Virus record (IMG/VR): IMGVR_UViG_3300037418_002116
Length of the DNA: 64,000 nucleotides
Source of the DNA: a virus
Taxonomy: Duplodnaviria; Caudoviricetes
Direction: 5' to 3' (one strand)
In this document: positions 1 through 64,000 of the stretch, piece after piece
Numbering within the stretch: the first letter of the stretch is position 1
How the letters are laid out: every line of letters begins with the position of its first letter
Program-made: the position numbers and the translations under genes
The notes under the pieces: model-generated
Told to the model about the DNA's origin: nothing
The model's database searches: none
Seen by the model: only the letters and a program-made list of their open reading frames with translations

Positions 1-559
1 CCTGTGAGACATAAGGAAGATGCCATTCGCCCGGCTTCAACAGCTTTGGTGTCGAATCGGCACGGGCTTCGATGATCTTCTTTGCCAATAGCTCGATTTC
101 GGGTTGGGCATCCTCATGATCCCGCAATCCGTCGAAATTGGCCCAATGTGTGGAGGAAAGAAGAGCGTCAACATACATGAACGGTTCAATAATGCGACCG
201 GCCCATTGCTTGTGGAGTCCAAGCTCGAAAAGCTTCGCTGCATAAAGAGCGGCGGATTTAGAAGCCGCTAACCAAAGATTCAAAGCTTCGGCGGCATCTT
301 CGTCGGTCATAGGTTCCGACGACTGCATTCCCGGCTTATTCTTCTGCCATTTAAGCGGCACAACCGGATTATCGAGAACTTCCTGAATCAGTTTTTTGGT
401 AGGAACAGCCCGAGTGGAGCGGGCATTTCGTGAAAATTGTCTATGAGTATTGAATTCCGCCAAAATGAAGCGGGGAAATCTTAATTGAAGAGTGGTAAGT
501 CGAATGCCTTCGTCTGAAATGCTATCTTCGATGACTTGTGCTGAAATTTCCGTTTGCAA
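1..559 (-). CDS. thyX: Flavin-dependent thymidylate synthase, 5' part (runs off window; absent from ORF track)
   Basis: Manual translation from TTG at 559 is open to the window edge: MQTEISAQVIEDS...FNTHRQFSRNARSTRAVP...GLHKQWAGRIIEPF...AQPEI...GEWHLPY (phage ThyX motifs). Confidence 0.88.
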   Translation of the reverse strand, partial: MQTEISAQVIEDSISDEGIRLTTLQLRFPRFILAEFNTHRQFSRNARSTRAVPTKKLIQEVLDNPVVPLKWQKNKPGMQSSEPMTDEDAAEALNLWLAASKSAALYAAKLFELGLHKQWAGRIIEPFMYVDALLSSTHWANFDGLRDHEDAQPEIELLAKKIIEARADSTPKLLKPGEWHLPYVSQ

Positions 560-1589
560 CTTCTAATTTTTTCCAGTCTGTAAGTTTTAATTTTAGGGTC
601 ATGCCACGGAAAGTATTATCATCAATAAATTTCTTCACCTTTTCAGGGGCAATTATACCATCTTGAATGTTCGCATTGAAGTCTTTCTTCAAAGCTCTAT
701 TCGACGGCCAAACGAACATCGGAAAACCAGCATCAGCGGTTTTATCGATGCGTTTTATCAGTTCTTTATTTCGGGGCTGATTATCAAAAATGATAACAGT
801 CTGTTCCTTCGGTATGATTTGACTCACTTTGGAGAAATCGGCACCGGAAACCGCAATTGCATTGTCCATAAACATGGAATCGATTGCGCCTTCGAACGTA
901 TAGACTGTCTGTCCCACGTTAATGCGTTCAAGATTGAAAATCAGCGGTTCATCGTCTGATTTTCGAAGCATAATATAACGGAGAGGGGAAGGCTTGATTG
1001 CACGTGCAGTGACGCCAACCAATTCCTTCTGCCTATTGTATATAGGAATTACGATTCTTGGTTCATTACCAAATTTCGTATCATCATACCGGCCCGGAAA
1101 CAGGCTCGCTATGGATTTCATGTCTTCTGTATAGAAGAGACGATCAAACCAGATAAATGGTATCTTACGAGATTTCAGATACCGATAAGCCTCATGACGC
1201 TCGTCAAGCCTCGAAACCTTCGTTGCCAGACGATCTATGGCGTTGGTTTGCAGAGAAAAGAAGGCTTCTTTGGCCTCCACTTCCTCTGCCACCGCTATGT
1301 CCTGTGCCTCTTGTTCCTGTCTATCACGGAACCGCTCGAAACGGTATTCTCGATACAGAATCGGGTTCACATGTTCCAAAAACGTGCCAAAATGCATACC
1401 AGCGCCGCAATTATGGCAGGCATACTTGTATTTTTGGCCTCTTAGGTAGATATATCCTCTAGCACGGCGTCTATTGGTTGTGGAATCACCGCATATGGGA
1501 CAACTCATCTCCCATACATTATTTTGTTTTTTCTTGAAATTTCTTACGGATGAAGAAAGTAGAGCGATATATTTTTGTTCAATCCACAT
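522..1589 (-). CDS. 61: DNA primase (T4 gp61-like)
   Basis: Zn finger CPICGDS..RRARG..CHNCG; TOPRIM FEGAIDSMF and KDFN. Confidence 0.95.
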   Translation of the reverse strand: MWIEQKYIALLSSSVRNFKKKQNNVWEMSCPICGDSTTNRRRARGYIYLRGQKYKYACHNCGAGMHFGTFLEHVNPILYREYRFERFRDRQEQEAQDIAVAEEVEAKEAFFSLQTNAIDRLATKVSRLDERHEAYRYLKSRKIPFIWFDRLFYTEDMKSIASLFPGRYDDTKFGNEPRIVIPIYNRQKELVGVTARAIKPSPLRYIMLRKSDDEPLIFNLERINVGQTVYTFEGAIDSMFMDNAIAVSGADFSKVSQIIPKEQTVIIFDNQPRNKELIKRIDKTADAGFPMFVWPSNRALKKDFNANIQDGIIAPEKVKKFIDDNTFRGMTLKLKLTDWKKLEVANGNFSTSHRR

Positions 1590-1598
1590 TATCAGTAG

Positions 1599-1627
1599 AT
1601 AGTACCAACTCTATATCAAAATGTCAA
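1599..1627 (-). promoter_or_regulatory. Host sigma70-type promoter for primase
   Basis: TTGACA-N17-TACTAT. Confidence 0.7.
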
Positions 1628-1634
1628 CCAAAAA

Positions 1635-2840
1635 TCAAACCGGTTCGTAAATTTTTATCCAATCGAGAATCATATCGCATGGGAAAACTGTATTCGTTGT
1701 AGGTGAACCCGGCCATGAGCCGCCCATAGCAATATTCAATAGAATATACCAAGACTGTCCCGGCGATCTATTTTCCATAACGGCAGTTTTAACACCATCG
1801 AAATCAAAAATTATTTCTTCGTCCGTTACGGTAATTCCATATACGTGGAAATTGGTCAAATCTGTAACATTTGGAATACCTAGCAAACGAATATCCAAAG
1901 GATAGCCAAGAGCTTGATTTGCACCCGTGGTCGAAGTCCAATGTTGTGTCGAATAATATGTCCAAGCATTGGCGTTCGAATTTATCGGCCATTCCATCAT
2001 ATCGATTTCAGGTGGCCACGCACCATTAGTCGGCATTAGCCAAAACGCTGGCCACGCACCACGCTTCCCAAGCACTGGCATAGCCAAACGGCATTCGACA
2101 CGATCACCGGGCGAGATGTTGCGAAGCTTCTTTGTCGTGATCATGGAAGCCGTATAGTTCCATGAACGATTGTCGTATGTAATTGGCGTCGTCAATTTTT
2201 CCGAGCGCAACACACGCTTTCCATCAACAATAGGGAATGGATTCGTGCCGGGATAAAGAACCGGATCGGCATATAGACCCAATTCCTTGTTGCCGTCTTG
2301 TGTGCGCCCATGGGCCGGTCTGGATTGCCAACATGGGGTTCCATCTGGCAGCAAACCCGAGTCGCTGAATTGAAACCCGTTGATGAAATCGCTTTGGAAA
2401 ACCAGCTTGTAACCGCTTGCCACGGTCTGTTGTGGGTCTTGGCTGAAATTAATCCATCCGCTCGACTTGGCTATGATAGCGCCAGTAACCGCTTTCAGAT
2501 AGATTTCAATTGTATTACCTACAATATTGTTACCTCTAAGTTGGATAACAATTTCTTTTTCGGTTTTATCGCCCGGTTGGAAAACATAGGTGCCGGATGC
2601 AGCAATGTAATTTGTGCCTTGATTTGTACCGGTGCCATTTCTTGTTTGAAATGAGCCTATTACTGTATCACGGGGTTCGCCAGAAAGACTTAGTTTAAGT
2701 CTAGCTTCCGTTGCGTTTGGAAGCACAGTAACATCGGACAGGATAATTTGGATTGGAGCGACCGATTTGGTCAGAAAGTCCATCAATCTTGGATTAATAT
2801 CTATTAGTTTACGAGCGTCTGTGGTTGCGAGACGTGTCAT
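1635..2840 (-). CDS. Glycoside hydrolase family 16 (ExsH/laminarinase-like) with N-terminal Calx-beta-like domain
   Basis: GAWPAFWLMP..GAWPPEIDMME catalytic ExDxxE; C-terminal YILLNIAMGGSWPG..DWIKIY; N-terminal NYIAASGTYVFQPGDKTEKEI. Confidence 0.85.
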   Translation of the reverse strand: MTRLATTDARKLIDINPRLMDFLTKSVAPIQIILSDVTVLPNATEARLKLSLSGEPRDTVIGSFQTRNGTGTNQGTNYIAASGTYVFQPGDKTEKEIVIQLRGNNIVGNTIEIYLKAVTGAIIAKSSGWINFSQDPQQTVASGYKLVFQSDFINGFQFSDSGLLPDGTPCWQSRPAHGRTQDGNKELGLYADPVLYPGTNPFPIVDGKRVLRSEKLTTPITYDNRSWNYTASMITTKKLRNISPGDRVECRLAMPVLGKRGAWPAFWLMPTNGAWPPEIDMMEWPINSNANAWTYYSTQHWTSTTGANQALGYPLDIRLLGIPNVTDLTNFHVYGITVTDEEIIFDFDGVKTAVMENRSPGQSWYILLNIAMGGSWPGSPTTNTVFPCDMILDWIKIYEPV

Positions 2841-2900
2841 ATAGAAATCCTTCTGATGGTGGCTATCCGATATTTATCATCTAGGATATTTCAGAAGATT
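2841..2900 (-). promoter_or_regulatory. RBS-sequestering leader hairpin with late promoter in its loop
   Basis: AATCTTCTGA (2900-2891) pairs with TCAGAAGGATT, which holds the SD; GATAAATA at 2878-2871 lies between the arms. Confidence 0.55.
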
Positions 2901-2976
2901 TGGTGGAGCCAGTCGGAATCGAACCGACAACCTTTACCTTGCAAGGGTACTGCTCTCCCAATTGAGCTATGGCCCC
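2901..2976 (-). tRNA. tRNA-Ala(UGC)
   Basis: GGGGCCA/TGGCTCC acceptor with G3:U70, CT-TGC-AA loop, TTCGATT T loop, encoded CCA. Confidence 0.93.
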
Positions 2977-2982
2977 AAATCA

Positions 2983-3019
2983 TTGACAGTTGGTAACACA
3001 TATTTATACCAACTGTCAA
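2983..3019. repeat. Perfect 13-bp inverted repeat with late promoter TATAAATA (minus strand)
   Basis: TTGACAGTTGGTA-N11-TACCAACTGTCAA; TATAAATA at 3008-3001. Confidence 0.8.
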
Positions 3020-3026
3020 GCGGAAA

Positions 3027-3164
3027 TCAATTTTCCGAATTAATAACCACTTCTTCGATGACCACTACCTTGTGTGCAGCAATATAATTAGAAATATTGT
3101 ACAACCCAATCGCTAGAAGAATACCAGCGATAGCGACATACACCGGTTTTGCGATGATCTTCAT
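3027..3164 (-). CDS. Small membrane protein (45 aa)
   Basis: Manual translation MKIIAKPVCVAIAGILLAIGLYN...; one hydrophobic segment. Confidence 0.55.
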   Translation of the reverse strand: MKIIAKPVYVAIAGILLAIGLYNISNYIAAHKVVVIEEVVINSEN

Positions 3165-3167
3165 GTT

Positions 3168-3383
3168 TTATTTCATCAACCCTTGAAAGAATAGTTTGAT
3201 AGAATCCCAAAACACGAATAGGGAAATGAACCCGCCAATAGCAACCAAGATAACATTACGGAAATATTGGCCAAGCCATCCAAGAGCTTCCTGTTTTCTA
3301 ATCATGTCACGCATGATTTCATAGTCTTTTCGAGGAAGTTTTACATCAATAATTTCATCATCTTTGTTAAGATCGTCTGCCAT
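3168..3383 (-). CDS. Small membrane protein in lysis cluster
   Basis: 71 aa with one C-terminal TM segment. Confidence 0.6.
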   Translation of the reverse strand: MADDLNKDDEIIDVKLPRKDYEIMRDMIRKQEALGWLGQYFRNVILVAIGGFISLFVFWDSIKLFFQGLMK

Positions 3384-3395
3384 TTAATGCCCCCT

Positions 3396-3731
3396 TTATT
3401 TCTTTTTTAGTTCTTGTGGTGTTGGTGGTTTTATTCCTTCTAACTGTTGATCACGGAACCGTATAGCGTCTCCCAAAAATCCATGTCTCTTTGCACAGAT
3501 AAGAAGGCTTTCCCTGTCAACACTCCAATAATATTCCACTTCCGCCCTTGTCAAAATTCTTTCGGGTATCTTAACTGGCAAATTGCATTTAGCGAGAAGA
3601 GACGAATCGATCCCATTAAGGATTGGATGTCCCGGTCTTAGATCGACCGGACCTTGTGGCCCGGAACAATCAGTAGCGCCCATGCAGGCGAGCGCTGAAA
3701 TTGCTATTCCGAATACTGTTGCTATTTTCAT
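3396..3731 (-). CDS. o-spanin (Rz1-like lipoprotein)
   Basis: Signal peptide with Cys, Pro-rich, W.VDRESLLICAKRH; abuts i-spanin. Confidence 0.7.
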   Translation of the reverse strand: MKIATVFGIAISALACMGATDCSGPQGPVDLRPGHPILNGIDSSLLAKCNLPVKIPERILTRAEVEYYWSVDRESLLICAKRHGFLGDAIRFRDQQLEGIKPPTPQELKKK

Positions 3732-4084
3732 TATCGTATTCCGTTTAGTCTTTTTGCAGCATCAGCGGACAAGCCCGGTTCGTTTGCATCCGGAGCCGCC
3801 AAGGCCAACAATCTGTTACGTTCTCTCAATTCAGCAATTTGCTTTTCGGCTTGATCAAGCTGGTCGGCAAATTGTTTCTGTTGTTCTTCCGCCGCTCTAT
3901 TAGCAGCAATTTGGCGGTTCATTTCTTCCGTGGCTTTCTTTTCGAGACTCAATGTCAATTCAGAAATCTTCAAATCAGCACGGGTATTTGCATAATCGTA
4001 ACCAACACTATATGATTTTACGATTGCAAGACCGAAGATTACGGCACCGGCTACGGGTGCAACCCAACTTGGTAATCCAAACAT
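3731..4084 (-). CDS. i-spanin (Rz-like)
   Basis: N-terminal TM then coiled coil; likely start MFGLPSW at 4084. Confidence 0.7.
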   Translation of the reverse strand: MFGLPSWVAPVAGAVIFGLAIVKSYSVGYDYANTRADLKISELTLSLEKKATEEMNRQIAANRAAEEQQKQFADQLDQAEKQIAELRERNRLLALAAPDANEPGLSADAAKRLNGIR

Positions 4085-4085
4085 T

Positions 4086-4475
4086 TTATTCTGTATCCCC
4101 TTTACTATTCGCTCTACCATCCGGAATTTGACTTGTTGAACCATCTTCACTTGTGGAGTCCGTTACGGACGTTTCTTCCAAGCTTGATTCCGAGCCCAAA
4201 GTTTCATTCTGCCGGTTCAAAGCCGACATGTAATTCTTATCATCCCATGCCGCACCAAATACGTATTGACCAAGCAAAGCCACACCGCCTGCTATGAGAG
4301 CGATAGATACTTGTTGGTACAAGACAGTATCTTTATTCAGAAATATAATCCAAGATACCCAAACGAGAATAGCGATTAAGGCCAAATCTAGCCTTAATCG
4401 CCTCTTAGCCCAAGGTCTTGGGGTAATTTTCTCTAAAGAGGCTCTTTTGTTCTTATTTTTTTGATTTAGAGCCAT
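4086..4475 (-). CDS. Putative holin
   Basis: Basic N-terminus, two TM segments, hydrophilic tail; upstream of spanins; TAAATA motifs at 4506-4511 and 4523-4528. Confidence 0.5.
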   Translation of the reverse strand: MALNQKNKNKRASLEKITPRPWAKRRLRLDLALIAILVWVSWIIFLNKDTVLYQQVSIALIAGGVALLGQYVFGAAWDDKNYMSALNRQNETLGSESSLEETSVTDSTSEDGSTSQIPDGRANSKGDTE

Positions 4476-4532
4476 AATACCAATTCCTATTACTACTTTA
4501 TGTAGTATTTAGAAAATTGGTGTATTTAAGTG

Positions 4533-4931
4533 TTATCTCACTACAAGAGCGGGATCAGGAGACATGAAATTCTTTTTACGCATAACAGTCTTGGCTACAA
4601 TTTCCATCATTCTTTTTACTGGATTCCATTTGAATACAATTGGAGAATTCACGTCTGTAGACATATCTTTCAACACAGCTTCCGAGCTTGGTTTCATGAA
4701 CTTCATCTTTTGACCAAATTTTTCAAAAGAAAGTTTGAAAAGACGGTTCAATTCAGCAAGAGTAATCTGTGTTTTGTTGCGAGCATCGTTCACACGTTCC
4801 CAAAAATGTTTGGTGAAACTCACGTCCATATTCAGCGTGTTGAAGAACTTATCAAGATAATGTTCCAACGATTTCAAGGCATCCCATGAAATTGGCGCTG
4901 CTTGTTCTGTCAAATATTGTTTGAAACTCAT
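4533..4931 (-). CDS. Putative internal head protein
   Basis: N-terminus MSFKQYLTE resembles the T4 capsid-targeting sequence. Confidence 0.55.
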   Translation of the reverse strand: MSFKQYLTEQAAPISWDALKSLEHYLDKFFNTLNMDVSFTKHFWERVNDARNKTQITLAELNRLFKLSFEKFGQKMKFMKPSSEAVLKDMSTDVNSPIVFKWNPVKRMMEIVAKTVMRKKNFMSPDPALVVR

Positions 4932-4933
4932 TT

Positions 4934-5320
4934 TTAATACCCGTGTCTCTGTCTGCCTTTTTCATCGGTCCAATGGATGTTTGCGGCTGGCCTTGGTCTG
5001 TTCTGCATCGCTTCATGTTCTTCCGGACGCATACGCTTTGGCATACCACGGCGAAGTACTTCACTTTCCAATTCATCACGACGTTTGCGTGTGTCATCGG
5101 TATGGTGATGTTCTGGAATGTTGTTGTGCTTTTGATATTCGGATTTCAACAAATCTCTGGCCATGGTGCGAACCGGACCATGTTTGTCCCGAGACGTGAA
5201 ACCATGTCTGACGAAATCCGTCTTAGGGGCGGTTGGTTTTGCCGGTTCAGGAGCGGGCGCTGGTGCGGGCTTGCGCTTGAACGGGTTCCATTCTGCTAGA
5301 TATTCCTTGAATGATTCCAT
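4934..5320 (-). CDS. Putative internal head protein
   Basis: N-terminus MESFKEYLAE; highly charged. Confidence 0.55.
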   Translation of the reverse strand: MESFKEYLAEWNPFKRKPAPAPAPEPAKPTAPKTDFVRHGFTSRDKHGPVRTMARDLLKSEYQKHNNIPEHHHTDDTRKRRDELESEVLRRGMPKRMRPEEHEAMQNRPRPAANIHWTDEKGRQRHGY

Positions 5321-5821
5321 CTATATGATCCTTTGTGTCATTGCGCTCATCGACATGCGACGACGCAACATGTTCTTTTTTACCTTCTTCGGATTTGCAG
5401 GCGGATTGTCATCCAACCCGGCCATTGCCGATGCATCACCAACTGAATTCGTAGGAGCGTCTTCCGTCAACATAGCTTGCGCTTCCTCGAAATAGGTCTG
5501 CATTTTTTCCCACAAAATATCGTCATCGTCTGGGTCTAGCTCTTCCCCTTCACGCAAAAGCATGATAGCGGCGGCATAGGAGGCGATACGGGACTTTCCG
5601 CCCGGAACCTTCCCCAATAGTTTCTTCAAATTCAAAAGCAGAAGATCATACATTTTAAATGATCGATTCTGCACTTCCGTTCTTTGTTTCTTCGGAACAA
5701 TAATGTCGCCATTGGCGTTTATAACGCCAGTTTTGAAAGCATTCCACTTTTTGAAAGGCGTGACTAAACGTCTAATGAAAGAATACAATAGAACAGAGTC
5801 GAAAACGCCAAGCGATGCCAT
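5321..5821 (-). CDS. Conserved T4-like hypothetical, probably virion protein
   Basis: YSFIRRLVTPFKKWNAFKTGVINANG motif recognised from T4-like phages. Confidence 0.55.
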   Translation of the reverse strand: MASLGVFDSVLLYSFIRRLVTPFKKWNAFKTGVINANGDIIVPKKQRTEVQNRSFKMYDLLLLNLKKLLGKVPGGKSRIASYAAAIMLLREGEELDPDDDDILWEKMQTYFEEAQAMLTEDAPTNSVGDASAMAGLDDNPPANPKKVKKNMLRRRMSMSAMTQRII

Positions 5822-6015
5822 TATTTTGGTTTCCTTTTAGAAACAACAAATTTCTTATTTGGTTCATCTTTATGAAATATAGCCAACCATTGTTCTTTAG
5901 TTTCTGGTGTTACTTCCCTTTCCACTTTCCACAAACCAGAAATTGGGTTCAAACTCCAAATATATTGTTTGTCGCCAACTTGTTCTAACAACGCTCTTAT
6001 CTTTGTGTCTTTCAT
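5821..6015 (-). CDS. Hypothetical protein
   Basis: 64 aa with coupled start/stop overlaps. Confidence 0.55.
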   Translation of the reverse strand: MKDTKIRALLEQVGDKQYIWSLNPISGLWKVEREVTPETKEQWLAIFHKDEPNKKFVVSKRKPK

Positions 6016-6407
6016 TTCAATCTTTCCTCTTCCATTCTTCTAAGTGCTTTGACCACGCCATGATTAATCACAATTTCCTTTGTCTCAATAATTATTTCAT
6101 TGATAAAGACCATCTCTGGCAAATAACCAAGATACATCAGAAATGGCGCTAAGCAATCATGATATTCTGCTAGTTTATAGAATAAAAGTCTGGTACAAGC
6201 CTTTGGTTCAAAGACATTGTAGAGAACGACAAGATGATTGATTATCAATCGTTCTCTTAGTACACCTTTGTTCTTGTATGCATAAAACAGCTTTTTCAAA
6301 TACTTTATTCTATTCAAATCTTCCAAAAATTCCTCTGGCGAGAGACAGTTTGGATTGTCATAAAATTTGGCCGCATAAAATGCGAAATTAGGTTCGTTCA
6401 AAATCAT
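6012..6407 (-). CDS. Conserved T4-like hypothetical
   Basis: YAAKFYDNPNC..EEFLEDLNRIKYLKKL..ERLIINHLVVLYNVF. Confidence 0.7.
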   Translation of the reverse strand: MILNEPNFAFYAAKFYDNPNCLSPEEFLEDLNRIKYLKKLFYAYKNKGVLRERLIINHLVVLYNVFEPKACTRLLFYKLAEYHDCLAPFLMYLGYLPEMVFINEIIIETKEIVINHGVVKALRRMEEERLK

Positions 6408-7130
6408 TTACTTGTTGCGCTCATTCCCGATTGCGTCACCATAGGCAGTCAAGAGTTTCAGCACAGTTTTCAGTGGCAAATCGATAACCAATGTGGACAT
6501 CTGGATATTTGGGTCGGCTAGGACCGCAAAAAGCCATCTATGGTGTCCGTCAATGATAAAATCATCAGAACTGGATATCATGAAACTATTTTCCACCAGA
6601 TTCTTGAACTGTTCTGGTGTATAACGAAGTCCGAATGATATCGCCTTGTCGAGATAGATTTGCTTCTGAATTGGCTTTAGGCGTCCGGCTGCTTTGCGTT
6701 CAGCGTAAACCTTCACCACGTCATCGGAAACTTTTCCATCACGAAAACCATTTGTCAAAAATCTTTGCGCTTGCGCTCCGGATAATCCTTGCGGAAAAGG
6801 ATTCTCTGGATTGGTTCCCTTTGCGAAAGGTGCCTTAACGTCCAAAGCGCCTCGTGTGAGGCGCTGTTGAAGCATGTAGGCATCGACACGGCGGATAACC
6901 GGCATGTCCTTTCGTTGGGTCGATCCGAGCTTAGCCATGTTCTGTGCGAACTTGAAATTTCTGGTGAAGTTCGGAAGCGCCATTTTTGGTGACTTTGTGT
7001 GATCATGATGATAAATGTGGTTCAACAGTTGCACGGCTTGTGGCAGTGGAGTTGACACTATCTCAAACTGGCCCGCTTCCTCTCCGGGCATTTTCTTTGT
7101 ATATTCCAATAGAAACTGCTTGAAACTCAA
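6408..7130 (-). CDS. ParB/Srx-fold protein with capsid-targeting-like N-terminus
   Basis: MSFKQFLLE start; SSDDFIIDGHHRW motif. Confidence 0.65.
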   Translation of the reverse strand: MSFKQFLLEYTKKMPGEEAGQFEIVSTPLPQAVQLLNHIYHHDHTKSPKMALPNFTRNFKFAQNMAKLGSTQRKDMPVIRRVDAYMLQQRLTRGALDVKAPFAKGTNPENPFPQGLSGAQAQRFLTNGFRDGKVSDDVVKVYAERKAAGRLKPIQKQIYLDKAISFGLRYTPEQFKNLVENSFMISSSDDFIIDGHHRWLFAVLADPNIQMSTLVIDLPLKTVLKLLTAYGDAIGNERNK

Positions 7131-7140
7131 AGTAAATTCC

Positions 7141-7554
7141 TTAAAACGAAGCGAGTGCTACTCTCTTGATACTATTAGTTGTGTTGTTTGATACTCTTAT
7201 ATATAAGTAATTGTCATCATAGAACAATTTACCAGCAACGATACTTGTTACAGAAGAGTTAGAAGGTGTCAGTTGTTGTTGAATAACAATACCATTTGAT
7301 GAAATTGTTGTCGAACCTAGAGTCGATGGTCCTGAAACTGTCAACTTCTGTGCTGATGTGTTTGCAAGATTCGTCTGACCAGTAACCGTCAACACCTGTG
7401 AAATATTGGTGTTGCATGGAACACTGCCAAACAGAGTGTTCAAAGACATCTGTTTGCCAGTCGGCGTTCCTGTGGTATCAACGATAACGTAAATTACATT
7501 AAGGCCATATGCAGTCGTAGCTGTTTCTAGTTCTGTTACTTTCTTGCTTGGCAT
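7141..7554 (-). CDS. Virion structural protein (fiber/decoration-like)
   Basis: Ser/Thr-rich; MPSKKVTEL start; GKLFYDDNYLYI..KRVAL end. Confidence 0.55.
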   Translation of the reverse strand: MPSKKVTELETATTAYGLNVIYVIVDTTGTPTGKQMSLNTLFGSVPCNTNISQVLTVTGQTNLANTSAQKLTVSGPSTLGSTTISSNGIVIQQQLTPSNSSVTSIVAGKLFYDDNYLYIRVSNNTTNSIKRVALASF

Positions 7555-9441
7555 TTAGCATTCCTTCTTCTTCATCATAGCTCTAGCCAAAGCTAAACCT
7601 CTTTCACGCTTTCCAATGGTCTTGGTTGCATTCTTTCTGGCCTTGTCATCGTCAAGATAATCTGCACCACCACGATCAATGTGTGCATTTGCCTTTGAGC
7701 GCCAAGCTCTATCACCGTACTTTGTCAATGTATCGGCTGACAATTCATCAAGACGTTCTTCTTTCAGTCTATCCTTTTTATTCAAAGCTCTTTCCGCAGC
7801 ATCCATACCATTATTTCTATTTTTAAACTTGCGTTCCAATCTAGCGGTTTTGTCAGAAGGAATACCCCAATCTCTATCAACTTGTCTTGACTTGTTCAAA
7901 TCAGGTTCAATTGAGTGAGTTTCTTTTTGAGATTTTCTAATGTAACGGCCAAGTGTAGACGCATTCAGTTCATCAATCTGTTCTACTTCCTCTTTCATTC
8001 CCAAATGCTTCTTAAGACCTTTCCAAATAGTAGATTTTGGTTTTTCATTCACTCCATCTGTAACAGGTTCACCAAATTGTAGATTAGCGTCTTTATCCAA
8101 ACCGACAGTATAAACTTTCTTGACATGAAAATTTCTACCCTTATCTACAGCTTGATAGTGTTCTCTTGCGGCCTTTGCGGCTGCGACGTGATCGGCTTTA
8201 CCATTAATTTCAATGATTTGCTTCTTACGTTCACCCTTGGCATTATCGTATTCAAGATGAACGTTATGACGATTGCGACTTACATCTTCATTCAAAGATT
8301 CACGCAAACCGCCACGTTCCCAACCGTCGTTGTACTTGTTCCAACGTTCCAAATGACGATCTAGCTGGCCTTTCGTATCGCCATGACCGGGAGCCAAGAT
8401 GCCATTCGTCTGCTTGTGGCGAGAATGATAGGTATCGGCAGCACCCTTCTGTTGCCAGACATGAACCTTGCCACCAGTCTTTGGATGTTCATAGTTGTGC
8501 GAAGGGAAATCATGATCACGACCACCAAGGCTCTTTTCTGTGTGTGAGCCCTTGTACACGTACCCGTGCTTTGCAAGAACCTTATTGAACTTGTGCTTTG
8601 GTTCGGTTTCTTCGTTCAAATGTTCCACTTCTTCTTTGTGAAGAATCTTCTGTAGAACGGCACCAGCCACACGCTTTCCAGCGGCCTTGGAACCATATTC
8701 CTTGGCAGCTTTCGCAGCGACTTTCTTGAAGTTCAGACCGGGTTTGCCGATATCTTCACCCTTTTTGAATTCGTCAAGCTGTTCAACAGATTCAGCGAGC
8801 TTCGAAACGATGGAAGCTACTTTCTTGTGTGGAACGACATGACCACGATAGTTTTCCATTGCAGCACGAACACCGTTTGTCACCAAACGATACTTTTTGC
8901 CGCCATGGGAAATCACATGTTCAGACCATCCATCACGACGCTTGTTGGTAGCACCGGCATGAATTTTCTTTAGGTATTCGTGCGAACCTTCCTCGAAAAG
9001 AGATAGTTCACTTTCAAGGCGTTCTACCTTTTCTTCCAAAGATTCCTTACGGGCTGGACGCCATAGGCGCTTGCCTTGGTTTGTGAGAACACCAGCAATC
9101 GAGTCGGTTGACTCGTTGATGATCAAAGGCTTTTCTTCGACCTTGTTCAGGCGAACGGTTGAAGCGATTTCCTTTAGCGTCTTCTGTGGAGCCTTCGATT
9201 CAACAATCACCGGAGCGACTGGTTTCTTCTCTTCAACGATTTCCCATGGCTGTCTTTTTGGTGTCAAAGCAGACGCCACACCAGAAATATCCTTGACGGT
9301 TTCGTTCGATGGTTCCTGATAGGCAGCAAGGCGAGCGGCAAGATTTTCGCTAATCACCGGATCATCCTTCTTAGGACGTGCAGTTTCCAAAAGCCCTTTC
9401 TTAAGGGCTTCTGCCAATTTATCTTTGCCTCTATAATTCAT
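7555..9441 (-). CDS. Large head-core/internal protein with repeats
   Basis: Lys/Glu/His-rich; EEVEQ(L/I)DEL repeats shared with the core proteins at 52703-54228. Confidence 0.55.
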   Translation of the reverse strand: MNYRGKDKLAEALKKGLLETARPKKDDPVISENLAARLAAYQEPSNETVKDISGVASALTPKRQPWEIVEEKKPVAPVIVESKAPQKTLKEIASTVRLNKVEEKPLIINESTDSIAGVLTNQGKRLWRPARKESLEEKVERLESELSLFEEGSHEYLKKIHAGATNKRRDGWSEHVISHGGKKYRLVTNGVRAAMENYRGHVVPHKKVASIVSKLAESVEQLDEFKKGEDIGKPGLNFKKVAAKAAKEYGSKAAGKRVAGAVLQKILHKEEVEHLNEETEPKHKFNKVLAKHGYVYKGSHTEKSLGGRDHDFPSHNYEHPKTGGKVHVWQQKGAADTYHSRHKQTNGILAPGHGDTKGQLDRHLERWNKYNDGWERGGLRESLNEDVSRNRHNVHLEYDNAKGERKKQIIEINGKADHVAAAKAAREHYQAVDKGRNFHVKKVYTVGLDKDANLQFGEPVTDGVNEKPKSTIWKGLKKHLGMKEEVEQIDELNASTLGRYIRKSQKETHSIEPDLNKSRQVDRDWGIPSDKTARLERKFKNRNNGMDAAERALNKKDRLKEERLDELSADTLTKYGDRAWRSKANAHIDRGGADYLDDDKARKNATKTIGKRERGLALARAMMKKKEC

Positions 9442-9453
9442 TTGATGCCTTCC

Positions 9454-10071
9454 TTAGACGATTGTAAACGTCGAAAGTGTGTTAGAAACTGTGGCTGAAA
9501 TGTTTGTGTTAACGGTTTCGGTTGTTCCCGAGAACGTACTATAAACTTTTGCCTGTGCAGTGTTTGAAAGATTCTGTGCCTGAATTTTATATGTACCGGC
9601 TGTTGCCACCTTGAACTTGAATACCAATGTGTTGTTTGCATTGGTGATCGAAGCCTTGTTGGTGTTCGATGTAGCAACCACGTTGTTACCGCCAGCGGTG
9701 TTGGCCACTGTCAAACGGAGTGGTGATGCCGAAGAAGCGATAGAAAGTTCTTCTGTGTAAACAACGTAAACAAAGTTAACCTGATTTCGCTTAAGTGCTG
9801 TACCACCAGTGTTGTTCGCAACATATACCTGTGCGACACGTGGCTTACCCATCGTCACTTCACTTGGAAGATTTCCAAGAGCAATGAGCGGTTCGTACTT
9901 ATTTCTAACGTTACCGTGAACGTCTGTGTATGTGATTCTGCGAGTCCAACCGTATTTGGTTGCGACGATATTTCTCTTTTGGTCCTGTGCAACATAAAGT
10001 GGCACCTTACCTGATTTATTCCAAAGTGACATGTAATTGATTCCCTTTTCGTTTTTGAAACTACTCGACAT
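9454..10071 (-). CDS. Virion structural protein (decoration/Ig-like)
   Basis: MSLW..ATKYGW; Thr/Asn-rich beta-type C-terminus; late promoter upstream; alternative start 10032. Confidence 0.55.
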   Translation of the reverse strand: MSSSFKNEKGINYMSLWNKSGKVPLYVAQDQKRNIVATKYGWTRRITYTDVHGNVRNKYEPLIALGNLPSEVTMGKPRVAQVYVANNTGGTALKRNQVNFVYVVYTEELSIASSASPLRLTVANTAGGNNVVATSNTNKASITNANNTLVFKFKVATAGTYKIQAQNLSNTAQAKVYSTFSGTTETVNTNISATVSNTLSTFTIV

Positions 10072-10085
10072 GATATAGACCCCAA

Positions 10086-10133
10086 TATTTATAAAATTCG
10101 GGTATTGACACGAGACAGGGAAACGACCATATT
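10086..10133. promoter_or_regulatory. Divergent promoters: late TATAAATA (minus) and sigma70-type (plus)
   Basis: TATAAATA at 10093-10086; TTGACA(10105)-N17-CATATT(10128). Confidence 0.7.
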
Positions 10134-10156
10134 AGAATAAATGAGAGATTATATGA

Positions 10157-10846
10157 ATGAAGTTGTATCACGGGACGAATGAGACGGTTGCCAGAAAGGC
10201 AATGATCGAAGGGCTCAAGCCCCGTTCGATGACCAAAACTTCAAACTGGAATCATACGGTCATGTCCAACAAAGACATGATCTATCTCACCGACACATAT
10301 CCGCTCTATTTCGCTCTATGCGCAATTCAGGGGAAAGAGCGGGCGGCGGTGATCGAAATTGATACGGATTTGCTTCTTCCGTGGAATTTCATGCCGGATG
10401 AAGATTTTCTAGAGCAAGCGACTCGGCATGTTCCCGATGATCCTAAGACAGATTGGGACATGAAAAAGCGCAATCGCTGGTATCGTGCAAGAATGCAACA
10501 GTACGCCACATATTGGCAGGACTCGCTATCGAAGCTTGGAACGTGCGCATATCACGGTATAATCCCGGCACATGCAATCACTCGGGTAGCTTTTATCGAC
10601 TCAAAGAAACAATTGGCGCTGGCCATGCGGGGAATGGACCCTTCCATTTCTCTTATCAATTTCGGCTTTTGCGCAAAGGATTACCAATCTCTCATTCCAT
10701 GGGTGTTCGACGGCACGTATGCGCCGACTGAACGTGATGGAATGTTGATGCAACTTGGCGTACCTTCCACCAAGGATGTTTTAGAAAAGGAAGGGAGAGA
10801 GGGGATTTCAATCGAAACTCCCAATTTACAAAAGGAAAAAGTATGA
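10157..10846 (+). CDS. ADP-ribosyltransferase-fold protein
   Basis: LYHGT....GLKP...IYLT...FA pattern of HYE-clade ART/KptA-like folds. Confidence 0.55.
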   Translation: MKLYHGTNETVARKAMIEGLKPRSMTKTSNWNHTVMSNKDMIYLTDTYPLYFALCAIQGKERAAVIEIDTDLLLPWNFMPDEDFLEQATRHVPDDPKTDWDMKKRNRWYRARMQQYATYWQDSLSKLGTCAYHGIIPAHAITRVAFIDSKKQLALAMRGMDPSISLINFGFCAKDYQSLIPWVFDGTYAPTERDGMLMQLGVPSTKDVLEKEGREGISIETPNLQKEKV

Positions 10847-11562
10847 GCATGAGAAATTTTGGATTGGCCATGGCAGCAATGGCGCTGCTATCGGCGGGAC
10901 ACGCATATGCGGCTGATGCCGTAGTCGAACAGCCGGTCGTGGCCACGACCTATGATTGGTCTGGCTTCTATGTGTTGGGCGAAGGTGGCTATGGTTGGGG
11001 CAACTCGGATCATGAACACCTGAACGTGAACACGTTCGGCGGGCCGGGCGGAACTTATTCCAATGATGGAAATGGTTTCGTCGGCGGTGTGGCTGTCGGC
11101 TACAACGTGGCGTTCACCAACGGTTTCGTCGTCGGCATCGAAGCCGCTCTTCGTTCCGGTCAAAAGCTGGACGACGGCGGGGAATTCGAGATTTACAATA
11201 ACTCGACCACGACCAAATCGAAGTATGTCGCTTCGGTCGCCGGGCGGGCTGGTTACGCATTCGGCAGCTTCCTCCCTTATGTCAAGGCGGGATGGGCTGG
11301 TGCGGACGTGGAGTCGACTCAGAATTATCATCCGGGCGGCACCCCCACAACGTGGAGCGACTCGAAGTTCATGAATGGCTATGTGGTCGGCGCTGGCCTC
11401 GATTATGCTGTCACCGACAACATCTTCGTTGGCGTCGAATACGCCTATATGAATTTTGGCAAGAAAACGTTCAACGGCCTCGACTCCAATGGAACCTTGA
11501 CCCAGATTTCCGGTAATTTGCGGGAACAAAGCGTCATGGCCCGCATTGGTATGAAGTTCTAG
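10843..11562 (+). CDS. Outer-membrane beta-barrel protein, Omp25/Omp31/RopB family
   Basis: Signal peptide AYA-AD; YDWSGFYV.GEGGYGWG; GYVVGAGLDYAVTDNI; C-terminal Phe. Confidence 0.9.
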   Translation: MSMRNFGLAMAAMALLSAGHAYAADAVVEQPVVATTYDWSGFYVLGEGGYGWGNSDHEHLNVNTFGGPGGTYSNDGNGFVGGVAVGYNVAFTNGFVVGIEAALRSGQKLDDGGEFEIYNNSTTTKSKYVASVAGRAGYAFGSFLPYVKAGWAGADVESTQNYHPGGTPTTWSDSKFMNGYVVGAGLDYAVTDNIFVGVEYAYMNFGKKTFNGLDSNGTLTQISGNLREQSVMARIGMKF

Positions 11563-11643
11563 GGTTCAGGCAACGCCTTGGAACGAATGACCGTCCGGTG
11601 ATATAATGGGCCTCCCTCCCCCCCTATAATCACCGGACGGTTA
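11563..11643 (+). ncRNA. Structured 3' UTR / candidate sRNA with C-rich loop
   Basis: GTTC-AGGC/GCCT-GAAC hairpin, then CCGTCCGGTGAT/ATCACCGGACGG stem enclosing GGGCCTCCCTCCCCCCC. Confidence 0.4.
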
Positions 11644-11649
11644 TAAAAG

Positions 11650-11675
11650 AAAAGGGGCTCTAGAGCCCCTTTTTT
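11650..11675. terminator. Bidirectional intrinsic terminator
   Basis: AAAAGGGGCTCTAGAGCCCCTTTTTT between convergent genes. Confidence 0.85.
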
Positions 11676-11842
11676 CGTATCGTCATAACCTTTTCAACCA
11701 AGTCTTTGACAGACGGATGGATGACCACCGTGTCGGGTTTGGTTTGAACCAAATCCTGTTTGTCTTCCTTGGAAAAGTCTTTGAACGATTGTTCCTTGTC
11801 TGACTTTTCCTTTGCTGGCTGGTATGGCTTGTTTCCGAACAT
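11660..11842 (-). CDS. Hypothetical protein
   Basis: 60 aa; SD and TAAATA (11872-11867) upstream. Confidence 0.55.
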   Translation of the reverse strand: MFGNKPYQPAKEKSDKEQSFKDFSKEDKQDLVQTKPDTVVIHPSVKDLVEKVMTIRKKGL

Positions 11843-11869
11843 TCCGAATTCCCTTACTGTTTCATATAT

Positions 11870-13075
11870 TTAGTGAAACAGCTTGTTCATCGATTCTTCG
11901 TCCGGTGCCGGAAGCTTCTGGCCATTGGAAAGCGTCACGTTCGTAAAGCGAGTCGGGTATTGGAAGAACGGCGTTCCAAGGTGAGAAACCTTGTAGATCG
12001 TCTGACTGTACACCGTGAAGCGAGCGCCATCCTTGAAGGTCACCAGCAATTCGTTTTCCAGATGACCACCATTCAGACGATTATAGACGATCTTGATATC
12101 ATCCATATTCTGCTTTTTGTCCACAATCGCACCAAGCTTAGCGGTGTTCTTGGTGACGAAGCCTTCAAGAATTAGATTAACCGTGCGAACGGCATCGGCA
12201 TGACAAATTTCCTTCCAATTCGCCTTCATCTTGGCGTGTGGAACTGGCGAGTTGAAATCAACGCAATCCTGAACAAGTTGTCCCGAACCATTGGGAGCCG
12301 CCATCCACCATGCCTGCCCATGAGACTTAGTTCGACTCTTGGCAGAGGCGGTAGCAGAAGCGATGATCGCAGATTCATCTTCATGCATCCTGCGGAAGCG
12401 CTTGCGGCTTTCCACTTCCTTATCGATCATGTTCTTTTCCATGATCGCAGTGAGCTTGTCAACGTTGTCAAATGCCCACGTCACTTGCTTGATGTTGCGT
12501 TCTTCGAAAAGCTTCTCATATGTCGGGCGAACTTGCTCCACCAGCTTGCGGAGAATGTCAGCCATGCGCTTGGCAGCGCCATGGGAAACCATGGCCTGAA
12601 ACTGTGCCTTGGCAGCTTCCTTCTTTTCATCCGGCTTGCGGCCCGATTTGATATAGCCCTTAAGCTCTTTCTGCATGTCAGGGAATCCCTGCATACCGGC
12701 CAGAATGGCATATCCCTCGGGGAACACATTCTTGTATGGCGCAATTTCCTTGAAGGTCTTTTTGATGCCTACCGGACTTTTGTTGGCATAATAGATATCG
12801 TTGTATTTCTGACGCTCTTCGCTTCCGTGCGGAAAAGCGAGATAGACATCATTGATCGTCTTCTTCAACGCTTCTTCCAGCCCACGGGATAAACCGTAGG
12901 AGTAATGATCCTTGTATTCAGCGTTGTAAATTTCCTTGTTTTCAATGCCCTTCTGAAAAGCATCGATAGCGGCAAGGTAACGATCCCTGCTACGGCCTTC
13001 AAGATATTCGGCTGGTTTGCGGAACGCATTCCAGTCATATCCGGCTTGTTCGACTAGGAAAGATTTGAAACTCAT
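11870..13075 (-). CDS. Putative internal head protein, unknown function
   Basis: 401 aa; MSFKSFLVE start. Confidence 0.6.
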   Translation of the reverse strand: MSFKSFLVEQAGYDWNAFRKPAEYLEGRSRDRYLAAIDAFQKGIENKEIYNAEYKDHYSYGLSRGLEEALKKTINDVYLAFPHGSEERQKYNDIYYANKSPVGIKKTFKEIAPYKNVFPEGYAILAGMQGFPDMQKELKGYIKSGRKPDEKKEAAKAQFQAMVSHGAAKRMADILRKLVEQVRPTYEKLFEERNIKQVTWAFDNVDKLTAIMEKNMIDKEVESRKRFRRMHEDESAIIASATASAKSRTKSHGQAWWMAAPNGSGQLVQDCVDFNSPVPHAKMKANWKEICHADAVRTVNLILEGFVTKNTAKLGAIVDKKQNMDDIKIVYNRLNGGHLENELLVTFKDGARFTVYSQTIYKVSHLGTPFFQYPTRFTNVTLSNGQKLPAPDEESMNKLFH

Positions 13076-13077
13076 TT

Positions 13078-13566
13078 TTACCCCTTTTGATTCTTGACCA
13101 CAATGGTATCGACCGTCACCTTGAAATCAGGAAGGCTCACTTTGCTAAGCACGGGCTTTCCCTTGTAGCTGTAGCTCACTGAAAGATGCGGTTTCCATTC
13201 CGGCCATGAGTCCTTAAGGCCCGTTGTCTCGTATATCTTCCTTATATTAACAAGTTCGTTGGTTTTGTCAATGAGAATTGTCGGCACATTCTTTTCTTGG
13301 CCCAAAAGTTCGAACCGCTGGAATTTCAGTTCGATAGGGTCAATAGGGAACGTGCCGTTAGCTACGTATTTTTTGTTATCTGAATAGAATACTGTGATGT
13401 GAAAATCGAATTCGTCAGGATCAATTTCTTCCCCTGCAAATGATGTGGTAATATTAAATCCGGAAGCAATACACCATTCTCTCATTTTCTTTTGAGAGTC
13501 TTCCGAAAGTATCAAGGAAACGTATTTTTTATTATAGTTGTCTAGGAAATGTTTAAAAGATAACAA
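13078..13566 (-). CDS. acb1: 2H phosphoesterase, Acb1/gp57B-like anti-CBASS nuclease
   Basis: FHITVFYS and WKPHLSVSY parallel T4 57B HSTICYS and TPHITLSY; YVSLILSEDS near N-terminus; 162 aa. Confidence 0.78.
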   Translation of the reverse strand: MLSFKHFLDNYNKKYVSLILSEDSQKKMREWCIASGFNITTSFAGEEIDPDEFDFHITVFYSDNKKYVANGTFPIDPIELKFQRFELLGQEKNVPTILIDKTNELVNIRKIYETTGLKDSWPEWKPHLSVSYSYKGKPVLSKVSLPDFKVTVDTIVVKNQKG

Positions 13567-13570
13567 AAAA

Positions 13571-13936
13571 TTATGTTGCTTTCTCGGAGTCTACCATCTT
13601 GACGTGAGGGAAACCGCCGTGTTGTTTGCCAAGCTTGATCGCTTCTCCCTTATCGTCATGTGATCCGAGAACCTTACCGGTTCCACAATGCACAATGCGA
13701 TAGCGGTTCAACATAGTTTCGTCACGTTCCATAACAAGTTCCTCTTTGAAGAGTTTACCTAGAGCTTGCTCTTTCTTTCGCTCTTGGTGGGTGTCAAGAT
13801 TGGTTTGAAGGAAATCCATGTGATTTTTCAAACCTTTAATCTGTCGCTTCAATGATTCAATTTTTGGATCATTCGAACCGACTGCCTTGTTTTCTGACAA
13901 GACTTTCTGCACAACTTTCGTGAAATCGAATGCCAT
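13571..13936 (-). CDS. Hypothetical coiled-coil protein
   Basis: Likely start MAFDF at 13936. Confidence 0.55.
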   Translation of the reverse strand: MAFDFTKVVQKVLSENKAVGSNDPKIESLKRQIKGLKNHMDFLQTNLDTHQERKKEQALGKLFKEELVMERDETMLNRYRIVHCGTGKVLGSHDDKGEAIKLGKQHGGFPHVKMVDSEKAT

Positions 13937-13955
13937 TTTAGAGTCCTTTTTGACT

Positions 13956-14495
13956 CTATTTAGCAAATTTCAGATTGTTGAATAGATATTCGTGAGTATC
14001 GTCTGATATCGTAATGGGTAGACCAGCCCTGAACATTTCTTCATTGTCTTCTTTGGCCCATTTTCGCATCATGGTTGAGGACAGAGTTTCAATGAATTCA
14101 CCATCCTGCTTTCGAGCGCCACCGGATATCACGGAAAGTTTGAGCGGCAAGGGTGATTCAGCCGCATAGATCGGGAGCATCCTTTGGAAATCCGCCAATC
14201 GATCTTCACCGATGACCATCACCGCAGACTCATACTCGGAATCGATGATGAAACTGATTACATCACAGAAGCGTCGAAAGATGAATGTCATCTCCCCGAA
14301 TGCCTCTCTAAGCACCTTTAATTTTTCGTCGGTCGGCAGCGGATACCCCTTCGATTCCGAAGAGAACACATATCCGTCACAGTCATTCTCGATAGCCAAC
14401 TGATGAACCAAATCGACAATTTTCTGATGACCCCTGTGTGGAGGTTGAAATTTTCCCCACGTGAAAAAGAGCTTAGACAAAATCGGGAACCTCAA
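13956..14495 (-). CDS. HIGH-family nucleotidyltransferase (cytidylyl/adenylyltransferase-like)
   Basis: WGKFQPPHRGH; VIGEDR; LSSTMMR. Confidence 0.85.
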   Translation of the reverse strand: MRFPILSKLFFTWGKFQPPHRGHQKIVDLVHQLAIENDCDGYVFSSESKGYPLPTDEKLKVLREAFGEMTFIFRRFCDVISFIIDSEYESAVMVIGEDRLADFQRMLPIYAAESPLPLKLSVISGGARKQDGEFIETLSSTMMRKWAKEDNEEMFRAGLPITISDDTHEYLFNNLKFAK

Positions 14496-15252
14496 TCCAA
14501 TATTTGATTTCCATCGGGATATCGAGCTTGGCCGAAGTCAATGTTTCCGTTGTCTCTTTGAGGATTGCCAAATACGTTTTTCGATCATCCTTTTCCCTAT
14601 AGAAGTGACGGAAAATTTCCTCATGAAGCGTCTCGAATGAATCGAGCTTGGCCATTGTCACATTCGGAAGAAACTGTTTGACGATTTCAAGGAAATTAAA
14701 AGACAAGGGAAGACGGTCGATTGTCGTGTACCGTTGTGCGGTCTTGGTCTTTTTTTGGACCAGATACACAAGCCCTTCGAACAAATCCAAATGCTTGCGT
14801 GTCCGGATATATCGGTCATTGCCAAGATTAAATTCCTTGGCCGTCAAAGTTTTGATCATCGACATGATCAAAATATTGCGATGGGCACTCTTATATTTCG
14901 AAGTCTTCGAAGAATGATAAACATCGACTGAATAAGTAATGTCCTTCGATTGCATGAAATCGACTTGGTGCCAATTGTCTGTGTATGGTGAGTATACACA
15001 GACTGAATAGCACTGGCTTGTGATCTTTTTAGTCACAAACATATCTGTCAAAAAGCGAACAAAAGCCGCCCATTGCATATTGTCTGCTTCGAAAACAAAA
15101 TCAAGATCGTTGTATTCTTCTTTTACAAGATTAGAAGAACCGACGACACGCATCTTGATCAAATCTGGAATATGTTTAGAAAGTTCTGTATAAAAATCCT
15201 GAATATGTTCGGATTTCAGAGGAACAGTTTCCTCAAAGACGTTGCCGCCCAT
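14473..15252 (-). CDS. Pol-beta-like nucleotidyltransferase
   Basis: MGGNVF start; VGSS....YNDLDF; QVDFM. Confidence 0.65.
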   Translation of the reverse strand: MGGNVFEETVPLKSEHIQDFYTELSKHIPDLIKMRVVGSSNLVKEEYNDLDFVFEADNMQWAAFVRFLTDMFVTKKITSQCYSVCVYSPYTDNWHQVDFMQSKDITYSVDVYHSSKTSKYKSAHRNILIMSMIKTLTAKEFNLGNDRYIRTRKHLDLFEGLVYLVQKKTKTAQRYTTIDRLPLSFNFLEIVKQFLPNVTMAKLDSFETLHEEIFRHFYREKDDRKTYLAILKETTETLTSAKLDIPMEIKYWIEVPDFV

Positions 15253-16157
15253 TAGCGTTCTCTATTGAAGTTTCTTGCGGAAAATTTAATTCTGTTGACC
15301 AACTTAACCAATCTATCACCCGTGTCAACAACGATTCCTTCATCCGTTTCATTTTTTTCTGGTACAATATCGGAAGAGTAGGTTATAGAATCCAACAAAT
15401 CATCCTTAAAACGAGCTATCTGTTTGTAAAAGCTGATTACTCTTTCCCACTCATTCATATAAGTGGAAATATGGCGCTGAATTTTCTCATTTGGCGCAGC
15501 GTCATAGAAATCTGCCACGTTCAGATTGAAATGACCGGCCCGCACACAGGAATTCGCATATTTCTTGAATGCATCCTTTTGGGCGCTGGTGAGCCCGTCC
15601 GTGTTGTCCACTTCCGGAGGGACGGCAGACCGATAACTGACGTTCGGATTGGTATCGAACATGACCATGTGGAAGGTATTTTCCAACCAACTGTCTCGAT
15701 AATTATGTGGTTTGCCGTCCAGCGTATGCATGGCCACGCCGAGTGTCACATCCTCACGACCACCTTTGTAGGCATAGCGAACCGTATTCGGTTGGAATGT
15801 CATGTTGGTTCGGTCAATATCGGCACAGAACATAAGATCGCCACCAAGAATTTGACCTTTCATGAGTGGTTCGCAATCATGAAATACCAAAAGCAGGAGC
15901 GCCATCTTGGTTGCCAAGGATCGATCCGTGATCTTGTCATAGACTTCCTGTGGCGAGTGGTAAAGCTCTTGATTTTTCTTTAGGAACCCATTTTTGAATG
16001 CAATCCATGACCCTTGGCTATCTCTTCCGAGAACAAAGGATGGGTTTCCATCATATTTCAGAGAAATCGGGTATGTCTTGCGAACGATACCATTTAGAAT
16101 CGCATTCACATTAACGCCATTCTCAAAAATCAAATCTTCAAGGTGACAGATTCTCAT
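15252..16157 (-). CDS. ATP-dependent ligase-like nucleotidyltransferase (DUF6267-like)
   Basis: HLEDL; KYDG (motif I), GDLMF (III), DEGIVV (IV), VKLVNR (V); no obvious OB domain. Confidence 0.6.
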   Translation of the reverse strand: MRICHLEDLIFENGVNVNAILNGIVRKTYPISLKYDGNPSFVLGRDSQGSWIAFKNGFLKKNQELYHSPQEVYDKITDRSLATKMALLLLVFHDCEPLMKGQILGGDLMFCADIDRTNMTFQPNTVRYAYKGGREDVTLGVAMHTLDGKPHNYRDSWLENTFHMVMFDTNPNVSYRSAVPPEVDNTDGLTSAQKDAFKKYANSCVRAGHFNLNVADFYDAAPNEKIQRHISTYMNEWERVISFYKQIARFKDDLLDSITYSSDIVPEKNETDEGIVVDTGDRLVKLVNRIKFSARNFNRER

Positions 16158-16330
16158 ACCCTACCACACGTGCAGAACAAACCGGGAGTTGAACAACCGT
16201 GTTCGTAACCATTATTGTATGCGGCTTCCCATGCTTTTTCAGCCACTTCCTTGAAGGCGAGACGAAGTGCGCCGCCGACATTAGAGAAAGCAGCTTCATA
16301 ATGTTCTTGCCACCATTCTTCAAATGTCAT
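16154..16330 (-). CDS. Hypothetical protein
   Basis: Likely start MTFEEWW at 16330. Confidence 0.55.
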   Translation of the reverse strand: MTFEEWWQEHYEAAFSNVGGALRLAFKEVAEKAWEAAYNNGYEHGCSTPGLFCTCGRV

Positions 16331-16952
16331 CTTCACCATCCATATAATGAGAAATTTTGGGCAAATCCGTATTGTATGATGAATCGTTTGCAGATTTCTG
16401 AAAAAATTCATGTAGATAGGGATCGGAAGCCAACACCTTTTCCATTTTGTTCGTGACAATCTCATGGATTGCAGGAAGGCTTAGCGTAGCTTCCGTTTCC
16501 CACGGGAGCATGGCGTACAATTCATACTGCTTGTCTTTGTGCAATCTAACCAATGAAGACAAAGGCATGTAGAAGTGATCTTCCCAATAAACGGCATTCG
16601 CCGCTCTGTCGATTCGGAAACCATCTTCCAAGTATTGCTTGACGTGCACAAGTTCATGGGAAAGGGTAGAAACCATTGTCTTCAAATCGCTGGAATATAT
16701 CACGATATTGAAGCGACCTTTCATATATTGGTCAGTGAACCCATTGGTTTCCTTGTACAAGGCATCCGTTTTGCTTTTCAAAAAGATGTGGACAATTACA
16801 TTTTCGTGTTTGTCCTGCAAAATGGTTTCAAGAAACAATCGAGTGTAACAAATCAATCCGTCTTGCTGTAGTGGAGTACAAGATTCGGGATCACATAAAT
16901 CTGTAACTGTTATCAAGCAGTCAATTCCAGTAGAACGAAAGCTGGTGTCCAT
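16320..16952 (-). CDS. HExxH zinc metallopeptidase
   Basis: LSHELVHVKQY..PWETEA; true start may be near 16916. Confidence 0.7.
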   Translation of the reverse strand: MDTSFRSTGIDCLITVTDLCDPESCTPLQQDGLICYTRLFLETILQDKHENVIVHIFLKSKTDALYKETNGFTDQYMKGRFNIVIYSSDLKTMVSTLSHELVHVKQYLEDGFRIDRAANAVYWEDHFYMPLSSLVRLHKDKQYELYAMLPWETEATLSLPAIHEIVTNKMEKVLASDPYLHEFFQKSANDSSYNTDLPKISHYMDGEDDI

Positions 16953-17089
16953 CCCTCAAATCCAATCCCGTCTTTCAAACGACGGTAAAAACTATTTGCT
17001 TCGTCATGAGTTTTGAAAGACTTCATCAAATTACCGGAAGCAATTTCGATAACATCAAAGGTATTTTTCTGTTTTTGAAGCTTGTACAT
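16913..17089 (-). CDS. Small conserved T4-like protein
   Basis: Manual translation MYKLQKQ...LKDGIGFEGWTPAF. Confidence 0.6.
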   Translation of the reverse strand: MYKLQKQKNTFDVIEIASGNLMKSFKTHDEANSFYRRLKDGIGFEGWTPAFVLLELTA

Positions 17090-17090
17090 T

Positions 17091-17363
17091 TCAATCCTTT
17101 GTCATGTAAGTTGGTATCATTTCATGCTTGGTGCAGTTTTTGCCGCAAGAATGTTCCCAAGATGTCGTCACTGTTCTGTCTGAACATCGGACAAAATAAA
17201 CACGTTCGCCGCCATCTTTGAAACGATAGACAGAGCAACCATCGATAACAGCGATCATGCCGCCTTCGATTTCGACGTTGCCCGTGTCCTTCCTTTCGAT
17301 GAAATCCGCACCGCAGCCGGTTAACAGAAGAATTGAAAATGCAATGAGTAGTTTCTTGATCAT
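17091..17363 (-). CDS. Lipoprotein
   Basis: MIKKLLIAFSILLLTGC lipobox; DGCSVYRFKDG. Confidence 0.7.
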   Translation of the reverse strand: MIKKLLIAFSILLLTGCGADFIERKDTGNVEIEGGMIAVIDGCSVYRFKDGGERVYFVRCSDRTVTTSWEHSCGKNCTKHEMIPTYMTKD

Positions 17364-17533
17364 ATGGTTTCTTCCCAACTTACGATGGCAGAGTATTTTC
17401 GATCTTCCGGTATCATAGTCATGTGGGCTTTCTTCACTCTTAGAAGTTCATACTTGACATTGTTCATAGAGAGGGTTCGAAGAAGTTCAGTCAAATTAGG
17501 GTCGTTCGGTTTGAAAATTCGTGTGCAGTACAT
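17360..17533 (-). CDS. Hypothetical protein (57 aa)
   Basis: Manual ORF MYCTRIFK... filling the gap with coupled ends. Confidence 0.5.
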   Translation of the reverse strand: MYCTRIFKPNDPNLTELLRTLSMNNVKYELLRVKKAHMTMIPEDRKYSAIVSWEETI

Positions 17534-17536
17534 ATC

Positions 17537-18937
17537 TTACTTAAAGTTTAGGTTACTGAATTTTTGTAATGTTTGGCCGGGCTTTTGTGGAGCCGCTGTA
17601 TTGGCCACTTTGGAGGTTGGCGGCGATATCGCCTCTTGGATTCCCTGTAGGGGATCATCCAAATCATAATATCGCATCTTTGGAATATCGACGCCAACGA
17701 AGAACATTGGAATATTGTTCTTATGATCATAGCGAGATTTCAATTGCTTGATTAGCAAAAGATTCTGCTTGGCTAAATCTTCTGTCGAGATAAGCGCAGC
17801 CACAAAGTCAGCCGTAAAATTGATGCCAAAAGCTTCGGATGTATCATCGATATCCGGATTCGAATTTGCGTGACCGCCACGGTTAAACTGTGATGCCGAC
17901 ACAATCGGCACGTTCATTTCAACACCAAGGCCCCGCAATTCTTCGGAAATGGCCTTGTAATAGGTGTTGGTGTTCGATATCTGTCCTGCTTTGAAACGAG
18001 TAGATATCAAAATGTTCAGATAGTCAACATAAATTATGTCCGGAACGAAATGTTTTTTCAGGAGAAGTTCATTCAACAAACTTCTAATATGCGTTACGGA
18101 AGCCGACGACGTTGGATATTCCTTGATAACAAGGCGTCCGTGTGTTTTCTTTTTGGCACGGGCGATTCTATCGTCAAAGTAGCTCTTTGAAATCGTTTGA
18201 AGATTCTTGATTTCAATATCGAGGACGTTAGCGTCGATACGCTTGGCGATTTCCTCTTCCTTCATTTCGGCAGTAATATAAAGAACATTCTTGCCGTCTA
18301 TGAGATTGTTCGCAGCCATGTTGCACATGGCCAGCGACTTACCGACGTTCGTTCCCGCCAAAAGCAGATTGAGCGTCTTTTTCGAGAAACCGCCGTTGGT
18401 CACCTTGTCGAGGTAGGCGATGCCGGTAGAGATTTTTTCCTCTTTTCGGTTATAATATTCGTATCGGTCGTCGGCATTCTCGAAATAGTCGTGACCAATG
18501 GTCGTGTCGAAGCCAACCGCCAAGGCTGATGACAGGATATCGGGAATCGCACCCTTGGCCTTATCCTTACTCTTCCCTTCATAGATCGAAATTGCCTCAT
18601 GCAGAGCAATTTCTAGAGCCCGGTCCTTACAAAATTTTTCGGTTGTGGTTAGAAGCCATTCGATTTCCGGAGCCTTGATTTCCTCTTTGACCGTGTTCAT
18701 CACCGTGTCGATATCGGAAAATGTGTCCTCCACAATCGTATTGTCATTCGACATTTCGATCATGAGAGCTTCGACGGTCGGCGGATTGTTGTAATTTTCG
18801 ACGTAGTTTTTGATATGGTGAAAGATCGTTTGTTCACCTTTTGAGACGAAGTATTCCGTTTTCAGGAATGGGGTTACTCGTCTCATGTAATCATCATTAT
18901 CAATCAGACTTTTGATGATGATTTCTGATACTTGCAA
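17537..18937 (-). CDS. 41: Replicative helicase (gp41)
   Basis: AGTNVGKS Walker A; VDYLNI; SASQFNR; SEAFG. Confidence 0.95.
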   Translation of the reverse strand: MQVSEIIIKSLIDNDDYMRRVTPFLKTEYFVSKGEQTIFHHIKNYVENYNNPPTVEALMIEMSNDNTIVEDTFSDIDTVMNTVKEEIKAPEIEWLLTTTEKFCKDRALEIALHEAISIYEGKSKDKAKGAIPDILSSALAVGFDTTIGHDYFENADDRYEYYNRKEEKISTGIAYLDKVTNGGFSKKTLNLLLAGTNVGKSLAMCNMAANNLIDGKNVLYITAEMKEEEIAKRIDANVLDIEIKNLQTISKSYFDDRIARAKKKTHGRLVIKEYPTSSASVTHIRSLLNELLLKKHFVPDIIYVDYLNILISTRFKAGQISNTNTYYKAISEELRGLGVEMNVPIVSASQFNRGGHANSNPDIDDTSEAFGINFTADFVAALISTEDLAKQNLLLIKQLKSRYDHKNNIPMFFVGVDIPKMRYYDLDDPLQGIQEAISPPTSKVANTAAPQKPGQTLQKFSNLNFK

Positions 18938-18976
18938 ATTGTTACCTTCTTTTTATTATTTTTAGACAAATAGAAT

Positions 18977-18998
18977 CCCTACCGGTTGCCCGGTAGGG
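18977..18998 (-). terminator. Stable hairpin between uvsX and 41 (terminator or stabiliser)
   Basis: CCCTACCGG-GCAA-CCGGTAGGG; weak U tract. Confidence 0.5.
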
Positions 18999-19030
18999 TT
19001 AAAACATTTAAATGTTTGGGAAAACGCAGC

Positions 19031-20119
19031 TTATTCGGCTGAATTGTTTTCCAATGTATCATCTTCTTCGGATGCTGTCAAGTCCATTTCTTGTGAAGAT
19101 GAACCAAGACTAAAGTAAGCTTTAGCAGCTACTTCAAGCTTTTCAAGAATATCCTGTGTGAAATACTTAGCAGGGTCTTCATTGATATGCTTTTCAAAAT
19201 GCTTTGAACCATCCGGCATTTGATATTGTGTGGAAACTTTCTTGATAATACCGGAAGATGCCGCCAATGGCAGCAAACCGTAATAGCGATCCACACCCTT
19301 TTGGAAGTGGAGCTTGATTGCGATCTTGCGGCCTTCACGGGAGAATCGGGACTTCTGCACGTTCACATGGATGATATTGCCATCATGAACGGTCACGTCC
19401 TTACCACCGATCTTGACCTTTTCGGTATCCTTTTCCTTGGTCAAACCAAGGATGGTCGATGCAGCGTATTCCAGACCGCCACCACCAGCCATTTTCTGTG
19501 GTGCACCATAGCTCATAATGTCGGTATATGAGTGAGCGCATACGAACATTGGGATGTTCAGCTTACCAAGCTTCTGTGTCGCCGTGCGGAACAGTGAGCG
19601 AACGCCTTGCTGCTTGGTCATGTCACGCACATCTTTGCCGTTCAGGCCATCCGTGTCTTCCTTGATCGATGGCAACATGCCAAGCGAATCGAGAACCATG
19701 ATCACACGCTGGCGTTTGTCTTCCGGCAGAGTGCCATAGGCATCCAAAAATTTGAGCGCCTTGGTCTTGAATTCTTCGATGGTTGCCGGTTGCTGAATGA
19801 ACACACGGTCGGGATCGATATCACGACGGAGCAAGAAATCTTCGTCAATGGCAAATTCGGTATCGAAAAAGAGAGCCTGTGCAATCGGATCACTCTGCAA
19901 AAGAGCTTTGACGGCTGACATGGCCAAGTAGGTCTTGCCTACACCCGCCTTTGAGTGGACGGCGGTAATTCTGTTGTTTGGAATGCCGCCCCATATGGAT
20001 GTTGAAACAGCGGCGTTTAGGATGTATGAACCGGTATCGAGAAATCCGGTAGTGACGACTGGACCAGAATATTCGGGGTCAGCCTCTTGAATAAGCTTAA
20101 GAAAGGACTTGTCCTTCAA
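19031..20119 (-). CDS. uvsX: RecA-like recombinase
   Basis: DTGSYILN; SKAGVGKT; DTEF; LDSLG; GGGGLEYAAS; KSRF. Confidence 0.93.
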   Translation of the reverse strand: MKDKSFLKLIQEADPEYSGPVVTTGFLDTGSYILNAAVSTSIWGGIPNNRITAVHSKAGVGKTYLAMSAVKALLQSDPIAQALFFDTEFAIDEDFLLRRDIDPDRVFIQQPATIEEFKTKALKFLDAYGTLPEDKRQRVIMVLDSLGMLPSIKEDTDGLNGKDVRDMTKQQGVRSLFRTATQKLGKLNIPMFVCAHSYTDIMSYGAPQKMAGGGGLEYAASTILGLTKEKDTEKVKIGGKDVTVHDGNIIHVNVQKSRFSREGRKIAIKLHFQKGVDRYYGLLPLAASSGIIKKVSTQYQMPDGSKHFEKHINEDPAKYFTQDILEKLEVAAKAYFSLGSSSQEMDLTASEEDDTLENNSAE

Positions 20120-20239
20120 ATGTATTACCTCTTAGTTGTATCGTGTGGTGAAATGTCGTTAATTTTACGTCGCCCATTTCTGTGAAGCGACATAAGTATT
20201 TAGACACTACGACCAACTAAGAGGTTTAGTCAGAATCCT

Positions 20240-20662
20240 TTATTTACTTAGTAGTTCTTTCTCTTTCTCTAAGAGTTCTAACCATAGTTCTTTCAGAGCG
20301 AAATAAGCGTTCAACTCACATTCATATCGAACGACGTTATACAGTTCTTCTTCGATAGGAATTCCATACAATTCTTTGATTCGTTCTTCTGGTGGACGCA
20401 GAGACTCTATAGCCATAGAACGTGCCACATAGGCTCTATATCCAGCTTCTAAATCTTTTCTTGGGTTATCCAATTCATTTACGATTCCACCATCATACAT
20501 GTAATTTTCGAGTAGATTCTTATCAGAATTCATCTCTTCTATAGGTCTATCTTTGTATGCGGTAATATCGGCAAAAAGCCTATCGTAATCCCATCTGTTC
20601 ACCTTGTCAGTGCCAGAAATTCCTTGATCTTCTTTTCCAATGTCTCTGTTCTGTTCGGCCAA
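20240..20662 (-). CDS. Hypothetical protein
   Basis: 140 aa ORF; coupled GTG start at 20602 is plausible. Confidence 0.55.
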   Translation of the reverse strand: MAEQNRDIGKEDQGISGTDKVNRWDYDRLFADITAYKDRPIEEMNSDKNLLENYMYDGGIVNELDNPRKDLEAGYRAYVARSMAIESLRPPEERIKELYGIPIEEELYNVVRYECELNAYFALKELWLELLEKEKELLSK

Positions 20663-20862
20663 TAGATATAGTCATCCTTCCCGGTTGAATGAAGATTGGC
20701 GAGCAAAGGCATCACCAATTCTTCAATCTTTTTTAAACGATCTTTGTATTCTTCAATAGTCACTGTTTGTTCCTCCACCACACTCTTTTGCGTGGTGGAG
20801 AAACCGAAATCGTTCTGTGTAGAGTAATCTTTGATTATGGAATTGATATCCGAAACAGCCAT
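20599..20862 (-). CDS. Conserved T4-like hypothetical
   Basis: DFGF..PLLANL..YIYWPNR. Confidence 0.65.
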   Translation of the reverse strand: MAVSDINSIIKDYSTQNDFGFSTTQKSVVEEQTVTIEEYKDRLKKIEELVMPLLANLHSTGKDDYIYWPNRTETLEKKIKEFLALTR

Positions 20863-23393
20863 TAAACCCAGAGTCCTTCCAATGTACTAATCTCTTCCTC
20901 TCGCCAGCCAATGACCTTGTTCATTGTTTGCACCGGACCCAAGAAAGTCTTTTCAAATTGTACGTCATAATCTATATATTCGTCCAAACCCAATTCCGGA
21001 GGAAGAGAGCGTGGCGCACAGATGACGTTTTCACCAATTGGGTTCGGTAGTTTCAAATAGCACTGCTTGATCTTTTCGCCTTCGAAGATAGGTTCGACTT
21101 CCAAAAGACCGTGCTTGGCCACGTAATGATTGTACAGAAGCGCACCACGCACGTGCATGGGCACCGCAACACCCTTTGTTCGGTTGTAAATGAAGGTTCT
21201 ATCACCATACTTATCCAAGCCCTTACAACCCTTGGGAGCCGCAACCTCTTCAAAAGGCAGAGTGTAGAATTCTTCCCTAACTTTTTTGACGAAATCACGC
21301 ATGGTGGCTTCGTCTTTTTTCAGAACAATCTCATAGTATGCTTTGAGCTTGTTTCTACAAAATTCCGGAGTGGTTGTCTTGACGCCTTCCAATCCGGTGA
21401 TTTCAATAGAAGGCTTGTCGTATTTGATCTTTTCGTTAGCCAGAACGTGATAAAGATATCTCTTCTTCGCCTGAATAACCATCGTATCGCAGATTTTCTC
21501 TTGCTTCATGAAGAGCTTATCTTGATACGAATTCATCATTTTGCCGACTTCCTTGAAGGCGACATCCAACGCAATCTTTTGGATTTTTTCTTCTGCAAAT
21601 TTGATAAGGAAATCTACAATTTTATCCTTATCGGTTAAGCCAAGCTTTTGGATGAACGGATCAAAATTCACAATGCAAGAGTCGGTATCGGAAGCGATAA
21701 CCCAATCCAGATCGAAACCCGTGATTTTGTTCATGTAACCATTAATCGCTCTTTCAGCGGCCTTAATGATCATTTGACCAAATTTGGTGATCGACTCCGC
21801 AATGCGAAGGTCATAGAAGCGGAACCCCTTGTTTCCGGACGCTCCATACAAAGCATTGATCGAAATTTTCTTGTTCTGTTGAAACACGTCGTATTTCAGA
21901 ACTTCACTTTCAAGCTTGGCAATCAGCGCCTTGTCTTTTACAGCCTTGGCGTGTTGTAGATCGTCCTTTGCCTTGTTCATGAGCTTCTTATATTTTTGAC
22001 GATCATCAAAGAAGCTTTGGACGATTTCAACCATGAAGGACGTGAAATTTCTGGTGAATGTCACACCAGATGCCGACATGGAGAGATTGTTCTGTTTTAA
22101 ATACTCTTCGTAGCCATGCGATTGTCCTAGAAGCAGAGCGTCGAGCGACACGTCCAGTGTGTCACGGATGGTATCCGGGCCGATGTTCGCTTGTAGGTAG
22201 ATCGATGGATACAGGGACGTGATATCGAAGCCCATGACCCATTTGTGGCGCTTGGGTTCGGGTTCCTTGACCAGAGCGCCCATGAACTGGCCTTCGTCGC
22301 CAGTCTCTTCAATTTTGGTAATCGGAACGATAATGTCACGATCTTTGAGATATCCATAGATGATGGAATCCCAAAGCTTCGTCGGCATGAAACATTCAGA
22401 CATATTGATCTTGGCAGAATATGCCATATTGTAGATCAATCGCAAAATGTTCAACTTACTTTCCATTCGTTGAACAAGATTGGCGTCTTTGATGTTGTAC
22501 TCATAGAAAAGTTGTGGATTCTGTTCATACAGTCCGGCGAGCGAACCATATGCCTTGTAATCCACCTTCTTTTCACCAAGAACGACATGCGCAACGGTAT
22601 CGAGCTTGTTATCGTCTGGATTTAGGTGTGGAGGACGGAACTTTTTGAAGGAAAGCAGATAATCAAGATCGATGATACCATAGATATCAAAAATTTCGAT
22701 TTCCTTGCCACGATAGGATTTGATGTTTCGTGGTTTGATGATTCCCCATGGCGACAAACGCTTCGCCCAACTCCAACCAAGCACCGCTGTTATGCGTCGA
22801 ATCATGTAGGGCAAGTCGAAGGCGGTCGTATTCCAGCCGGACACGGCGTCCAAGGCGAGCTTTTCCCACACCTTGACGAAGTGCCGAAGCATCTCGTATT
22901 CATTCTCAAACCAGAAAAACGTCGTGCCATCCGGAGCCTTGAAATCCTTCATGCCCCAGAGATACGTTTTGTCGCCAACCACCAGACCGATTGCGGTCAC
23001 TTCCTTGGTCGCTTGGCCTTCTTCCGAGTGCCCGCCTCTCGAATCGGTTTCGATATCGATAAAGCCGGTCTTAATCAGACTGTCGTCATAATCGATTTCA
23101 TCGGGAAACTCTTCATGGATGAAGGCATTAACCCAATTCTGTTGTCCATAAACTTGGAAATTTGCAGCGGCTTCGAAATTTTTCAGGAAATCTCGGGCCT
23201 TGCCAATCGATGCAAATTTGATTGGAGCAAGGGATACACCATGGTATGATTTCCGAATGGCGTTTTCTGCTTTGGAAGGCGTATAGAGAGTTGGCTGATA
23301 TTTCAGGCGCTTCTTAAATGGTTTGCCGTCTCTATAGCCACGAACAAGAATGTCATCGAACTGCTGTTCGACTTTCGTATAGAACGTTGAAAT
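20862..23393 (-). CDS. 43: Family B DNA polymerase (gp43), proposed ATT start
   Basis: DITSLYPS, YGASGN, SDTDS, KKRY; frame open 131 codons upstream of the track start and includes exonuclease DIETD; GGAG-N7-ATT at 23393. Confidence 0.93.
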   Translation of the reverse strand: MSTFYTKVEQQFDDILVRGYRDGKPFKKRLKYQPTLYTPSKAENAIRKSYHGVSLAPIKFASIGKARDFLKNFEAAANFQVYGQQNWVNAFIHEEFPDEIDYDDSLIKTGFIDIETDSRGGHSEEGQATKEVTAIGLVVGDKTYLWGMKDFKAPDGTTFFWFENEYEMLRHFVKVWEKLALDAVSGWNTTAFDLPYMIRRITAVLGWSWAKRLSPWGIIKPRNIKSYRGKEIEIFDIYGIIDLDYLLSFKKFRPPHLNPDDNKLDTVAHVVLGEKKVDYKAYGSLAGLYEQNPQLFYEYNIKDANLVQRMESKLNILRLIYNMAYSAKINMSECFMPTKLWDSIIYGYLKDRDIIVPITKIEETGDEGQFMGALVKEPEPKRHKWVMGFDITSLYPSIYLQANIGPDTIRDTLDVSLDALLLGQSHGYEEYLKQNNLSMSASGVTFTRNFTSFMVEIVQSFFDDRQKYKKLMNKAKDDLQHAKAVKDKALIAKLESEVLKYDVFQQNKKISINALYGASGNKGFRFYDLRIAESITKFGQMIIKAAERAINGYMNKITGFDLDWVIASDTDSCIVNFDPFIQKLGLTDKDKIVDFLIKFAEEKIQKIALDVAFKEVGKMMNSYQDKLFMKQEKICDTMVIQAKKRYLYHVLANEKIKYDKPSIEITGLEGVKTTTPEFCRNKLKAYYEIVLKKDEATMRDFVKKVREEFYTLPFEEVAAPKGCKGLDKYGDRTFIYNRTKGVAVPMHVRGALLYNHYVAKHGLLEVEPIFEGEKIKQCYLKLPNPIGENVICAPRSLPPELGLDEYIDYDVQFEKTFLGPVQTMNKVIGWREEEISTLEGLWV

Positions 23394-23417
23394 ATGGGGA
23401 CTCCGAATGAATGGTCT

Positions 23418-23487
23418 ATTATATAGAATCTCGCTCTTCGAGTCAAGCGAAACAATCTATTGACTTCTGTATGATTTTGATTATATT
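23418..23487. promoter_or_regulatory. Divergent sigma70-type promoters
   Basis: Minus: TTGACT(23446)-N17-TATAAT(23423); plus: TTGACT(23460)-N16-TATATT. Confidence 0.75.
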
Positions 23488-23510
23488 AATTATGAATATG
23501 GAGAGAGAAC

Positions 23511-23711
23511 ATGGATGTAATGTTGATGGATGATGCAAGGCGCATAGCTCTTGCTGCCGTGGAAGTGAAGTCGGCCAAAGCCTTTCGACAAGCATTGATC
23601 ATGCTTGGCAAGGAAGGCGGCGAACCGGCCATGGCCCAACTTGCCGCAATCAAACTGGCCTTGAAGGAAAAGGACTATTCCTTGGCCGAATCAATCGGAA
23701 ATCGATCATGA
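23511..23711 (+). CDS. Hypothetical early protein
   Basis: GGAG SD; 66 aa. Confidence 0.6.
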   Translation: MDVMLMDDARRIALAAVEVKSAKAFRQALIMLGKEGGEPAMAQLAAIKLALKEKDYSLAESIGNRS

Positions 23712-24109
23712 AACGCAATGATGTGGTAATGATCGCCAAGCCAGATTTATACCGACTCTATGGGCGCATCGTGCGCATCATTGACGATAAGGCTTTGTGG
23801 ATATGTTGCGGTTTACACATCCATCTCACACCAATTTCAATGCTCGAAAAGGTCGATTATGTCGGCACGTGGGAGTGGTGCCACAGTGATGAAGTGGTCA
23901 ACTATTATCACAAAGATAAGGATGGTTACCCCACGTCATGGGTTCCCCGTTGGTCACGTCCACCGCATTTCCAGTACATGCCTACTTTGCGCAAGCTGAA
24001 ACAGATGGCTTCCCGCTATCACAAACGCAATGTCTGGAAAACACCACTCGATTATGAATTTCTAACGAAAGAGGATCAGGATGAAAACAGTGACGGAGAG
24101 GCAGATTGA
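23708..24109 (+). CDS. Hypothetical protein
   Basis: ATGA overlap; 133 aa. Confidence 0.6.
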   Translation: MKRNDVVMIAKPDLYRLYGRIVRIIDDKALWICCGLHIHLTPISMLEKVDYVGTWEWCHSDEVVNYYHKDKDGYPTSWVPRWSRPPHFQYMPTLRKLKQMASRYHKRNVWKTPLDYEFLTKEDQDENSDGEAD

Positions 24110-24248
24110 AAAGGCACTCGAATGGATGAAGAATCATCCGGAAAAGGGTTCATCCGTCTCTGAACGGGCACAACAAGCCTCTTGGCGCTTTCATGTCGAT
24201 CAAATAGACCTATTGGAAGCATGGAGAATTAAGAACGGGGGCAGTTAG
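24081..24248 (+). CDS. Hypothetical protein (55 aa)
   Basis: GAGG SD; MKTVTERQIEKALEW... Confidence 0.5.
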   Translation: MKTVTERQIEKALEWMKNHPEKGSSVSERAQQASWRFHVDQIDLLEAWRIKNGGS

Positions 24249-24262
24249 CCCCCGTCTTTTTT
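24235..24262. terminator. Intrinsic terminator
   Basis: ACGGGGGC-AGTTA-GCCCCCGT-CTTTTTT between convergent genes. Confidence 0.75.
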
Positions 24263-24264
24263 CG

Positions 24265-24360
24265 TCACTGTGTGTCGGTCGGTGTCGTGTCGACATACTT
24301 TTTGTAGGCCCAATAGCCCACGGCGACAACGGCGACAAGGATTACGATATCCCAAAGCAT
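24265..24360 (-). CDS. Small membrane peptide (31 aa)
   Basis: GAAGGA SD; MLWDIVILVAVVAVGYWAYKKY. Confidence 0.55.
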   Translation of the reverse strand: MLWDIVILVAVVAVGYWAYKKYVDTTPTDTQ

Positions 24361-24377
24361 ATTTGCATTTCCTTCGT

Positions 24378-24791
24378 TTAGAGGTTAAGTACTTTCTTGA
24401 CATCAGCCGGTCGGTATAGGTCCGACTTCATGACTTTGCCAAACTCGTTATAAACGGGCTTGCCATCTTTATCGAGTTTGGACATGTTGGAAGAATGAAC
24501 TTCCTCAAATACCTTGTCGATATCGATTCCAAAATCAACAGCCATTCCATAGCAGACATATAATAGGTCTGCAAGCTCTTTCGCAAGGGCAGAAATGTTA
24601 ATTTCTTCTGCATCTAATGTGTTGAGATATGGGTCGATTTCAGCCATCAATTCTTTGTATTCTTCCGCTATCAGCCTCTTTCGAAGCACTACAGACGAGT
24701 ATGCAGGAATTGTGGGCGTATCATTTTTTAGAAGGTTGAAAACTTCATGGAACTGCCTAACTTGTTCGAAATTGGTCAAGCGGCTTCCCAA
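24378..24791 (-). CDS. MazG/PRA-PH-like nucleotide pyrophosphohydrolase
   Basis: LIAEEYKEL..KELADLLYVCYG..VHSSNMSK..GKVMKS. Confidence 0.85.
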   Translation of the reverse strand: MGSRLTNFEQVRQFHEVFNLLKNDTPTIPAYSSVVLRKRLIAEEYKELMAEIDPYLNTLDAEEINISALAKELADLLYVCYGMAVDFGIDIDKVFEEVHSSNMSKLDKDGKPVYNEFGKVMKSDLYRPADVKKVLNL

Positions 24792-24976
24792 TACAATTCT
24801 TCGTCTTCCTGAATTGCTTCAAGCGGCGAATAATCTTCGTTATAGTAATCATCCCAATGTTCGGGAGCGCCATAACGAGCGATGGTTTCTGCCGAAAGGC
24901 CATAGACAGCTTCCATAATTTCATGGAGTTCAGTCAGCCAATTGGCGAAATCGTTTGTGTGGAGGGTCGTGGTCAT
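24776..24976 (-). CDS. Hypothetical protein
   Basis: 66 aa acidic; coupled ends. Confidence 0.55.
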   Translation of the reverse strand: MTTTLHTNDFANWLTELHEIMEAVYGLSAETIARYGAPEHWDDYYNEDYSPLEAIQEDEELYWEAA

Positions 24977-25425
24977 TGTGTAGTCACCTGTTTTGATTTT
25001 CCGATTGTATATTTTGCCGTCAAGGTCCAGTCCTTCTTTTCTTTGTAGGAAATAACCTTGATCTTCCCAAGCGGGCAGACCGGCTCTTTTGTCTTTTCGG
25101 GCTCAACGATCTTGATCAATCCCCATTGTGCCAAGAGGTTGGCAATCGCATTGCGACGGGCTAGATCGTCTTCCGAGAAATTCGTTGGCTTTCCATCCAA
25201 CAAGAACATTTCCTTGAAATGAACCAAGGCGTATTTTCCCTGCTTATGCAGGATGTGGCAGGATTGAAACAACTCTTTCTTGGTAGAGGAAGCGGAAGCT
25301 ACGCCGATTCTGGTAAGAGTTTCTTTTACTTTCAAAAAGTTATCCGGTTCCGGAAGTTCAATCCACACAAAATTTTCAGTTACATTACTGTAATCTTTTT
25401 GTTCTGGTACATTCTCTGTAGTCAA
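24973..25425 (-). CDS. regA: Translational repressor RegA
   Basis: FLKVKETLTRIGVAS..LFQSCHILHKQGKYALVHFKEMFLLDG. Confidence 0.95.
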   Translation of the reverse strand: MTTENVPEQKDYSNVTENFVWIELPEPDNFLKVKETLTRIGVASASSTKKELFQSCHILHKQGKYALVHFKEMFLLDGKPTNFSEDDLARRNAIANLLAQWGLIKIVEPEKTKEPVCPLGKIKVISYKEKKDWTLTAKYTIGKSKQVTTQ

Positions 25426-25435
25426 TAGTATTTCC

Positions 25436-25810
25436 TTATTTCGCTCCCCCTTGGTCGAGGGAATCCATTAAATTTTTCAATTCAGTTTCAGTCAATATAT
25501 CCATAATTTCCACCGCCCTATCATAGCGAATGCCAAGCTTTTGTGCCAAAAGGACGGTATCAGCGTCTCTTTGCGGCTTGACCCACTTACTAAACCGACG
25601 TTTCTTAGACGTGGCATAATAAAGGAATTCATAATGTTGTTTTGCAGAAATTTCCGGGCACATGTTCAACTCGTTAGCGAGGAATATCGTGTCGGGAAAA
25701 AATGAGAAAGCCTTGTTGATAATGTACTCTGAATAATCCTTTTTGTCAATATCTTCGTTGAAGGAATATTCCTTGTCGTTGATGCTCTTGACGAAATCCC
25801 AAGGGTTCAT
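25436..25810 (-). CDS. 62: Clamp loader small subunit (gp62)
   Basis: MNPWDFVKSIN..YIINKAFS..KRRFSKW; position after gp44. Confidence 0.85.
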   Translation of the reverse strand: MNPWDFVKSINDKEYSFNEDIDKKDYSEYIINKAFSFFPDTIFLANELNMCPEISAKQHYEFLYYATSKKRRFSKWVKPQRDADTVLLAQKLGIRYDRAVEIMDILTETELKNLMDSLDQGGAK

Positions 25811-26742
25811 TATGCGTAGCAATCCGCCATTATTTCTGTCAGCATCGCAGCCGTGTTGATTTCACGGTTCGATACGAACGCATTCTGGTAATCATACTTT
25901 GAAAGAATGAGAATCAGATATGGGATTTTTTCCGGTTGGATGGAAGCTGGAATCTGATTGTACAAGTCTTGGATGAACAATGAGAAATCCAGATCGGCAT
26001 TTTCCGCTACCCATGTGCGCATATCCTGAAACTTCTGTGATTTCAGAATCTTGATCACGTCGGCGGCACTCGACTTTTGCGAGAGGATACCGGCATCAAT
26101 AGGTCCAGTCTTGGCATATTTTTGAAGCTGATTGATCGTCTTGCGAAGATCAGGGAAGTTTTTGTTGACAAGGCCAGCGACCGCCTTGATATCGTGCTGA
26201 ACGTTTTCCGCCACCAGAATGTCACGAATGCGACGAACAGCGCCTTTCAGAAGCTCGGGCTTTTCATCAGCCGGAAAGACGAAATCCACCGTAGCGCAAC
26301 GGCTCTTCAACGGATCGATGATCCGATTTGAAAAGTTGCAAGTCAGAATGAAACCACAATTCACGGAATATTCTTCCATGAAGTTTCGCAGCGCCGGTTG
26401 GAACGAATTCGGGTTCAAATAATCCGCTTCGTCAAGGATCACGACCTTGCGGGAGTCACCGAAAACCGAAATGGTGGAGGCGAACTGCAAAATGTCGTTT
26501 CGCAGTGTGTCGATGCCGTTCGACATAGAGCCGTTGATAACGGTATAGTCGATACCCATTTCTTGGCACATCGCCTTGGCAACCGTCGTCTTGCCTGTAC
26601 CGGATGGGCCGGTAAGCAGCAAATCCAACATTTCTCCCGAGGCAACGATTCCGGCAAATTCTTTTTTGATATGAGTAGGCAACACGCAATCTTCAATGCG
26701 TGTTGGACGGTACTTTTCCGTCCACTTTACTTGATTAAGCAA
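25810..26742 (-). CDS. 44: Clamp loader large subunit (gp44)
   Basis: WTEKYRP; GPSGTGKTT; ILDEAD; SRC. Confidence 0.95.
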   Translation of the reverse strand: MLNQVKWTEKYRPTRIEDCVLPTHIKKEFAGIVASGEMLDLLLTGPSGTGKTTVAKAMCQEMGIDYTVINGSMSNGIDTLRNDILQFASTISVFGDSRKVVILDEADYLNPNSFQPALRNFMEEYSVNCGFILTCNFSNRIIDPLKSRCATVDFVFPADEKPELLKGAVRRIRDILVAENVQHDIKAVAGLVNKNFPDLRKTINQLQKYAKTGPIDAGILSQKSSAADVIKILKSQKFQDMRTWVAENADLDFSLFIQDLYNQIPASIQPEKIPYLILILSKYDYQNAFVSNREINTAAMLTEIMADCYA

Positions 26743-27429
26743 TTATATTTCTCCGGAATTATTCGCTTCACATGGAATGATGTATGTCAAATCCATATTC
26801 TTGGACTTGAACGTCAATAGTTTGTTTTTGGAGATAGCCACATCGTATGAGTGCATCAAAATTTTTAAATTTTCGACCTTCACCACATACCGAAATTTTT
26901 GATCGGACTCGCCAATCTTATAGCTCATGCCATCCTGTAGCCCGGCCTTTGCCGCCGCACCTTCCTTCATGTTCACGGTCTTGACATAGATTGACTCGCC
27001 ATCAGCTTCGATGGAAAGCTCTTCATGCGAGTAAAGGCTTACCGCCTTCATGATCGTTTTGAGATTTTCAGCCGTGAATTCGAACGAATAGATCGTCTCT
27101 AGGACGTTTAGATTTTTATCCTTTGGTGGCCAGACAAAGAGGGAAGGATTGCAGTAGCGATACGTCGCTTTGTGCGAACCTTCCTCGATTGTCACTTTGG
27201 TATCGTCAAATGATAGATCAGGGTCTTTGAAAAGAGATAGAATGCCAAGGAACATGGGCAAATTATAAACGCCGCAGTCCTTTGGGAATTCCTCTTTCAC
27301 ATTCGCTTCCGCATACACCACGTTCAATGGCGTGATGATGCGTTGGCGATGACCGGCAAGAAACATGATGGATTGGTTGATAGTCGAAAAATTCTGTAGA
27401 ATTTCCACAGTTTCTTTAGATATTTTCAA
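26743..27429 (-). CDS. 45: Sliding clamp (gp45)
   Basis: MKISKETVEILQNFSTINQSI..GVYNLPMFL. Confidence 0.92.
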   Translation of the reverse strand: MKISKETVEILQNFSTINQSIMFLAGHRQRIITPLNVVYAEANVKEEFPKDCGVYNLPMFLGILSLFKDPDLSFDDTKVTIEEGSHKATYRYCNPSLFVWPPKDKNLNVLETIYSFEFTAENLKTIMKAVSLYSHEELSIEADGESIYVKTVNMKEGAAAKAGLQDGMSYKIGESDQKFRYVVKVENLKILMHSYDVAISKNKLLTFKSKNMDLTYIIPCEANNSGEI

Positions 27430-27432
27430 TAC

Positions 27433-27936
27433 TTACTTCTTTTCCAATGAAAAATGATATAGAATGACCAGATAATGGATGGCCTTTAAAATGTCTTTTG
27501 GATTATGACCTTCCTTTTTACCATATCTTGCGGTATATTTCAAGACATTTCCTTTGAGGAAATCATATGAATCCGAATTTGCCATGATGAAATCGAGCGC
27601 CTGAATGCCGTCTTTCTCGGAATAGTGTCCAGCATACGTCGAATCGATATATGCTTTTGCCTTTTCAAGGATTGCAGATTCATTGAACTTGTAACGAACC
27701 GCTGGAATACTCATTTGGGTAATGGAAATTGTTCCATCCATCGGAATGCCACCGAAAGTCGCATTAGGAGCGCCAGAGGTCGTTGGTGCATATGGATAAC
27801 TTGCGGTAGGTGGCAAATTCGGATAGATACCAGTTCCCAACGGAGCGCCAGCGGTTGTAGCATGGGTAGAGAACGACGACAGGGTGTTTGAATTGCCCGG
27901 AACAGTTTCTAGTTCGGTTATTTTACTTTCTGCCAT
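27433..27936 (-). CDS. DUF3310/SaV-like protein
   Basis: YIDSTYAGHY..GNVLKYTARYGKKEG..DILKAIHY. Confidence 0.7.
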   Translation of the reverse strand: MAESKITELETVPGNSNTLSSFSTHATTAGAPLGTGIYPNLPPTASYPYAPTTSGAPNATFGGIPMDGTISITQMSIPAVRYKFNESAILEKAKAYIDSTYAGHYSEKDGIQALDFIMANSDSYDFLKGNVLKYTARYGKKEGHNPKDILKAIHYLVILYHFSLEKK

Positions 27937-28781
27937 TACTTCAACCCCTTCACTTCGTTCTTGTCGGCGGTTGGGCTCATGCCCGTGGCCGCAACGGCAG
28001 GAAGGTTACCAACGAATTTGGTTGTTCCGATGTGATGAACTTGCATCCATGGGCAAAGCGTGACGTTGATACCCATGGCACGGGATTCCTGACAGAAGAA
28101 ATAATCTTCCGAAAGATGCCGTTCATTGATGATAGGGTCTTGGAAATAAGCCATGATCCTACGGTCACCGTCAAAGTTCTTCGAACGGACATGATCCGGC
28201 TTGTAGAGATATTGCGGACGCTGGTCATTCCACACTTCAAAGATGGAGCGATTAATCAGCATGAAGCCAGTTCCGATTTCCAACACGTCAATCGGTTCAT
28301 CGATCTTGTATTCGCCATCCTTGGCAGGATTGAACACAAAGTCGCCAGCATAGTTTTCTAGGACAAATGGGTTCTTTTCGGCATAGCCGAGTTCAACAGC
28401 CCGCTTGACCTTTTCCCAAGCAATAGATTTCTTTGGATAAGCAGCGCCTATGATACCCTTCGAAGGGTCGTTCTGGGTGATTTGGAGCATCCCAAAAACG
28501 TCCATAGGGCTGAATTCAATGTCCGAATCGATGAACAGCAAATCCGTAAAGCCAGATCGCATGAATTCATCAGCGCTATAATTTCTCGCTCTTGTAATGA
28601 GCGATTCATTGAATAGTGCGAAAAAGGTATTCTTGATACCATATTGGGTAAGCATACCCGTCAAATCGAGGACGGATTTCATATAGAAACCCGAATTGTT
28701 TCCGCCATACATTGGCGTGGCGATAAAGACGGAACGTTCTTTTGATAGTGTTTCTACATCTATATTAATTTTAGTATTCAT
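27936..28781 (-). CDS. GT-A fold glycosyltransferase-like protein
   Basis: FIATPMYGG; ESLITRARN; LFIDSDI (DxD); GTGFMLI; SEDYFFC. Confidence 0.75.
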   Translation of the reverse strand: MNTKINIDVETLSKERSVFIATPMYGGNNSGFYMKSVLDLTGMLTQYGIKNTFFALFNESLITRARNYSADEFMRSGFTDLLFIDSDIEFSPMDVFGMLQITQNDPSKGIIGAAYPKKSIAWEKVKRAVELGYAEKNPFVLENYAGDFVFNPAKDGEYKIDEPIDVLEIGTGFMLINRSIFEVWNDQRPQYLYKPDHVRSKNFDGDRRIMAYFQDPIINERHLSEDYFFCQESRAMGINVTLCPWMQVHHIGTTKFVGNLPAVAATGMSPTADKNEVKGLK

Positions 28782-28793
28782 TAATTCCCTTGG

Positions 28794-29684
28794 TTACCAT
28801 GCGTTCCATGAACCTAGTACATCTTTTCCATCCTCACTTTTTCCATCATCTATAGTTCCTTCGATTGCATCAAATCTTATTTTGAATGTATCTAAGAAAC
28901 CGTCTCGGGTGCCTGCATCAAAGCGGCTAAAGCAAATGCTTACTGCCTTATCGATATCTTTCCAGATACCGACTGCTTTGATAATCTGTACAAGTCGTCT
29001 TGTTGAAATCGTATGCTCTATCATCCCATTTTCATAGGATTTGCGGGCGTCACCGGCAAATTCGACAAGAGCTTTGATTAGATTGGCTGTATTCTCGATA
29101 TTATAATGTTTTGCAACATTTGTCAATATCTTTTTTTCGGTTTCTTTGTCCGGATACGAACATTCGAATGTGGAAGGGAAGCGCTCTAGGAAAGCTTCAT
29201 TCAGAACTTGTGTTCCGACGAATGAGCCCGAGGCATCACCGGTTCCTTTCGTATTGGCAGTCGCAAAAATCTGAAAACCGGGCTTGGGCACAACCCATTC
29301 GCCGGTCTTCTTCATAAGGTATCCCTCGCCTTCAAGGATGCTCTGTAGACACATAATCAGCATCGGGGATGCCAAGTCCACTTCGTCAAGCAGAAGCACT
29401 CCACCAGCCTCCATTGCCGCCAGAACCGGCCCTTTCTCGACAACGGTGTTACCGTCTTTCAAGCGCATACCGCCGATCATATCGTCTTCATTGGTTTCGA
29501 AGGTGATATTCAACCGGTAATATTCTCGCTTGGCGGTAGCACATATGTGCTTGATCATTTCCGTTTTGCCGCAACCGGACAGTCCTGTCAGCATACAGGG
29601 ATAGAAGTAGCCAGATTTCAGAAGTGTGGCCACATCGTCATAAACCCCAAATGGAATGAAAAGAGGATCGACTTTAGGTATCAA
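28794..29684 (-). CDS. MoxR/CobS-like AAA+ ATPase
   Basis: GLSGCGKT; LLLDEVD; ATANTKG; NEAFLERF; STRRL. Confidence 0.9.
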   Translation of the reverse strand: MIPKVDPLFIPFGVYDDVATLLKSGYFYPCMLTGLSGCGKTEMIKHICATAKREYYRLNITFETNEDDMIGGMRLKDGNTVVEKGPVLAAMEAGGVLLLDEVDLASPMLIMCLQSILEGEGYLMKKTGEWVVPKPGFQIFATANTKGTGDASGSFVGTQVLNEAFLERFPSTFECSYPDKETEKKILTNVAKHYNIENTANLIKALVEFAGDARKSYENGMIEHTISTRRLVQIIKAVGIWKDIDKAVSICFSRFDAGTRDGFLDTFKIRFDAIEGTIDDGKSEDGKDVLGSWNAW

Positions 29685-31360
29685 ATTGAACCACCAAAAA
29701 CAGACATTTTTTCTGTAATGTCATCAATAAAAATCTTAGGATTATTCTTCATTAAGTCTCTGCCAATGAAGAATGCACCAGTGCACGTATCGGTTTTCCT
29801 ATACTCATATTCGCCGCCATTTCCAATATGATAAACCCACACATTGGAACCGGTTCGATGGCGAAGAATTTTCATAAGCGGTCCTACAGAATTTCTATAA
29901 CCAAGATAATTTTCGCACATGTCAACCATGAAATTCGATTTTTTGTCGGTGTAATTGTCGGCATAAATCGTGTCTGTGCAACCTCCGTCCGTGATGAAGA
30001 TCGTATTCATGATATCGATCCGGTTCCTCTCCATAAAATCCAGAACCATTGTTTTGGCATAGTGGATTGTGGAGCTTAGTGGAGTTGATGATTCCGGCGT
30101 CCTGTTTTTCAGTCGCAATGCCCTCGAAAGAATTTTCGAAGCGGGATCAGCCGACGAAAGCAAAGGAACCAAACCAAAATCGCATTCAATAAGTTCACAT
30201 GTATGCGGTGAATCCTGAAATCCGTAAGCTTCGAATGGCATCGACAACTGCTTACAGAACATCGTCAAAAGGTACAGATGTTCCACAACATTCTCCCATA
30301 CTCCCTTCATGGAGCCGGACATATCCACATAGATGACAAATCCGTGATTTTTCTGTCGATCTACAATCGTGCGGCGAAGCATCACATCATCGTTGTATCG
30401 GTAAGTATGCAGCTTTAATGGGTCCAGCATACCAGTATCAGCCATCAAATTTCTGGCATACAGCCGGGCATTCTTTTTCCTCTGAAATACCGAAACCATC
30501 CGATTAATAAGTTGTTTGGCTGGCATGACCGTATCTTCCGGAAGCTCTTCTTCAAACGAATAAGCCTTGGTCAACACACGGTTAAAATCAGAATCCGGAA
30601 CCACGACATGGCCACGATTATACCACTGGTTTTGTGGAGTACTTTCGATAACCGCTATCTTGATACCAAGTTTTTCAAGAGCTTGAAGGGTCTTGACTTG
30701 GCATTTCTTTCCTTCGCCTTCACCACCAAAAACACCGACTTGTAGAACAATCTCAACATCAGATGTTTTTTCTTCTTCCGGTAACTTCTTAAAGAAATCA
30801 TCGGCAATCTGTTTGATTTCGTCAAACGTCTTGGCAGCGTTTGTTCTATCTATCCATATTTGTTCATCTGATGTGAACCGCAATTCATATGGATTGCCAA
30901 TTGGCATTGTCTTGAAATACAGATTGAGCCGGTCAATGAGCGACATAGCTTGCGCCGCTACCAGATCACCTTGCAATCGCCAAAGATCAAGCTCATAGAT
31001 CAATTCATGAATGCCTTCCGCATACCATTTTTTCATGGCGACATAGCGTTGTGGCATCAACCGATCAATTCTCGCATCCTCGAAAACGTTCAGGATATCT
31101 CGATAGACGGCACGACTGTTTTTTGGACGACTACGAATCGCATTAAGCCATTCTTCGGCAGGCGTGAAGATCGCATGAGAAATCTCATGACAAAGAAGAA
31201 ACCGCTGCAATTGACGGGAGCCATCCCATGCCGGAAGGTATAGGACTCTGGCTTCAAGATCAAAGCAGGCGGTTTCTAGGGAGGCGTCTATCGAAACCCT
31301 AATGTTTTCCTTGGCAAGTATATTAGAGAAAACATTAGCATACTCAATAGAAAATTTCAT
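29681..31360 (-). CDS. CobT-like vWA protein with N-terminal HExxH domain
   Basis: CHEISHAIFT; NVFEDARI; MIDAS VDMSGSM..STPL..FITDG. Confidence 0.8.
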   Translation of the reverse strand: MKFSIEYANVFSNILAKENIRVSIDASLETACFDLEARVLYLPAWDGSRQLQRFLLCHEISHAIFTPAEEWLNAIRSRPKNSRAVYRDILNVFEDARIDRLMPQRYVAMKKWYAEGIHELIYELDLWRLQGDLVAAQAMSLIDRLNLYFKTMPIGNPYELRFTSDEQIWIDRTNAAKTFDEIKQIADDFFKKLPEEEKTSDVEIVLQVGVFGGEGEGKKCQVKTLQALEKLGIKIAVIESTPQNQWYNRGHVVVPDSDFNRVLTKAYSFEEELPEDTVMPAKQLINRMVSVFQRKKNARLYARNLMADTGMLDPLKLHTYRYNDDVMLRRTIVDRQKNHGFVIYVDMSGSMKGVWENVVEHLYLLTMFCKQLSMPFEAYGFQDSPHTCELIECDFGLVPLLSSADPASKILSRALRLKNRTPESSTPLSSTIHYAKTMVLDFMERNRIDIMNTIFITDGGCTDTIYADNYTDKKSNFMVDMCENYLGYRNSVGPLMKILRHRTGSNVWVYHIGNGGEYEYRKTDTCTGAFFIGRDLMKNNPKIFIDDITEKMSVFGGSI

Positions 31361-31737
31361 ATGGCGTTTTTAAAGTCTTCCAAAAATGATTTCAATTTAA
31401 CAATGCGGGCGACACGTTCTTTGCGAGCAAGAAGCTCATTCTCTACTTTTAAAAGGGCTTCTTGACGTTCCATATCAAGTATGGCTGTCTGCATTACGAA
31501 ATCATGGAAATCTTGATCAAGTTTAATTCTATTTGAGTGGAAAGTCTTACCACCTGTCCCCAATCCGAGTTTGAAACAATGACTTCCTTCGGATACGGTA
31601 ACACTAATATCTTTTCCATAGTGTACCGTAGCATATCCACTATAGTAGTCAGTACTAGTCACATGATGACGAATACAAGTATTAACTAGCTCTTCATAGA
31701 TTTTCTGATGTTCAATATCAGCTTCTTCTCTGGTCAT
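31357..31737 (-). CDS. Hypothetical protein
   Basis: 126 aa; coupled overlaps. Confidence 0.55.
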   Translation of the reverse strand: MTREEADIEHQKIYEELVNTCIRHHVTSTDYYSGYATVHYGKDISVTVSEGSHCFKLGLGTGGKTFHSNRIKLDQDFHDFVMQTAILDMERQEALLKVENELLARKERVARIVKLKSFLEDFKNAI

Positions 31738-32273
31738 TTACGGAGTCCCATTAGTTTGTTTGTGGAATAGGTGATGCCAGTACGCTTAGCGCACTTCTTC
31801 ACCATCATGTCGATTTTCAGTTTGGAAAAACCAGCAAAGAATGGCTTGCCATCGATATGGCACATTTCGTGCTGGATAATGCGAGCGGTCAAACCGGAAA
31901 GTGTGGACTCTTTCTCGTCACCGTCAATGTTCTGATATTGTACCGTGATTGTCTTGTGTCGCTCCACCTTGGCGATAAGGCCGGGAAAGCTCAAACATCC
32001 TTCATCCATTCCTTCCTTTTCGGAAGAAACTGAAACGATCTTTGGATTGAACATCGGCATTATCGATCCGGAATCACGACCGTTGCCGAACACAAACACG
32101 GCCCACGGGAGCCCGACTTGATTGGCCGATAGACCATAGCCCTTCATTTCCGAAAGAAGCTGTTTCAGCGTTTCGAATGTCTCTTGGGCATTTTGTGTTT
32201 CGAAGTCAAAAGGGATGGTCGGGGTGTACAGGATAGGGTTGTCGGAAGCGACAAGTTCAAGCTTTTCAGTCAC
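31734..32273 (-). CDS. def: Peptide deformylase
   Basis: GYGLSANQVG; EGCLSFP; QHEMCH. Confidence 0.93.
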   Translation of the reverse strand: MTEKLELVASDNPILYTPTIPFDFETQNAQETFETLKQLLSEMKGYGLSANQVGLPWAVFVFGNGRDSGSIMPMFNPKIVSVSSEKEGMDEGCLSFPGLIAKVERHKTITVQYQNIDGDEKESTLSGLTARIIQHEMCHIDGKPFFAGFSKLKIDMMVKKCAKRTGITYSTNKLMGLRK

Positions 32274-32443
32274 TCTTTGTATCTTTCAATGGCCCGGATA
32301 GCAGCACGGGCTTCGTCTTTGAATTCTTTCCAAAGTTCACATTTTGTAGAATCTTCGGAATCGCAAATCAGGCACAATCGCTTGTTGATAGTTTTGCCAG
32401 CCGCAAGGCATATCTCACGGCTGACTGATTCCACTTTCGACAT
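32270..32443 (-). CDS. Hypothetical Cys-containing protein (57 aa)
   Basis: Manual ORF MSKVESVSREICLAAG... Confidence 0.5.
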   Translation of the reverse strand: MSKVESVSREICLAAGKTINKRLCLICDSEDSTKCELWKEFKDEARAAIRAIERYKE

Positions 32444-33206
32444 GACGATATTTTTCCTCGATCCGGAGCGGATTGCTGCGAACCATGCGTGTCCGGATGA
32501 CCGGTTTCGTAGGATGATGTTCGAAAGGAATAGTCGCCAATTCGTTAATTGTCAACATCCTTTCTTCCGTAATCCGTGAAATTTCGGTGCCAACTCGGAA
32601 ACAGGCAGCATGTTCTTCAAAGAAATCTATGCCAAATGCCTTTATCATCTCCAATTTCTCTCTTGTGTTCTTACCCATGAGTTTGGAGTGGCCAAAGAGG
32701 TAATGCGCCGCCGATTGTACAGAATTTTTGAAGGCGTCTTGTTGACGCCAAAGGATCATATTGTTAGCTTCATCCATCGTCGGAACGTTGATGATTCTAC
32801 AATCGAACGACGGTATCGTTTTGGGTTCCTCTCCAAAATAAGCACAATATGAAAGGGTAAATTTGGCAGCGCACATAGCGGCCAACACAGAAGCGAGTTT
32901 CTGAATTTTACCATCGAACATGAATTGGCTTGGGCCTTCACACGGTTCCCAAATCAATGAAATTTCGTCCGATTGCGTGTACCCGAGTAGAGCCTTGGTT
33001 TCGTAGGCCAGATATTCGGTCGTGTCCTGCATACAAGCAGACATGTCACGGTCGAACGGACGCTTCATTCGTCTGGTAAAGCTGGAAAACGAGCGGCCAT
33101 CCAAACGGGCATAGATCGGGAGAGAGGTATCCAGTTTCTGTTCAGTGAAGACCTTTTCGTAGGTCTTCATGCGGTCACCGAAGTTGTCGTGGTGTTTTGT
33201 ACTCAT
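32415..33206 (-). CDS. Thg1-like 3'-5' nucleotidyltransferase
   Basis: ARLDGRSFSSFT..PFD; YTQSDEISL; FDCR; WRQQDAFKNS. Confidence 0.92.
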   Translation of the reverse strand: MSTKHHDNFGDRMKTYEKVFTEQKLDTSLPIYARLDGRSFSSFTRRMKRPFDRDMSACMQDTTEYLAYETKALLGYTQSDEISLIWEPCEGPSQFMFDGKIQKLASVLAAMCAAKFTLSYCAYFGEEPKTIPSFDCRIINVPTMDEANNMILWRQQDAFKNSVQSAAHYLFGHSKLMGKNTREKLEMIKAFGIDFFEEHAACFRVGTEISRITEERMLTINELATIPFEHHPTKPVIRTRMVRSNPLRIEEKYRHVESGISQP

Positions 33207-33405
33207 TACTTACATATTTGTAGAAATTATCGATTTCAGTATTGGAATCGCTTGCTGTTAGAATTAGTTGAGAAACCATGCGGCCTTTGAAATATACATC
33301 TTTAGAAAGGTACACATGAATGAATTCAACGCCGTCGAAGTCAGTACCGATGGTTGTATTCGGAAATGAAGCGGCTTTGACTTTACATTCAACGAATGTC
33401 GGCAT
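33175..33405 (-). CDS. Hypothetical protein
   Basis: TGATG-coupled start MPTFVECK at 33405. Confidence 0.55.
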   Translation of the reverse strand: MPTFVECKVKAASFPNTTIGTDFDGVEFIHVYLSKDVYFKGRMVSQLILTASDSNTEIDNFYKYVSNEYKTPRQLR

Positions 33406-34388
33406 CACGTATATGTTCTTTCCCGTTTTGTTGGCCAAAGAGGATAGTTTACGTGTTTGTAATGGCGGTCATAATAATCATCGCCATAATAAGAATGAGC
33501 ATTCTTCCATTCTTTATGGAACATATCATTGATTTCCTCTTGAGTCAAGCTGAAACTATTCTGTTCATCTTTCGTTTTGTGGAAGAAGTATTTTCTATCA
33601 CCATAGGGAAGTTCTGGCAGAGGTTCCGGATTTGGAGTTATAACAGCTTTATCGCTAAGCTTTCGTGCAAATGAATACACACGATAATTTGGATCGTGTG
33701 TAAACTGTGTTACAAACACCAAATATGGTTTTGCGTTTTGCTCAATAGTATAATATGTTACTCTCGTATCTTTATATCCATAAGAGTAATAGTTTTTCTT
33801 TTGTTTGCCATCCGGGTCGCTGTGATCGATTTGTTCGCAGCTTGCCGAAGAAACATAAAATGTTCCGATGTAGCGACCGCTAACCGCTGGCGACTCAACC
33901 ATATCACCGACTTCCAGTTGCTTACGCTCTACCGGATTAAGGAACTTGACGTATCTTTCATCTGATATAGAGATCAGATGATTGATAGCGCCGATACGGC
34001 CCCAAAGATATTGGCCTTGGAATTCGCCCTTCAAAACATCTTGGGTCTGTAACAATTGTGAGAGATTGTGTGCGGTGATTTCAAGTTGGAAGCCACGGGG
34101 ATCATTGATCCTGAACCATTTGTTCGACGTTTCATATCGAGTGACAGAGTGATCGAACTTGAAGCCGGTAATAGGCGTGTTCTCTATCTGGATTGCCGGA
34201 AGGCGTTTGTCCAGTTCCGGGTTTTTTGCATAATAGTAATCTTGGTTCTTGCCGGACCAATGATCGACTGTCTCTTTGCGCTTCTGTGCGGCGGCATCGG
34301 TTCCGTCCGGAACTGCAAACCCGAGAATATCACCACCATCATTCCTACGACCGACATAGAGTGTTTTAGGAAAATTTGTAATTTCCAT
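33405..34388 (-). CDS. Conserved phage hypothetical protein
   Basis: 327 aa; INDPRGFQLEIT..NL..G..LWGR motif. Confidence 0.65.
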   Translation of the reverse strand: MEITNFPKTLYVGRRNDGGDILGFAVPDGTDAAAQKRKETVDHWSGKNQDYYYAKNPELDKRLPAIQIENTPITGFKFDHSVTRYETSNKWFRINDPRGFQLEITAHNLSQLLQTQDVLKGEFQGQYLWGRIGAINHLISISDERYVKFLNPVERKQLEVGDMVESPAVSGRYIGTFYVSSASCEQIDHSDPDGKQKKNYYSYGYKDTRVTYYTIEQNAKPYLVFVTQFTHDPNYRVYSFARKLSDKAVITPNPEPLPELPYGDRKYFFHKTKDEQNSFSLTQEEINDMFHKEWKNAHSYYGDDYYDRHYKHVNYPLWPTKRERTYT

Positions 34389-34405
34389 TATTGTCCTTAG
34401 ACATG

Positions 34406-34430
34406 AAAAAGCAGCCCATGGAAGGGCTGC
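34406..34430 (-). terminator. Intrinsic terminator after the permuted tRNA-like RNA
   Basis: GCAGCCC-TTCCAT-GGGCTGC-TTTTT. Confidence 0.8.
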
Positions 34431-34457
34431 ATAAAAAATAAAATAGAAGGAGGATTT

Positions 34458-34544
34458 AAGTGGGGCGTCCTTACCAGACTAGACGACACCGTTCATAGCG
34501 TTGTGAACAGCGGCAGGATTCGAACCATACGTTTCCCCAGACTT
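34458..34544 (-). ncRNA. Circularly permuted tRNA-like RNA (YrlA/Y RNA-like)
   Basis: Order: TGGGG, T arm (GG-TTCGAAT-CC), acceptor-like stem closed by a loop, D arm (GTCTAGTCTGGTAAGGAC), CCCCA; own promoter and terminator. Confidence 0.72.
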
Positions 34545-34546
34545 TA

Positions 34547-34575
34547 TATATACGACATTTTCAAAGAAATGTCAA
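34547..34575 (-). promoter_or_regulatory. Sigma70-type promoter for the tRNA-like RNA
   Basis: TTGACA-N17-TATATA. Confidence 0.72.
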
Positions 34576-36288
34576 CTAAAATGTTTCAACGGTTGAAAAA
34601 TTTCCTTTTTTCACCACTTTCATAACCCGGTCGAAATTATCCACCATATTTTCACGATGGGAAATGACTATGATATTCGTTTCCTCGCCCATGGAGCGCA
34701 GGATTTCGAATACGTACTTGATACCATCTTCGTCCAAAGAGGAATCACCAACTTCGTCCAGAATCAGCAAATTGGTAGCCATCGAATTTTTCTTTCGGGC
34801 GATCTGCCTCCAAGCGAAAAGAATAGCCAAATCAATACGTTGCTTTTCACCTTCCGAGAAATTTTCATAAGAGAAATCGTCCCGGTAACGGGATTTGATA
34901 GACTCCTGAAAATTTTCGTCCAGATTGAAGCTCACATAAAAATCCATGGCCGAAAGATACTCATTAATAAGCTCATTCATATAAGGAATATATCGCTGCA
35001 CGATAGCGGTTTTTAGACCGTTGTCTTTCAGCATGAGCGCCGCCACGTTTTCGACTTCCCGCTCATTCATGAGTTTCTGTTTCGTGTTGAAATATTCCGT
35101 TACCAGCTTCCGGGCCTTTTTGAGGTTAGCCTTGGTGGTTTCCTCTTGGGTCGCATCCGAGTCATCAACCAAATCAGATTCGAGCTTGGTGATGAATTTG
35201 TTGTTGATGTGGACAGAGGATTGAAGCTCTGAAATCTTGCGGTTGGTCCGGTCGAGAGCATCGATGACCGCACCCTTTTTTTCAAGGTGTTCCGCAATCT
35301 GAATGAGCTTGGCCTTTTCCAGTTTGATCGTCTCTTCTAGAGGCGTATATGAAGTCGTGTGCGTATGGATTTCTTCGGCCTTAAACGTGCCGTCGATGCT
35401 CTGTTTGCATGTCGGGCAGTGATCGTTCTTTTCATAGAAGGCAACCCGGTTTTTATGCTCCCGCACCTTCTGTTCCATGGTCTGGGTGAACGACTCAATC
35501 GTCTTCTGCTTTTCGATAAGCTTGGCAAATTTGGCCTTCTTATCGTCAAGCGTTTCCTTTTCGGTCAAAAGCGTTTCAATCTGCTTTTGACTTACTTCAT
35601 TTTCTCCAAGCAGCCGGTCAATCTCTGAACGGGCACGATCCTTTCTATCCTGCTTCTGTCTATTGATCGATTCAAGAAAATCTTCATTCATCTTGACTTT
35701 CTCTTGTTCGATCTTCAAGAGCCCTTCGACTTCTTTCAGATGCTCTCGATTTTCCTCTTGCTGTTCCTTGAGCAAGGAATTCATGCGAGAGAATACAGAG
35801 ATATCAAGCAGGTCTTCAATGATTTCACGACGCTGTTGCGCCGTCAAACGCATAAACGGAACATAGTTGTTCGATCCGAGTACGACAATCTGTTTGAAAG
35901 AATTGAAGTTCAGGTTCAGCACATTTTCTTCAATGTACTTCTGATAATCCTTTGACGATGCAGACTGATTTATCAGAGTGCCGTCCATATAGATTTCAAA
36001 CACCGCTGGCTTAATACCACGACGGATCATGTAGGTTTTACCCTTCGTCTCGAATTCAATTTCGACCAAAAGGTTTTTGCCATTGATGGAGTTCACCAAT
36101 TGTGGCTTATTGATTTTGCGAAAGTCCTTTCCGAACAACGCAAACGTCAGCGCCGAAATCATGGTCGATTTACCAGCGCCGTTTTGCCCAATGATGAGTG
36201 TTCTCGGATGTGAACTTAGGTCTATTTCGACGGGATCATTACCCGTTGCTAGAAAATTCTTGTAGAGTAGACGTTTAAAAATTACCAA
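34576..36288 (-). CDS. 46: Recombination endonuclease ATPase subunit (gp46)
   Basis: GQNGAGKST; zinc hook CPTC; FSEGEKQRID; LDEVGD. Confidence 0.95.
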   Translation of the reverse strand: MVIFKRLLYKNFLATGNDPVEIDLSSHPRTLIIGQNGAGKSTMISALTFALFGKDFRKINKPQLVNSINGKNLLVEIEFETKGKTYMIRRGIKPAVFEIYMDGTLINQSASSKDYQKYIEENVLNLNFNSFKQIVVLGSNNYVPFMRLTAQQRREIIEDLLDISVFSRMNSLLKEQQEENREHLKEVEGLLKIEQEKVKMNEDFLESINRQKQDRKDRARSEIDRLLGENEVSQKQIETLLTEKETLDDKKAKFAKLIEKQKTIESFTQTMEQKVREHKNRVAFYEKNDHCPTCKQSIDGTFKAEEIHTHTTSYTPLEETIKLEKAKLIQIAEHLEKKGAVIDALDRTNRKISELQSSVHINNKFITKLESDLVDDSDATQEETTKANLKKARKLVTEYFNTKQKLMNEREVENVAALMLKDNGLKTAIVQRYIPYMNELINEYLSAMDFYVSFNLDENFQESIKSRYRDDFSYENFSEGEKQRIDLAILFAWRQIARKKNSMATNLLILDEVGDSSLDEDGIKYVFEILRSMGEETNIIVISHRENMVDNFDRVMKVVKKGNFSTVETF

Positions 36289-36297
36289 ATACTAGTC

Positions 36298-36579
36298 CTA
36301 AGCGTGTTCTTCAATCCATGTCATGTAATAGTTTCGCAATTCGTTGTACAAACCAGCATAATGTTCTGGAAAAGGCATTTCTGGAAATATTCTATGAACG
36401 AGACACAAGACAACCCATGACGGATTATCCATCAATAGTTCATAGATATGTATTCTTGCGTTTTCATCTGTCACAAGAGATTCGAATAGAGGATGGAGTT
36501 TCCAAGTTCTTGGATTTGAGTGGTATTTTACATCCTTATGAATCTTGTCGAGGACAGATTTGTATTCTTCAAATGTCAT
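36298..36579 (-). CDS. Hypothetical protein
   Basis: 93 aa between 47 and 46. Confidence 0.55.
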   Translation of the reverse strand: MTFEEYKSVLDKIHKDVKYHSNPRTWKLHPLFESLVTDENARIHIYELLMDNPSWVVLCLVHRIFPEMPFPEHYAGLYNELRNYYMTWIEEHA

Positions 36580-37634
36580 AATTCAAGCTCATTTGCTTTT
36601 TGATACAGATTCGTGAACAGACCCAAAAGCTTATCCTTTCGGACGGTCAGCTTTTGATCCGAGTTCTGAATGTATCGGGTAATAAAGGTAAGAGTATCTT
36701 CGATTTCGAAGTTGCCTTCTTCCTGACTGGTTTCAGCCCGGAATAAAGGTTCTTCTACCACTATGACGTTGGCGGCGTTGGTCTTGTTCAGCCTGTCCAG
36801 ATACTTTTCGAAGTTAACTGGATTAGTCTTGTTCTTGACCACAACTTTGATGTAGGAATTGTCGATAACAGATGTATCGAGTTCCTGTTCGCCCATTGAG
36901 TCATCATAGCTCAATTTCTTGAACAGCTTATACGGATTTTCGATAAAGTCAATAGTCAATGTTTCTGTATCGAGAACATGGAAGCCTTTGGCCACGTCGT
37001 GATCGGCCCACGTCATTTCATATGGCGTTCCAAGGTACATGATGCCGTTGGAATACGATTTGAAATGAAAATGGCCAGAGAACACAGACAGATAGGCATC
37101 GAAAATCGAACGGTTCAAGCCATGTTCAGCCGGACGGCCACGCAACATTTCATAACCTTGAATTTCAAGGTGACCCATGATGATTTTGGCATGAGCTTGT
37201 TCGATCATTTCCATGGTGAGCGCCTGATTTTCAGGAGTAATCCATGGAATCATCAGAATTTTTAGATCACCAAACGTTTCATAAGTCGGCTCGGAATAGA
37301 TCGTGAAATTGTAGTCCTTCAAAAGCAGCATTGGCGAATTGACGGCCAACGTATTCCGGAAAAACGAAGAGTGGTTTCCGAGAATGATGCGAAGGTCGAT
37401 GTCCCGCTCTGCGATCTTGTCGAAATACATTTCCCGTGTCATTTGGAGCGTCTGGAAATTGACGTATTTCCGACGATCAAACGTGTCACCAAGATCAATC
37501 ACGGTTTTGATACCGTGATTGTCCAGATATGGAAAAAAGATATCGTCATAGAACTTTTTGTGATAATTCAGAAGCACCAAGGAATCATTGCGGACGCCGA
37601 AGTGCTGGTCTGTGATTAAAGCGATCTTACTCAT
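36576..37634 (-). CDS. 47: Recombination endonuclease nuclease subunit (gp47)
   Basis: TDQHFG; LGDTFD; GNH; SGHFH. Confidence 0.95.
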   Translation of the reverse strand: MSKIALITDQHFGVRNDSLVLLNYHKKFYDDIFFPYLDNHGIKTVIDLGDTFDRRKYVNFQTLQMTREMYFDKIAERDIDLRIILGNHSSFFRNTLAVNSPMLLLKDYNFTIYSEPTYETFGDLKILMIPWITPENQALTMEMIEQAHAKIIMGHLEIQGYEMLRGRPAEHGLNRSIFDAYLSVFSGHFHFKSYSNGIMYLGTPYEMTWADHDVAKGFHVLDTETLTIDFIENPYKLFKKLSYDDSMGEQELDTSVIDNSYIKVVVKNKTNPVNFEKYLDRLNKTNAANVIVVEEPLFRAETSQEEGNFEIEDTLTFITRYIQNSDQKLTVRKDKLLGLFTNLYQKANELEL

Positions 37635-37815
37635 TCGAGAATGTTTTTTCCCACATGGTAATTTCTTTTGGATATTCAGTCCTCAATTCGTTTATCAGCT
37701 TGAAATATCTCTTTTGTTCTTTACTTCCAATTTTTGTTCTAGCAGCATCATGATGTTTGAAAAGCAAATCGACATAGACCAAACCAATGGCTTGTGATAA
37801 ATTATCATTCATCAT
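37627..37815 (-). CDS. Hypothetical protein
   Basis: 62 aa; coupled ends. Confidence 0.5.
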   Translation of the reverse strand: MMNDNLSQAIGLVYVDLLFKHHDAARTKIGSKEQKRYFKLINELRTEYPKEITMWEKTFSNE

Positions 37816-38365
37816 CTTTTTTCTTTGTCACCTTCTTTTTCTTCTTCTCTACCGAAGCTTCGAACTTTTCAACGAACAAGTTCATGTTCTCACGGGCACC
37901 ATCAGAATATTTCACCATGCTATTGTTACCGCCTTCCGTGCCGGATTGAGTTTCCGACGTGCCAAGAAAGATTTCAGTATTTTCAATAGATTTGAATTTG
38001 GTGTACAAATACTTCTTCTCTTTCTCGATACGACGCAAAAACGCATACCAAGAAATCTGGGTGAAATAAGAGAATGGAGAGGTTGATTTTTCGGGGTCGA
38101 AGTTGTCAATATATTGGATGCAATTAATGATGGCATCCGAGACAAGTTCATCACGGAAAGGATACTTCTGAAATTGATGTAGGTGAGATAGCTTTTCTGC
38201 AATATCCCACAAGCACTTTCCAATGTAATCATTGACTGGTGGCTTTGGTTTGCCTTGTTCCTTGGCAATCTTGACCGCAGTCGCATATTTCGTCATTTCA
38301 GTGTAAAACTTTTTGTTATCTACATAATGTTCCGCTGTTTCTTTGTTGTTCTTCTTAGATTTCAA
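37805..38365 (-). CDS. 55: Late sigma factor (gp55)
   Basis: HYVDNKKF..YIGKC..FRDELVSDA..NFDPEKS..FSYFTQISWYAFLRRIEKEKK. Confidence 0.95.
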   Translation of the reverse strand: MKSKKNNKETAEHYVDNKKFYTEMTKYATAVKIAKEQGKPKPPVNDYIGKCLWDIAEKLSHLHQFQKYPFRDELVSDAIINCIQYIDNFDPEKSTSPFSYFTQISWYAFLRRIEKEKKYLYTKFKSIENTEIFLGTSETQSGTEGGNNSMVKYSDGARENMNLFVEKFEASVEKKKKKVTKKKDDE

Positions 38366-38733
38366 TGTAAATGTTTACTCTTCTCTTTCTGTTGTTCCTT
38401 CAATCTATCATGATAATCAGCCAGCAAGTCGTATGCATCGGCGGTTTTGTTTGCGTATAGGGTTCCAAGAATGGCGTTCGGCACAACTTTGAATAAGATG
38501 TCTGTCTTTTCTATTGTCACCATTTGATCGATACCGTAGGGAATAGCCGGTTGAATCGACATTCCCATTTGCTCCCCGGTATCGACAATTATTATATCCA
38601 TAACAGAGGACAGAAGAAGATGTGTTTCATCCTCTGCATCTCTTGTTCCCATTATGGTTTCGCCACTTTTAAGACGAATATATAGGATTCGTCTTAGATT
38701 TTTGTCGGAAGCTTGGCTTTGTATATTTTGTAT
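38362..38733 (-). CDS. Conserved uvsW-55 intergenic protein, proposed non-canonical start
   Basis: IRLKSGETIMG motif extends upstream of the first ATG (38652); AAGGAAGG-N6-ATA at 38733. Confidence 0.55.
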   Translation of the reverse strand: MQNIQSQASDKNLRRILYIRLKSGETIMGTRDAEDETHLLLSSVMDIIIVDTGEQMGMSIQPAIPYGIDQMVTIEKTDILFKVVPNAILGTLYANKTADAYDLLADYHDRLKEQQKEKSKHLH

Positions 38734-40184
38734 TTTAAACCTTCCTTGGCATAGATTTTAAGCCGCTTTTCAAGGTGAGTATATGTATGATTCTTACGGT
38801 CGTTATGGCGAAAGTCATCCGCCAAATCGAACAATGTCACATGATCCTTTTCCTGACCACGGCGAAGGCCACGGCCAATGGATTGGAGATTACGAACTTT
38901 TGATTTGCTTGGGAAAGCGAAAATCATATAATCGAGGTTCACAATGTTAATGCCACGACTATACGTTCCATATGAAGCGACGATAATATTGTTTCGTGAC
39001 GCTTCTGTGTCTTCTCTGATTACTTCACGGTCGGCAACCGACACATCCCCGTAAACAAAATGAATATTCTTGTTTTTATCGTTTCTTTCCAGTATTTTAT
39101 CATACAATATTTTGCCATGTTTGTCAACATAATTGTAAAATACAAGAACATTGCCCGGCAAAGATTGTGCCAAGTTTGCAATGAAATTATTGCGTTCTTC
39201 GTTTGCTATAAGGAAAGCTACTTCTGTCTTGTACTCCTTATTTGCCTTCTTTGCGAAGTGTTGACGCACTTCATCTTCATAGCTGAATACAATCACTTTT
39301 AGGGTAAGATCGGAAGAGAACTTGCGATCTATCATTTCCCGTGTGCGGATGAACTGTTTGATCGGGCCGAACAGACCGGTCAATACCAGTTCGTGTAAAT
39401 CGACTTCATCAATCGTACCGGTGAACCCGAGGCGAACGGAGGCGTCCAGAACATCCATGATTTTCCGGATCGAAGCGCCCTTGGCTTCATGGGCTTCGTC
39501 CACCAACACGGCGTCATAGCCTTGAAACCAGCGCTTGGTTTGGTTGATGGCCGATTGCCACGTCGTGATAACGATATCGTTCAGATTGGTTTTCTGGAAA
39601 CCTTCATAGACACGGGAGCATTCATCCTGAACATTCCAGCTATCGTCCAGACTTGAATAATATGCAAAATCCTTGTACATTTGTTCCACCAGAGCTTTCG
39701 ATGGAACAATGAGCATTGTTTTACATTTGAAATATCGTATCAGAGAGTAGATGGCGAGCGACTTGCCGCTGTTCACGGCAGAAAGCGCCAGCATCCGTTT
39801 TTCACGGATTGCGTGTGCGATGGTCGCAAGCTGATAGTCTCGGGCTTCGATGCCTTCCGGCAATTTCAGGGTTTTAAGAAAATCTTCGGCTTCTTTGATC
39901 GAAAACGGTGCGTTCGAATCATCGAAGTGAACATCGCATTGATATCCTCGCTCTTCACAGAATACCTTGACATGGTTCAGGAGCCCGTAATAGAGCGTCT
40001 TGTCCTGAAATTTGTATAATCGAATTTTTCCATCCCAAATCTTCGCTTTGAATTTTGGACTGTGCACCGCATTGGGTGCCATAAACGTGAAAAATTCCCA
40101 AAGTTCTTTCTCTACCGCCGTCGTACTTCTGATTTTTATGTACGTGTTATTGTGATGGTAGACATCTACTATAGTATTGATAAT
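38694..40184 (-). CDS. uvsW: UvsW helicase, proposed ATT start
   Basis: WDGKIRL; NSGKS; DEAH; GRGLR; open frame upstream of ATG 40082 aligns with the T4 UvsW N-terminus. Confidence 0.92.
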   Translation of the reverse strand: MINTIVDVYHHNNTYIKIRSTTAVEKELWEFFTFMAPNAVHSPKFKAKIWDGKIRLYKFQDKTLYYGLLNHVKVFCEERGYQCDVHFDDSNAPFSIKEAEDFLKTLKLPEGIEARDYQLATIAHAIREKRMLALSAVNSGKSLAIYSLIRYFKCKTMLIVPSKALVEQMYKDFAYYSSLDDSWNVQDECSRVYEGFQKTNLNDIVITTWQSAINQTKRWFQGYDAVLVDEAHEAKGASIRKIMDVLDASVRLGFTGTIDEVDLHELVLTGLFGPIKQFIRTREMIDRKFSSDLTLKVIVFSYEDEVRQHFAKKANKEYKTEVAFLIANEERNNFIANLAQSLPGNVLVFYNYVDKHGKILYDKILERNDKNKNIHFVYGDVSVADREVIREDTEASRNNIIVASYGTYSRGINIVNLDYMIFAFPSKSKVRNLQSIGRGLRRGQEKDHVTLFDLADDFRHNDRKNHTYTHLEKRLKIYAKEGLKYKIYKAKLPTKI

Positions 40185-40627
40185 TACATTCCTGAATAAT
40201 ATTTTTTCATTTCAATCCAGTTGGCAATATCTTTTGTTCTATTCCAACGGATATAATCAATGACTTCTTTGCAATATAAAACGATATCTTCTTCTTTTTC
40301 TAAACGGTCCATGAGAGACTGATACATGGGATCAGCTTTAGCCATCTTTTCCGCTTGATCTTTCGTTTTCGCAATTAGCGGACTTTTGGCTGTTCTCTTC
40401 AATTCTTCAAGATATATGCCTTGAAGGTAATAACCCTCTAACCAAAACTGGACAGTTTCTTTTTTACGGAGTAGAGAACGATATATGTTTTTATGGGCAT
40501 GAAGATAGTTCAAATATTTTCTGTGAATCATCTGGCCACTGGCAGAGTCTTCAAGCATCCCATTTGGGTCATCATATCTAATGATCGAATCTTTAGCGTA
40601 TTCCGTTTGTATTTCTTCTAGTGTCAA
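40184..40627 (-). CDS. uvsY: Recombination mediator
   Basis: MTLEEIQTEYAKDSII..HRKYL..IANWIEMKKYYSGM; synteny. Confidence 0.8.
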   Translation of the reverse strand: MTLEEIQTEYAKDSIIRYDDPNGMLEDSASGQMIHRKYLNYLHAHKNIYRSLLRKKETVQFWLEGYYLQGIYLEELKRTAKSPLIAKTKDQAEKMAKADPMYQSLMDRLEKEEDIVLYCKEVIDYIRWNRTKDIANWIEMKKYYSGM

Positions 40628-40651
40628 CAGTATTTCCTATGTTTATATCCA

Positions 40652-40680
40652 AATATACATGAAAAATGAGTACAAGTCAA
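40652..40680 (-). promoter_or_regulatory. Sigma70-type promoter for uvsY
   Basis: TTGACT-N17-TATATT. Confidence 0.75.
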
Positions 40681-40689
40681 ATCTTGTCA

Positions 40690-40902
40690 AGTCTTTTCTC
40701 GAAAAAAGATTCATTGCGGAATCAAACACTTAGTTATATTTTGGGTATATTGCAACAAATCGTGATTTGACTCTGGTTTCCGGGTGTATTATCGTCTGTC
40801 CTTATGAACATAGAGTCTTCTAATGAATCTATAATAACACAACTGGATAAGCCTTCGGCTATCGAACGTAGTTCGATTGTCTAGTGATTCATTAATGAAT
40901 CT
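40690..40902. other. AT-rich non-coding region with GATTCATT repeats and hairpins (origin candidate)
   Basis: GATTCATT at 40708, reverse copy at 40822, palindrome GATTCATTAATGAATC at 40886-40901; small hairpins at 40850-40877. Confidence 0.4.
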
Positions 40903-41442
40903 TTATATAAACTCATACCAATCATATTTGAATCCGACTGTAGCTGACACAGTACCTTTCTCGGTTGTGTCCATATCGATTCCAGTCAAACTAATGGGCA
41001 TCATGTTACGGAACGTGATATTGATGTTTGGATTCGAAGAGTTCGTTAGAGAGAATAAAGTACCATCAGATGTTACATTGTAACGTTCTGTAACATTCAA
41101 TCTCTTTGCTTCAAAATCTTTGAACTGGTCTGTATTTTGTGGAGCGGTGATACCCACCATCCAATTAAATATTTCCTTGTAGTTTGTTAAATCTTCCGAT
41201 ACACGGAATGATAGAATCAAGTCCTCATAGTACAACTTAGTTGCACCAACGGAAAAATAGTTCAATGGATTGTGGATGACCTTTGGGTCAAAAGAAATTC
41301 CGGGTAGATTCGCACGGAAACAGAAAAATTCTACATTCTTGGCTTCATGAAGCACGAATTTGAATTTATCGACATAAAGCGGATTGACGTTTATGGGTAC
41401 AATCGGTGGACGTTCGATATCAGCCATTTTTTCTGTTGACAT
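40903..41442 (-). CDS. 3: Tail tube terminator / sheath stabiliser (gp3)
   Basis: FKFVL..VEFFC..ANLPGI..YEDLILSFRVSEDLTNYKEIFNWM; TATAAATA at 41479-41472. Confidence 0.85.
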   Translation of the reverse strand: MSTEKMADIERPPIVPINVNPLYVDKFKFVLHEAKNVEFFCFRANLPGISFDPKVIHNPLNYFSVGATKLYYEDLILSFRVSEDLTNYKEIFNWMVGITAPQNTDQFKDFEAKRLNVTERYNVTSDGTLFSLTNSSNPNINITFRNMMPISLTGIDMDTTEKGTVSATVGFKYDWYEFI

Positions 41443-41492
41443 TCCTAAAAAATTCGGTATGAGTGTGAATGTATTTATAAGGAAAGTGACCG

Positions 41493-41663
41493 ATGAAGAC
41501 CGGCGATACCGTTAAGGTTCTGACCTCCCTCACAATGCCCGACGAAAAGGGTAGAGTGAGGGAGATTACGAATCAGGGTCGTGTTGTTGTAGAATTCTCG
41601 GGAAGCCGGGTTGGTTTCTACACTTTAGGGCAGGACGAGTTCGAAATTATCGAATCAGCCTAA
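41493..41663 (+). CDS. Small SH3/KOW-like protein (56 aa)
   Basis: AAGGA SD; MKTGDTVKV..GRV..VVVEF. Confidence 0.55.
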   Translation: MKTGDTVKVLTSLTMPDEKGRVREITNQGRVVVEFSGSRVGFYTLGQDEFEIIESA

Positions 41664-41670
41664 ATAGAAA

Positions 41671-41748
41671 GCCCATGTAGGCCAATCGGTTAGAGTCGGC
41701 GGACTTAAAATCCGTACAGTGTGGGTTCGAATCCCACCATGGGCACCA
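41671..41748 (+). tRNA. tRNA-Leu(UAA) with short variable region
   Basis: GCCCATG/CATGGGC; GCGGA-CTTAAAA-TCCGT; 5-nt variable region; CCA; TAAATA at 41661. Confidence 0.88.
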
Positions 41749-41762
41749 AAACAGGAATAGTT

Positions 41763-41978
41763 ATGAAAATATTCATTTCGTGCAAACATTCCGATATGCT
41801 GGATATGCAAATCGAGGATGAAGACGGGAACTTGATTTTGGAACACCAAGGTTATGGACCAAACATCGGTTCTTTATCTGGTGGAGATTATCTAAGTCTG
41901 GTGATCGATAACGACACTGGAAAAATAATCGATTGGAAACCAATTACCCAAGACGAAATTGAGAACTTCGATGAGTGA
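41763..41978 (+). CDS. Hypothetical protein
   Basis: Start MKIFISCKHSD. Confidence 0.6.
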   Translation: MKIFISCKHSDMLDMQIEDEDGNLILEHQGYGPNIGSLSGGDYLSLVIDNDTGKIIDWKPITQDEIENFDE

Positions 41979-42207
41979 TGAAGACGATTCACGTGACCAA
42001 CATCGCCGGAAAATGATGGCGTTTGTGGCCAGTGGTGACACGCCAGATGTGGACGGTCGCAATCTGGGTAACGCTCTCTACACGATGGGCGAACTTGGAT
42101 TGTTTGCAGATGACGTGGATTCGGTTTCGACCGAACAAGCCATTCGCATATATAAACTGATTTCGGCGGTCATGTTAAATGGCTTCCCGAACGATTTGAA
42201 AATGTAA
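41971..42207 (+). CDS. Hypothetical protein
   Basis: Start MSDEDD; 78 aa. Confidence 0.55.
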   Translation: MSDEDDSRDQHRRKMMAFVASGDTPDVDGRNLGNALYTMGELGLFADDVDSVSTEQAIRIYKLISAVMLNGFPNDLKM

Positions 42208-42210
42208 TAA

Positions 42211-42287
42211 CGGCGGTTCGTACAGCGGCCTAGTACCCCCTGCTCATAACAGGTGCAACGCCGGTTCGAATCCGGCACCGCCAACCA
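42211..42287 (+). tRNA. tRNA-Met(CAU) with C1:A72 mismatch
   Basis: CGGCGGT/ACCGCCA; CT-CAT-AA loop; GCCGG-TTCGAAT-CCGGC; CCA. Confidence 0.88.
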
Positions 42288-42288
42288 A

Positions 42289-42385
42289 ATTCCTCCGTTA
42301 CGGGCATGTACCGTCACTTGGAGTCCCCTATATTTCGCCGGTCGGATAGGGCACCGTTCAATTCGGGAAACGGAGGAGTCGACCA
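42289..42385 (+). ncRNA. Structured tRNA-like RNA candidate
   Basis: 11-bp closing stem, internal hairpins, CCG-TTCAATT-CGG T-loop-like arm, ends ACCA. Confidence 0.42.
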
Positions 42386-42400
42386 TTCAACAAGGGAAAT

Positions 42401-42730
42401 ATGAACACATCTCCATGGGGGAATCCTGCCCCTATCGAAATTCAGGATGAAGCCGACACACCTTTTTATTTCGAAGTCGGCTCGGAAGATGATAAGTTTG
42501 ATTTTGTTTGCACTTCCGCTGATTTGAAAGATATGGTAATTGCGAGTGTGCTTCCATACATGGCGCTTTCGAAGCTTTCTGCCAGTGACATCCTCATTTT
42601 CACATATCGAGAAGAGATAGACGAAATCGCAATCAATCCGGAAATTCCGGCTGGTTATTTCCGTTTGTTTCACGTCGGTAGCAAAACAGACTTCAAAGAA
42701 TTCAAAATTCACGAAAAAAAGGTTGTATAA
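42401..42730 (+). CDS. Hypothetical protein
   Basis: 109 aa; AAGGGA SD. Confidence 0.6.
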   Translation: MNTSPWGNPAPIEIQDEADTPFYFEVGSEDDKFDFVCTSADLKDMVIASVLPYMALSKLSASDILIFTYREEIDEIAINPEIPAGYFRLFHVGSKTDFKEFKIHEKKVV

Positions 42731-42921
42731 TGGAAAAAGTTGTGACATATAGAGAAATTGTGGTTGATGGGGAGACTCATTTGCCTACATATACAAGAAC
42801 CGTTTGGGAAGAGCCTTATTATGAACATGGCGATTCTTTTAACGGTCGTGCGCTACCGGTTCTGGTAGCAGCCGGTACGATTGCTGCATTGATTTCTTTG
42901 TTCCTCATTGCGGTTGTCTAA
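42730..42921 (+). CDS. Small membrane protein
   Basis: TAATG coupling; C-terminal TM. Confidence 0.55.
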   Translation: MEKVVTYREIVVDGETHLPTYTRTVWEEPYYEHGDSFNGRALPVLVAAGTIAALISLFLIAVV

Positions 42922-42926
42922 AATAT

Positions 42927-43003
42927 TGGAACGTAGCTTAGCCCGGTAAAGCCCTCAACTGATAATTGAGAGATCAGTGGTTCGAATCCACTCGTTCCAA
43001 CCA
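42927..43003 (+). tRNA. tRNA-Ile(GAU)
   Basis: TGGAACG/CGTTCCA; CTCAA-CTGATAA-TTGAG; CCA. Confidence 0.92.
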
Positions 43004-43022
43004 AACATTTAAATATCACTCA

Positions 43023-43051
43023 TTGACATTCCCATATAAGTCCAATATGTT
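43023..43051 (+). promoter_or_regulatory. Sigma70-type promoter
   Basis: TTGACA-N17-TATGTT. Confidence 0.7.
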
Positions 43052-43084
43052 TCGAAAAATTAACCGAAACCAAAGGATTCGCAT

Positions 43085-43900
43085 ATGGAAGCCGAAACGC
43101 TTATTGAGCCGGTCGATTATTTCGCAGATATAAAGAACAAGTTGATTGAAGCCAAGAAAGACGATCTGGCCAAGCAAGTCGGCGTTCTGCAATCACAAAT
43201 CCTTCTAGCGAAGGAAATCGGCCAAACTGCCTTCCTCCACAAATTGTCCTTTGCCTATAGGACAATCGAACGTGAAATTCAAGCCATCGCTGGCGGATGG
43301 AATCATTATGTCCTCGAAAAGGACATCAAAACTTTCATCGACAAGGTGACGCCAAAGCACTCCGTCAAAATCATCGAATTGGAACGGTTCCCACGGGCAA
43401 TTCCGGTCACTGTGCTGGAAAAAATTAAAGTCGCCCAAGCAGCGAAAATTTTCGATAATTTCGTTGTGGTATTCACCGATTTCACCGGCATGACGAATGA
43501 GACGGTGCAGACGGAAGCTGAAAAGGCCGTTGTCGCTCGAAACAAAGACCCGATTGTATTCGGCTATTTTACATCGCCGGAATCGGGCATCCGCTATGAC
43601 AAGTTCTATTTCATAGACGACTGGATCGATGAATATTGCGATCTTGACTATTCCAAGATGATCGAAAAAATGACCGCTCTTGGAATCCAAAATCCAGACA
43701 GAGAATTGGCCATCGATCCGATCATGGTTTCCAACATCGTGGAATCGGTCATGAACGATATGATTGAAAAGGCCAAGCCACGTTGGGACAGAGACAATGG
43801 TGGAGTGACCGTTGTGGAGCGTCCGGTTGCACAGAAGGTTTCATTCTTTCAGAAGGTGAAAAACTTCATCGTTGAGAACGGCAAAATTGGTGCTGACTGA
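43085..43900 (+). CDS. Conserved phage hypothetical protein
   Basis: 271 aa; VVFTDF..DPIVFG..FYFIDDWIDEYCDL. Confidence 0.7.
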   Translation: MEAETLIEPVDYFADIKNKLIEAKKDDLAKQVGVLQSQILLAKEIGQTAFLHKLSFAYRTIEREIQAIAGGWNHYVLEKDIKTFIDKVTPKHSVKIIELERFPRAIPVTVLEKIKVAQAAKIFDNFVVVFTDFTGMTNETVQTEAEKAVVARNKDPIVFGYFTSPESGIRYDKFYFIDDWIDEYCDLDYSKMIEKMTALGIQNPDRELAIDPIMVSNIVESVMNDMIEKAKPRWDRDNGGVTVVERPVAQKVSFFQKVKNFIVENGKIGAD

Positions 43901-44394
43901 TGGCTGACAATCTCCCTAGCGAAATCGATCTTACATTGGGTCGGGAATTTTCAACGGATTTCCACGACAAATTTGAATCCGTGCGCCGGTATATCAATTT
44001 CGTCAAGGATGGCGGCGAATTTTGGGAATTCAACAACACCAGATTTCGTTCTTTGACACTAGAAGCCATCTATGGGGATTTTACGCCTCACCCGTGGACA
44101 GAGACAATTTTTCAGAAAGACATATGGAAAGCCGAGGAAGATCAAAACCAATGGCTTTCCACCTACAAAAAATTCTTTGGTTCTTTGCCAGCGTTAGCGC
44201 CGGGAGAGATGGCGGTCGAAGAAATCTATCATTACGAATTGTATGATGGAAACAATTGTGAATATTGCGATCGTCATATTGACTTGTTAAGAAAAAGCAA
44301 GTATCATGGAATGTGTAATTTCTGTTCAGAAGCAGAAGACTATAGACGAGTCGGCTTCTTTGCGGAAGCAGTGTCGGAATTTCCGCTGGAATAG
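43900..44394 (+). CDS. Hypothetical protein with C-terminal CxxC..CxxC
   Basis: CEYC..CNFC. Confidence 0.6.
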   Translation: MADNLPSEIDLTLGREFSTDFHDKFESVRRYINFVKDGGEFWEFNNTRFRSLTLEAIYGDFTPHPWTETIFQKDIWKAEEDQNQWLSTYKKFFGSLPALAPGEMAVEEIYHYELYDGNNCEYCDRHIDLLRKSKYHGMCNFCSEAEDYRRVGFFAEAVSEFPLE

Positions 44395-44418
44395 CGTGAA
44401 TTAGGTAAGGACTATAGA

Positions 44419-44829
44419 ATGGTAAGAGACAAAGCAGCTTCGTTCACCAAACTGTGTGGCAAACGAACGGCCCAAATCGTTAAGGAAGTGAATACGTTTG
44501 GAAATCTTTCCAACCCCTACAATTATGCATTCACCAAAGAGGCTGTTGATAAAGCCTTCGCAGAAATCAAGGCGGCTGTTGCTGATGCGGAAGCAAGATT
44601 CGCAAAAGGTTTGAGGGACCAACCGCTTGTTGGGACCGGTCGTCGGAAACAGACGGCTGTAGCAGAAACCACACCTGTGCAAAAGCGTTCCGAGGAACCG
44701 TCCGGTTCATCTGAATTGGCTGAAACCACTGTGTCGCTGGTGGACGAAGCATCCAAACAAGCACAACGTGAAGAAATGGAACGTATCGAGAAGGAAGACG
44801 TACCCGCCTTTCTGAAAAAGAAAGCTTAA
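44419..44829 (+). CDS. Hypothetical protein
   Basis: 136 aa; SD upstream, terminator downstream. Confidence 0.6.
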   Translation: MVRDKAASFTKLCGKRTAQIVKEVNTFGNLSNPYNYAFTKEAVDKAFAEIKAAVADAEARFAKGLRDQPLVGTGRRKQTAVAETTPVQKRSEEPSGSSELAETTVSLVDEASKQAQREEMERIEKEDVPAFLKKKA

Positions 44830-44868
44830 TGCACGACCACGCTATTTCTTAGATTCGCATACATTTCG

Positions 44869-44906
44869 AGGGGTTCACTGGCAAAAGCTGGTGAGCCCCT
44901 TTTTTT
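44869..44906 (+). terminator. Intrinsic terminator
   Basis: AGGGGTTCAC..GTGAGCCCC-TTTTTTT. Confidence 0.8.
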
Positions 44907-44948
44907 CATAAATAAAAGAATAATAACTCCAAATAAGGGAACCAATAT

Positions 44949-45686
44949 TTGTTCAAATTTATAAAGGTAATTGGGGTTATTGCCTCGATTGCTGTCCTCT
45001 CAACTGCTTGCATATCTTACAAATATCATCATAATTCAATTAGTATTGTGCAAAACGACACGAATACCGTGATGATTGGCAATAAAATGTCCAAAAAAAA
45101 TCCAAAGACAAATGAAATGGAAGAAGGAACCGCCGCTGGCGCTGGCGTTCTTATTGATTCCACACATGTTATAACCGTCATGCATTTGCTTGACGAAGAT
45201 GGTTCGGCACCAGATATCACCATCACTACAAAAGATGGCAGAGAAATCCATGCTACTGTTATCGATACCGATAAAATCAACGATTTGATGGTATTGAAAC
45301 TCGATTCCTCTGTATCTGTCGATGTAACCACTCGATTCTCTTGTGTCAAGCCTACAGAGCTTGGTCGTTCTATCTATACCATCGGCCAACCAAATGGTTG
45401 GGAAAGAATGGTGACATTTGGATGGCTTTCTGTAGTCCAAATTCCAGATGGAAAAGATCATCCACATATTCCACAATGGATTGCCAATTTGGCCGCATTT
45501 CACGGTAATTCTGGTGGAGGAACCTTTGACAACATCACCGGTGCTGTCATCGGCATCACAGATGCAATTGCCTACTGGCGTGATGAATTCGGAACACATC
45601 CCGGCCCACTCACGCTGATGGTCGATCCGGCTGCAATGTGCGGAATCATGGCCAAAAATAATATCGATTTTAAGAAATCGAAATAA
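44949..45686 (+). CDS. Trypsin-like serine protease with N-terminal signal
   Basis: His (VITVMHL), Asp (NDLMVL), Ser (GNSGGG); TAAATA at 44909. Confidence 0.85.
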   Translation: MFKFIKVIGVIASIAVLSTACISYKYHHNSISIVQNDTNTVMIGNKMSKKNPKTNEMEEGTAAGAGVLIDSTHVITVMHLLDEDGSAPDITITTKDGREIHATVIDTDKINDLMVLKLDSSVSVDVTTRFSCVKPTELGRSIYTIGQPNGWERMVTFGWLSVVQIPDGKDHPHIPQWIANLAAFHGNSGGGTFDNITGAVIGITDAIAYWRDEFGTHPGPLTLMVDPAAMCGIMAKNNIDFKKSK

Positions 45687-45698
45687 TTAAAATTTCTG

Positions 45699-45727
45699 TT
45701 GACTCCCTCCAAAGAGTGATCTATATA
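45699..45727 (+). promoter_or_regulatory. Sigma70-type promoter, rhizobial consensus
   Basis: GTTGAC-N18-CTATAT (TTGACT-N17-TATATA). Confidence 0.75.
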
Positions 45728-45756
45728 TAGGTTAGGTTTTGAGAGGGAGTTAAGGA

Positions 45757-45948
45757 ATGTATCTCGCACCTGTGGTTGTTTCCAAAAACGAACACAATGT
45801 GTACAAGGTGGAATTCGAAACCGGTAATCGCCTTCGTTCTCTGGTCGATGACGGTTCGGATCGACTGAATCAGGCGGAAGCCCGCTCGCTGGTTCGCATT
45901 CTGGAAAACGCCGGTCACCAAGCTGTCTGGCTTGTGGAAGGCGAATAG
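45757..45948 (+). CDS. Hypothetical early protein
   Basis: 63 aa; AAGGA SD. Confidence 0.6.
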   Translation: MYLAPVVVSKNEHNVYKVEFETGNRLRSLVDDGSDRLNQAEARSLVRILENAGHQAVWLVEGE

Positions 45949-46027
45949 GACAAGGATTTCAACAATGACCAAGAAAGACCCACGTTTCTCCGTCGATTAA
46001 GCTGGTTTAGCTTAATGGAGAAACAAT

Positions 46028-46579
46028 ATGACCATCACTGTCAAAGCCTATAATGGACAGGCTTGGACCTTCGATTCTATTGACGACGCTGTTGTCAAGA
46101 TCAATCGTTCTTACCCTATCGAAAAGCTTTCCCGTGGCGTTCTTAGCTATTGGGTACAGTCGAACGTTTTTGGCCGTGGATTCAGCTTCGGCAATGGCGA
46201 CGATGTGGTTTTCTATGACGAATACGATCTTCGCATTCCTGTGTGGAAGGTCAAGGAAGCTTTCTATAACCTTCCCGAGGAAGTTCGGGAGACTAAATAT
46301 TATTACTGGCGCTCTCCGAAGGCTCATGCCAAGCCGGAACATTTTCGAAAATATTCTGTTCCGTACACTGGCGTCCGTCACTGGCGGCGTGGCGGTCGCC
46401 GTATTCGCACGTTGCAACAGTTGAAGGCCGAAGAAGCTTTGGCGTTGGATGAAGAGGCAATCGAACACAATGTCAAGCCCCGTAAAAAATATATCCCCAA
46501 TGATCGTGACGATCACATCGTCTATGTCCCTCGCACAAAAAACTGGAAAAAGTTTCGTAAAAGTCAATGGAAGGCTTGA
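46028..46579 (+). CDS. Hypothetical basic protein
   Basis: 183 aa; GGAG SD; Arg/Lys-rich C-terminus. Confidence 0.65.
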   Translation: MTITVKAYNGQAWTFDSIDDAVVKINRSYPIEKLSRGVLSYWVQSNVFGRGFSFGNGDDVVFYDEYDLRIPVWKVKEAFYNLPEEVRETKYYYWRSPKAHAKPEHFRKYSVPYTGVRHWRRGGRRIRTLQQLKAEEALALDEEAIEHNVKPRKKYIPNDRDDHIVYVPRTKNWKKFRKSQWKA

Positions 46580-46720
46580 CGGGAAAAACGAATCCTTTAC
46601 AAGGGTTCTCGTCGGTGTTCCTTCCCCGCCACCCCCCGTGCCCGAGGGCACCGATGCAGTGACGTTAGTACCGTTGTTCAAACGATTGGAACACGTCACT
46701 GCCCTGAATTCAAGGTGACT
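46579..46720 (+). ncRNA. GC-rich multi-hairpin intergenic RNA candidate
   Basis: GAATCCTT/AAGGGTTC; TCGGTG/CACCGA around a C-rich loop; GCAGTGACGT/ACGTCACTGC. Confidence 0.45.
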
Positions 46721-46721
46721 C

Positions 46722-46892
46722 ATGACGGATGTACAAATCGCTGAACTTCTGAAAACCAGAAAAGGTAGAATTTTCTTCTACATCTGGTATGCGATTGCAT
46801 TCGTGTATGAATACCGGTTGAGAATACTCTTGACTCTGGCTATGATAGTCAGTATCAGTGTGTTCTGTTATCTGTGTGAGAATTATTGGTGA
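46722..46892 (+). CDS. Small membrane protein (56 aa)
   Basis: AAGGTGA SD; two hydrophobic stretches. Confidence 0.5.
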   Translation: MTDVQIAELLKTRKGRIFFYIWYAIAFVYEYRLRILLTLAMIVSISVFCYLCENYW

Positions 46893-46993
46893 TGGGAGTA
46901 TTTAACACTATCATCAATTTTCTCAATGAACATTGGGTTTTGGCTTTCATCATTTGGGCATCGCTCTTATGGATAGCAAAACCTATCTGGTAA
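46892..46993 (+). CDS. Small membrane peptide (33 aa)
   Basis: TGATG coupling; MGVFNTIINFLNEHWVLAFIIW. Confidence 0.45.
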   Translation: MGVFNTIINFLNEHWVLAFIIWASLLWIAKPIW

Positions 46994-47106
46994 CCCGGCA
47001 TTTCTGAAACGATAGGAAATGCAACACGGTCGATTGGTTTTTGAGGGTACGCCCGGCCACCAAGAGATTACTAATTGATTCGTGAGGGGATAGAAAAGGT
47101 CGGGCA

Positions 47107-47310
47107 ATGAAATTTTCCATGCGCCATAAAATATTTGAGAATACGATTCGAGAATTTGACGAAAATACCGCACCAGATTGGTTGACGAGCAAGAATACGG
47201 TCAAAGGCTCGACTATGGATGATCGTTGGTTCTGGAATGAGCATGTTTTGACTTTGGAAATTGGTGAGACAGTTCACACCGACTTTCAGGAAATCACAAG
47301 AATCGAATGA
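47107..47310 (+). CDS. Hypothetical protein
   Basis: 67 aa. Confidence 0.55.
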   Translation: MKFSMRHKIFENTIREFDENTAPDWLTSKNTVKGSTMDDRWFWNEHVLTLEIGETVHTDFQEITRIE

Positions 47311-47624
47311 CCTACAAGCTGTTTTTGGATGATGAACGAAATCCTGTCACACCTATTGATTGGAAAATTGCCCGGTCCTTCGAAGAAGCTTGTCGGCTTT
47401 TTGAAGAGTTCGGAGCGCCATCATTCATCAGCTTTGACCATGATCTTGGACAATCGCTTAGCGGTTTCGACTTCGCCAAATGGATTGTGGATAAGGATCA
47501 AGATCAAAACTTCCTGACAGAGGATTTCGATTATTACGTTCATTCCCAAAACCCTATTGGGAAACAGAACATCGAAGGACTCTTGAATTCTTATTTGAGG
47601 CAGAAGTTCGATGATAAATTTTGA
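47307..47624 (+). CDS. Cyclic-phosphate-processing receiver domain protein
   Basis: LFLDDER; ISFDHDLG; HSQNPIG. Confidence 0.8.
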   Translation: MTYKLFLDDERNPVTPIDWKIARSFEEACRLFEEFGAPSFISFDHDLGQSLSGFDFAKWIVDKDQDQNFLTEDFDYYVHSQNPIGKQNIEGLLNSYLRQKFDDKF

Positions 47625-47778
47625 GAAGTGTAAGCCTGATTGCCCCGAATGCGGCGGCAATGGTTTTATTGGTGGAGATACGCAATCTCTATGGGCTTGT
47701 ACAATTGCAGTGAGGCGACATCGAAAAGCGATTGATGCCGAAATGAAAAAGGGAGCCCAAAAGCTCCCCAATTCTTAG
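47611..47778 (+). CDS. Small Cys-rich protein
   Basis: Manual ORF MINFEKCKPDCPECGGNG. Confidence 0.45.
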   Translation: MINFEKCKPDCPECGGNGFIGGDTQSLWACTIAVRRHRKAIDAEMKKGAQKLPNS

Positions 47779-47906
47779 TTAGCTGGCTGTGAGCTATTGC
47801 CACCGGCATGGTCGCCAACGGCAGGAACATCAACTGGACCATTGCCACAAGCGGCAACAGATACACCAACGATTACAAGCATAATTGCTGCGATTACAGT
47901 TTTCAT
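47775..47906 (-). CDS. Small late lipoprotein (43 aa)
   Basis: MKTVIAAIMLVIVGVSVAAC lipobox; GAGG SD; TATAAATA at 47962-47955. Confidence 0.65.
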   Translation of the reverse strand: MKTVIAAIMLVIVGVSVAACGNGPVDVPAVGDHAGGNSSQPAN

Positions 47907-47983
47907 CTAAGTTTACCCTCTTTGGTTGTGTTGTGACGATCTATTCGTCTGTTCTATTTATAAAAAATGTTAAGCGAGAAAAT

Positions 47984-48223
47984 ATGACTTTGTATAGTGT
48001 TCTCATTCGTGCAACGAATGATCCCGATAAAGTAAAGCTTTTTGTCTTTGATTTTGAACCTTCAAAAGAAACTATAGAAAAAGCATTGGATGAATGCGAA
48101 CTGGTGTTTGGCAAAAATCTAACTGGCTATAGTTTTAGCGGTACACTAATTAAGCGTAGTGACACAGACGAACCGCCAGAGATTAAGTTCTTTGATGGTT
48201 TCAACAAGTTTAATCGATCTTGA
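47984..48223 (+). CDS. Hypothetical protein
   Basis: Start MTLYSVLIR. Confidence 0.5.
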   Translation: MTLYSVLIRATNDPDKVKLFVFDFEPSKETIEKALDECELVFGKNLTGYSFSGTLIKRSDTDEPPEIKFFDGFNKFNRS

Positions 48224-48929
48224 CGGCTTTGTAGCCTTTGGAATGGCCATAGGTAATTAGATTGCCGTGTCTTACGCCATTGGCTTTGCTCCATGCTGTA
48301 AGATTGGTTATTTCCTCTTGGCGTCCATCTGGATATGTGACAAGCCATTTTGAAGCCATAGATTTGGAAATTTTATTTTTCCATTCTTCCGAGTGCTTTT
48401 TGCCTCGATTGGCTTCATGCATCTTGGCGGCATTTTCTCGATTAGTATCAATGCGAGTGGCAGCGGATTCACGCAACTTTTCTTTGGTTTCATTCGACAT
48501 TGCCTTACCCTTATTCCAAGGGACGTAATCTTTCTTCGCTTCACGCATTTTCTGCTTGGCTTCCTCTGTGTGTTTCTTACCATAGAATGGATTATCTGGA
48601 CCGGAGAATGAAGGCGGGCGACAATCGATAAGATGGTTCAAAAGGATACCGTGATAATCATAATTCAGACGCCCATATGTTTGAATTAATTCAGCTTCTA
48701 TATCATATGCGGTGCTTTCTTCAAGATTATCATGAAGAATTTTTATTTCTGGGTCTTTGCCGTATAGCTTTCGAATCTTGGCTATTCTGCCGTTCAGTCG
48801 TTTGTTATGGCAATACTCTGGTTTGTCAGTCAGATGTTGTTTGTATCGGTTTCCGGTCCCTTTGCCGATGTATAATGGTCTATCGGAGTTCGGATCGATT
48901 ATAGCGTATACGTAATATTTGTTTGTCAT
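48210..48929 (-). mobile_element. Free-standing GIY-YIG homing endonuclease with NUMOD3 repeats
   Basis: YYVYAIID..LYIGKGTGNR; NPFYGKKHTEEAKQKM; TAAATA at 48960-48955. Confidence 0.85.
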
Positions 48930-48964
48930 AGGGTTCCTTGTGGATTACTATGACTATTTAGCTC

Positions 48965-48994
48965 AAAAATAAAGGGAACCGGAGTTCCCTTTAT
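48965..48994 (-). terminator. Terminator after gp23
   Basis: ATAAAGGGAAC-TCCG-GTTCCCTTTAT-TTTT. Confidence 0.85.
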
Positions 48995-49017
48995 GATTTT
49001 CTGTGTTAAACTTAGTT

Positions 49018-50388
49018 TTACACAAGATTTTTTACGACAAAACCACGATAGTAGCTGTTTTTCTTGTTTACGTGAATTGCGCCGTCCGCAGCCGAAGTAG
49101 CGAATGGGTGAGCAACCATACCGTAACGTGTCTTGAAGCCGATCTTAGGCTGGAAAGTATCCTGACCAACTGCACGGTACATCTGTAGAGGGATGTATGG
49201 GCAGTAGAACATACCGGCGTCGAATGACGAAGTACCCTTGTAACCAACTACGGCAATCTGGTTGCCCGCAGAAGAGTTTGCATATGGATCAATGTAAACC
49301 TTGTACTGGCCGAATAGAGTACCAGCGAAGGTGTTACCTGTGTCGTCAACTTCAAGAGTTTCCTTCTGCATTGCCGACTGGTAGTCGAGATAGCCAGCCA
49401 TACGGAAGGCAGATGCTACGTCAGAAGAGCAGAGAACGAAGTTACCCTTACCACGACGGGTTGCCTTGGCAATAGCGTTAGCTTCACGTTCAATCTGGAA
49501 TAGAAGACCCTTGAACTTTTCAACCATCCAACGACCGTTCGAGTCAACGTCCAAGTCGTAATAACCAGCGGTTGCTACGTTGTCCTGTGCACCGATTGTG
49601 GCAGTTGCATAGATCGAACGAATAACTTGACGGTTGATTTCGGCAAGAATTTCTGATGACAGAATGTTTGACAATTCTGTTTCAGCGTCCAAACCGTGCA
49701 CGGCCTTCAAGTCCTGTGCAAGTTCGTGTGAGTATTCAGCCTTCAAAGCACGGGACATTGCTGTTACCGAAATCTTTTCGATGCTGAATGACATTTCTTG
49801 GAACGCATTCTTTGAACCGTCGCCAAGAGCTTCGGCAGCGTTACGTGTCATACCAGTTGCGAAGGTGTAGGCAGTGTTACCAGTTGTGATCAACAACGTT
49901 GGGTCTGTACCTGTCTGAACACCACCAACGGCGGTTACAGAGGCAGTGTTACCAGCCGCAGAAGCAGACCAGTTAGTCTGTGGTTCATTGAAGAGAGCTT
50001 CTGTACCTGTCTGATTCTGGTAGCGAGAACGCAACGCAAAGATCAAACCGGTTGGAAGTGTCATTGGCTGAACGCCGCACAGATCGTAAGCGATCAAGTT
50101 TGGCATCGAACGACGGATCAACGAAATCAACACAGGGTCATAAGTATCGATAGCACCGTCAGATGCGTTCGATGACGAATTACCCATAGAGTTTGTTGGA
50201 GCCGCTTCAAGCAAGTAAGTCAAAGACTGAGTCTTGTCACGGGCAACCGTTTCCATGTTTGCCTTCAACTGGTTTTCCAGAAGAATCGCAACAGTCGAAC
50301 GACGATGCGAATCTCTGATCTTTGGAAGGTCTTCATGGTCAAGGACCGGAGCCCACTTTTCCATCAATGTATTGATATCGTATTCCAT
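49018..50388 (-). CDS. 23: Major capsid protein (gp23)
   Basis: LISLIRRSMPNLIAYDLCGVQPM..SRALKAEYS..FYCPYIPL..FQPKIGFKTRYG. Confidence 0.98.
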   Translation of the reverse strand: MEYDINTLMEKWAPVLDHEDLPKIRDSHRRSTVAILLENQLKANMETVARDKTQSLTYLLEAAPTNSMGNSSSNASDGAIDTYDPVLISLIRRSMPNLIAYDLCGVQPMTLPTGLIFALRSRYQNQTGTEALFNEPQTNWSASAAGNTASVTAVGGVQTGTDPTLLITTGNTAYTFATGMTRNAAEALGDGSKNAFQEMSFSIEKISVTAMSRALKAEYSHELAQDLKAVHGLDAETELSNILSSEILAEINRQVIRSIYATATIGAQDNVATAGYYDLDVDSNGRWMVEKFKGLLFQIEREANAIAKATRRGKGNFVLCSSDVASAFRMAGYLDYQSAMQKETLEVDDTGNTFAGTLFGQYKVYIDPYANSSAGNQIAVVGYKGTSSFDAGMFYCPYIPLQMYRAVGQDTFQPKIGFKTRYGMVAHPFATSAADGAIHVNKKNSYYRGFVVKNLV

Positions 50389-50433
50389 TTTTACTTTAAT
50401 CTCCTGTTAGGAATTCTTTAATATATTTAGCAA

Positions 50434-51693
50434 TTAGCGATTTTTACGAAGATTCTTGGTCATCATAGAAGCAATTGCCTGTCCAACTGGATTTACATCC
50501 TTAGCTGTCGAAGCATCTACTTCTTCTGTAATAACAACTGGTTCATCGTCGGCGTCGATAGAAGTCTTCTTTACATCCTTAGCGAAGTAAGATTCTTTCA
50601 AGTCTTTAATCTGACTTACGAAGTCTTCTTCATCTTCGAATTCGATGCCTTCTGCGAGCATAACTAGACGTTCTTTCTGATTTGCAGAAAGACCATCTAC
50701 ATGTTCCATCACCAATGCAGTTTTCTTTGATTCATTAAGTTCGTTTGCGAGAGCAACGTTCTTATTGATTTCTTCGTCAAGAGAAGCTTCAAGTGTTCCA
50801 ACACGGGAAACAAGTTCTTCAACAATGTCTACTTTGTCATCTGGGATTTCAATGTAGTGTTCTTCGAAGAGATTCTTCAAACCAACTAGGAATGATTCAG
50901 CGATTTCTGTACGAACGTTCGACTGAATTTCAACCTTATTTTCTTCAAGCCATTCAGAAACAACCTTATCAAGGTAGTCGTCCATCTTTTCTACAAGATT
51001 TTCAACGAATACTTCCTGATCCTTTTCATTCTGTTCAAGAATCTGGTCCACTACTTCCGAAATAACTTCGTTAGCAGCCGCAATAACAGCGGTTTCGAAA
51101 ATGTTCTTTGTCTTTTCCTTGAACGATTCAGTCAAATCTTCCTTGCCGAGCAAAGCAGCAAGGTGTTCAGAGATATCCAAGTCTTCCTTGGTTACCTTAC
51201 GAACTTTGATATCGACTTCCTGACCGCCCTTGTCGTCATCGCTCGAATCGTCGTCTGAATCATCTGAGTCAGAGTCGTCATCGCCACCAGCGGCATCGGC
51301 AGGCTTCTTAAGCTTGGTGATCTTACCGGCGTTGTTGTCGTCGGCCTGATTGTCGTTGTCGTCATCAACATCATCGTTCATGTCTTCATCGGCAGCTTCA
51401 CCAATGACAGAAGCCTTATCCTTCTGCTTGAACTTCTTATGGTTGATGTCTTTCTGATTGTCGTTCTTGGCCTTATCAATGCCAGCTTCGATCTTCGAAT
51501 TGTCGGCAGAGACGTTATCAACGTCGCCGGGAAGGTCTGGACCGGTCTTCTTAAGGTCTTTCTTCGTAGGAACGTTCTTACGCTTGTCGAAAACAACGTC
51601 TGGAACTTCCGAAGTTTTGTCGTCTGACTTGAACGCTTCTTCAAGAGCCTTTTCTTTTACTGACTTTTTGATTTCATTCAAAAGCTTTGACAT
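50434..51693 (-). CDS. 22: Prohead scaffold/core protein (gp22)
   Basis: Acidic; FKEKTKNIFETAV; LKNLFEEHYIEIP. Confidence 0.92.
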   Translation of the reverse strand: MSKLLNEIKKSVKEKALEEAFKSDDKTSEVPDVVFDKRKNVPTKKDLKKTGPDLPGDVDNVSADNSKIEAGIDKAKNDNQKDINHKKFKQKDKASVIGEAADEDMNDDVDDDNDNQADDNNAGKITKLKKPADAAGGDDDSDSDDSDDDSSDDDKGGQEVDIKVRKVTKEDLDISEHLAALLGKEDLTESFKEKTKNIFETAVIAAANEVISEVVDQILEQNEKDQEVFVENLVEKMDDYLDKVVSEWLEENKVEIQSNVRTEIAESFLVGLKNLFEEHYIEIPDDKVDIVEELVSRVGTLEASLDEEINKNVALANELNESKKTALVMEHVDGLSANQKERLVMLAEGIEFEDEEDFVSQIKDLKESYFAKDVKKTSIDADDEPVVITEEVDASTAKDVNPVGQAIASMMTKNLRKNR

Positions 51694-51762
51694 GTTAACT
51701 GTATTCTCCTAGAGAGTTATAATTTCTTGTTTTATTTAGCAAATGGAGTATTTTGACAGTTA

Positions 51763-52404
51763 TTATGCCAAATACTTACGGAACGCTTTTAGGAACTGCG
51801 CTTCACGCAATTCTCTATCTTTCACGCTCTTTACAATCTCGATTTCTTCTACAAGTTGTTCTTTCTTGCGCCATTCTAGACCGTCGAAAATCCATTCGAC
51901 GTTTTCAACTAGAGACTCAACGAAACAACCCGGTCCCGATGGTTCAGCCACGATATCGACTGTCATCAATTTGAAATCCGGCTGAACAACCTTCATGCCG
52001 TTCGATTCTTTGATCGAACCAAGGCCACGGCTGGACACACCAAGGCGAATACCTTCGTCCAAAAAGGTCTTTGCGATCTTGCCGCATGGGGTATCGAGAA
52101 TCTTAGCTTTACCGAAAACAACGTTTTCGTTCATGCTCAAAGCAGTGATGATGTGAGATACACGGTCGAGATTGAGCGTTGGATTGGATGGATGGCCAAG
52201 TTCGCCCATGGCACGGTTTTCAGAGATAATCTGTGAATAACGGCCCAATTCATTTTCAAGAACAGAGCGGGGATAAACACGCTTGTTTCCATTCAAAGTT
52301 TCAGCAACCATGAATGGACCTTTGATAAAGTATTGCTTGATACCGTTCTTTTCTTCTGTCAGAAATTCAATTTGTTCGTCAAGTTCTTCTGTAAGTAGAA
52401 ACAT
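51763..52404 (-). CDS. 21: Prohead protease (gp21)
   Basis: NGNKRVYP; GELGHP; GVSSRGLGS. Confidence 0.96.
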   Translation of the reverse strand: MFLLTEELDEQIEFLTEEKNGIKQYFIKGPFMVAETLNGNKRVYPRSVLENELGRYSQIISENRAMGELGHPSNPTLNLDRVSHIITALSMNENVVFGKAKILDTPCGKIAKTFLDEGIRLGVSSRGLGSIKESNGMKVVQPDFKLMTVDIVAEPSGPGCFVESLVENVEWIFDGLEWRKKEQLVEEIEIVKSVKDRELREAQFLKAFRKYLA

Positions 52405-52409
52405 TCTTT

Positions 52410-52703
52410 TTATTGTTTAACCTCTTTTGTAGGCTTTTTCTTTTTGAAGCGGTCAAAAAGACCTTTCTTCTTTTCTTTTGGGAGAGAGGCTACTTTCTGG
52501 CCAAGTGCGTAGTTCTGTGAACCATGCCAATTAGTCAAATCCTGCCAATCCTGTTTAAAGCCTTCATTGAATACAGACTGTGCAGCAATTGCGTTCACAT
52601 CTTCTGCAATCTGTTCCAAAGCTTTTTCTTCAAGCTTAGATTTGATGGATTCCACAAAACTTGTTGGGGAACCTTCGTAAAGCTTCAATAGTTCATTTTT
52701 CAT
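52410..52703 (-). CDS. Prohead core protein (gp67/68-like position)
   Basis: TAATG-coupled start MKNELLKLYE; lies between 20 and 21. Confidence 0.6.
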   Translation of the reverse strand: MKNELLKLYEGSPTSFVESIKSKLEEKALEQIAEDVNAIAAQSVFNEGFKQDWQDLTNWHGSQNYALGQKVASLPKEKKKGLFDRFKKKKPTKEVKQ

Positions 52704-53404
52704 TAGTGACCCTTTACGTGTTTGTCCCATTCGGTTTCTTTTGGGGTGGCCTTCATAATCATGCTCTTCCATGAACGTTCTTTGTCAGCCACAGTACGGC
52801 GCTTTTTATTCACAACGAAGGTCGTGAACGATTTGCCGTTCTTTCCACCACGTGTGGTCGAGATAGTATGAGCGCCCATGTCTTCTTTGACGGGCTCTAC
52901 TTCTTCCTTCGTCAACTTATCGACGGCTTTACGAATGCCTTTGTCACGCTTCGCAGCAGTCTTTTCGTATTCAGCCGCTCTTGAAGCAGTGTAATCTATA
53001 TTCTTTTTGGAATGACCTTCATCTCTCTGAATACGTTCATCACGACGAGCATTAAACCCAAGAGTATGATTCATTGTAGAATTGTCATGTGCAGACTTGA
53101 CATATCTTCCAAGTCTTTCCTTGGAAATTTCGTCAAGCTGTTCTACTTCTTCTGAAAGATCGCCTTTAAGTTTCTTGATCTTTTCAGGCTTTTTATTAGT
53201 AATTTTGTCCTGAATTTTTGCGTTATCAGTAGCAACTACGTTTTCGTCTCTGTCTGCCTGTGCACTTTCTTCAAATACTTCCGGAGCGACTTCTGTAGCT
53301 ACGGATTCACAAATACTATTAGCCTTTTCGGCCAACTTTGCTCTGATGTCATCAAAGAATTTTGTAGGTGAGCCTTCCATAAGGCTAATAAGTGATTTCT
53401 TCAT
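52703..53404 (-). CDS. Prohead core protein with repeat module
   Basis: EEVEQLDEISKERLGRY..KAVDKLTKEE. Confidence 0.65.
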   Translation of the reverse strand: MKKSLISLMEGSPTKFFDDIRAKLAEKANSICESVATEVAPEVFEESAQADRDENVVATDNAKIQDKITNKKPEKIKKLKGDLSEEVEQLDEISKERLGRYVKSAHDNSTMNHTLGFNARRDERIQRDEGHSKKNIDYTASRAAEYEKTAAKRDKGIRKAVDKLTKEEVEPVKEDMGAHTISTTRGGKNGKSFTTFVVNKKRRTVADKERSWKSMIMKATPKETEWDKHVKGH

Positions 53405-53409
53405 TGTTA

Positions 53410-54228
53410 TTAATCCTTTGATAGTTTCTTTTTTCTAGCAAGAGTGTTAAGCCCTCTTACTCTATTATAAAACTTCTTATTATTGTTTTGACTTTTACCG
53501 TCATAGGCCAATATTTGACCTTCTGCATCGCCTTTATATTTTGACAATTTTTCCTGTGACAATTCTTCCAAAGGTTCGATTTCTTCTTTGGTAAGTTTGT
53601 CTACAGCTTTCGCCATGTTCTGACGACGCTTCCAAGATTTTTCAAAAAATTTGTCTGCCAGCTTGGAGTCTTTTTCGCCTTGCTGGTAGTTGGCGTAATT
53701 CTTGTTCTTGATTTCGTCTCTAACTCTATTGGCACGGTCACCATAACGTCCGGTTGCCGCAGATTTAGTTGCCAAATCATGGGAAGCTTTCTTTAAATAC
53801 GAACCAAGAGTAGCCTTTGAGAGTTCTTCCAAAGGTTCTACAGCTTCGGAACGAAGCGCACGTTCATTGGTTGTGTATGTCTTGCCGACAAAGTTTGTAT
53901 TTTTGCCAGACTTTGAAGCAGCGAAGTCGTTCAACTGATTGTAGGCGTCACGATCATCTGGACGCTTAATATTTTTGATACGAGCGTCGTTTCTCTTCTT
54001 TGGCTTCGTAGGAGCGCCAGTCAATTCGTCTGTATCGTCTTCAATATCCACATTATCGAGATGCTGTTTCATCATTGCCTTGTGACCGGGGGTCATTTCA
54101 GCAAGTAGCGCTTCCGACAAATCAACGACCAAATCGGCAACGACCGATTCCGCCTTTTCGGAGATAGACTCCGTTAGAGGGGTGAAATCACCCTTCAACA
54201 AATCAAGAATGTTTTGTTTCTTAAGCAT
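53410..54228 (-). CDS. Prohead core protein with repeat module
   Basis: VEPLEELSKATLGSY; IEPLEELSQEKLSKY; TAAATA at 54257-54252. Confidence 0.65.
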   Translation of the reverse strand: MLKKQNILDLLKGDFTPLTESISEKAESVVADLVVDLSEALLAEMTPGHKAMMKQHLDNVDIEDDTDELTGAPTKPKKRNDARIKNIKRPDDRDAYNQLNDFAASKSGKNTNFVGKTYTTNERALRSEAVEPLEELSKATLGSYLKKASHDLATKSAATGRYGDRANRVRDEIKNKNYANYQQGEKDSKLADKFFEKSWKRRQNMAKAVDKLTKEEIEPLEELSQEKLSKYKGDAEGQILAYDGKSQNNNKKFYNRVRGLNTLARKKKLSKD

Positions 54229-54271
54229 TTAGGTATCCTATATTGTTCAAATATTTATGAAAAATAGGATT

Positions 54272-55966
54272 TTAGCTAAACCACTTCTGTTTTGGGTTAG
54301 CGTTATCCTCTTTGTCGTCATCATCTTGATCCTGTCCCGGCATTCCACCAGCATCTTGACCGGATGGAGCGCCAAATTGGTCACCACCGGGCATTCCGCC
54401 CATGCCACCGCCCATAGGATCACCGAAACCGCCACCATCCATACCCATGCCGCCGCCGAAGCCGGACATCTGGTACTCGGGTTCTTCATCGATTTCTTTC
54501 TTGATTTGAATCCATTCTTCTTCTGACATATGCAGAACGTTTGTACGGACCCAAGTCTGTGAATAAAATTTTCCAATGTATGGTTCGATATCACGCAAGT
54601 TTGAAATACGAGCCTGCATGATTTCGCCTTCTTTCAACTCTGTGAAGAAGTTATTTTCATTCCATACAATGAGAATGTCGTCTTTGTACTTGTCCCATTC
54701 TGTAGAAGTCAAAACCGACTTCAAAATCAATTGATCGCCAAGAATATCAAGAAATACTTCTGCGAAACGTGAACGAAGACGATTTACGAAATCCGAAAAC
54801 TTCACTTCGTCACGAGAGATTTCTGATGGACGGCCAATATTGAAACCACCTTCGGAATCGAGGCGACCGATTGGCACTTCCAAGGCTTCGTAAAGCTTCT
54901 TTTTGAAGTACTCAACGTCGGTAATCTGGCCAAGATTTTCACCGGCTGGCAATGTTTCAACCGTCGTGCCCTTACCGTCACGTTGTGGGAACCAAAAGTC
55001 TTCCAACATCGTGGCAATACGCTTGTCGTCTGAAACCTGTCCTGTTTCCGGATCGAATTTCAGTTTCTTATTGTGCTTGCGCATGATTTCAGCCACATAT
55101 TGTTCGGCTTTCATCTTAGGCAAGTTGCCAACTTCGATATTGAAAATTCTTCTTTCTGGCGCACGGGCAATACGATAGATCACCACGGCATCTTCCATCA
55201 TGCGAAGCGTGTTATACGCCTTGATCGCCTTATGGAGATTTGAGAGGATCATTGTATTGTCATTGTTACGAATACCCGAGTGAACATAGGTAATCGAGTT
55301 CGGTGAAATCGGAATACCTTGTGGGTTCTTACGATTGACACCGGAACCATTGTACACAAAGTATTCAATATATTTCTTGTTTACTTCCAAGCTGTTTGTG
55401 ATGATGTTAGCATAGCTTGGGATTCGCTTATTGTTTTTGATAAGCTCTTTTACTTTTTTGATCTTTCGAGGATCGACATTACGAAGTTCAAAGATACCGT
55501 TGGCTGGATTTTGTTCATCGATCATCTTATGATAGTAGATACGACCATCCACATACCATTGACGGAAAATATGATAGCAATCTTTCTTGAAGTTCATCAT
55601 CTTCAAGATGGCATCGAATTCTTTCTTGATTGCGTGGCGAGTGTTTTCCCCGATATCGATCTTCTGTGTGTCGATATCGACCGGGCCGGTTGGTGAGGCA
55701 TAGTCGAAGGCTTCATTGATAATGTCCTGAATCGCCTTATCGACTTCCTGTTGTTCAGAAAGTAGTCTATATTTTGTGATAAGAGCGGCTTCATCAACAG
55801 TAGAATTGTCGAGAGCAACGCCATAATTGTAGAAGCCCGATGCATTGGAACCGATTTCCAATGCACCGTCGTTATCCGATTTTTCGATAACTTGAAGGGT
55901 TGACGCCTCACGAATTTTACGTTCTTCGTCAACGCCTTTATTAAGCTTATAGCCAAAAAATCTCAT
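54272..55966 (-). CDS. 20: Portal protein (gp20)
   Basis: WYVDGRIYY; RMMEDAVVIYRIARAPERRIF; EDFWFP; RDEVKF. Confidence 0.97.
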   Translation of the reverse strand: MRFFGYKLNKGVDEERKIREASTLQVIEKSDNDGALEIGSNASGFYNYGVALDNSTVDEAALITKYRLLSEQQEVDKAIQDIINEAFDYASPTGPVDIDTQKIDIGENTRHAIKKEFDAILKMMNFKKDCYHIFRQWYVDGRIYYHKMIDEQNPANGIFELRNVDPRKIKKVKELIKNNKRIPSYANIITNSLEVNKKYIEYFVYNGSGVNRKNPQGIPISPNSITYVHSGIRNNDNTMILSNLHKAIKAYNTLRMMEDAVVIYRIARAPERRIFNIEVGNLPKMKAEQYVAEIMRKHNKKLKFDPETGQVSDDKRIATMLEDFWFPQRDGKGTTVETLPAGENLGQITDVEYFKKKLYEALEVPIGRLDSEGGFNIGRPSEISRDEVKFSDFVNRLRSRFAEVFLDILGDQLILKSVLTSTEWDKYKDDILIVWNENNFFTELKEGEIMQARISNLRDIEPYIGKFYSQTWVRTNVLHMSEEEWIQIKKEIDEEPEYQMSGFGGGMGMDGGGFGDPMGGGMGGMPGGDQFGAPSGQDAGGMPGQDQDDDDKEDNANPKQKWFS

Positions 55967-56008
55967 GATACCCTTTTCTATTTAACTATATTGAATATAT
56001 AGCTAATT

Positions 56009-56569
56009 TTAGATATCAGTACCGCCAGCGAAGCCAGTTGTGCTTTGATCACCAGAGGTCCAGTAGTCAACGGAGAAGGAAACTGGATAGCTGATAACGT
56101 CATCCTGTCCCCAATCCATGCCGATAGAACCGACAGAAATAGGCCAAATACCGTTGAACTTGTATTCACGAAGAACGTTGCCGTTCTGTGAGTAAAGAGT
56201 TACGTCGGCAATCGACTTGTAGAGCGACTGTTCAGAAGTTGGGAGTCTTCTAATGTTGCCAATTGGTGAGTTGATTGAGTTTACCCATTCTTCCATTGCA
56301 TTACGGATCAAGTGATCTTCATCACCAATGATAGTAACTTCCCAATCGGAATAGTTCTGGGTTACACCAGCAACTTTGATCGCACGGCCAAAATAAGAAA
56401 CCGAAATTGGGTTCGTATCTTTCTGTGGAACGTTTGTCGCACGGCAGAGGAATGGCAGAACTGAGTCAGCCTGTCCGTTTACCGGGTTGGTGATTTTCAC
56501 CTGAAAAAGGTTCGTTCTTGCGCCACCGTAACGAAGAGCCGAACGAAATGAATTGATGTTAAAAGCCAT
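56009..56569 (-). CDS. 19: Tail tube protein (gp19)
   Basis: GGARTNLFQV..YFGRAIKVAG..EDHLIRNAMEEW; TATAAATA at 56609-56602. Confidence 0.95.
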   Translation of the reverse strand: MAFNINSFRSALRYGGARTNLFQVKITNPVNGQADSVLPFLCRATNVPQKDTNPISVSYFGRAIKVAGVTQNYSDWEVTIIGDEDHLIRNAMEEWVNSINSPIGNIRRLPTSEQSLYKSIADVTLYSQNGNVLREYKFNGIWPISVGSIGMDWGQDDVISYPVSFSVDYWTSGDQSTTGFAGGTDI

Positions 56570-56621
56570 GGTTAAACTCCAAGTTTCTTATTATTTTCTT
56601 ATATTTATAAGGGTATAGACG

Positions 56622-56652
56622 AAAAAAGGCTGGCATCTTTCGACACCAGCCC
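56622..56652 (-). terminator. Terminator after gp18
   Basis: GGCTGG..TCGAAAGA..CCAGCC-TTTTTT. Confidence 0.75.
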
Positions 56653-56708
56653 AAAGTTATTAGTCTACATTCTTCTTATTGTTGTAAGTATTTATGATAA
56701 TCAAAAGA

Positions 56709-58628
56709 TTACTCACCAAACTTACCTACGATTTCTTCGAATGCAACACCGGTACGGGTAGCGATGAAGTTCAAGCGAATGAATTCAGCTACACGTGCTG
56801 GCTTGATATAAATGTCACCTACCAATTCGTTGCGGTCGATAACTTCCGGAGTGTTGTTTGTTTCGTCGCAAACAACTTTGAAGTCATAGATACCACGACG
56901 GCCCTGAATATCACGCAAGAATGGTTCAACCATGTTGCGGAACTGTGCACGTGTGAATTCATCGTTGAATTCAAACAACTGGTAACGTGATGCCTTCGCA
57001 ATCGCCTTTTCGAGAACGATGAACAGACGACGGACGTTGATGCGGTCGAAAGCCGATGGCTTCGAAAGCAAGGTCTTCTGTCCGAAGAGAACCGTTCCAT
57101 CACCGGGGAATGTTGCCACCGGATTGATGTTGTTCTTGTAGAGCGTGTCACGGTCTGCTTGACGTGGATTCCAAGCGAGCTTGATCACGTTCTTGATCTG
57201 GCCACGGTTGAAACCGGCAGCGGCCCACCAAGGATCACGGTCTGTGTCGGTCTTAACGTGCAGACCGGCAATGTCACCGTTCATTGGAACGTAGCGGTAC
57301 AAATCGTTGTAACGATCATACTGCCATTTCCAGTTGTTATCGAGAGCCGCATATGAAGTAACAGGTAGAGTATTTCTGTATGTTACGATATCTGTAGCTT
57401 CGTCGCCCTTGTTGTTAACGGCATAGGCACGTGGTGGAGACAAGAACGCAACGCAATCAAGACGAACTTCACAGATATTGTTGATGATATATGTCGCCAA
57501 AGTCTGTGTAGCATCCGAACCAATAAGGATCGAAACTTCAACATCTTCCGGAGAAGCAAACAATGAATAACCACGAATCTTTTCAGAGTTTCCGATAGTT
57601 GTTCCATCAGAACCATGATCAAGCGAGTTATCGATTGGCAAAGTACCAGTCACAAAGGTTGTGGTTGATGCTTGGCTACCAGCGTTTGTCAAAGATGAAG
57701 GATGACCGGCCCAACGGATGTAGTCAGACTGTTGATTGATCACTTCCTTGTAATATGAAGTCGCACCATTGTCATACTTGGCATCAGCCGCCTTCGATAC
57801 TTTCTGGTATACTTCAAGAACTTCGCCACGCTGATTTGTCCATAGACCATCTTCGTCAACAACAACGATATGCATTTCGTCGGCAGAACCACCAAGGTTA
57901 GCAACGTAGTCGGAAGTACCCGGAGCGTTGTCAACTACAGTGTAGAATTCCCAACGACGCACGGCTGTTTGAGCCGTGCCACCAGCAAGGTGACGTGAAT
58001 CGAGAACCAACGAAGTTGTGTTGGAAATTGTTGCAACAGAGTGTGTTTCACCATTGATAACCAAAAGATCACCAACAACAAGTTGAGTGGTGAAGCTTGT
58101 TCCTGAACCGGTAACTGTTGTTGTGTTTGCAGTAACAGAAACCGTACCAGTCAAAGTAGACTGATAAGCAGATGCAGAAGGGCAAACAGATACTTTCAAA
58201 GAGTTACCCATTGCGCCAGCGAACTTAGCAATCCATGGGCCTGTATTGAAAGATGTTTGAAGATTTCCGGTATCGTATGAAGATGAATATTCATCATCGT
58301 TACGAACAAGAAAGCCCGCCGTACCGGCAGAAGCATTGGTTGCTCTTAGAGCGGTATTGGCGTTGTTGTCGTTAACAACACGAACAACCCAAAGATTGTT
58401 TGCGTATGCCAAGAAATTAGCAGCCGAGAACCAATCGTTGGCTACGGTATTATTTGGCTTCCAGAATGTATCAACAAGTTCTTGTTCAGAATCGATACTG
58501 ACAAGCTGATCTACTGGCCCCCACTGAAACGCACCGGCCAAACCACCTTCCGTAGTCGAAACCGCAGGAATAATGTTGGTTGTGTCGAATTCTTTTACGT
58601 ACACACCGGCTGATAAATAGAATGGCAT
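56709..58628 (-). CDS. 18: Tail sheath protein (gp18)
   Basis: SAGVYVKEFD; FQWGP; WWAAAGFNRG; DRINVRRLF; TAAATA at 58674-58669. Confidence 0.97.
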   Translation of the reverse strand: MPFYLSAGVYVKEFDTTNIIPAVSTTEGGLAGAFQWGPVDQLVSIDSEQELVDTFWKPNNTVANDWFSAANFLAYANNLWVVRVVNDNNANTALRATNASAGTAGFLVRNDDEYSSSYDTGNLQTSFNTGPWIAKFAGAMGNSLKVSVCPSASAYQSTLTGTVSVTANTTTVTGSGTSFTTQLVVGDLLVINGETHSVATISNTTSLVLDSRHLAGGTAQTAVRRWEFYTVVDNAPGTSDYVANLGGSADEMHIVVVDEDGLWTNQRGEVLEVYQKVSKAADAKYDNGATSYYKEVINQQSDYIRWAGHPSSLTNAGSQASTTTFVTGTLPIDNSLDHGSDGTTIGNSEKIRGYSLFASPEDVEVSILIGSDATQTLATYIINNICEVRLDCVAFLSPPRAYAVNNKGDEATDIVTYRNTLPVTSYAALDNNWKWQYDRYNDLYRYVPMNGDIAGLHVKTDTDRDPWWAAAGFNRGQIKNVIKLAWNPRQADRDTLYKNNINPVATFPGDGTVLFGQKTLLSKPSAFDRINVRRLFIVLEKAIAKASRYQLFEFNDEFTRAQFRNMVEPFLRDIQGRRGIYDFKVVCDETNNTPEVIDRNELVGDIYIKPARVAEFIRLNFIATRTGVAFEEIVGKFGE

Positions 58629-58720
58629 TGGGTAAATACTCCCTTATTATTATTGTTTTATGCAGGAGTATTTAGGAAACGGCCCTTTTTAACTTAATTT
58701 TGACCTAAAAATGGTCAATT

Positions 58721-59032
58721 ATGACCATTGGGGACATTATGGTAGATACTTCAAATCCGTTTTTTGGAAAAAAACATACCGCCGCTTCCCGCAAAAAAAT
58801 TAAAGAAAATCATGTCGGCATGACCGGCAAAAAACATTCCCCAGAAACGAAAGAAAAAATGTCAACGGCACACACGGGCCGGAATTGGGTTTACAAAGGA
58901 ATGGTCACCAAATCTATTCCGAGTGAAGAACTGGATTCCTATCTCGAAAGCGGTTGGTTGAGAGGCAGAGCTATCGATAAAAGAGGATCGAAGAGCTACA
59001 TGCTGAAATTTTTGTTCGAAAATTCCCCTTGA
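58721..59032 (+). pseudogene. NUMOD3-only homing endonuclease remnant
   Basis: NPFFGKKHT..; GMTGKKHSPETKEKMS; no GIY-YIG or HNH catalytic domain. Confidence 0.6.
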
Positions 59033-59057
59033 CATTCATTCATATAACCGATATATT
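59029..59057 (+). promoter_or_regulatory. Sigma70-type promoter
   Basis: TTGACA-N17-TATATT. Confidence 0.78.
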
Positions 59058-59092
59058 AACGTCATAGTCATTGGATTATGAAAGGATTGTGA

Positions 59093-59302
59093 ATGGCTGA
59101 TAAAGGCAACCGGGTTCAGATGGCGCAAATTGTTGCGTTCGCCAACTTTCCCGATTTGAAGCGCTTTCCCGATGAAAACCATATCGTGGTGCGCAAAGAG
59201 TTGAAGCGCAACTTCGGGAACCTCAAGGACCAGTACGAAATGGCAATCGCCAAGCTGGCCACTGAACAGCGCCCTATTCCCATTTCTCTCCCGATGGCTT
59301 AA
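59093..59302 (+). CDS. Hypothetical early protein
   Basis: 69 aa; AAGGA SD. Confidence 0.6.
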   Translation: MADKGNRVQMAQIVAFANFPDLKRFPDENHIVVRKELKRNFGNLKDQYEMAIAKLATEQRPIPISLPMA

Positions 59303-59341
59303 AACCCAAACGGGCCTGTAGGTCCATCAAAGGAGTCGAAC

Positions 59342-59710
59342 ATGGCCGAAGATGAAAAGCCGGATAACATGGACTATTATGTTGTCCGTGGTGGAATGTC
59401 GTGGGGTAAGGATGAAAGCCTTCAAACGGCTTTCTTCAATTGGTTCAAAAATGAACGACCGGCGAGGGATGTTAAGGTGGTCATCCACCAAGTTGCCCAA
59501 AGCGCCACAGTCGATGACTTCGGTCGTTTGAACTGGTTTACCAAAGATGGCGAGCCCGTCAAATTGGGTGAAGTCACCGTCACCAAGAAACTCATCGAAC
59601 GATACAATGCCGTCATGACTGATATTGACGAGCTTCTGGTGCCCGTCGAAGATAATTTCGATTGGGATTTGGCGATGCGGGTTAAGGAGGAATCTCATGA
59701 AAAAGCTTGA
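59342..59710 (+). CDS. Hypothetical protein
   Basis: 122 aa; AAGGAG SD. Confidence 0.65.
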   Translation: MAEDEKPDNMDYYVVRGGMSWGKDESLQTAFFNWFKNERPARDVKVVIHQVAQSATVDDFGRLNWFTKDGEPVKLGEVTVTKKLIERYNAVMTDIDELLVPVEDNFDWDLAMRVKEESHEKA

Positions 59711-59873
59711 ACCAAAGGTTGGCGATGTGGTCGCTTTCAACATGTTGCCGGATGCCGCATGGTTCGACGTGCTGGCAATCAATGGCTTCATCATGACCGT
59801 CCGTGAACACGGCACGGATTATGCTGAACAGCGCATCGACAAGGGCGGCGTAAAGCAGATTCGTAAGCCATGA
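59697..59873 (+). CDS. Small SH3-like protein
   Basis: GAGG SD; MKKLEPKVGDVV. Confidence 0.55.
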   Translation: MKKLEPKVGDVVAFNMLPDAAWFDVLAINGFIMTVREHGTDYAEQRIDKGGVKQIRKP

Positions 59874-60235
59874 GAACCTATTATGTTTCGGCTTTGGATT
59901 TAACGACCGACGAAGTTCAGCTATATTCCTTCCCCACGCCTCAATATGGGGATAGCCCAGACAAGATCGATGGTGTAGGATTTTACCGCACCATCGTTTC
60001 CCTAAACGCTTTCTTCCATGGTGGCAGTTCTCATTATCGAAACTGGACCGACAAGCGTTTGTTCTCCCTCAAAACAGAACGGGAAGTTGAGTTTGAAAGG
60101 GAAAGAGGACGACTCGAAGGTGGTCCTACCATTCCTTTTTCGAGTCTTTTCGCTTTCTATCGACACATTGGTTACGACTACAAAGCCAAAAAATACACGA
60201 CCGGCGAAAAGCTCCATCCATATTCTAAATTTTGA
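59870..60235 (+). CDS. Hypothetical protein
   Basis: 121 aa; ATGA overlap. Confidence 0.6.
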   Translation: MRTYYVSALDLTTDEVQLYSFPTPQYGDSPDKIDGVGFYRTIVSLNAFFHGGSSHYRNWTDKRLFSLKTEREVEFERERGRLEGGPTIPFSSLFAFYRHIGYDYKAKKYTTGEKLHPYSKF

Positions 60236-60264
60236 TTGACAAAAAGATTCCAATGTGGTACATA
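60236..60264 (+). promoter_or_regulatory. Sigma70-type promoter
   Basis: TTGACA-N17-TACATA. Confidence 0.6.
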
Positions 60265-60296
60265 TTGGATATCTGCAATCTTAATTAAGGAAATTT

Positions 60297-60824
60297 ATGG
60301 ATTATTTGTTTTGGGGATTAATGCTAATCCCATTTGCGTTTGCTGTTGCAGCTAGTGAATATGAGTCCATCGTCGCTGGCCTTGTCTCAATCGTTCTTGC
60401 TGCCGCTTTCTTTTATATCTTCACGGACTACAATCCGCTTCCTTGGATTGTCGCCAACCCCGGAACCGCTGCGATCTACACCGGTTTATATTTTGTGACC
60501 GGTGCGATATATTCCGTCGTGAAATGGCTGTATGTCGTGAACACATCGACGAACAGAATCAAAACGGATTTCGAGAGGTTCAAACTCAATAATCGTGATG
60601 ATACCTCAATCGAAGCCTTCAAAAAATCCGAATACAATAGCCTGAAAGTCTTGAAGAACAAGGCTCGAATCATGGGCTGGCTTGTCTGGTGGGTTCCGTC
60701 TCTCTTCTGGACTGTTACCCATGATCTTTTCCGCAAAATTTGGGATCACATTTACAATATGTTCTCCGGTTTGTACGAAAAGATCGTTTCTCGCAAGATC
60801 GATTCTACGCTGAAAGATTTCTAA
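60297..60824 (+). CDS. Multi-pass membrane protein
   Basis: Three N-terminal hydrophobic segments plus a C-terminal WLVWWVP segment. Confidence 0.7.
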   Translation: MDYLFWGLMLIPFAFAVAASEYESIVAGLVSIVLAAAFFYIFTDYNPLPWIVANPGTAAIYTGLYFVTGAIYSVVKWLYVVNTSTNRIKTDFERFKLNNRDDTSIEAFKKSEYNSLKVLKNKARIMGWLVWWVPSLFWTVTHDLFRKIWDHIYNMFSGLYEKIVSRKIDSTLKDF

Positions 60825-60833
60825 TTTTTCTGC

Positions 60834-60862
60834 TTGACTCTTAAAAGCGAATAGATTATACA
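60834..60862 (+). promoter_or_regulatory. Promoter for tmRNA
   Basis: CTTGACT-N17-TATACA. Confidence 0.7.
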
Positions 60863-60867
60863 TATAC

Positions 60868-61195
60868 TCGTTGTGATGAAGACGACTGAAAGGTATTCAG
60901 GACTCGGGGGCGGAACCCGACTAGTCCACCACAACCAGATAGAGGGACGAAAGCCCGGCCAATAACACGGCGTCGTATGATGGCTGGCGTTCTATCTGGT
61001 TATGATGGGCTAGAAACAGGATCGACTGGTACGTAATAGGAAGTTGGAGCAACCGGCATTGTACCGCCGTTATCGGGCTAAACACAATAAGAGACAACGA
61101 TAACTTCGTTCCTCTGGCAATCGCTGCCTAATCAGCAGTAGCCAATGAGTTTTGGCGGTTGAACTTGGAAACAGAATCAACCGCCGCTTCTATTT
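60868..61195 (+). ncRNA. ssrA: Circularly permuted two-piece tmRNA
   Basis: Acceptor piece ends TCGGG-GGCGGAA-CCCGA-CTAGTCC-ACCA (60931); coding piece starts GGGCTAG (61007) with G3:U70; tag DNDNFVPLAIAA-stop at 61093-61131. Confidence 0.93.
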
Positions 61196-61207
61196 TCAGG
61201 AAAAAAT

Positions 61208-61522
61208 TTGAGTAGAATATTAACCAACGGCGCACTTGTGCCGGAAGACAATTCCCATACAGAAATCAATCCGGTCACAGGTCAACAAAAGGCTTATGTG
61301 ATTCTCTCGGAAGACGAACGGGCCAAGGGCTTCGTTCGCCCGCTTCGCAGAAGCTACAAACACACAGTGTGTGGAACCGAAACCACGATGGGTCAAGCCA
61401 TCGCTGAAACCTACGCTCGTAATCCGAAATTTTATTCTGCCACCTTCTGTTGTCAGTGCAAAACACATAAGCCTCTAAACGAATTTCATTGGTCCGGTAC
61501 AACGGAAATTGTTGGATCATGA
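61208..61522 (+). CDS. Hypothetical Zn-binding protein
   Basis: HTVCG..FCCQC; TTG start. Confidence 0.65.
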   Translation: MSRILTNGALVPEDNSHTEINPVTGQQKAYVILSEDERAKGFVRPLRRSYKHTVCGTETTMGQAIAETYARNPKFYSATFCCQCKTHKPLNEFHWSGTTEIVGS

Positions 61523-61743
61523 AAAAAGATTTAGACCCAGATTTTTGGGATGACTTCGTTTTCTTGGCCCAATCCTTTGCTTCGATCATGCAAGGCGATG
61601 TTTATGACCATCGCATAAATGGCGCATATGCCATCATGAAAAAATATGGATTGGACGAATACGGATGTCCACCGGAAGACGAAGAAGACGACACGCCAGT
61701 TCCTATGATTCCGGCTAAGAAGCCGAAACAGGCGTTGGATTGA
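61519..61743 (+). CDS. Hypothetical acidic protein
   Basis: ATGA-coupled start MKKDLDP. Confidence 0.55.
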   Translation: MKKDLDPDFWDDFVFLAQSFASIMQGDVYDHRINGAYAIMKKYGLDEYGCPPEDEEDDTPVPMIPAKKPKQALD

Positions 61744-61970
61744 GCGACTTCCTAAATGACTTCGAATCGTTATTCGGAGTCCCTGATAAGCCGAAGCGAG
61801 ACTTCACCAAAGAAGTCCAGACAACCCAAGCAAATCCAGATGCCAAAAAGCTGATAACCATTCGGCTTGATCGGGATATTATAGCTTATTTTCAACAGCA
61901 AGGCGAAGGGTATCAAACCCGTATCAATAATGCCTTGCGGGAATTTATGAATCAACGATTAAAGAAATAA
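61740..61970 (+). CDS. brnA: BrnA-family antitoxin (ribbon-helix-helix), orphan
   Basis: KLITIRLDRDIIAYFQQQGEGYQTRINNALREF. Confidence 0.85.
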   Translation: MSDFLNDFESLFGVPDKPKRDFTKEVQTTQANPDAKKLITIRLDRDIIAYFQQQGEGYQTRINNALREFMNQRLKK

Positions 61971-62359
61971 TGCGTGTAGTCAGTGAGGAAGAGTTCTCTC
62001 AAACGCTTAGGGAACAGCTTTCAGACGATTCTTTTGATGAATTTGGTGTGGTGACCGGGCCGGGACGTTCCGGCGCTGTAGCAGCCGTGTATGCCTCGCA
62101 TTTCCTGCATATTCCATTCATCCCATACGGTGCCAATGCTCCCGTCCATCTTGGCCGATTGCTGATTATCGATACCGCTGAACAGACCGGCAAAACAATC
62201 CGCAAAGCATCACGTCGATATGAAAATGTGCCTCATTCCGTGCACACGCTTTACAAAGAGCCGCCAAGAGTTTGCTTTTGGTATGAAGCTCCAAAGCCAC
62301 AACATTATAAACACGAAAGATTAAATGAACAGCCTACCGAACATTCTGACCAAGGATAG
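61970..62359 (+). CDS. Type I phosphoribosyltransferase-fold protein
   Basis: VVTGPGRSGAVAAVYASH..LLIIDTAEQTGKTI (degenerate PRPP loop). Confidence 0.6.
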   Translation: MRVVSEEEFSQTLREQLSDDSFDEFGVVTGPGRSGAVAAVYASHFLHIPFIPYGANAPVHLGRLLIIDTAEQTGKTIRKASRRYENVPHSVHTLYKEPPRVCFWYEAPKPQHYKHERLNEQPTEHSDQG

Positions 62360-62561
62360 TTTTTCGAAGGAAGTTGAAAAATTTGTTCTGGAAACCGGTT
62401 CCGATTACATGGATGCCGTATTGCATATCTGTCAAGTGAGAGATATCGAGCCCGAGACAGCCGCCAAGCTTATAAACGCCAATGTCAAAGGTATGATCGA
62501 AAAGGAAGCCAGCGATCTAAACCTTTTGGAAGAGAAACCACAATCACTGGAATTTGAATGA
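62325..62561 (+). CDS. 33: Late transcription coactivator (gp33)
   Basis: FSKEVEK..YMDAVLH..EPETAAKLI..IEKEA..LNLL. Confidence 0.88.
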   Translation: MNSLPNILTKDSFSKEVEKFVLETGSDYMDAVLHICQVRDIEPETAAKLINANVKGMIEKEASDLNLLEEKPQSLEFE

Positions 62562-63163
62562 TTTCTCCCGAGCGAACGAAACAGATTTTTGTTGCTCTTC
62601 GTTTGCACTTCACCGGCTCATACGACTACATCAAATATCAAGGCAAGACTCGGACCGGACTAAAGCCAGCGGAAACATGGGCAGTCGAAAAGATCGCCTT
62701 CAAATTCCAGAACGAAGAAGCTATTAAAGATTTCTTTGTCGCCAATATGATCGACGGTTTTGTGAAGACCGGAAAAATAGGCTCATTCATCAATGCCTAT
62801 GCCAACAAAGATGCGACAGAAATTTATGAAAAATCGACAAATTGGTATAACGCCTCATACAATCTGACTTCGGATTTGAACAAGTTCGATGGTCTGAAAG
62901 ATTTGACCGTCTGTGTCGATGGCAATCATCCAAAAATTTTCCAAGCGGTTTTGGAAAATGAAATTTCGATTTTCACCATGGCTTGTGTGATGCTATTTTT
63001 AGGTGATCGAATTGTCGATTACTGGACTAAAAATTGTGATGATACAGTATTGTTTGGGGACTATATTCGATTTTTGAAGAAATATGTCCCGCTCATACCA
63101 AAAGATAATGAAAAGATAAAAGAAGCAATCAGTAGTTACAACTATAAACATAGGAATATATGA
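62558..63163 (+). CDS. 59: Helicase loader (gp59)
   Basis: FVALRLHFT.SYDYIKYQGK; DFFVAN; synteny 33-59-32. Confidence 0.88.
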   Translation: MISPERTKQIFVALRLHFTGSYDYIKYQGKTRTGLKPAETWAVEKIAFKFQNEEAIKDFFVANMIDGFVKTGKIGSFINAYANKDATEIYEKSTNWYNASYNLTSDLNKFDGLKDLTVCVDGNHPKIFQAVLENEISIFTMACVMLFLGDRIVDYWTKNCDDTVLFGDYIRFLKKYVPLIPKDNEKIKEAISSYNYKHRNI

Positions 63164-63429
63164 GAAAATCAAGAATTGAACGCCGTAACGAATGGCGTCT
63201 CGAAAATCGTAAGACCAATGGTGAATCGAACAAACCATGGATTTCGACTGTAGACCCACGCTATGAGCCGGTCGTTGTCAAGAGCAAGACATATGAAGCC
63301 AATGGCAAGCGTGAAGTTGCCCGCCGTCTAAAAGCACCAAAGGTCGTGCTGGATTACGAGATTGTCGGTGTATCTCCAATGAAGGCACCAAGTGGAGAAA
63401 TTTCTGCTTTGCGGGAAAAATTCTCATGA
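63160..63429 (+). CDS. Hypothetical basic protein
   Basis: 89 aa. Confidence 0.55.
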   Translation: MRKSRIERRNEWRLENRKTNGESNKPWISTVDPRYEPVVVKSKTYEANGKREVARRLKAPKVVLDYEIVGVSPMKAPSGEISALREKFS

Positions 63430-63764
63430 ACCTGAACGAATACGCTGAAATGTGTCATAAGGCGAATGCCAAGTGGTGGCCAGAAGACGTTCGAACCCGC
63501 AACAAGGGTGAAGCGATTGCGCTCATGCATTCCGAGCTTTCAGAAGCCTTGGAAGGTGAACGCAAGAACCTCATGGATGACAAGCTCCCGCACCGTAAAT
63601 GTGCCGAAGTCGAGTTTGCCGACACACTCATTCGAATTTTCGATTATTGCCACGCCTTCGGCTATGATTTGGAAGGTGCTTTTCAAGAGAAGATGGCATA
63701 CAACGCCATTCGGGAAGATCACAAACTAGAACAGAGAATGAAAGAAAACGGAAAGAAATTTTAA
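63426..63764 (+). CDS. MazG-like nucleotide pyrophosphohydrolase
   Basis: ALMHSELSEALEGERK..EVEFADTLIRIFD..KMAYNAIR. Confidence 0.85.
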   Translation: MNLNEYAEMCHKANAKWWPEDVRTRNKGEAIALMHSELSEALEGERKNLMDDKLPHRKCAEVEFADTLIRIFDYCHAFGYDLEGAFQEKMAYNAIREDHKLEQRMKENGKKF

Positions 63765-63770
63765 AATTTC

Positions 63771-63801
63771 TTGACTTTTCACTGTTCTTCTGGTATAAAT
63801 A
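63771..63801 (+). promoter_or_regulatory. Overlapping sigma70-type and late promoters for gp32
   Basis: TTGACT-N17-TATAAA; the -10 box is part of TATAAATA (63794-63801). Confidence 0.75.
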
Positions 63802-63902
63802 AAAGATATTATGTCTAGTGTGGTTAAGAAAAAGATATCAACAATACGTCAAAATTATTATGGATAACGTGGATATGACAAAATATAGGATAATAAGAAA
63901 AT

Positions 63903-64000
63903 ATGTCACTATCCCTTTCGGACTTGAAAAAGTCCTCGAAATCCCGTCTCGATAACCTAATCACAAAATCCCAAGCAAATTCCGAACAAGGCGCTAAAGA
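63903..64000 (+). CDS. 32: Single-stranded DNA-binding protein (gp32), 5' fragment
   Basis: MSLSLSDLKKSSKSRLDNL resembles gp32 N-termini; position after 33/59; AT-rich leader. Confidence 0.65.
   Translation, partial: MSLSLSDLKKSSKSRLDNLITKSQANSEQGAK

What the first reader, a model, noticed from the sequence alone, without database searches (positions are those of the whole stretch)
13078..61970. Candidate system: dispersed RNA-repair and translation-rescue toolkit
One window holds a two-piece tmRNA, a Y-like permuted tRNA mimic, Thg1, a cyclic-phosphate receiver, a 2H phosphoesterase, a ligase-like and a Pol-beta NTase, peptide deformylase, atypical tRNAs, an orphan RNase antitoxin and non-AUG starts. 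Each part is read from the sequence; their cooperation is inference. The model is to heal and ligate or refill cleaved tRNAs, decoy tRNA-directed nucleases, and rescue stalled ribosomes against RNase-based abortive infection in rhizobia.
Basis: inference. Interest (0 to 1): 0.72.

Follow-up and report, generated by a model that had tools for sequence, protein, structure and literature searches.

The report
Scattered RNA-repair genes, not one system
An uncultured soil T4-like phage really carries a tmRNA, a tRNA-end repair enzyme, a ligase-like enzyme set, a tRNA-shaped RNA and other RNA and translation helpers, but related phages inherit them separately, so they look like independent accessories of a kind already described for large phages, not one new system.

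Summary
Every listed part is in the sequence: a two-piece tmRNA, a bacterial-type Thg1-like protein, peptide deformylase, a cREC receiver, an Acb1-like 2H phosphoesterase, a DUF6267 / Pol-beta NTase / HIGH-NTase trio, a permuted tRNA-shaped RNA, odd tRNAs, an orphan BrnA and an AUU start on the polymerase.

New here: a confident model puts DUF6267 in the ligase fold, nearest to nick-sealing RNA ligases. The permuted RNA is backed by covariation, and similar RNAs sit beside Ro/Rsr genes in two other phage contigs.

All parts travel together only in two close relatives. Three more distant T4-like relatives keep only deformylase, tmRNA and/or DUF6267. Six cultured phages carry other subsets. In 50,697 phage records the five proteins searched occur mostly in phages of different host genera. 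No link between modules is conserved outside the close relatives.

The toolkit concept for large phages is already published (PMC7824862), as are two-piece tmRNAs in T4-like phages (PMC9004378). This scan had already found the DUF6267 trio and phage Thg1 in other genomes.

Verdict: observation confirmed, theme plausible, single system not supported, moderate-to-low interest.

The parts
13078..13566 (-). 2H phosphoesterase, Acb1-like, with a T4 capsid-targeting-like N-terminus (LSFKHFLD)
   Evidence: Pfam Acb1 26.9 bits and 2_5_RNA_ligase2 26.6 bits, cut-off 27. phrog_755 matches at 9e-14. The only PDB relative is T4 Acb1 (7t26), at E 0.17, aligned over both HxT/S motifs. The motifs FHITVFYS and KPHLSVSYS are read. 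Nearest phage homologues are in Rhizobium, Sinorhizobium and Ochrobactrum phages.
13956..14495 (-). HIGH-motif (cytidylyltransferase/NMNAT-like) nucleotidyltransferase
   Evidence: Pfam CTP_transf_like 27.7 bits, above its cut-off. phrog_3041 matches at 2.6e-28, and the protein also fits positions 423-598 of the 764-position phrog_455 profile, which also covers DUF6267. Motif GKFQPPHRGH. It lies next to DUF6267 in G002 and G004 as well.
14473..15252 (-). Pol-beta superfamily (mini Pol X-like) nucleotidyltransferase
   Evidence: No Pfam, PHROG or PDB sequence hit. The Atlas holds a model (pTM 0.81) whose structural neighbours include NTP_transf_2 proteins, Pol X palm/thumb proteins, and fusions with DUF6267 (990 aa) and CTP_transf_like (500-531 aa). 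Motif GSS...DLDF.
15252..16157 (-). DUF6267 protein: covalent nucleotidyltransferase (ligase) fold, closest to nick-sealing RNA ligases
   Evidence: Pfam DUF6267 96 bits. The AlphaFold model built on 119 sequences has pLDDT 87.6. VIA-align gives NgrRnl (5cot) Z 8.4, Trl1 6.5, T4 Rnl2 6.5/6.3, T4 Rnl1 6.1, DNA ligases 5.0-5.7 and capping enzymes about 4. The Foldseek matches are weak (best E 0.025); 49 of the 50 listed are ligases. K34-x-D36-G37, E273-G274 and K285 are near-invariant in the family.
31734..32273 (-). Peptide deformylase
   Evidence: Pfam 130 bits. TIGR00079 equivalog 107.5 bits against a cut-off of 103.95. Motifs GLSANQVG, EGCLSFPG and QHEMCH are intact. It is present in 7 of 11 comparison genomes.
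32415..33206 (-). Thg1-like protein (bacterial TLP type 3'-5' polymerase)
   Evidence: Pfam Thg1 97 bits and phrog_4717 at 5.6e-72. The best PDB match is the Bacillus thuringiensis TLP 4kgk at E 2.3e-30; the other Thg1/TLP entries, eukaryal ones included, score 4e-10 to 2e-8. The catalytic motifs RLDGRSF and SDEISL are present.
34406..34575 (-). Circularly permuted tRNA-shaped RNA (YrlA-like topology). The core is 34453-34541, with a promoter-like TTGACA-17-TATATA upstream and a terminator hairpin at 34411-34430
   Evidence: Sequence and terminator. Four copies in three phages show compensatory changes. In a nine-sequence alignment 89% of cells are paired, 12 pairs change on both sides, and the covariation score is 0.528 against at most 0.112 for slid controls. 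There is no Rfam match, even in a 271-nt search. RNAs matching the same motif lie next to TROVE/Rsr genes in two other phage contigs.
41671..43003 (+). Three phage tRNAs: UAA (78 nt, no long variable arm), CAU (C1xA72, initiator-like end) and Ile-GAU
   Evidence: ARAGORN and Rfam at 60.6, 42 and 68.4 bits. The same trio is in G001 and G011.
47307..47624 (+). Stand-alone cREC (cyclic-phosphate processing receiver) domain protein
   Evidence: Pfam cREC_REC 87 bits and phrog_1479 at 1.9e-27. The acidic residues FLDDER and FDHD are present. No ligase or NAD gene is adjacent. The gene sits elsewhere in G001.
60830..61185 (+). Two-piece (permuted) alphaproteobacterial-type tmRNA. The acceptor piece ends in CCA at about 60931, the coding piece starts at 61007, and the tag frame is 61093-61131
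   Evidence: Rfam RF01849 126 bits and RF04321 109 bits, with alignment. Tag DNDNFVPLAIAA*. The acceptor stem with G3:U70 is kept by compensatory changes in G001 and G011. ARAGORN calls the homologues in G001 and G011.
61740..61970 (+). Orphan BrnA-type antitoxin
   Evidence: Pfam BrnA_antitoxin 62.5 bits and phrog_4692. The upstream and downstream ORFs have no Pfam or PADLOC hit. No BrnT family match in G001, G011, vB_OspM_OC or phiM12.
23001..23393 (-). N-terminal 131 codons of the family-B DNA polymerase, lying above its first ATG/GTG/TTG. Initiation at ATT 23393-23391 is inferred
   Evidence: The longest canonical ORF starts at 23000. That ORF matches only positions 133-242 of the 242-position exonuclease-domain profile, so the first part of the domain is missing from it. 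The upstream frame is open and reads as a polymerase N-terminus containing FIDIETD.

Best explanation
The window comes from an uncultured T4-like phage of soil and rhizosphere, probably with an alphaproteobacterial host. It carries several separately inherited accessory modules that touch RNA ends or translation. They are not one system. My working reading of each module:

1. The two-piece tmRNA is charged by host AlaRS and, with host SmpB, adds ribosome-rescue capacity.
2. Peptide deformylase adds capacity for maturing new proteins.
3. The TLP-type Thg1 rebuilds or extends tRNA 5' ends by templated 3'-5' addition. This may include adding G-1 to the phage's own tRNA-His.
4. The DUF6267 ligase, mini Pol X-like NTase and HIGH NTase form one conserved, sometimes fused, fill-and-seal unit. 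It acts on nicked nucleic acid, and whether the substrate is RNA or DNA is open.
5. The neighbouring 2H enzyme is an Acb1-like phosphodiesterase. It is aimed either at cyclic-oligonucleotide immune signals or at 2',3'-cyclic phosphate ends.
6. cREC is a predicted cyclic-phosphate hydrolase.
7. The orphan BrnA neutralises a host BrnT-type RNase toxin.
8. The permuted tRNA-shaped RNA is a Y-RNA-like tRNA mimic whose partner is unknown.

What is shown: the presence and intactness of each part, the fold of DUF6267, the structure of the RNA, and the patchy distribution of the parts. What is inferred: every activity and every target.
For: Parts and motifs.

Patchy distribution. G011 and G001 have all parts. 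G002 and G004, both at least 90% complete, have deformylase and DUF6267; G004 also has a full tmRNA and G002 only a sub-threshold match (36 bits). Both lack Thg1, cREC, this 2H, BrnA and the RNA. G003 has only tmRNA and deformylase. vB_OspM_OC has cREC, 2H and deformylase. phiM12 has only Thg1. CcrColossus has Thg1, tmRNA and deformylase. Atu_ph07 and Serratia BF have Thg1 and cREC. MD18 has Thg1 and tmRNA.

Across 50,697 phage records the hits and host profiles differ:
- Thg1: 164 records, mostly Bacillus, Prevotella, Caulobacter and Mycobacterium phages.
- cREC: 187 records, mostly Streptomyces, Escherichia and Aeromonas phages.
- DUF6267: 69 records, 62 of them cyanophages.
- This 2H: 10 records.
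- BrnA: 11 records, all temperate Burkholderia phages.

Tight linkage exists only inside the trio. Fused forms are seen in phrog_455 and in Atlas clusters, and DUF6267 lies next to the HIGH NTase in G002 and G004. cREC changes position between close relatives.

The toolkit idea for large phages is published (PMC7824862). Two-piece tmRNA in T4-like phages is published and called 'common but not defining' (PMC9004378).
Against: All parts do co-occur, in the same order, in the three members of this phage group. Selection on the set within this lineage therefore cannot be excluded.

The comparison set is small: 11 genomes, four of them chosen because they carry Thg1, and the metagenomic contigs may be incomplete.

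Several parts share a plausible common enemy, namely host RNases that leave cyclic-phosphate ends. Relative G001 also carries two canonical RNA ligases and a CCA-adding enzyme, so this lineage clearly invests in tRNA upkeep.

No activity was tested.
Confidence: 0.6

Rival explanations
1. One reading: the parts form one cooperating anti-RNase toolkit. cREC and 2H open cyclic phosphates, the NTase and Thg1 refill lost nucleotides, DUF6267 seals the break, the tRNA mimic decoys tRNA nucleases, BrnA blocks an RNase toxin, and tmRNA plus deformylase keep ribosomes working.
For: All parts are intact and conserved in order in three related phages. The Thg1 is of the TLP type. The DUF6267 fold is closest to RNA ligases. 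The 2H gene lies two genes from the trio in all three phages. cREC and 2H are predicted to resolve cyclic phosphates in phage RNA repair. G001 adds canonical RNA ligases and a CCA-adding enzyme.
Against: There is no co-occurrence beyond the close relatives, and host profiles in the phage collection are largely disjoint. cREC is not next to a ligase or NAD gene here, and it moves in G001. DUF6267 phages G002 and G004 lack the 2H, cREC and Thg1. No polynucleotide 5' kinase or RtcB was found in G001 or G011. The contigs with similar tRNA mimics have no Thg1.
Confidence: 0.15
2. Most of the supposed repair parts do other jobs. The 2H enzyme is a packaged Acb1 that destroys CBASS signals. cREC processes ADP-ribose-derived cyclic phosphates in NAD conflicts. 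The Pol X-like / ligase / HIGH-NTase trio repairs DNA nicks and gaps. Thg1 only adds G-1 to the phage's own tRNA-His for its private mini-HisRS.
For: The only solved relative of the 2H enzyme is T4 Acb1, Pfam Acb1 is its top hit, and it has a capsid-targeting-like leader. The cREC literature ties the domain equally to NAD/ADPr systems. The NTase resembles Pol X palm/thumb proteins, and DNA ligases also match DUF6267 at Z 5.0-5.7. Earlier notes of this scan report a mini-HisRS with a G-1:C73 tRNA-His in this genome; I did not check this.
Against: RNA ligases rank above DNA ligases for DUF6267. TLPs repair many tRNAs in vitro (PMC3061083). Thg1-bearing relatives G001 and G011 gave no HisRS family match, and ARAGORN called no tRNA-His in G001. 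The Acb1 score is just below the family cut-off.
Confidence: 0.2

Closest known systems
RNA-repair and RNA-conflict gene sets of jumbo phages (Iyer, Anantharaman, Krishnan, Burroughs, Aravind 2021, PMC7824862; 2022, PMC9503650)
   Same: The same cast appears: 2H and cREC as predicted cyclic-phosphate resolvers, RNA ligases with accessory Pol-beta NTases, Thg1 for 5' nucleotide restoration, and rescue of jammed ribosomes. All are read as counter-measures to host RNases. These genes are likewise scattered and sporadic across phages.
   Different: Here the ligase-like enzyme is DUF6267, not a named RNA ligase family. The NTase is not RlaP. Rescue is by tmRNA and not by Pth2. An orphan BrnA and a Y-like RNA are added. 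The host phage is T4-like and from soil.
T4 Pnkp + Rnl1 repair of PrrC-cleaved tRNA-Lys (established knowledge)
   Same: The idea is the same: a phage heals and seals tRNA cut by an abortive-infection RNase.
   Different: No 5' kinase/3' phosphatase and no Rnl1 family member were found. The Rnl1 search rang in no control genome, so it is uninformative. There is no evidence of a matching host nuclease.
Two-piece tmRNA of Melnitz and pelagimyophages (Buchholz et al. 2022, PMC9004378) and of Caulobacter/roseophage genomes
   Same: A permuted alpha-type ssrA in T4-like phages, present in many but not all relatives. I also found it in CcrColossus and MD18.
   Different: The habitat is soil/rhizosphere. 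No glutamine riboswitch hit was returned. The tag starts with Asp (DNDNF...IAA).
Bacillus thuringiensis Thg1-like protein (PDB 4kgk; PMC3701042, PMC3061083)
   Same: It is the best solved relative (E 2.3e-30) and the catalytic motifs are conserved. The family does templated 3'-5' repair of tRNA 5' ends.
   Different: This one is phage-encoded. Its substrate in vivo is unknown. 164 phage records already carry such genes.
YrlA Y RNA with Rsr/Ro60 (Rfam RF02553)
   Same: The permuted topology is the same: ends in the anticodon-stem position, acceptor stem closed by a loop, and intact T and D arms. RNAs matching the same T-arm/D-arm motif sit next to TROVE genes in two phage contigs, and one such RNA gets a weak YrlA score.
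   Different: The window RNA has no Rfam YrlA match and no long Ro-binding stem. No TROVE gene is present in G001 or G011.
T4 Acb1 (gp57B; PDB 7t26)
   Same: The only solved relative. Both HxT/S motifs align. Similar size.
   Different: Similarity is weak (E 0.17; Pfam 0.1 bit under the cut-off). The substrate is untested.
RlaP-RNA ligase pairs (bioRxiv 10.64898/2025.12.29.696909) and ASFV Pol X + ligase
   Same: A small Pol-beta NTase coupled to a ligase, read as adding nucleotides and then sealing.
   Different: The NTase does not match PF10127. There is a third, HIGH-motif enzyme. No paper in the searched library mentions DUF6267.

Membership tests
One co-inherited functional system (the finding's claim) | Parts co-occur beyond close relatives | tested here: not met
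   The full set is found only in G001 and G011. Nine other genomes carry differing subsets. Host profiles differ in 50,697 phage records.
One co-inherited functional system (the finding's claim) | Conserved adjacency or fusion between modules | tested here: not met
   Only the DUF6267 / NTase / HIGH-NTase trio is linked or fused. cREC moves in G001. Thg1 and deformylase are 150 kb apart in CcrColossus.
Heal-and-seal RNA repair pathway (T4 Pnkp/Rnl1 type) | Polynucleotide 5' kinase / 3' phosphatase present | tested here: inconclusive
   The AAA_33 search of G001 and G011 gave one sub-threshold match each (19 bits), at the place that aligns with this window's clamp-loader gene. The window's own whole genome is not held.
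Alphaproteobacterial two-piece tmRNA (RF01849) | Score above the gathering cut-off, with the permuted order | tested here: met
   126.3 bits against 50; RF04321 109 bits against 47.
Alphaproteobacterial two-piece tmRNA (RF01849) | Alanine identity (G3:U70), CCA end, tag frame with stop | tested here: met
   GGGCUAG pairs with CUAGUCC-ACCA. Compensatory changes in G001 and G011 keep G3:U70. The tag is DNDNFVPLAIAA*.
Alphaproteobacterial two-piece tmRNA (RF01849) | SmpB partner | not tested
   None of the window ORFs scanned against Pfam matched an SmpB family. Use of host SmpB is assumed.
Thg1 / Thg1-like proteins (PF04446) | Family score and catalytic carboxylate motifs | tested here: met
   97.3 bits against 29.2. 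RLDGRSF and SDEISL are present.
Thg1 / Thg1-like proteins (PF04446) | Belongs to the bacterial TLP branch, not eukaryal Thg1 | tested here: met
   4kgk at E 2.3e-30; the other Thg1/TLP entries, eukaryal ones included, at 4e-10 to 2e-8.
cREC (PF20274) | Family score and conserved acidic pocket | tested here: met
   87.1 bits against 27. DD and DxD are present.
cREC (PF20274) | Context with RNA ligase, Nudix, sirtuin or other NAD/RNA-repair genes | tested here: not met
   The neighbours are a 67-aa ORF and other ORFs with no family hit. The G001 copy sits among ORFs with no family hit, about 3 kb from a baseplate gene.
2H phosphoesterase / Acb1 (PF23474, PF13563) | Two HxT/S motifs | tested here: met
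   FHITV and PHLSV, aligned to T4 Acb1.
2H phosphoesterase / Acb1 (PF23474, PF13563) | Score above the family cut-off | tested here: inconclusive
   26.9 and 26.6 bits against 27.
ATP-dependent RNA/DNA ligase superfamily (for DUF6267) | Adenylyltransferase fold with KxDG lysine and motifs IV and V | tested here: met
   Model pLDDT 87.6. The top 24 VIA rows are all ligases, the best Z 8.4 with rmsd 3.8 over 176 residues. K34, D36, G37, E273, G274 and K285 are conserved.
ATP-dependent RNA/DNA ligase superfamily (for DUF6267) | Sequence membership of a named ligase family | tested here: not met
   The only Pfam match is DUF6267. No PDB sequence match, even with profiles.
RlaP (PF10127) | Family match | tested here: not met
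   No Pfam family at E up to 0.01 for the 259-aa NTase.
BrnTA toxin-antitoxin | BrnA domain | tested here: met
   62.5 bits against 26.1.
BrnTA toxin-antitoxin | Adjacent BrnT toxin | tested here: not met
   The flanking ORFs have no hit. PF04365 is absent from G001, G011, vB_OspM_OC and phiM12.
YrlA Y RNA (RF02553) | Covariance-model match | tested here: not met
   No match at E up to 10 in a 271-nt search.
YrlA Y RNA (RF02553) | Rsr/TROVE gene in the genome | tested here: not met
   No TROVE match in G001 (100% complete) or G011. The window's own genome could not be searched.
YrlA Y RNA (RF02553) | Permuted tRNA-like module supported by covariation | tested here: met
Peptide deformylase | Equivalog score and the three metal/catalytic motifs | tested here: met

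The most novel reading that the evidence does not exclude
Within this soil phage lineage the parts are a co-selected 'translation insurance' set. The Rsr-less Y-like tRNA mimic, which lies 1.3 kb from the TLP in all three genomes, would serve as decoy or scaffold for tRNA-directed nucleases or repair enzymes. The DUF6267 trio would be a new RNA fill-and-seal machine, with cREC and 2H as its end-healing enzymes in place of a kinase-phosphatase.
Probability: 0.1. Interest if true: 0.7.

Novelty: new member of a known kind. Interest (0 to 1): 0.35.

Why it matters
If the set really worked as one pathway, it would show a kinase-free route by which phages mend RNase damage, and it would give functions to three uncharacterised families: cREC, DUF6267 and the HIGH-NTase. 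As it stands, the value is more modest. This is a well-documented example of how densely a soil T4-like phage is equipped for RNA and translation upkeep. It also yields two concrete leads that can be tested on their own. One is DUF6267 as a ligase-fold enzyme nearest to RNA nick-sealing ligases. The other is a covariation-supported tRNA mimic of Y-RNA topology in phages that lack Ro.

Tried and rejected
- The window's whole genome is not held. Relatives G001 and G011 were fetched whole and used instead.
- The first AlphaFold run on DUF6267, with 11 sequences, gave pLDDT 40 and was discarded.
- PDB sequence and profile searches for DUF6267 and the NTase found nothing meaningful.
- Foldseek against PDB gave only weak rows, best E 0.025.
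- PADLOC and NCBIfam added nothing for the unknown proteins.
- Rfam found no family for the permuted RNA, either in the whole window or in a 271-nt search.
- A HisRS family search (PF13393) found nothing in 11 genomes. The Thg1-to-HisRS link therefore could not be tested in the relatives.
- RtcB was not found in G001 or G011. T4 Rnl1 was not found either, but that search rang in no control genome and is uninformative.
- The contigs with similar tRNA mimics share no protein with this window apart from one UvsX-like hit, and they have no Thg1.
- RNA evidence: two rhizosphere metatranscriptome runs hold only four exact 151-nt records, over 33194-34300. None covers the small RNA, the tRNAs match only over about 30 nt, and DNA carry-over cannot be excluded. 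This shows nothing about expression.
- I considered complex prediction and did not use it, because I do not claim that any two proteins bind.
- I considered the permuted RNA as a permuted pre-tRNA needing ligation. CCA follows the discriminator in G001 and G011a, but the window and G011b read CAA, so I did not adopt this reading.

Full report
**What the window is.** This is a T4-like phage. Replication genes (DnaB-like helicase, UvsX, family-B polymerase, clamp and clamp loader, gp46/47, UvsW, UvsY, RegA) and head/tail genes (major capsid protein, scaffold, prohead protease, portal, tube, sheath) fill most of 13-60 kb. DNA-level matches are short and go to Ochrobactrum phage vB_OspM_OC, cyanophage S-PM2 and the Sinorhizobium phiM12 group. 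The exact DNA is in several soil and rhizosphere metagenomes. The whole genome is not held. One gene of the window lies on a 261-kb contig.

**Are the parts there?** Yes, all of them.
- The tmRNA is a clear alpha-type permuted gene: 126 bits, an acceptor stem with G3:U70, a CCA end, and the tag DNDNFVPLAIAA. G001 and G011 keep the G3:U70 stem through compensatory changes, which argues that the RNA is charged.
- The Thg1 scores well above the family cut-off. Its best solved relative by twenty orders of magnitude is the Bacillus thuringiensis Thg1-like protein, so it belongs to the bacterial TLP branch.
- Peptide deformylase is intact and passes the equivalog cut-off.
- cREC is a clean stand-alone domain with its acidic residues.
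- The 2H enzyme has both HxT/S motifs. It sits 0.1 bit under the Acb1 cut-off, and T4 Acb1 is its only solved relative.
- BrnA is clear and has no BrnT beside it or anywhere in four related genomes.
- The polymerase frame continues for 131 sensible codons above its first canonical start, and the UvsW frame does likewise.
- The tRNA with anticodon UAA lacks the long arm of leucine tRNAs. The CAU tRNA has the C1xA72 end of an initiator.

**The ligase-like trio.** I used first-reader notes to locate it.
- DUF6267 gave no sequence match to any solved protein.
- A library-wide profile search found 3,197 representatives, typically about 410 residues long, and many longer proteins that may be fusions.
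- With 119 of these sequences the model reached pLDDT 87.6.
- An exhaustive structural comparison put only ligases in the top 24 rows. The Naegleria nick-sealing RNA ligase was first (Z 8.4), followed by fungal tRNA ligase, T4 Rnl2 and T4 Rnl1 (Z 6.1-6.5), then DNA ligases (5.0-5.7) and capping enzymes (about 4).
- The KxDG lysine and motifs IV and V are nearly invariant. So 'ligase-like' is right, with a lean toward RNA ligases that is suggestive and not decisive.
- The 259-aa neighbour is a Pol-beta-fold NTase resembling mini Pol X. Other phages have clusters that fuse it to DUF6267 or to the HIGH NTase. One PHROG profile spans DUF6267 and the HIGH NTase. The two genes are also adjacent in the distant relatives G002 and G004.
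- This trio is therefore one real unit. No searched paper names DUF6267. Earlier reports of this scan described the same trio in other phages as a Pol X-ligase-NTase repair module.

**The permuted tRNA-shaped RNA.**
- On the minus strand a promoter-like TTGACA-17-TATATA is followed by a 5-bp stem strand, a variable loop, a T arm, a 9-bp hairpin in the acceptor position, a D arm, the returning stem strand, a U-rich tail and a terminator.
- G001 has one copy and G011 two tandem copies. Each copy's stems co-vary with themselves.
- A motif scan of IMG/VR returned 21 loci. About eight further loci have the permuted arrangement and are not tandem tRNAs.
- On nine sequences 89% of cells pair, 12 of 23 pairs change on both sides, and the covariation score is 0.528 against at most 0.112 when partners are slid.
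- In two of those contigs the RNA lies directly upstream of, or about 1.1 kb from, a TROVE (Ro/Rsr) gene. One such RNA gets a weak YrlA score.
- The window RNA gets no YrlA score, and G001 and G011 have no TROVE gene.
- 'Y-like permuted tRNA mimic' is a fair description of the shape. Membership of YrlA is not shown, and the partner is unknown.

**Do the parts belong together?** This is the core of the finding, and the answer is no on present evidence.
- G011 (core proteins 90-97% identical) and G001 (65-96% identical) have every part in the same order, except that cREC sits about 55 kb away in G001. Such close relatives share the parts by descent, which says little.
- G002 and G004 are at least 90% complete T4-like relatives with 66-68% capsid identity. 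They keep deformylase and DUF6267. G004 also has a tmRNA, and G002 only a sub-threshold match. Both lack Thg1, cREC, this 2H, BrnA and the RNA. G003 keeps only tmRNA and deformylase.
- The cultured phages show other subsets. vB_OspM_OC has cREC, 2H and deformylase. phiM12 has Thg1 only. CcrColossus has Thg1, tmRNA and deformylase, with Thg1 and deformylase 150 kb apart. Atu_ph07 and Serratia BF have Thg1 and cREC. MD18 has Thg1 and tmRNA.
- Across 50,697 phage records the proteins have different ranges. Thg1 is in 164 records (Bacillus, Prevotella, Caulobacter, Mycobacterium phages). cREC is in 187 (Streptomyces, Escherichia, Aeromonas phages). DUF6267 is in 69 (almost all cyanophages). This 2H is in 10 (mostly rhizobial phages). 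BrnA is in 11 (temperate Burkholderia phages).
- A classical heal-and-seal route also needs a 5' kinase. None was seen in G001 or G011, nor RtcB.
- G001 does have two canonical RNA ligases and a CCA-adding enzyme inside its 26-tRNA region. The lineage therefore invests in tRNA upkeep, but through yet other genes.

**Alternative jobs for individual parts.**
- The 2H enzyme may be an Acb1 that destroys CBASS signals. Its leader resembles the T4 capsid-targeting peptide, which suits an injected enzyme.
- cREC is linked in the literature as much to NAD/ADP-ribose conflicts as to RNA ends, and it is untested.
- The trio could mend DNA.
- Thg1 could add G-1 to the phage's own tRNA-His for a mini-HisRS that earlier notes report 90 kb downstream. 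I could not check that: the region is outside my window, and the relatives gave no HisRS match.
- Deformylase is the most widely kept part (7 of 11 genomes), so it behaves as a general accessory gene.

**Compared with what is known.** Iyer and colleagues laid out the general picture for jumbo phages: 2H, cREC, ligases with Pol-beta NTases, Thg1 and ribosome-rescue factors as scattered, sporadic counter-measures to host RNases (PMC7824862). Two-piece tmRNAs in T4-like phages, 'common but not defining', were described for Melnitz and pelagimyophages (PMC9004378). RNA ligase-associated NTases that restore lost nucleotides now have biochemical support. This window is a rich new instance of that known kind. 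Its particular components (DUF6267 in place of a named ligase, an Rsr-less Y-like RNA, an orphan BrnA) are variations.

**Host.** An alphaproteobacterial host fits the tmRNA type. The nearest homologues of the 2H are in Rhizobium, Sinorhizobium and Ochrobactrum phages, and those of cREC are in Ralstonia, Agrobacterium, Rhizobium and Ochrobactrum phages. The samples are from rhizosphere and soil. 'Rhizobia' is plausible but not shown.

**Verdict.** Observation confirmed. The theme is plausible for some parts. The single-system reading is not supported. Confidence that these are independent modules: 0.6.

Noticed in passing
L149:6512-6681 (G011 contig 39349-39552, minus strand): The closest relative carries two tandem copies of the permuted tRNA-shaped RNA with no promoter between them. 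Each copy's stems pair only with itself. The first copy has CCA after the discriminator, and the second has CAA, like the window.
   Followed up: partly
window 60830-61010, compared with L099 (G011): G011 keeps a nearly identical tmRNA coding piece, but its acceptor piece is different (another T arm and acceptor sequence, still with G3:U70). The two halves of the permuted gene seem to be exchanged independently.
   Followed up: partly
window 61970-62359 (+): A 129-aa ORF just after BrnA carries a phosphoribosyltransferase-like PRPP motif (LLIIDTAEQTGKT). It has no Pfam, NCBIfam or PADLOC hit, and it is 80-87% conserved in G001 and G011.
   Followed up: partly
G001 contig 16333-16788, 20705-21301 and 31512-31880: Relative G001 has two canonical PF09414 RNA ligases and a CCA-adding enzyme inside a region with 23 of its 26 tRNA genes. 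The matching part of this window's genome lies outside the window and could not be read.
   Followed up: partly
window 41671-41748 (+): A tRNA with anticodon UAA is only 78 nt long and has no long variable arm, so it lacks the usual shape of a bacterial leucine tRNA. It is conserved in G001 and G011.
   Followed up: no
window 48210-48929 (-) and 58721-59032 (+): A GIY-YIG/NUMOD3 homing-endonuclease gene lies beside the major capsid gene; it is present in G011 and absent in G001. A stand-alone NUMOD3 ORF lies after the tail sheath gene.
   Followed up: no
window 27936-31360 (-): A conserved block of a phrog_1574 protein, a MoxR-like AAA_5 ATPase and a 559-aa protein with a faint IrrE/M78 peptidase motif sits between the clamp gene and deformylase. 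Its function is unknown.
   Followed up: no
window 33405-34388 (-): A 327-aa protein of unknown function (phrog_6266 and others) lies between Thg1 and the permuted RNA in all three phages. It is much less conserved than its neighbours: 33% identity in G001 against 73% for Thg1.
   Followed up: partly
L137, L138, L140, L145 (IMG/VR contigs): The phage contigs with similar permuted tRNA mimics are packed with tRNA genes, ten or more per 8-14 kb locus. Several carry sub-threshold YrlA matches and a tmRNA.
   Followed up: no

Follow-up and report, generated by a model that had tools for sequence, protein, structure and literature searches.

Near-cognate start codons are known from the E. coli genes infC (IF3) and pcnB, which begin with AUU (some infC genes begin with AUC instead) and whose products, required in low or controlled quantities, are thereby kept down (bioRxiv 10.1101/063800; PMC5499595). 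Initiation at AUU, AUA, and AUC in E. coli reporters is about 1 to 2% of that at AUG (bioRxiv 10.1101/063800). IF3 represses initiation at non-canonical codons, to a degree that varies with the codon in vitro: the effect is strong on AUU and marginal on AUA (PMC5499595). In an optimized context in vitro, AUA and AUU mRNAs reached 48 to 95% of AUG (PMC5499595). The replicative polymerase of T4, gp43, is held in check by a different device: it is an autogenous translational repressor, and T4/RB69 gene 43 combines an AUG start with a protein-bound operator hairpin upstream of the Shine-Dalgarno sequence, about 40 bases upstream of the start (PMC3014915). Autoregulation is absent in some T4-related gp43 proteins (PMC3014915). 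A literature search for AUU/ATT or other non-canonical starts in phages returned no published case of a phage polymerase.

The locus described here lies on a 64,000-nt stretch of viral DNA, referred to below as the window. Judged by its genes, the source is an uncultured T4-like phage, and the gene of interest is a T4/RB69-type family B DNA polymerase (gp43). The translated protein aligned with RB69 gp43 over its full length (E = 6e-102) and with T4 gp43 (E = 1e-100), in three stretches covering residues 3 to 840. The 843-codon frame is intact and contains all polymerase motifs, including DIETD (the ExoI DxE motif), FDITSLYPS (motif A, DxxSLYPS), and SDTDS (motif C, DTDS). PHROG matches around the gene identified a clamp, a clamp loader, a RegA-like translation repressor, UvsX, and a gp41-type helicase, giving the T4-like neighborhood 45-44-62-regA ... 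43 ... uvsX-41. The closest polymerase homologue found in cultured phages has at most 39% identity.

A preliminary description of this DNA had proposed that the polymerase initiates at AUU, with the first ATG, GTG, or TTG lying beyond the ExoI motif and the frame open for 131 more codons up to an ATT that is preceded by a GGAG and a promoter. Reading the sequence directly, we found each of these elements in place (Table 1). DIETD occupies residues 113 to 117 (23057-23043), upstream of the GTG, and the open polymerase frame extends upstream as far as a TAG at 23459-23457. The GGAG lies at 23404-23401 and is separated from the ATT by TCCCCAT (7 nt). The promoter, said to be some 25 nt upstream, has its -10 hexamer 24 nt from the ATT, and these 24 nt are free of ATG, GTG, and TTG in any frame. 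In the alignments with RB69 and T4 gp43, the third residues of query and reference are paired, which puts the ATT at residue 1. Apart from the polymerase, no ORF in the window runs for more than 63 codons from its upstream stop to its first canonical start.

Table 1. Features of the gene 43 start region and the tRNA(CAU) gene in the window
Feature	Position	Strand	Remarks
gp43 coding sequence (T4-type family B DNA polymerase)	20862..23393	minus	843 codons plus stop; from translation and alignment to RB69 gp43
-35 hexamer of pol promoter, TTGACT	23441..23446	minus	from sequence; TTGACT in L001, TTGACA in L163; spacer variable
-10 hexamer, TATAAT	23418..23423	minus	17-nt spacer; TATACT in L001, TATAGT in L163, equal spacing
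5' leader, ~18 nt from predicted transcription start	23394..23411	minus	contains GGAG Shine-Dalgarno
gp43 initiation codon, ATT	23391..23393	minus	7 nt 3' of GGAG; aligns with Met1 of RB69 and T4 gp43
N-terminal 131 codons without in-frame ATG/GTG/TTG	23001..23393	minus	encode N-terminal domain and ExoI DIETD
7-bp hairpin GUCGAAC-AGCA-GUUCGAU	23355..23372	minus	+22 to +39 of coding sequence
First canonical in-frame codon, GTG	22998..23000	minus	codon 132; no Shine-Dalgarno; 3' of ExoI; would be chosen by an ORF finder
Divergent promoter TTGACT-16-TATATT	23460..23487	plus	for oppositely oriented 66-aa gene (23511-23711)
tRNA(CAU)	42211-42287		initiator-type C1xA72 acceptor end; lacks three IF3-inspected G:C pairs

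The stretch upstream of the GTG also evolves as coding sequence. Over the first 131 codons, the window and its relative L001 differ at 12, 12, and 47 sites in codon positions 1, 2, and 3, respectively, corresponding to 38 synonymous and 20 non-synonymous changes. This third-position bias indicates that the stretch is translated in the polymerase frame, and by this measure the N-terminal 131 codons are under purifying selection. Together, the alignment to Met1, the GGAG and sigma70-type promoter, and the AUH codons (AUU, AUA, or AUC) of the relatives described below strongly support the proposal that gp43 translation begins at the AUU at 23393.

We searched for promoter-like sites within positions 20000-26000, and the best one was the polymerase promoter, with 11 of 12 matches. 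The window and L001 share an identical 23-nt sequence that runs from the -10 hexamer up to the start region. Single-base indels distinguish the leader of the window from that of L163, a more distant relative, and the FY codons follow the conserved CCATT at a distance of 25 nt in one and 21 nt in the other; non-triplet indels and a 4-nt difference in distance imply that the leader is not coding. The length of this leader follows from the inferred transcription start. The divergent promoter on the opposite strand, in a back-to-back arrangement also seen in L001 and L163, shows that the polymerase gene heads its own transcription unit, and a bidirectional terminator-like hairpin (24234-24256) lies between it and the upstream minus-strand operon. 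A search with the leader motif GGAGTCCCC, as a candidate regulatory element common to several sites, yielded one similar site, at 42320, and otherwise unrelated matches. The hairpin within the coding sequence (+22 to +39) is retained by each of the four relatives, and one of its base pairs is compensated. We rejected it as a feature specific to the unusual start, as equal or stronger hairpins commonly occupy this position in homologues that start at ATG (rank 20-84 of 143).

We read the start region at the DNA level in three relatives, L001, L163, and L161, which derive from independent metagenome samples and share 60 to 93% protein identity with the window polymerase. L001 (93% identity) has GGAG-7-ATA at the homologous position. 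In L163, whose full-length protein is 66% identical, the arrangement is GGAG-7-ATA ATT, and a TAG closes the frame 8 codons upstream. In L161 (about 60% identity), a TAA lies in frame immediately before ATC-ATT, so nothing further upstream can be in frame. The geometry of the start region is not uniform across the clade, because L161 has a weak AGG instead of GGAG, no clear polymerase promoter in our scan, and a small overlapping upstream ORF. The comparison of start codons in relatives that the preliminary description had called for agreed with its proposal: the homologous codon is ATA, ATT, or ATC and in none of them ATG, so that the start is AUH in 4/4 clade members read as DNA, the window included.

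Four further clade members are represented by proteins from public gene calls, from which we infer AUH starts. Three are N-terminally shortened by about 60 to 85 residues, and the fourth is called from a distant upstream Met and has Ile at the aligned start position. In a quick tree, the eight members formed one clade (SH-aLRT 98), and its sister pair includes a protein with a normal Met start (P0004). Among distant homologues with a readable N terminus, all 145 distinct sequences begin at ATG, GTG, or TTG, 1 to 8 codons before the FY motif and almost always 1 to 3. Since the sister pair has a Met-start member and the distant homologues are uniformly canonical, the weak start probably arose once and was then retained, the codon changing between AUU, AUA, and AUC without ever becoming AUG. 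Scanning viral contigs for the DNA pattern recovered only the three contigs already known. Among the matches listed in a metagenome scan, polymerase homologues all had at most 41% identity, and scans of genome contigs gave no relevant match, the single one being a chance occurrence in a permease gene. Purging of in-frame ATG, GTG, and TTG codons from the N-terminal region was considered as a clade feature and discarded, with counts of 0 in the window, 1 in L001, 5 in L163, and 5 in L161 and a control mean of 3.6. ATA is a single transition away from ATG, yet AUG does not occur at the start codon in the clade.

Several other explanations for the missing canonical start were weighed. One base distinguishes the ATT from ATG, and the window comes from one assembly, which could point to a G misread as T or to a decaying pseudogene that has lost its start. 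Both are nearly negligible possibilities, as four independent assemblies from different samples lack the ATG and carry three different AUH codons, and the strong third-position bias of the N-terminal region, the intact frame, and the intact motifs also speak against them. Translation might instead start elsewhere and reach the polymerase frame by frameshifting from a small upstream ORF, by transcriptional slippage, or by re-initiation. L161 offers some basis for this, in that an ATG-initiated upstream ORF of 16 codons overlaps the polymerase start and, with the polymerase frame offset by one base in the downstream direction, a +1 shift would join the two frames; in addition, ribosomes that re-initiate are known to be less strict. 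However, the stretch from the -10 hexamer to the AUH codon is devoid of ATG, GTG, and TTG in every frame of the window, L001, and L163, so the upstream ORF is not conserved. As the polymerase gene also heads its own transcription unit, back to back with a divergent promoter, and is isolated from the upstream operon by the terminator-like hairpin, such recoding is very improbable. The named codon could also be off by one to five codons, with a neighboring non-canonical codon as the real start: ATA and ATT stand side by side in L163, as do ATC and ATT in L161, and the window has a second in-frame ATT at 23408. That ATT, however, precedes the GGAG and stands about 3 nt away from the predicted 5' end, in a leader whose non-triplet indels mark it as non-coding, and the GGAG-7-nt geometry selects 23393 in the window, just as it does the matching ATA in L001 and L163. 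We consider a neighboring start unlikely.

A further possibility places the cause in trans, with the phage tRNA(CAU) serving as a relaxed initiator that aids the AUH start and many UUG starts. The L001 and L163 contigs retain its C1xA72 end despite stem changes, which are compensated, and the phage replication genes are rich in TTG starts. In a broader form, the weak starts (AUH on gp43 and UUG on 45, 44, regA, uvsX, and 41) would constitute a phage-controlled translational programme, switched on by tRNA(CAU) in infected cells. Against this, the homologue on the L161 contig has a normal G1:C72 despite the AUH polymerase start. The anticodon stem of the window tRNA is CCCUG/CAGGU rather than one with GGG:CCC (29-31:39-41), its 11:24 pair is U:A and not the initiator A:U, and the gene sits with Leu(UAA) and Ile(GAU) tRNAs. 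These features fit an ordinary tRNA-Ile2 that reads AUA and serves codons ending in A/U, making a relaxed initiator quite unlikely and the broader programme equally doubtful. The tRNA-Ile(GAU) of the window was also tried as an initiator-like tRNA and proved to be an ordinary elongator with U1:A72.

We therefore return to an AUH start of gp43 that is weak and kept by selection to limit the polymerase, a reading to which, as a whole, we assign a probability of about 80%. Gene 43 would be transcribed from its own sigma70-type early promoter into an mRNA with a leader of about 18 nt, on which the 30S subunit would bind the GGAG. Initiator fMet-tRNA would then start at the near-cognate AUU 7 nt downstream, tolerating a third-position mismatch, and the outcome would be a full-length polymerase with a normal N-terminal domain. 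As an AUH codon is expected to be intrinsically weak and rejected to a varying degree by IF3, little gp43 would be made per mRNA. Selection would have retained this weak start in the sub-clade of eight sampled members, with drift among AUU, AUA, and AUC. The benefit may be the limitation of a polymerase/exonuclease that T4 limits by autogenous translational repression, which sets a precedent for restricting gp43 (PMC3014915). The high in vitro yields noted above suggest that "weak" may overstate the effect of an AUH start.

The arrangement resembles that of infC and pcnB in having a near-cognate AUU behind a normal Shine-Dalgarno sequence, conserved across relatives. It differs in that the gene is a phage replicative polymerase and not a host gene and in that AUU, AUA, and AUC alternate within the clade; it also lacks the kind of feedback seen with infC, where IF3 senses the start codon of its own gene. 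By analogy with infC and pcnB, the preliminary description had suggested a tie between polymerase dosage and initiation fidelity through IF3. Such a tie is conceivable, but a generic weak start that holds gp43 low fits better than an IF3-tuned switch, because the codons among which the clade alternates differ in IF3 sensitivity. Streptomyces sigR likewise uses a non-canonical start codon as a regulatory layer (PMC5472188); it differs in being a host sigma factor gene with a GTC start whose IF3 dependence was shown experimentally.

The likeness to T4/RB69 gene 43 extends to the gene itself, its neighborhood, and the apparent goal of low gp43 at translation initiation (PMC3014915), whereas here the start codon itself appears to be weak. 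Folding of the ~18-nt leader, as delimited by the predicted transcription start, gave no stable structure and no upstream hairpin of the T4/RB69 operator type. The comparison suggests that a weak start codon can replace T4-type protein-RNA autoregulation. A near-cognate start on an essential, highly conserved polymerase persists down to about 60% protein identity, never reverting to AUG. The most likely purpose of so rare and weak a start is to keep gp43 scarce, and its retention may be clean comparative evidence that excess polymerase is costly to the phage.

The AUH start also affects annotation, since it leads gene-finding programs to remove the front end of the polymerase. Public gene calls in the clade lose about 60 to 85 residues, and one adds a spurious extension. 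In the window, an ORF finder would lose 131 residues, including the catalytic exonuclease motif.

We identified the polymerase gene (pol) as gene 43 of a T4-like phage because of its similarity to known polymerases and its T4-type replication neighborhood. The solved RB69 polymerase matches the translated frame over its whole length (E = 6e-102) and the T4 polymerase at E = 1e-100, with query residue 3 aligned to residue 3 of both in the first matched stretch. The translation carries the ExoI DIETD motif (residues 113-117), motif A (FDITSLYPS), and motif C (DTDS). Based on PHROG matches, genes for a sliding clamp, a clamp loader, and a RegA-like translation repressor precede pol on its strand, and genes for UvsX and a gp41-type helicase follow it; judged by this predicted gene content, the cluster is a T4-type replication cluster. 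No cultured phage with more than 39% protein identity to pol was found.

The preliminary description had placed the pol start at an ATT behind GGAG and a TTGACT-N17-TATAAT promoter, and direct reading found every element in its assigned position. The promoter is the top consensus match in 20000-26000 (11/12).

Features of the pol start region and its surroundings in the window
Feature	Position	Strand	Details
-35 TTGACT	23446-23441	minus	direct sequence reading
-10 TATAAT	23423-23418	minus	17-nt spacer from -35; direct sequence reading
GGAG Shine-Dalgarno	23404-23401	minus	within the 24 nt between -10 and ATT
ATT start	23393-23391	minus	preceded by 7-nt spacer TCCCCAT; direct reading
pol frame	ends 20862	minus	843 codons; translation
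Second promoter-like site	23460-23487	opposite to pol	faces 66-codon gene
Terminator-like hairpin	24234-24256	bidirectional	closes minus-strand operon upstream of pol

As the description had also stated, no canonical start separates promoter and ATT; indeed, ATG, GTG, and TTG are absent from that 24-nt interval in every frame. The pol frame is open from a TAG at 23459-23457, and its earliest in-frame canonical start is a GTG at 23000, 131 codons past the ATT and without a Shine-Dalgarno sequence, confirming the earlier placement of this codon beyond the ExoI motif. A heuristic screen of the window ORFs found pol alone to have over 63 codons separating the upstream stop from the earliest canonical start. 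Given the divergent promoter and the terminator-like hairpin, pol is the first gene of its own transcription unit, and its predicted leader measures ~18 nt. The sigma70-like promoters of pol and the oppositely oriented small gene stand back to back, with -35 boxes 3-13 bp apart, and the divergent pair is kept in two nearer relatives (window 23441-23487; contig L001, 2907-2976; contig L163, 2911-2971).

Translation from GTG 23000 would yield a protein missing the N-terminal domain and a catalytic exonuclease motif. Across the first 131 codons, the window and L001 (93% identity) differ at 38 synonymous and 20 nonsynonymous sites, distributed 12/12/47 by codon position, a pattern that shows this N-terminal stretch to be translated.

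Three contigs of the same sub-clade, each from a different sample, were available in IMG/VR, and none has ATG at the start, a comparison that the preliminary description had proposed. L001 has GGAG, a 7-nt spacer, and ATA CCA ACA TTT TAT, with the same 23 nt from -10 to start region as the window. L163 (66% identity) has the promoter TTGACA-17-TATAGT and a leader closely resembling the window's, followed by GGAG, 7 nt, and ATA ATT TTC TAT; eight codons earlier there is an in-frame TAG, and the interval has no canonical start. The third, L161 (~60% identity), reads TAA ATC ATT ACA GAA TTT TAT, and the in-frame TAA immediately before two Ile codons makes upstream extension impossible. Single-base indels separate the window and L163 leaders. 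Measured to the Phe-Tyr (FY) motif near the N terminus, the spacing from the conserved CCATT differs by 4 nt and that from GGAG by exactly one codon. This spacing pattern fits coding onset just past the spacer.

Four further clade members are represented by public protein calls only. Three of these are called 60-85 residues short, and the fourth begins farther upstream, at a distant Met, and has Ile at the aligned start position. Among the public calls, P0001, P0003, P0005, P0006, and P0008 begin at an internal Met or Val, without 60-85 N-terminal residues, and P0002 has a spurious 24-residue extension. Further scans for clade DNA beyond the known contigs yielded nothing new.

The window, its three contig relatives, and the four protein-only members form one clade of eight (SH-aLRT 98) in a quick IQ-TREE tree, and their sister pair includes a protein with a normal Met start (P0004, MSHKLEFYTK). 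As background, we located the start region in every retrieved homologue at ≤41% identity. All 145 distinct distant homologues with a readable N terminus start at ATG or, in a minority, at TTG or GTG, and the distance to FY is nearly always 1-3 codons (maximum 8); one apparent exception, L027, in fact has TTG behind AAGGAGG. In the simplest history, the canonical start was lost once, at the root of the clade, and the non-canonical start was then kept through divergence to ~60% identity while the codon drifted among ATT, ATA, and ATC. One transition would turn ATA into ATG, and the absence of this change is an argument that selection acts against a strong start.

Two further leads were dropped. 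Zero in-frame ATG, GTG, or TTG in the first 131 codons fails as a clade feature in the relatives compared. A 7-bp hairpin at +22 to +39 of pol is conserved, with one compensated pair, but comparable or stronger hairpins are common there in ATG-start homologues. Among the homologues L002-L180, strong hairpins (up to 12 bp, -19 kcal/mol) within the 45 nt that follow FY are frequent in ATG-start gp43 genes of distant T4-like phages, possibly as an operator-like element in the coding sequence.

Sequencing error or a pseudogene is excluded as the cause of the missing ATG, as four assemblies carry three different AUH codons (AUU, AUA, and AUC) and the N-terminal codons are under purifying selection. 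Recoding from an upstream ORF into the pol frame is conceivable only in L161, where a 16-codon ORF (ATG AAA CAA ...; ~2844-2894, plus) overlaps the pol start, with the pol frame one base downstream; the window, L001, and L163 have no such ORF, and their leaders lack a canonical start in any frame. In L163 and L161, two Ile codons stand side by side, and the neighboring AUH codon is possibly the true start.

A C1xA72 mismatch is a hallmark of bacterial initiator tRNA. The phage tRNA(CAU) (42211-42287, plus) has this mismatch, kept through compensated stem changes in L001 and L163, but it is very unlikely to help AUH initiation: its anticodon stem is without the initiators' three G:C pairs (GGG:CCC), U:A stands in place of A11:U24, the L161 homologue has G1:C72, and it lies alongside Leu(UAA) and Ile(GAU), a setting to be expected for an AUA-reading tRNA-Ile2.

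Our data show where translation of pol must begin, its Shine-Dalgarno geometry, the lack of alternative starts, and conservation among the relatives. Initiator tRNA reads AUU, AUA, and AUC with a third-position mismatch; IF3 admits AUG, GUG, and UUG but discriminates, more or less strongly, against other codons. Near-cognate AUU-type starts are a known class of mechanism, not a new kind. In E. coli reporters, AUU, AUA, and AUC work at about 1-2% of AUG, and infC and pcnB are the only confirmed AUU-start genes there (bioRxiv 10.1101/063800). In optimized in vitro contexts, AUU mRNA reaches 48-74% of AUG and is strongly depressed by extra IF3, whereas AUA reaches 56-95% with a marginal IF3 effect (PMC5499595). 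The weak start would give less gp43 per transcript. In T4 and RB69, gp43 keeps its own level down by repressing its translation, and the operator involved overlaps the ribosome binding site and includes a hairpin upstream; autoregulation is absent in some T4-related polymerases (PMC3014915). Unlike in T4 and RB69, the predicted pol leader is short and unstructured, with no room for such an operator, and the weak codon may replace this repression, acting constitutively. The link to IF3 and initiation fidelity drawn in the preliminary description remains an analogy; the turnover among AUU, AUA, and AUC agrees better with a generic weak start than with a sensor tuned to IF3. We found no report of an AUU-type start on a phage DNA polymerase in the literature searched. 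The AUH start of pol is real, well supported by the comparison with relatives, useful for annotation, and easy to test.

Genes 45, 44, regA-like, uvsX, and 41 (17537-27429, minus) begin with TTG. PHROG profile alignments beginning at residues 1 and 3 confirm this for the clamp and clamp loader, and Shine-Dalgarno position supports it for RegA, UvsX, and the helicase. A heuristic tally across the window gave 69 ATG, 17 TTG, and 4 GTG starts. The replication module largely avoids ATG, with pol as the extreme case. The stop codon of pol and the ATG of an 87-codon ORF overlap (TAATG, 20860-20864, minus), and GGAAGGA lies inside the C-terminal pol codons; translation of this ORF may be coupled to that of pol with its weak initiation.

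The tRNA(CAU) also has a C27xU43 mismatch, and its only database match is in Agrobacterium phage Atu_ph07. The window encodes a permuted two-piece tmRNA of alphaproteobacterial type (60830-61185, plus; Rfam RF01849, 126 bits). Together, tmRNA type and tRNA match suggest an alphaproteobacterial host. Right after tRNA(CAU), GGAGTCCCCTATATTTC (42320-42336, plus) is a near-repeat of the pol leader and start GGAGTCCCCATATTTC, and GACCATTCA, likewise found in the pol leader, follows 45 nt past GGAGTCCCCTATATTTC (42381-42389, plus). The GGAGTCCCCTATATTTC site would open only a 5-codon frame, ATT TCG CCG GTC GGA TAG.

What the first reader, a model, noticed from the sequence alone, without database searches (positions are those of the whole stretch)
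34406..34575. Stand-alone circularly permuted tRNA mimic (YrlA/Y RNA-like)
Seen on the minus strand: promoter, then AAGUC-UGGGG, AAAC, T arm GUAUGG-UUCGAAU-CCUGC, CGCUGUUCA-loop-UGAACGGUG (acceptor stem closed by an 8-nt loop, no CCA), D arm GUCUAGUCUGGUAAGGAC, CCCCA-CUU pairing back to the 5' end, then a terminator. The tRNA is opened at the anticodon and sealed at the acceptor end. Known: bacterial YrlA Y RNAs have this topology and bind Ro60/Rsr; permuted tRNA genes are otherwise known from algae and archaea. No Rsr/TROVE gene is in this window. Inference: a decoy for tRNA-targeting or uncharged-tRNA-sensing defences, a partner for host or phage Rsr, or a precursor needing ligation (joining the ends would give a CU-UAA-A loop).
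Basis: partly seen in the sequence, partly recalled or inferred. Interest (0 to 1): 0.85.

Follow-up and report, generated by a model that had tools for sequence, protein, structure and literature searches.

The report
Handle-less permuted tRNA mimic in phage
A soil T4-like phage has a small RNA gene that folds like a glutamate tRNA with its ends moved to the anticodon side; it is related to the tRNA-like half of bacterial and phage Y RNAs, but lacks their Ro60-binding handle and always sits just before one unknown phage protein gene.

Summary
On the minus strand, a TTGACA-17-TATATA promoter is followed by an 89-nt module (34456-34544), a 30-nt tail and an intrinsic terminator. The module reads closing stem, AAAC, T arm, 8-bp acceptor stem sealed by a 10-nt loop, UC, D arm, closing stem.

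ARAGORN and Rfam do not call it. A covariance model built here finds it once in the window (68.6 bits). Covariation supports three of the four stems; the D stem never varies.

The body is of the bacterial tRNA-Glu type. The same module forms the tRNA-like half of Y RNAs in jumbo phages whose genomes encode Ro60/TROVE, and it lies directly upstream of TROVE genes in two metagenome contigs. The window's lineage (four genomes) has no Y stem and no GNCGAA motif. I found no TROVE gene in the window or in the two relatives' contigs I could search.

In all four genomes the RNA lies 28-67 nt upstream of a 327-aa protein. That protein belongs to a very large unannotated phage family which elsewhere neighbours GluRS, Thg1, RtcB and kinase genes. 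Two complete related genomes lack both RNA and protein.

My reading: a stand-alone effector-type tRNA mimic, probably an RNase P substrate, acting in tRNA repair or conflict. Its function is untested. This scan has already noted many YrlA-like permuted modules on other DNA.

The parts
34547..34575 (-). Sigma-70-type promoter: -35 TTGACA (34575-34570), 17-nt spacer, -10 TATATA (34552-34547). The inferred start is near 34543-34540.
   Evidence: Read directly from the sequence. The same promoter stands before the modules in L001 and L135, and a TTGACT version in L002. The start site is inferred, not measured.
34456..34544 (-). Circularly permuted tRNA-Glu-like module (the whole R1 match)
   Evidence: R1 gives 68.6 bits, E 7.2e-21, the only strong hit in the window. 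The minimum-energy fold gives the four-way junction. Covariation.
34535..34539 (-). 5' strand of the closing (anticodon-stem-like) helix, UGGGG
   Evidence: Pairs with 34461-34465. Four of the five pairs show compensatory changes within the lineage.
34513..34530 (-). T arm: 5-bp stem with one bulged base, loop UUCGAAU; preceded by the 4-nt variable loop AAAC (34531-34534)
   Evidence: The bulge is present in W and L002 and absent in L001 and L135.
34487..34512 (-). Acceptor-like hairpin: 8 bp, loop A-CAA-CGCUAU (34504-34495). The predicted RNase P site lies between U34495 and G34494.
   Evidence: Five of eight pairs are compensatory in the lineage and eight of eight in the family. The cleavage site is inferred by analogy with M. 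smegmatis YrlA (PMC4201824).
34467..34486 (-). U8-C9 linker and D arm, GUCU-AGUCUGGUAA-GGAC, of tRNA-Glu type (U11-A24, U13-G22)
   Evidence: The D stem is invariant in all 19 family members. The same arm is seen in the bacterial tRNA-Glu genes caught by the pattern scans.
34461..34466 (-). G26 and the 3' strand of the closing helix, CCCCA
34431..34460 (-). Pyrimidine-rich 3' tail (CUUAAAUCCUCCUUCU...)
   Evidence: Related tails follow the module in L001, L135 and L002. Its role is unknown.
34406..34430 (-). Intrinsic terminator: 7-bp stem (6 G-C), 6-nt loop, then a U run
   Evidence: It is absent in L001 and L135, where the RNA runs into the next gene.
33405..34388 (-). P0002, a 327-aa protein of a large unannotated phage family; the candidate partner or co-inherited gene
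   Evidence: Adjacent to the RNA in all four genomes. Absent together with the RNA from complete genomes G009 and G010. No Pfam, NCBIfam or PADLOC match. AF2 pLDDT 90.8 with no PDB fold match.
32415..33206 (-). Thg1-like 3'-5' nucleotidyltransferase (tRNA-His guanylyltransferase family), in the same transcription direction
   Evidence: Pfam Thg1 8.8e-28, PHROG 4717 5.6e-72. Thg1 recurs near P0002-family genes in L143 and L147. It is also present in G009, which has no RNA.

Best explanation
Shown: this is a real, conserved small-RNA gene. Its product has every secondary-structure element and every conserved tertiary-contact base of a bacterial-type tRNA-Glu body: U8, A14, G18-G19, the UUCGAAU T loop, U13-G22 with A46, and no residue 47. 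The order is circularly permuted. The 5' and 3' ends lie where the anticodon loop would be, and the acceptor end is closed by a loop. The module is homologous to the tRNA-like (effector-binding) half of a family of phage and bacterial Y RNAs. Here it stands alone, with no Ro60-binding handle. I found no Ro60 gene in the window or in the two relatives' contigs searched.

Inferred mechanism:
1. Host RNA polymerase transcribes the RNA early, from a near-consensus promoter.
2. The RNA folds into an L shape.
3. RNase P probably cuts it between U34495 and G34494. The loop looks like a tRNA trailer plus leader: a G:C first pair, A, then C-(C/A)-A, 4-9 nt, then an invariant UAU before G.
4. That would leave a two-piece molecule with a CCA-type 3' end, as shown for M. 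smegmatis YrlA.
5. The RNA then acts as a tRNA-Glu look-alike without an anticodon. It would bind or occupy a factor that reads the tRNA elbow, D stem and acceptor end.
6. The most likely partner is the product of the gene that always follows it (P0002). This would operate in the phage's tRNA maintenance and repair setting (Thg1, own tRNAs, tmRNA) rather than through Ro60.
For: Structure and homology:
- Searches support the fold and its conservation.
- tRNA-Glu type: the D arm and AAAC variable loop equal those of bacterial tRNA-Glu genes. The D stem is invariant while the other stems covary.

Kinship with Y RNAs:
- The jumbo-phage members carry Y/sbRNA-like stems. Rfam RF01656 scores 46.1 bits, above its gathering score, on L074 and 23 bits on L043.
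- Their complete genomes have TROVE.
- L098 and L087 lie immediately upstream of TROVE genes.

No handle, no Ro60:
- The sequence shows neither a Y stem nor a GNCGAA motif.
- Searches found no YrlA match and no TROVE gene.

RNase P likeness:
- The loop features are conserved in six of six lineage modules.
- N-CCA follows the 3' strand in 8 of the 19 family members.
- Published precedent exists in PMC4201824.

Linkage to P0002:
- The RNA and P0002 are adjacent in W, L135, G001 and G002, even though the G002 protein is only 33% identical.
- Both are absent from complete genomes G009 and G010.
- There is no terminator between RNA and gene in L001, L135 and L002.

tRNA context of the P0002 family:
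- GluRS immediately upstream.
- A short GluRS-like gene nearby.
- Thg1 in three separate contexts.
- RtcB, AAA_33 kinase with a phosphoesterase, and tRNA clusters.
Against: - There is no transcript, processing or binding evidence. The only RNA-library contigs are single 151-nt pieces, and none covers the core.
- The RNA-P0002 pairing is confined to one lineage. Fourteen loci holding ten more distant P0002 homologues have no strong R1 hit, so the RNA is not a general partner of the family.
- The joint absence from G009 and G010 could be a single insertion or deletion event.
- The 8-bp stem makes the RNase P site uncertain.
- W has CAA, not CCA.
- P0002 has no recognisable RNA-binding domain. 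Only weak likeness was found: an SH3/Sm-like barrel at Z 5-5.7 and low-probability OB-fold rows.
- Invariance of the D arm could partly reflect recent common descent.
Confidence: 0.5

Rival explanations
1. It is an ordinary Y RNA (YrlA type) that works by binding the host's Ro60/Rsr, gating it or tethering it to an exonuclease, although the phage has no rsr gene.
For: The module is homologous to that of Ro60-linked Y RNAs. Rhizosphere alphaproteobacteria such as Rhizobium etli carry Rsr and YrlA (PMC4201824). The phage's alpha-type tmRNA suggests such a host.
Against: Every element that defines Ro60 binding is missing. The transcript starts at the closing stem, there is no GNCGAA(N)G motif, and there is no long bulged terminal helix. 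Rfam YrlA gives no hit even at E 10. In Y RNAs the tRNA-like part is the effector side, not the Ro60 side (10.1101/312249).
Confidence: 0.12
2. It is a cis-acting leader. On this reading the tRNA shape recruits RNase P or blocks exonucleases, so that the 5' end of the P0002-Thg1-deformylase mRNA is set or stabilised (or the 3' end of the gp46 message), and the released RNA has no function of its own.
For: In L001, L135 and L002 the modules run straight into the P0002 gene with no terminator. One RNA-library read spans the tail, the terminator and the start of P0002 in W. tRNA-like punctuation is a known principle (10.1101/312249, introduction).
Against: W has acquired a good terminator between RNA and gene. 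The invariant tRNA-Glu-specific D arm and variable loop are more than a processing signal needs. The same module serves as a trans-acting domain in Y RNAs.
Confidence: 0.18
3. It is a permuted tRNA gene in the strict sense. The ends would be joined, for example by a phage RNA ligase, and the acceptor loop opened, giving a decoding tRNA.
For: The topology matches permuted tRNA genes. The body is complete, an N-CCA is present in relatives, and T4-like phages often carry RNA ligases.
Against: The letters that would form the anticodon loop are not conserved between orthologues: W has CUUAAAU, L002 has UCUAAUU, and L001 e2 has CCUUAAU. They pair with the 5' leader instead. The transcript starts within a few bases of the stem. 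The acceptor stem has 8 bp. No bulge-helix-bulge motif is present. G002 already has a normal tRNA-Glu.
Confidence: 0.03
4. It is a decaying remnant with no present function, derived either from a tandem tRNA-Glu pair or from a two-module Y-like RNA.
For: W has lost module e1, which L135 and L001 retain. W also has a bulged T stem and CAA instead of CCA. Tandem tRNA-Glu genes that could give rise to such modules are common.
Against: Compensatory changes keep all stems paired across four genomes whose neighbouring protein has diverged to 33% identity. The promoter is conserved. All tertiary-contact bases are intact.
Confidence: 0.07

Closest known systems
YrlA (Y RNA-like A; Rfam RF02553; Chen et al. 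2014, PMC4201824; structure in Wang et al. 2018, 10.1101/312249)
   Same: The module order is the same: closing stem, variable region, T arm, loop-closed acceptor stem, D arm, closing stem. The tRNA tertiary bases are kept. Members with a tRNA-length acceptor stem are cut by RNase P and carry CCA (M. smegmatis). YrlA also occurs in phages.
   Different: There is no GNCGAA(N)G motif, no long terminal Ro60-binding stem, and no rsr gene within 4 kb or anywhere in the relatives' contigs. The D arm is GUCU/GGAC (tRNA-Glu type), not the GCUC/GAGC of the Rfam consensus. The variable region is 4 nt, not a V stem-loop. Rfam gives no hit.
Y RNAs of jumbo phages and metagenomic phages with the same tRNA-Glu-type module
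   Same: The tRNA-like core is homologous: R1 scores are 59-84 bits and up to about 75% of bases are identical. N-CCA is present in the acceptor loop.
   Different: Those RNAs add a long Y/sbRNA-like stem (GGNCCGA...GGGUUAUC paired with ...CAACUUGCC). They also occur with a TROVE gene, either adjacent or elsewhere in the genome. The window's RNA has neither.
Circularly permuted tRNA genes of Cyanidioschyzon merolae and other algae
   Same: The 3' half precedes the 5' half, with a short linker between the acceptor strands.
   Different: Those are matured, through a circular intermediate, into decoding tRNAs with a conserved anticodon loop. Here no anticodon loop can be formed consistently.
Two-piece (permuted) tmRNA, such as the one in this window at 60830-61185
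   Same: The T arm and acceptor 3' strand with CCA come before the acceptor 5' strand. Processing in the linker gives two base-paired pieces.
   Different: There is no tag reading frame, no pseudoknots and no G3:U70. A full D arm is present.

Membership tests
YrlA (RF02553) | tRNA-like domain in the order T arm, closed acceptor stem-loop, D arm, closed by pairing of the flanks | tested here: met
YrlA (RF02553) | GNCGAAN0-1G motif near the 5' end (the Ro60/Rsr contact) | tested here: not met
   Read from the sequence. The leader is only AAGUCU before the stem, and the sole CGAA lies in the T loop.
YrlA (RF02553) | Long terminal stem formed by the 5' and 3' ends | tested here: not met
   Only 4-5 bp plus at most 4 more. 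The promoter abuts the stem.
YrlA (RF02553) | Encoded within about 4 kb of a TROVE/Ro60 gene on the same strand | tested here: not met
   No TROVE in the window (tblastn with three phage TROVE proteins). None in G001 (85% complete) or G002 (100% complete) by HMM. The controls gave hits.
YrlA (RF02553) | Score at or above the Rfam gathering threshold (69 bits) | tested here: not met
   No YrlA match at E up to 10 on W or L002. 14.5 bits on the jumbo-phage relative L043.
tRNA (RF00005) | Linear cloverleaf with an anticodon loop and a free acceptor end | tested here: not met
   ARAGORN and Rfam do not call it. The arm order is permuted.
Permuted tRNA gene (algal type) | Ends that can be joined into a conserved 7-nt anticodon loop, giving a decoding tRNA | tested here: not met
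   The flank letters differ between orthologues and pair with each other.
Two-piece tmRNA | G3:U70 alanine identity and a tag reading frame after the tRNA-like domain | tested here: not met
   The third pair is A-U. Only a 30-nt tail precedes the terminator.
   68.6 bits. The model was built with this sequence among 19, so a match is partly by construction. Orthologues score 73-84 bits.
RNase P substrate | Cleavage 5' of the first acceptor-stem base | not testable with these tools
   Only the sequence features are present: U at -1, a G:C first pair, A, then CCA or CAA.

The most novel reading that the evidence does not exclude
The permuted tRNA-Glu mimic and the P0002 protein form a Ro60-independent RNA-protein unit. 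On this reading P0002, a member of a very large uncharacterised phage family, reads tRNA-Glu-shaped RNA. The phage supplies a private anticodon-less, RNase P-processed copy as a cofactor, decoy or substrate. It would work with Thg1-type end repair to keep translation running against host attack on tRNA.
Probability: 0.18. Interest if true: 0.8.

Novelty: new variant of a known kind. Interest (0 to 1): 0.58.

Why it matters
Y RNA tRNA mimics are known only as one half of a Ro60 particle, and the factor that their tRNA-like half binds is still unidentified (10.1101/312249). A natural version stripped down to that half alone offers a clean handle on the question. It is conserved by compensatory change, expressed from its own promoter, and tied to a single unknown protein gene. 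A pull-down with this 90-nt RNA, or with P0002, could name the missing effector.

The work also shows that such modules can be built on a tRNA-Glu body, a sequence class that Rfam's YrlA model does not detect. It further points to a huge unannotated phage protein family that sits among tRNA repair and tRNA-Glu genes.

Tried and rejected
- **ARAGORN and Rfam.** Run at gathering thresholds and at E up to 10. Nothing was called on the element.
- **Exact 23-mer scan of IMG/VR.** No hits.
- **Looser T-loop-to-D-arm patterns.** These mostly returned tandem tRNA genes and had to be sorted by hand. L092, L100, L110 and L123 are tandem tRNA-Glu genes, not mimics.
- **TROVE, GluRS and HisRS Pfam searches of the relatives' contigs.** All negative.
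- **Phage tRNA-Glu as the source of the module.** Rejected, because the G002 tRNA-Glu sequence is unlike it.
- **Thg1 as a specific partner.** Weakened, because G009 keeps Thg1 without the RNA.
- **The DUF7873 lead from earlier notes.** None of the genes flanking the RNA that I scanned, nor neighbours of other family members, matched any DUF. I could not search whole contigs because I lacked the accession number.
- **RNA evidence.** Two metatranscriptomes hold only isolated 151-nt pieces at depth 3, none over the core. This is uninformative.
- **What I took for a terminator in L002.** It lies inside the P0002-like reading frame.
- **P0002 function.** A single-sequence AF2 run failed (pLDDT 36). 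The alignment-based model is good (pLDDT 90.8), but the following searches gave only relatives without function or weak small-barrel likeness:
  - PDB by sequence
  - Foldseek against PDB
  - VIA-align wide
  - AFDB clusters
  - ESM Atlas
  - NCBIfam
  - PADLOC
- **R1 search of 14 loci holding ten distant P0002 homologues.** No strong hit.
- **Minimum-energy folds of the tandem and extended forms.** Unreliable, because the near-palindromic T arms pair with each other.

Full report
**1. What is there**

Read on the minus strand, the gp46-like SbcC gene (34576-36288) ends inside a near-consensus promoter. The -35 TTGACA lies at 34575-34570, followed by a 17-nt spacer and the -10 TATATA at 34552-34547. 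A few bases later the RNA begins.

The parts, in order:
- Closing-stem strand UGGGG.
- A 4-nt variable loop, AAAC.
- A T arm with the canonical UUCGAAU loop. Its stem has 5 bp with one bulged base.
- An 8-bp helix, CGCUGUUC paired with GAACGGUG, closed by the loop A-CAA-CGCUAU.
- The dinucleotide UC.
- A D arm, GUCU-AGUCUGGUAA-GGAC.
- G, then the closing strand CCCCA.
- A 30-nt pyrimidine-rich tail.
- A good intrinsic terminator at 34430-34411 followed by a U run.

The unconstrained minimum-energy fold returns this four-way junction, with a z-score of -2.26. ARAGORN and Rfam call four tRNAs and a permuted alpha-type tmRNA in the window, but nothing at this site, even at E 10.

**2. Relatives in the same place**

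I searched with the gp46-like protein and later with the downstream protein. This gave three further genomes of the lineage.
- G001/L001: gp46 is 94% identical. Two tandem modules follow three inserted genes.
- L135: two tandem modules lie directly between gp46 and the downstream gene.
- G002/L002: gp46 is 78% identical. One module is preceded by about 190 nt of structured RNA that has no Rfam match.

The promoter is conserved in all of them.

Six modules aligned (A3) keep 96.2% of cells paired. Eleven of 22 pairs show changes on both sides. Sliding the partners drops pairing to 30-57%. These modules were collected by synteny, not by pairing, so this is the cleanest test.

The D stem and its U-G pair never vary. 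The loop also keeps fixed features:
- a G:C first pair;
- an unpaired A;
- C-(C/A)-A;
- 4 to 9 variable bases;
- an invariant UAU before the first G.

**3. A wider family**

Pattern scans of IMG/VR and JGI metagenomes returned many tandem tRNA genes. They also returned some twenty further permuted modules with the same body.

Nineteen of them aligned (A1) give 89.5% paired cells, against 68% in shuffles. Compensatory changes occur in 8 of 8 acceptor pairs, 3 of 5 T-stem pairs and 3 of 5 closing pairs. The D stem is invariant.

One caveat applies. The more distant members were picked partly because their acceptor strands pair, so helix 3 of A1 is biased. The T and closing helices are not.

The covariance model R1 finds:
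- one strong hit in the window (68.6 bits);
- two in G001 and one in G002;
- none in the complete genomes G009 and G010 of more distant T4-like relatives.

**4. The body is a tRNA-Glu body**

Three features match the bacterial tRNA-Glu genes that the same scans caught:
- UC at positions 8-9;
- D stem GUCU/GGAC, giving U11-A24 and U13-G22;
- the four-base variable loop ending AAC.

Examples are L092, L100, L110 and L123. By established knowledge of E. coli tRNA-Glu, these features make up the "augmented D helix". I recall this from the literature and did not test it here.

The phage's own tRNA-Glu in G002 is quite different, so the module is not a copy of it. An origin from the 3' half of one and the 5' half of the next of two tandem, CCA-encoding tRNA-Glu genes would explain the topology. 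It would also explain the N-CCA that follows the 3' strand in 8 of the 19 members. This origin is an inference.

**5. Relation to Y RNAs**

In seven jumbo-phage contigs the module is embedded in a long stem formed by the flanks. One strand reads GG-N-CCGA...GGGUUAUC and the other reads ...CAACUUGCC.
- Rfam's nematode stem-bulge (Y RNA homologue) family RF01656 matches that stem. It scores 46.1 bits on L074, above its gathering score, and 23 bits on L043.
- Both complete jumbo genomes tested, and a third that is only a fragment, encode TROVE/Ro60 proteins.
- In two metagenome contigs (L098, L087) the module lies immediately upstream of a TROVE gene on the same strand. This is the arrangement that defines YrlA (PMC4201824).

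So the module is the effector-side, tRNA-like half of a Y RNA class (10.1101/312249). Rfam's YrlA model barely sees this class, scoring 14.5 bits on L043, because its consensus D arm is of the GCUC/GAGC type.

**6. What the window's lineage lacks**

- The transcript starts at the closing stem.
- There is no GNCGAA(N)G motif and no long terminal helix.
- There is no TROVE gene in the window.
- There is no TROVE gene in G001 (85% complete) or G002 (100% complete). The control genomes gave hits.

It therefore fails four of the defining features of YrlA while keeping the fifth. I file it as a handle-less variant, not as a YrlA member.

**7. What it is tied to instead**

In all four genomes the module or modules lie 28-67 nt upstream, on the same strand, of a gene for a protein of about 300-330 aa (P0002).
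- This holds even in G002, where that protein is only 33% identical while gp46 is 78%.
- L001, L135 and L002 have no terminator in between. W has acquired one.
- The complete genomes G009 and G010 lack both the RNA and any P0002 homologue. G009 nevertheless keeps the neighbouring Thg1-like gene.

P0002 has no Pfam, NCBIfam or PADLOC match. Yet it belongs to a very large family: 3,749 clusters at 50% identity with E below 0.001. Members occur in cultured Pseudomonas, Bacillus and enterobacterial phages, all annotated as hypothetical.

The neighbourhoods of distant members are telling:

| Locus | Neighbouring genes |
|---|---|
| L136/L137 | A 472-aa GluRS ending 2 nt before the gene |
| L138 | A 305-aa GluRS-like gene nearby |
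| L139/L140 | A tRNA cluster with an RF-1-domain protein |
| L143 | AAA_33 kinase and a phosphoesterase upstream; Thg1 two genes downstream |
| L147 | AAA_33 kinase and Thg1 |
| L144/L145 | RtcB and a methyltransferase |
| L146 | A PP-loop ATPase |

The window itself has Thg1-like and peptide deformylase genes just downstream. None of these distant loci has an R1-type module. The RNA is therefore a lineage-specific addition to this protein, not its universal partner.

An alignment-based AF2 model of P0002 is confident (pLDDT 90.8, pTM 0.78), but it matches no solved fold. The best matches were:
- Foldseek E 0.12;
- VIA-align Z 5.7 to small SH3/Sm-like barrels of ribosomal protein type over residues 154-266;
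- AFDB, which finds only unannotated relatives.

**8. Mechanism, with the status of each step**

Shown:
- the fold and its conservation;
- the tRNA-Glu type of the body;
- homology to Y RNA modules;
- absence of the Ro60 handle, and no Ro60 gene found in the contigs searched;
- linkage to P0002.

Inferred:
- (a) Early transcription by host polymerase, from the promoter quality.
- (b) RNase P cleavage at U34495/G34494 and trimming or repair to a CCA end. The grounds are the loop features and the M. smegmatis precedent, where a 7-bp stem is cut in vivo and CCA is added. The 8-bp stem here leaves the exact site open.
- (c) Action as an anticodon-less tRNA-Glu look-alike for a factor that reads the elbow, D stem and acceptor end, most plausibly P0002. 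The grounds are adjacency and the family's GluRS and tRNA-repair context.

I put about 0.5 on this package. Most of the doubt lies in step (c). The rivals are a host-Rsr-dependent Y RNA (0.12), a cis-acting processing or stability leader for the downstream operon (0.18), a true permuted tRNA precursor (0.03) and a functionless relic (0.07).

**9. Novelty**

The topology and the idea of tRNA-mimicking Y RNAs are published, including in phages. Earlier notes of this scan list hundreds of YrlA-like permuted modules on other DNA, some beside other proteins. I treated those notes as leads only.

What is new here:
- a tRNA-Glu-type sequence class that Rfam does not detect;
- a naturally handle-less, stand-alone form kept by compensatory evolution;
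- its fixed association with a large uncharacterised phage protein family that lives among tRNA-Glu and tRNA-repair genes.

This makes it a new variant of a known kind. It is of moderate to good interest because it makes the unknown effector of the Y RNA tRNA-like domain experimentally approachable.

Noticed in passing
window 32415-33206 (-): A Thg1-like 3'-5' nucleotidyltransferase gene (Pfam 8.8e-28) lies two genes downstream of the RNA. Thg1 also lies near P0002-family genes in two unrelated phage contigs (L143, L147).
   Followed up: partly
window 33405-34388 (-): P0002 belongs to a very large phage protein family: 3,749 clusters at 50% identity, and 246 cultured phage records, all annotated as hypothetical. 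There is no Pfam model. The AF2 model is confident (pLDDT 90.8) and matches no solved fold. Invariant residues are N70, D96, P97, F100 and G121.
   Followed up: partly
L002 4750-4938: In G002 a GC-rich, hairpin-rich RNA domain of about 190 nt with no Rfam match replaces module e1 between the promoter and the tRNA mimic. Its 5' end (AGAAUUGG) can pair with UCUAAUUCU just after the module.
   Followed up: partly
L037, L043, L051, L055, L074 (jumbo-phage contigs of 280-480 kb): These carry Y RNAs with a metazoan or nematode sbRNA-like Ro-binding stem (Rfam RF01656 is above its gathering score on L074) and a tRNA-Glu-type permuted module. They lie in or near tRNA clusters and 130-200 kb away from the phage's TROVE gene.
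   Followed up: partly
L088/L095 4274-4472 (-): Two tandem permuted modules sit in a 195-326 kb contig, downstream of an unannotated ORF and a ComF-like PRTase gene.
   Followed up: no
L124 1800-2150 (Verrucomicrobiae MAG) and L094/L099/L101/L109: A permuted module with a tetraloop-capped acceptor stem is flanked by further half-tRNA-like pieces, including an arm with a UUC anticodon-like loop. This may be part of a larger composite RNA.
   Followed up: no
window 60830-61185 (+): A phage-encoded permuted alpha-type tmRNA (126 bits). G002 has one too, with the tag ANDNVAHEFAVAA.
   Followed up: no
window 42246-42363 (+): A weak R1 hit (26 bits) starts in the T arm of tRNA-Met and reaches a D-arm-like hairpin 56 nt on. 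It is probably a tRNA plus chance, but I did not examine it.
   Followed up: no
window 31734-32273 (-): A peptide deformylase gene follows Thg1. Together with the tRNAs and the tmRNA, it shows that the phage carries a sizeable translation-support set.
   Followed up: no
L136/L137 1581-4035: A phage or metagenome contig has a full-length GluRS gene ending 2 nt before a P0002-family gene, preceded by a Band_7 gene. It may be an operon linking this family to Glu-tRNA.
   Followed up: no
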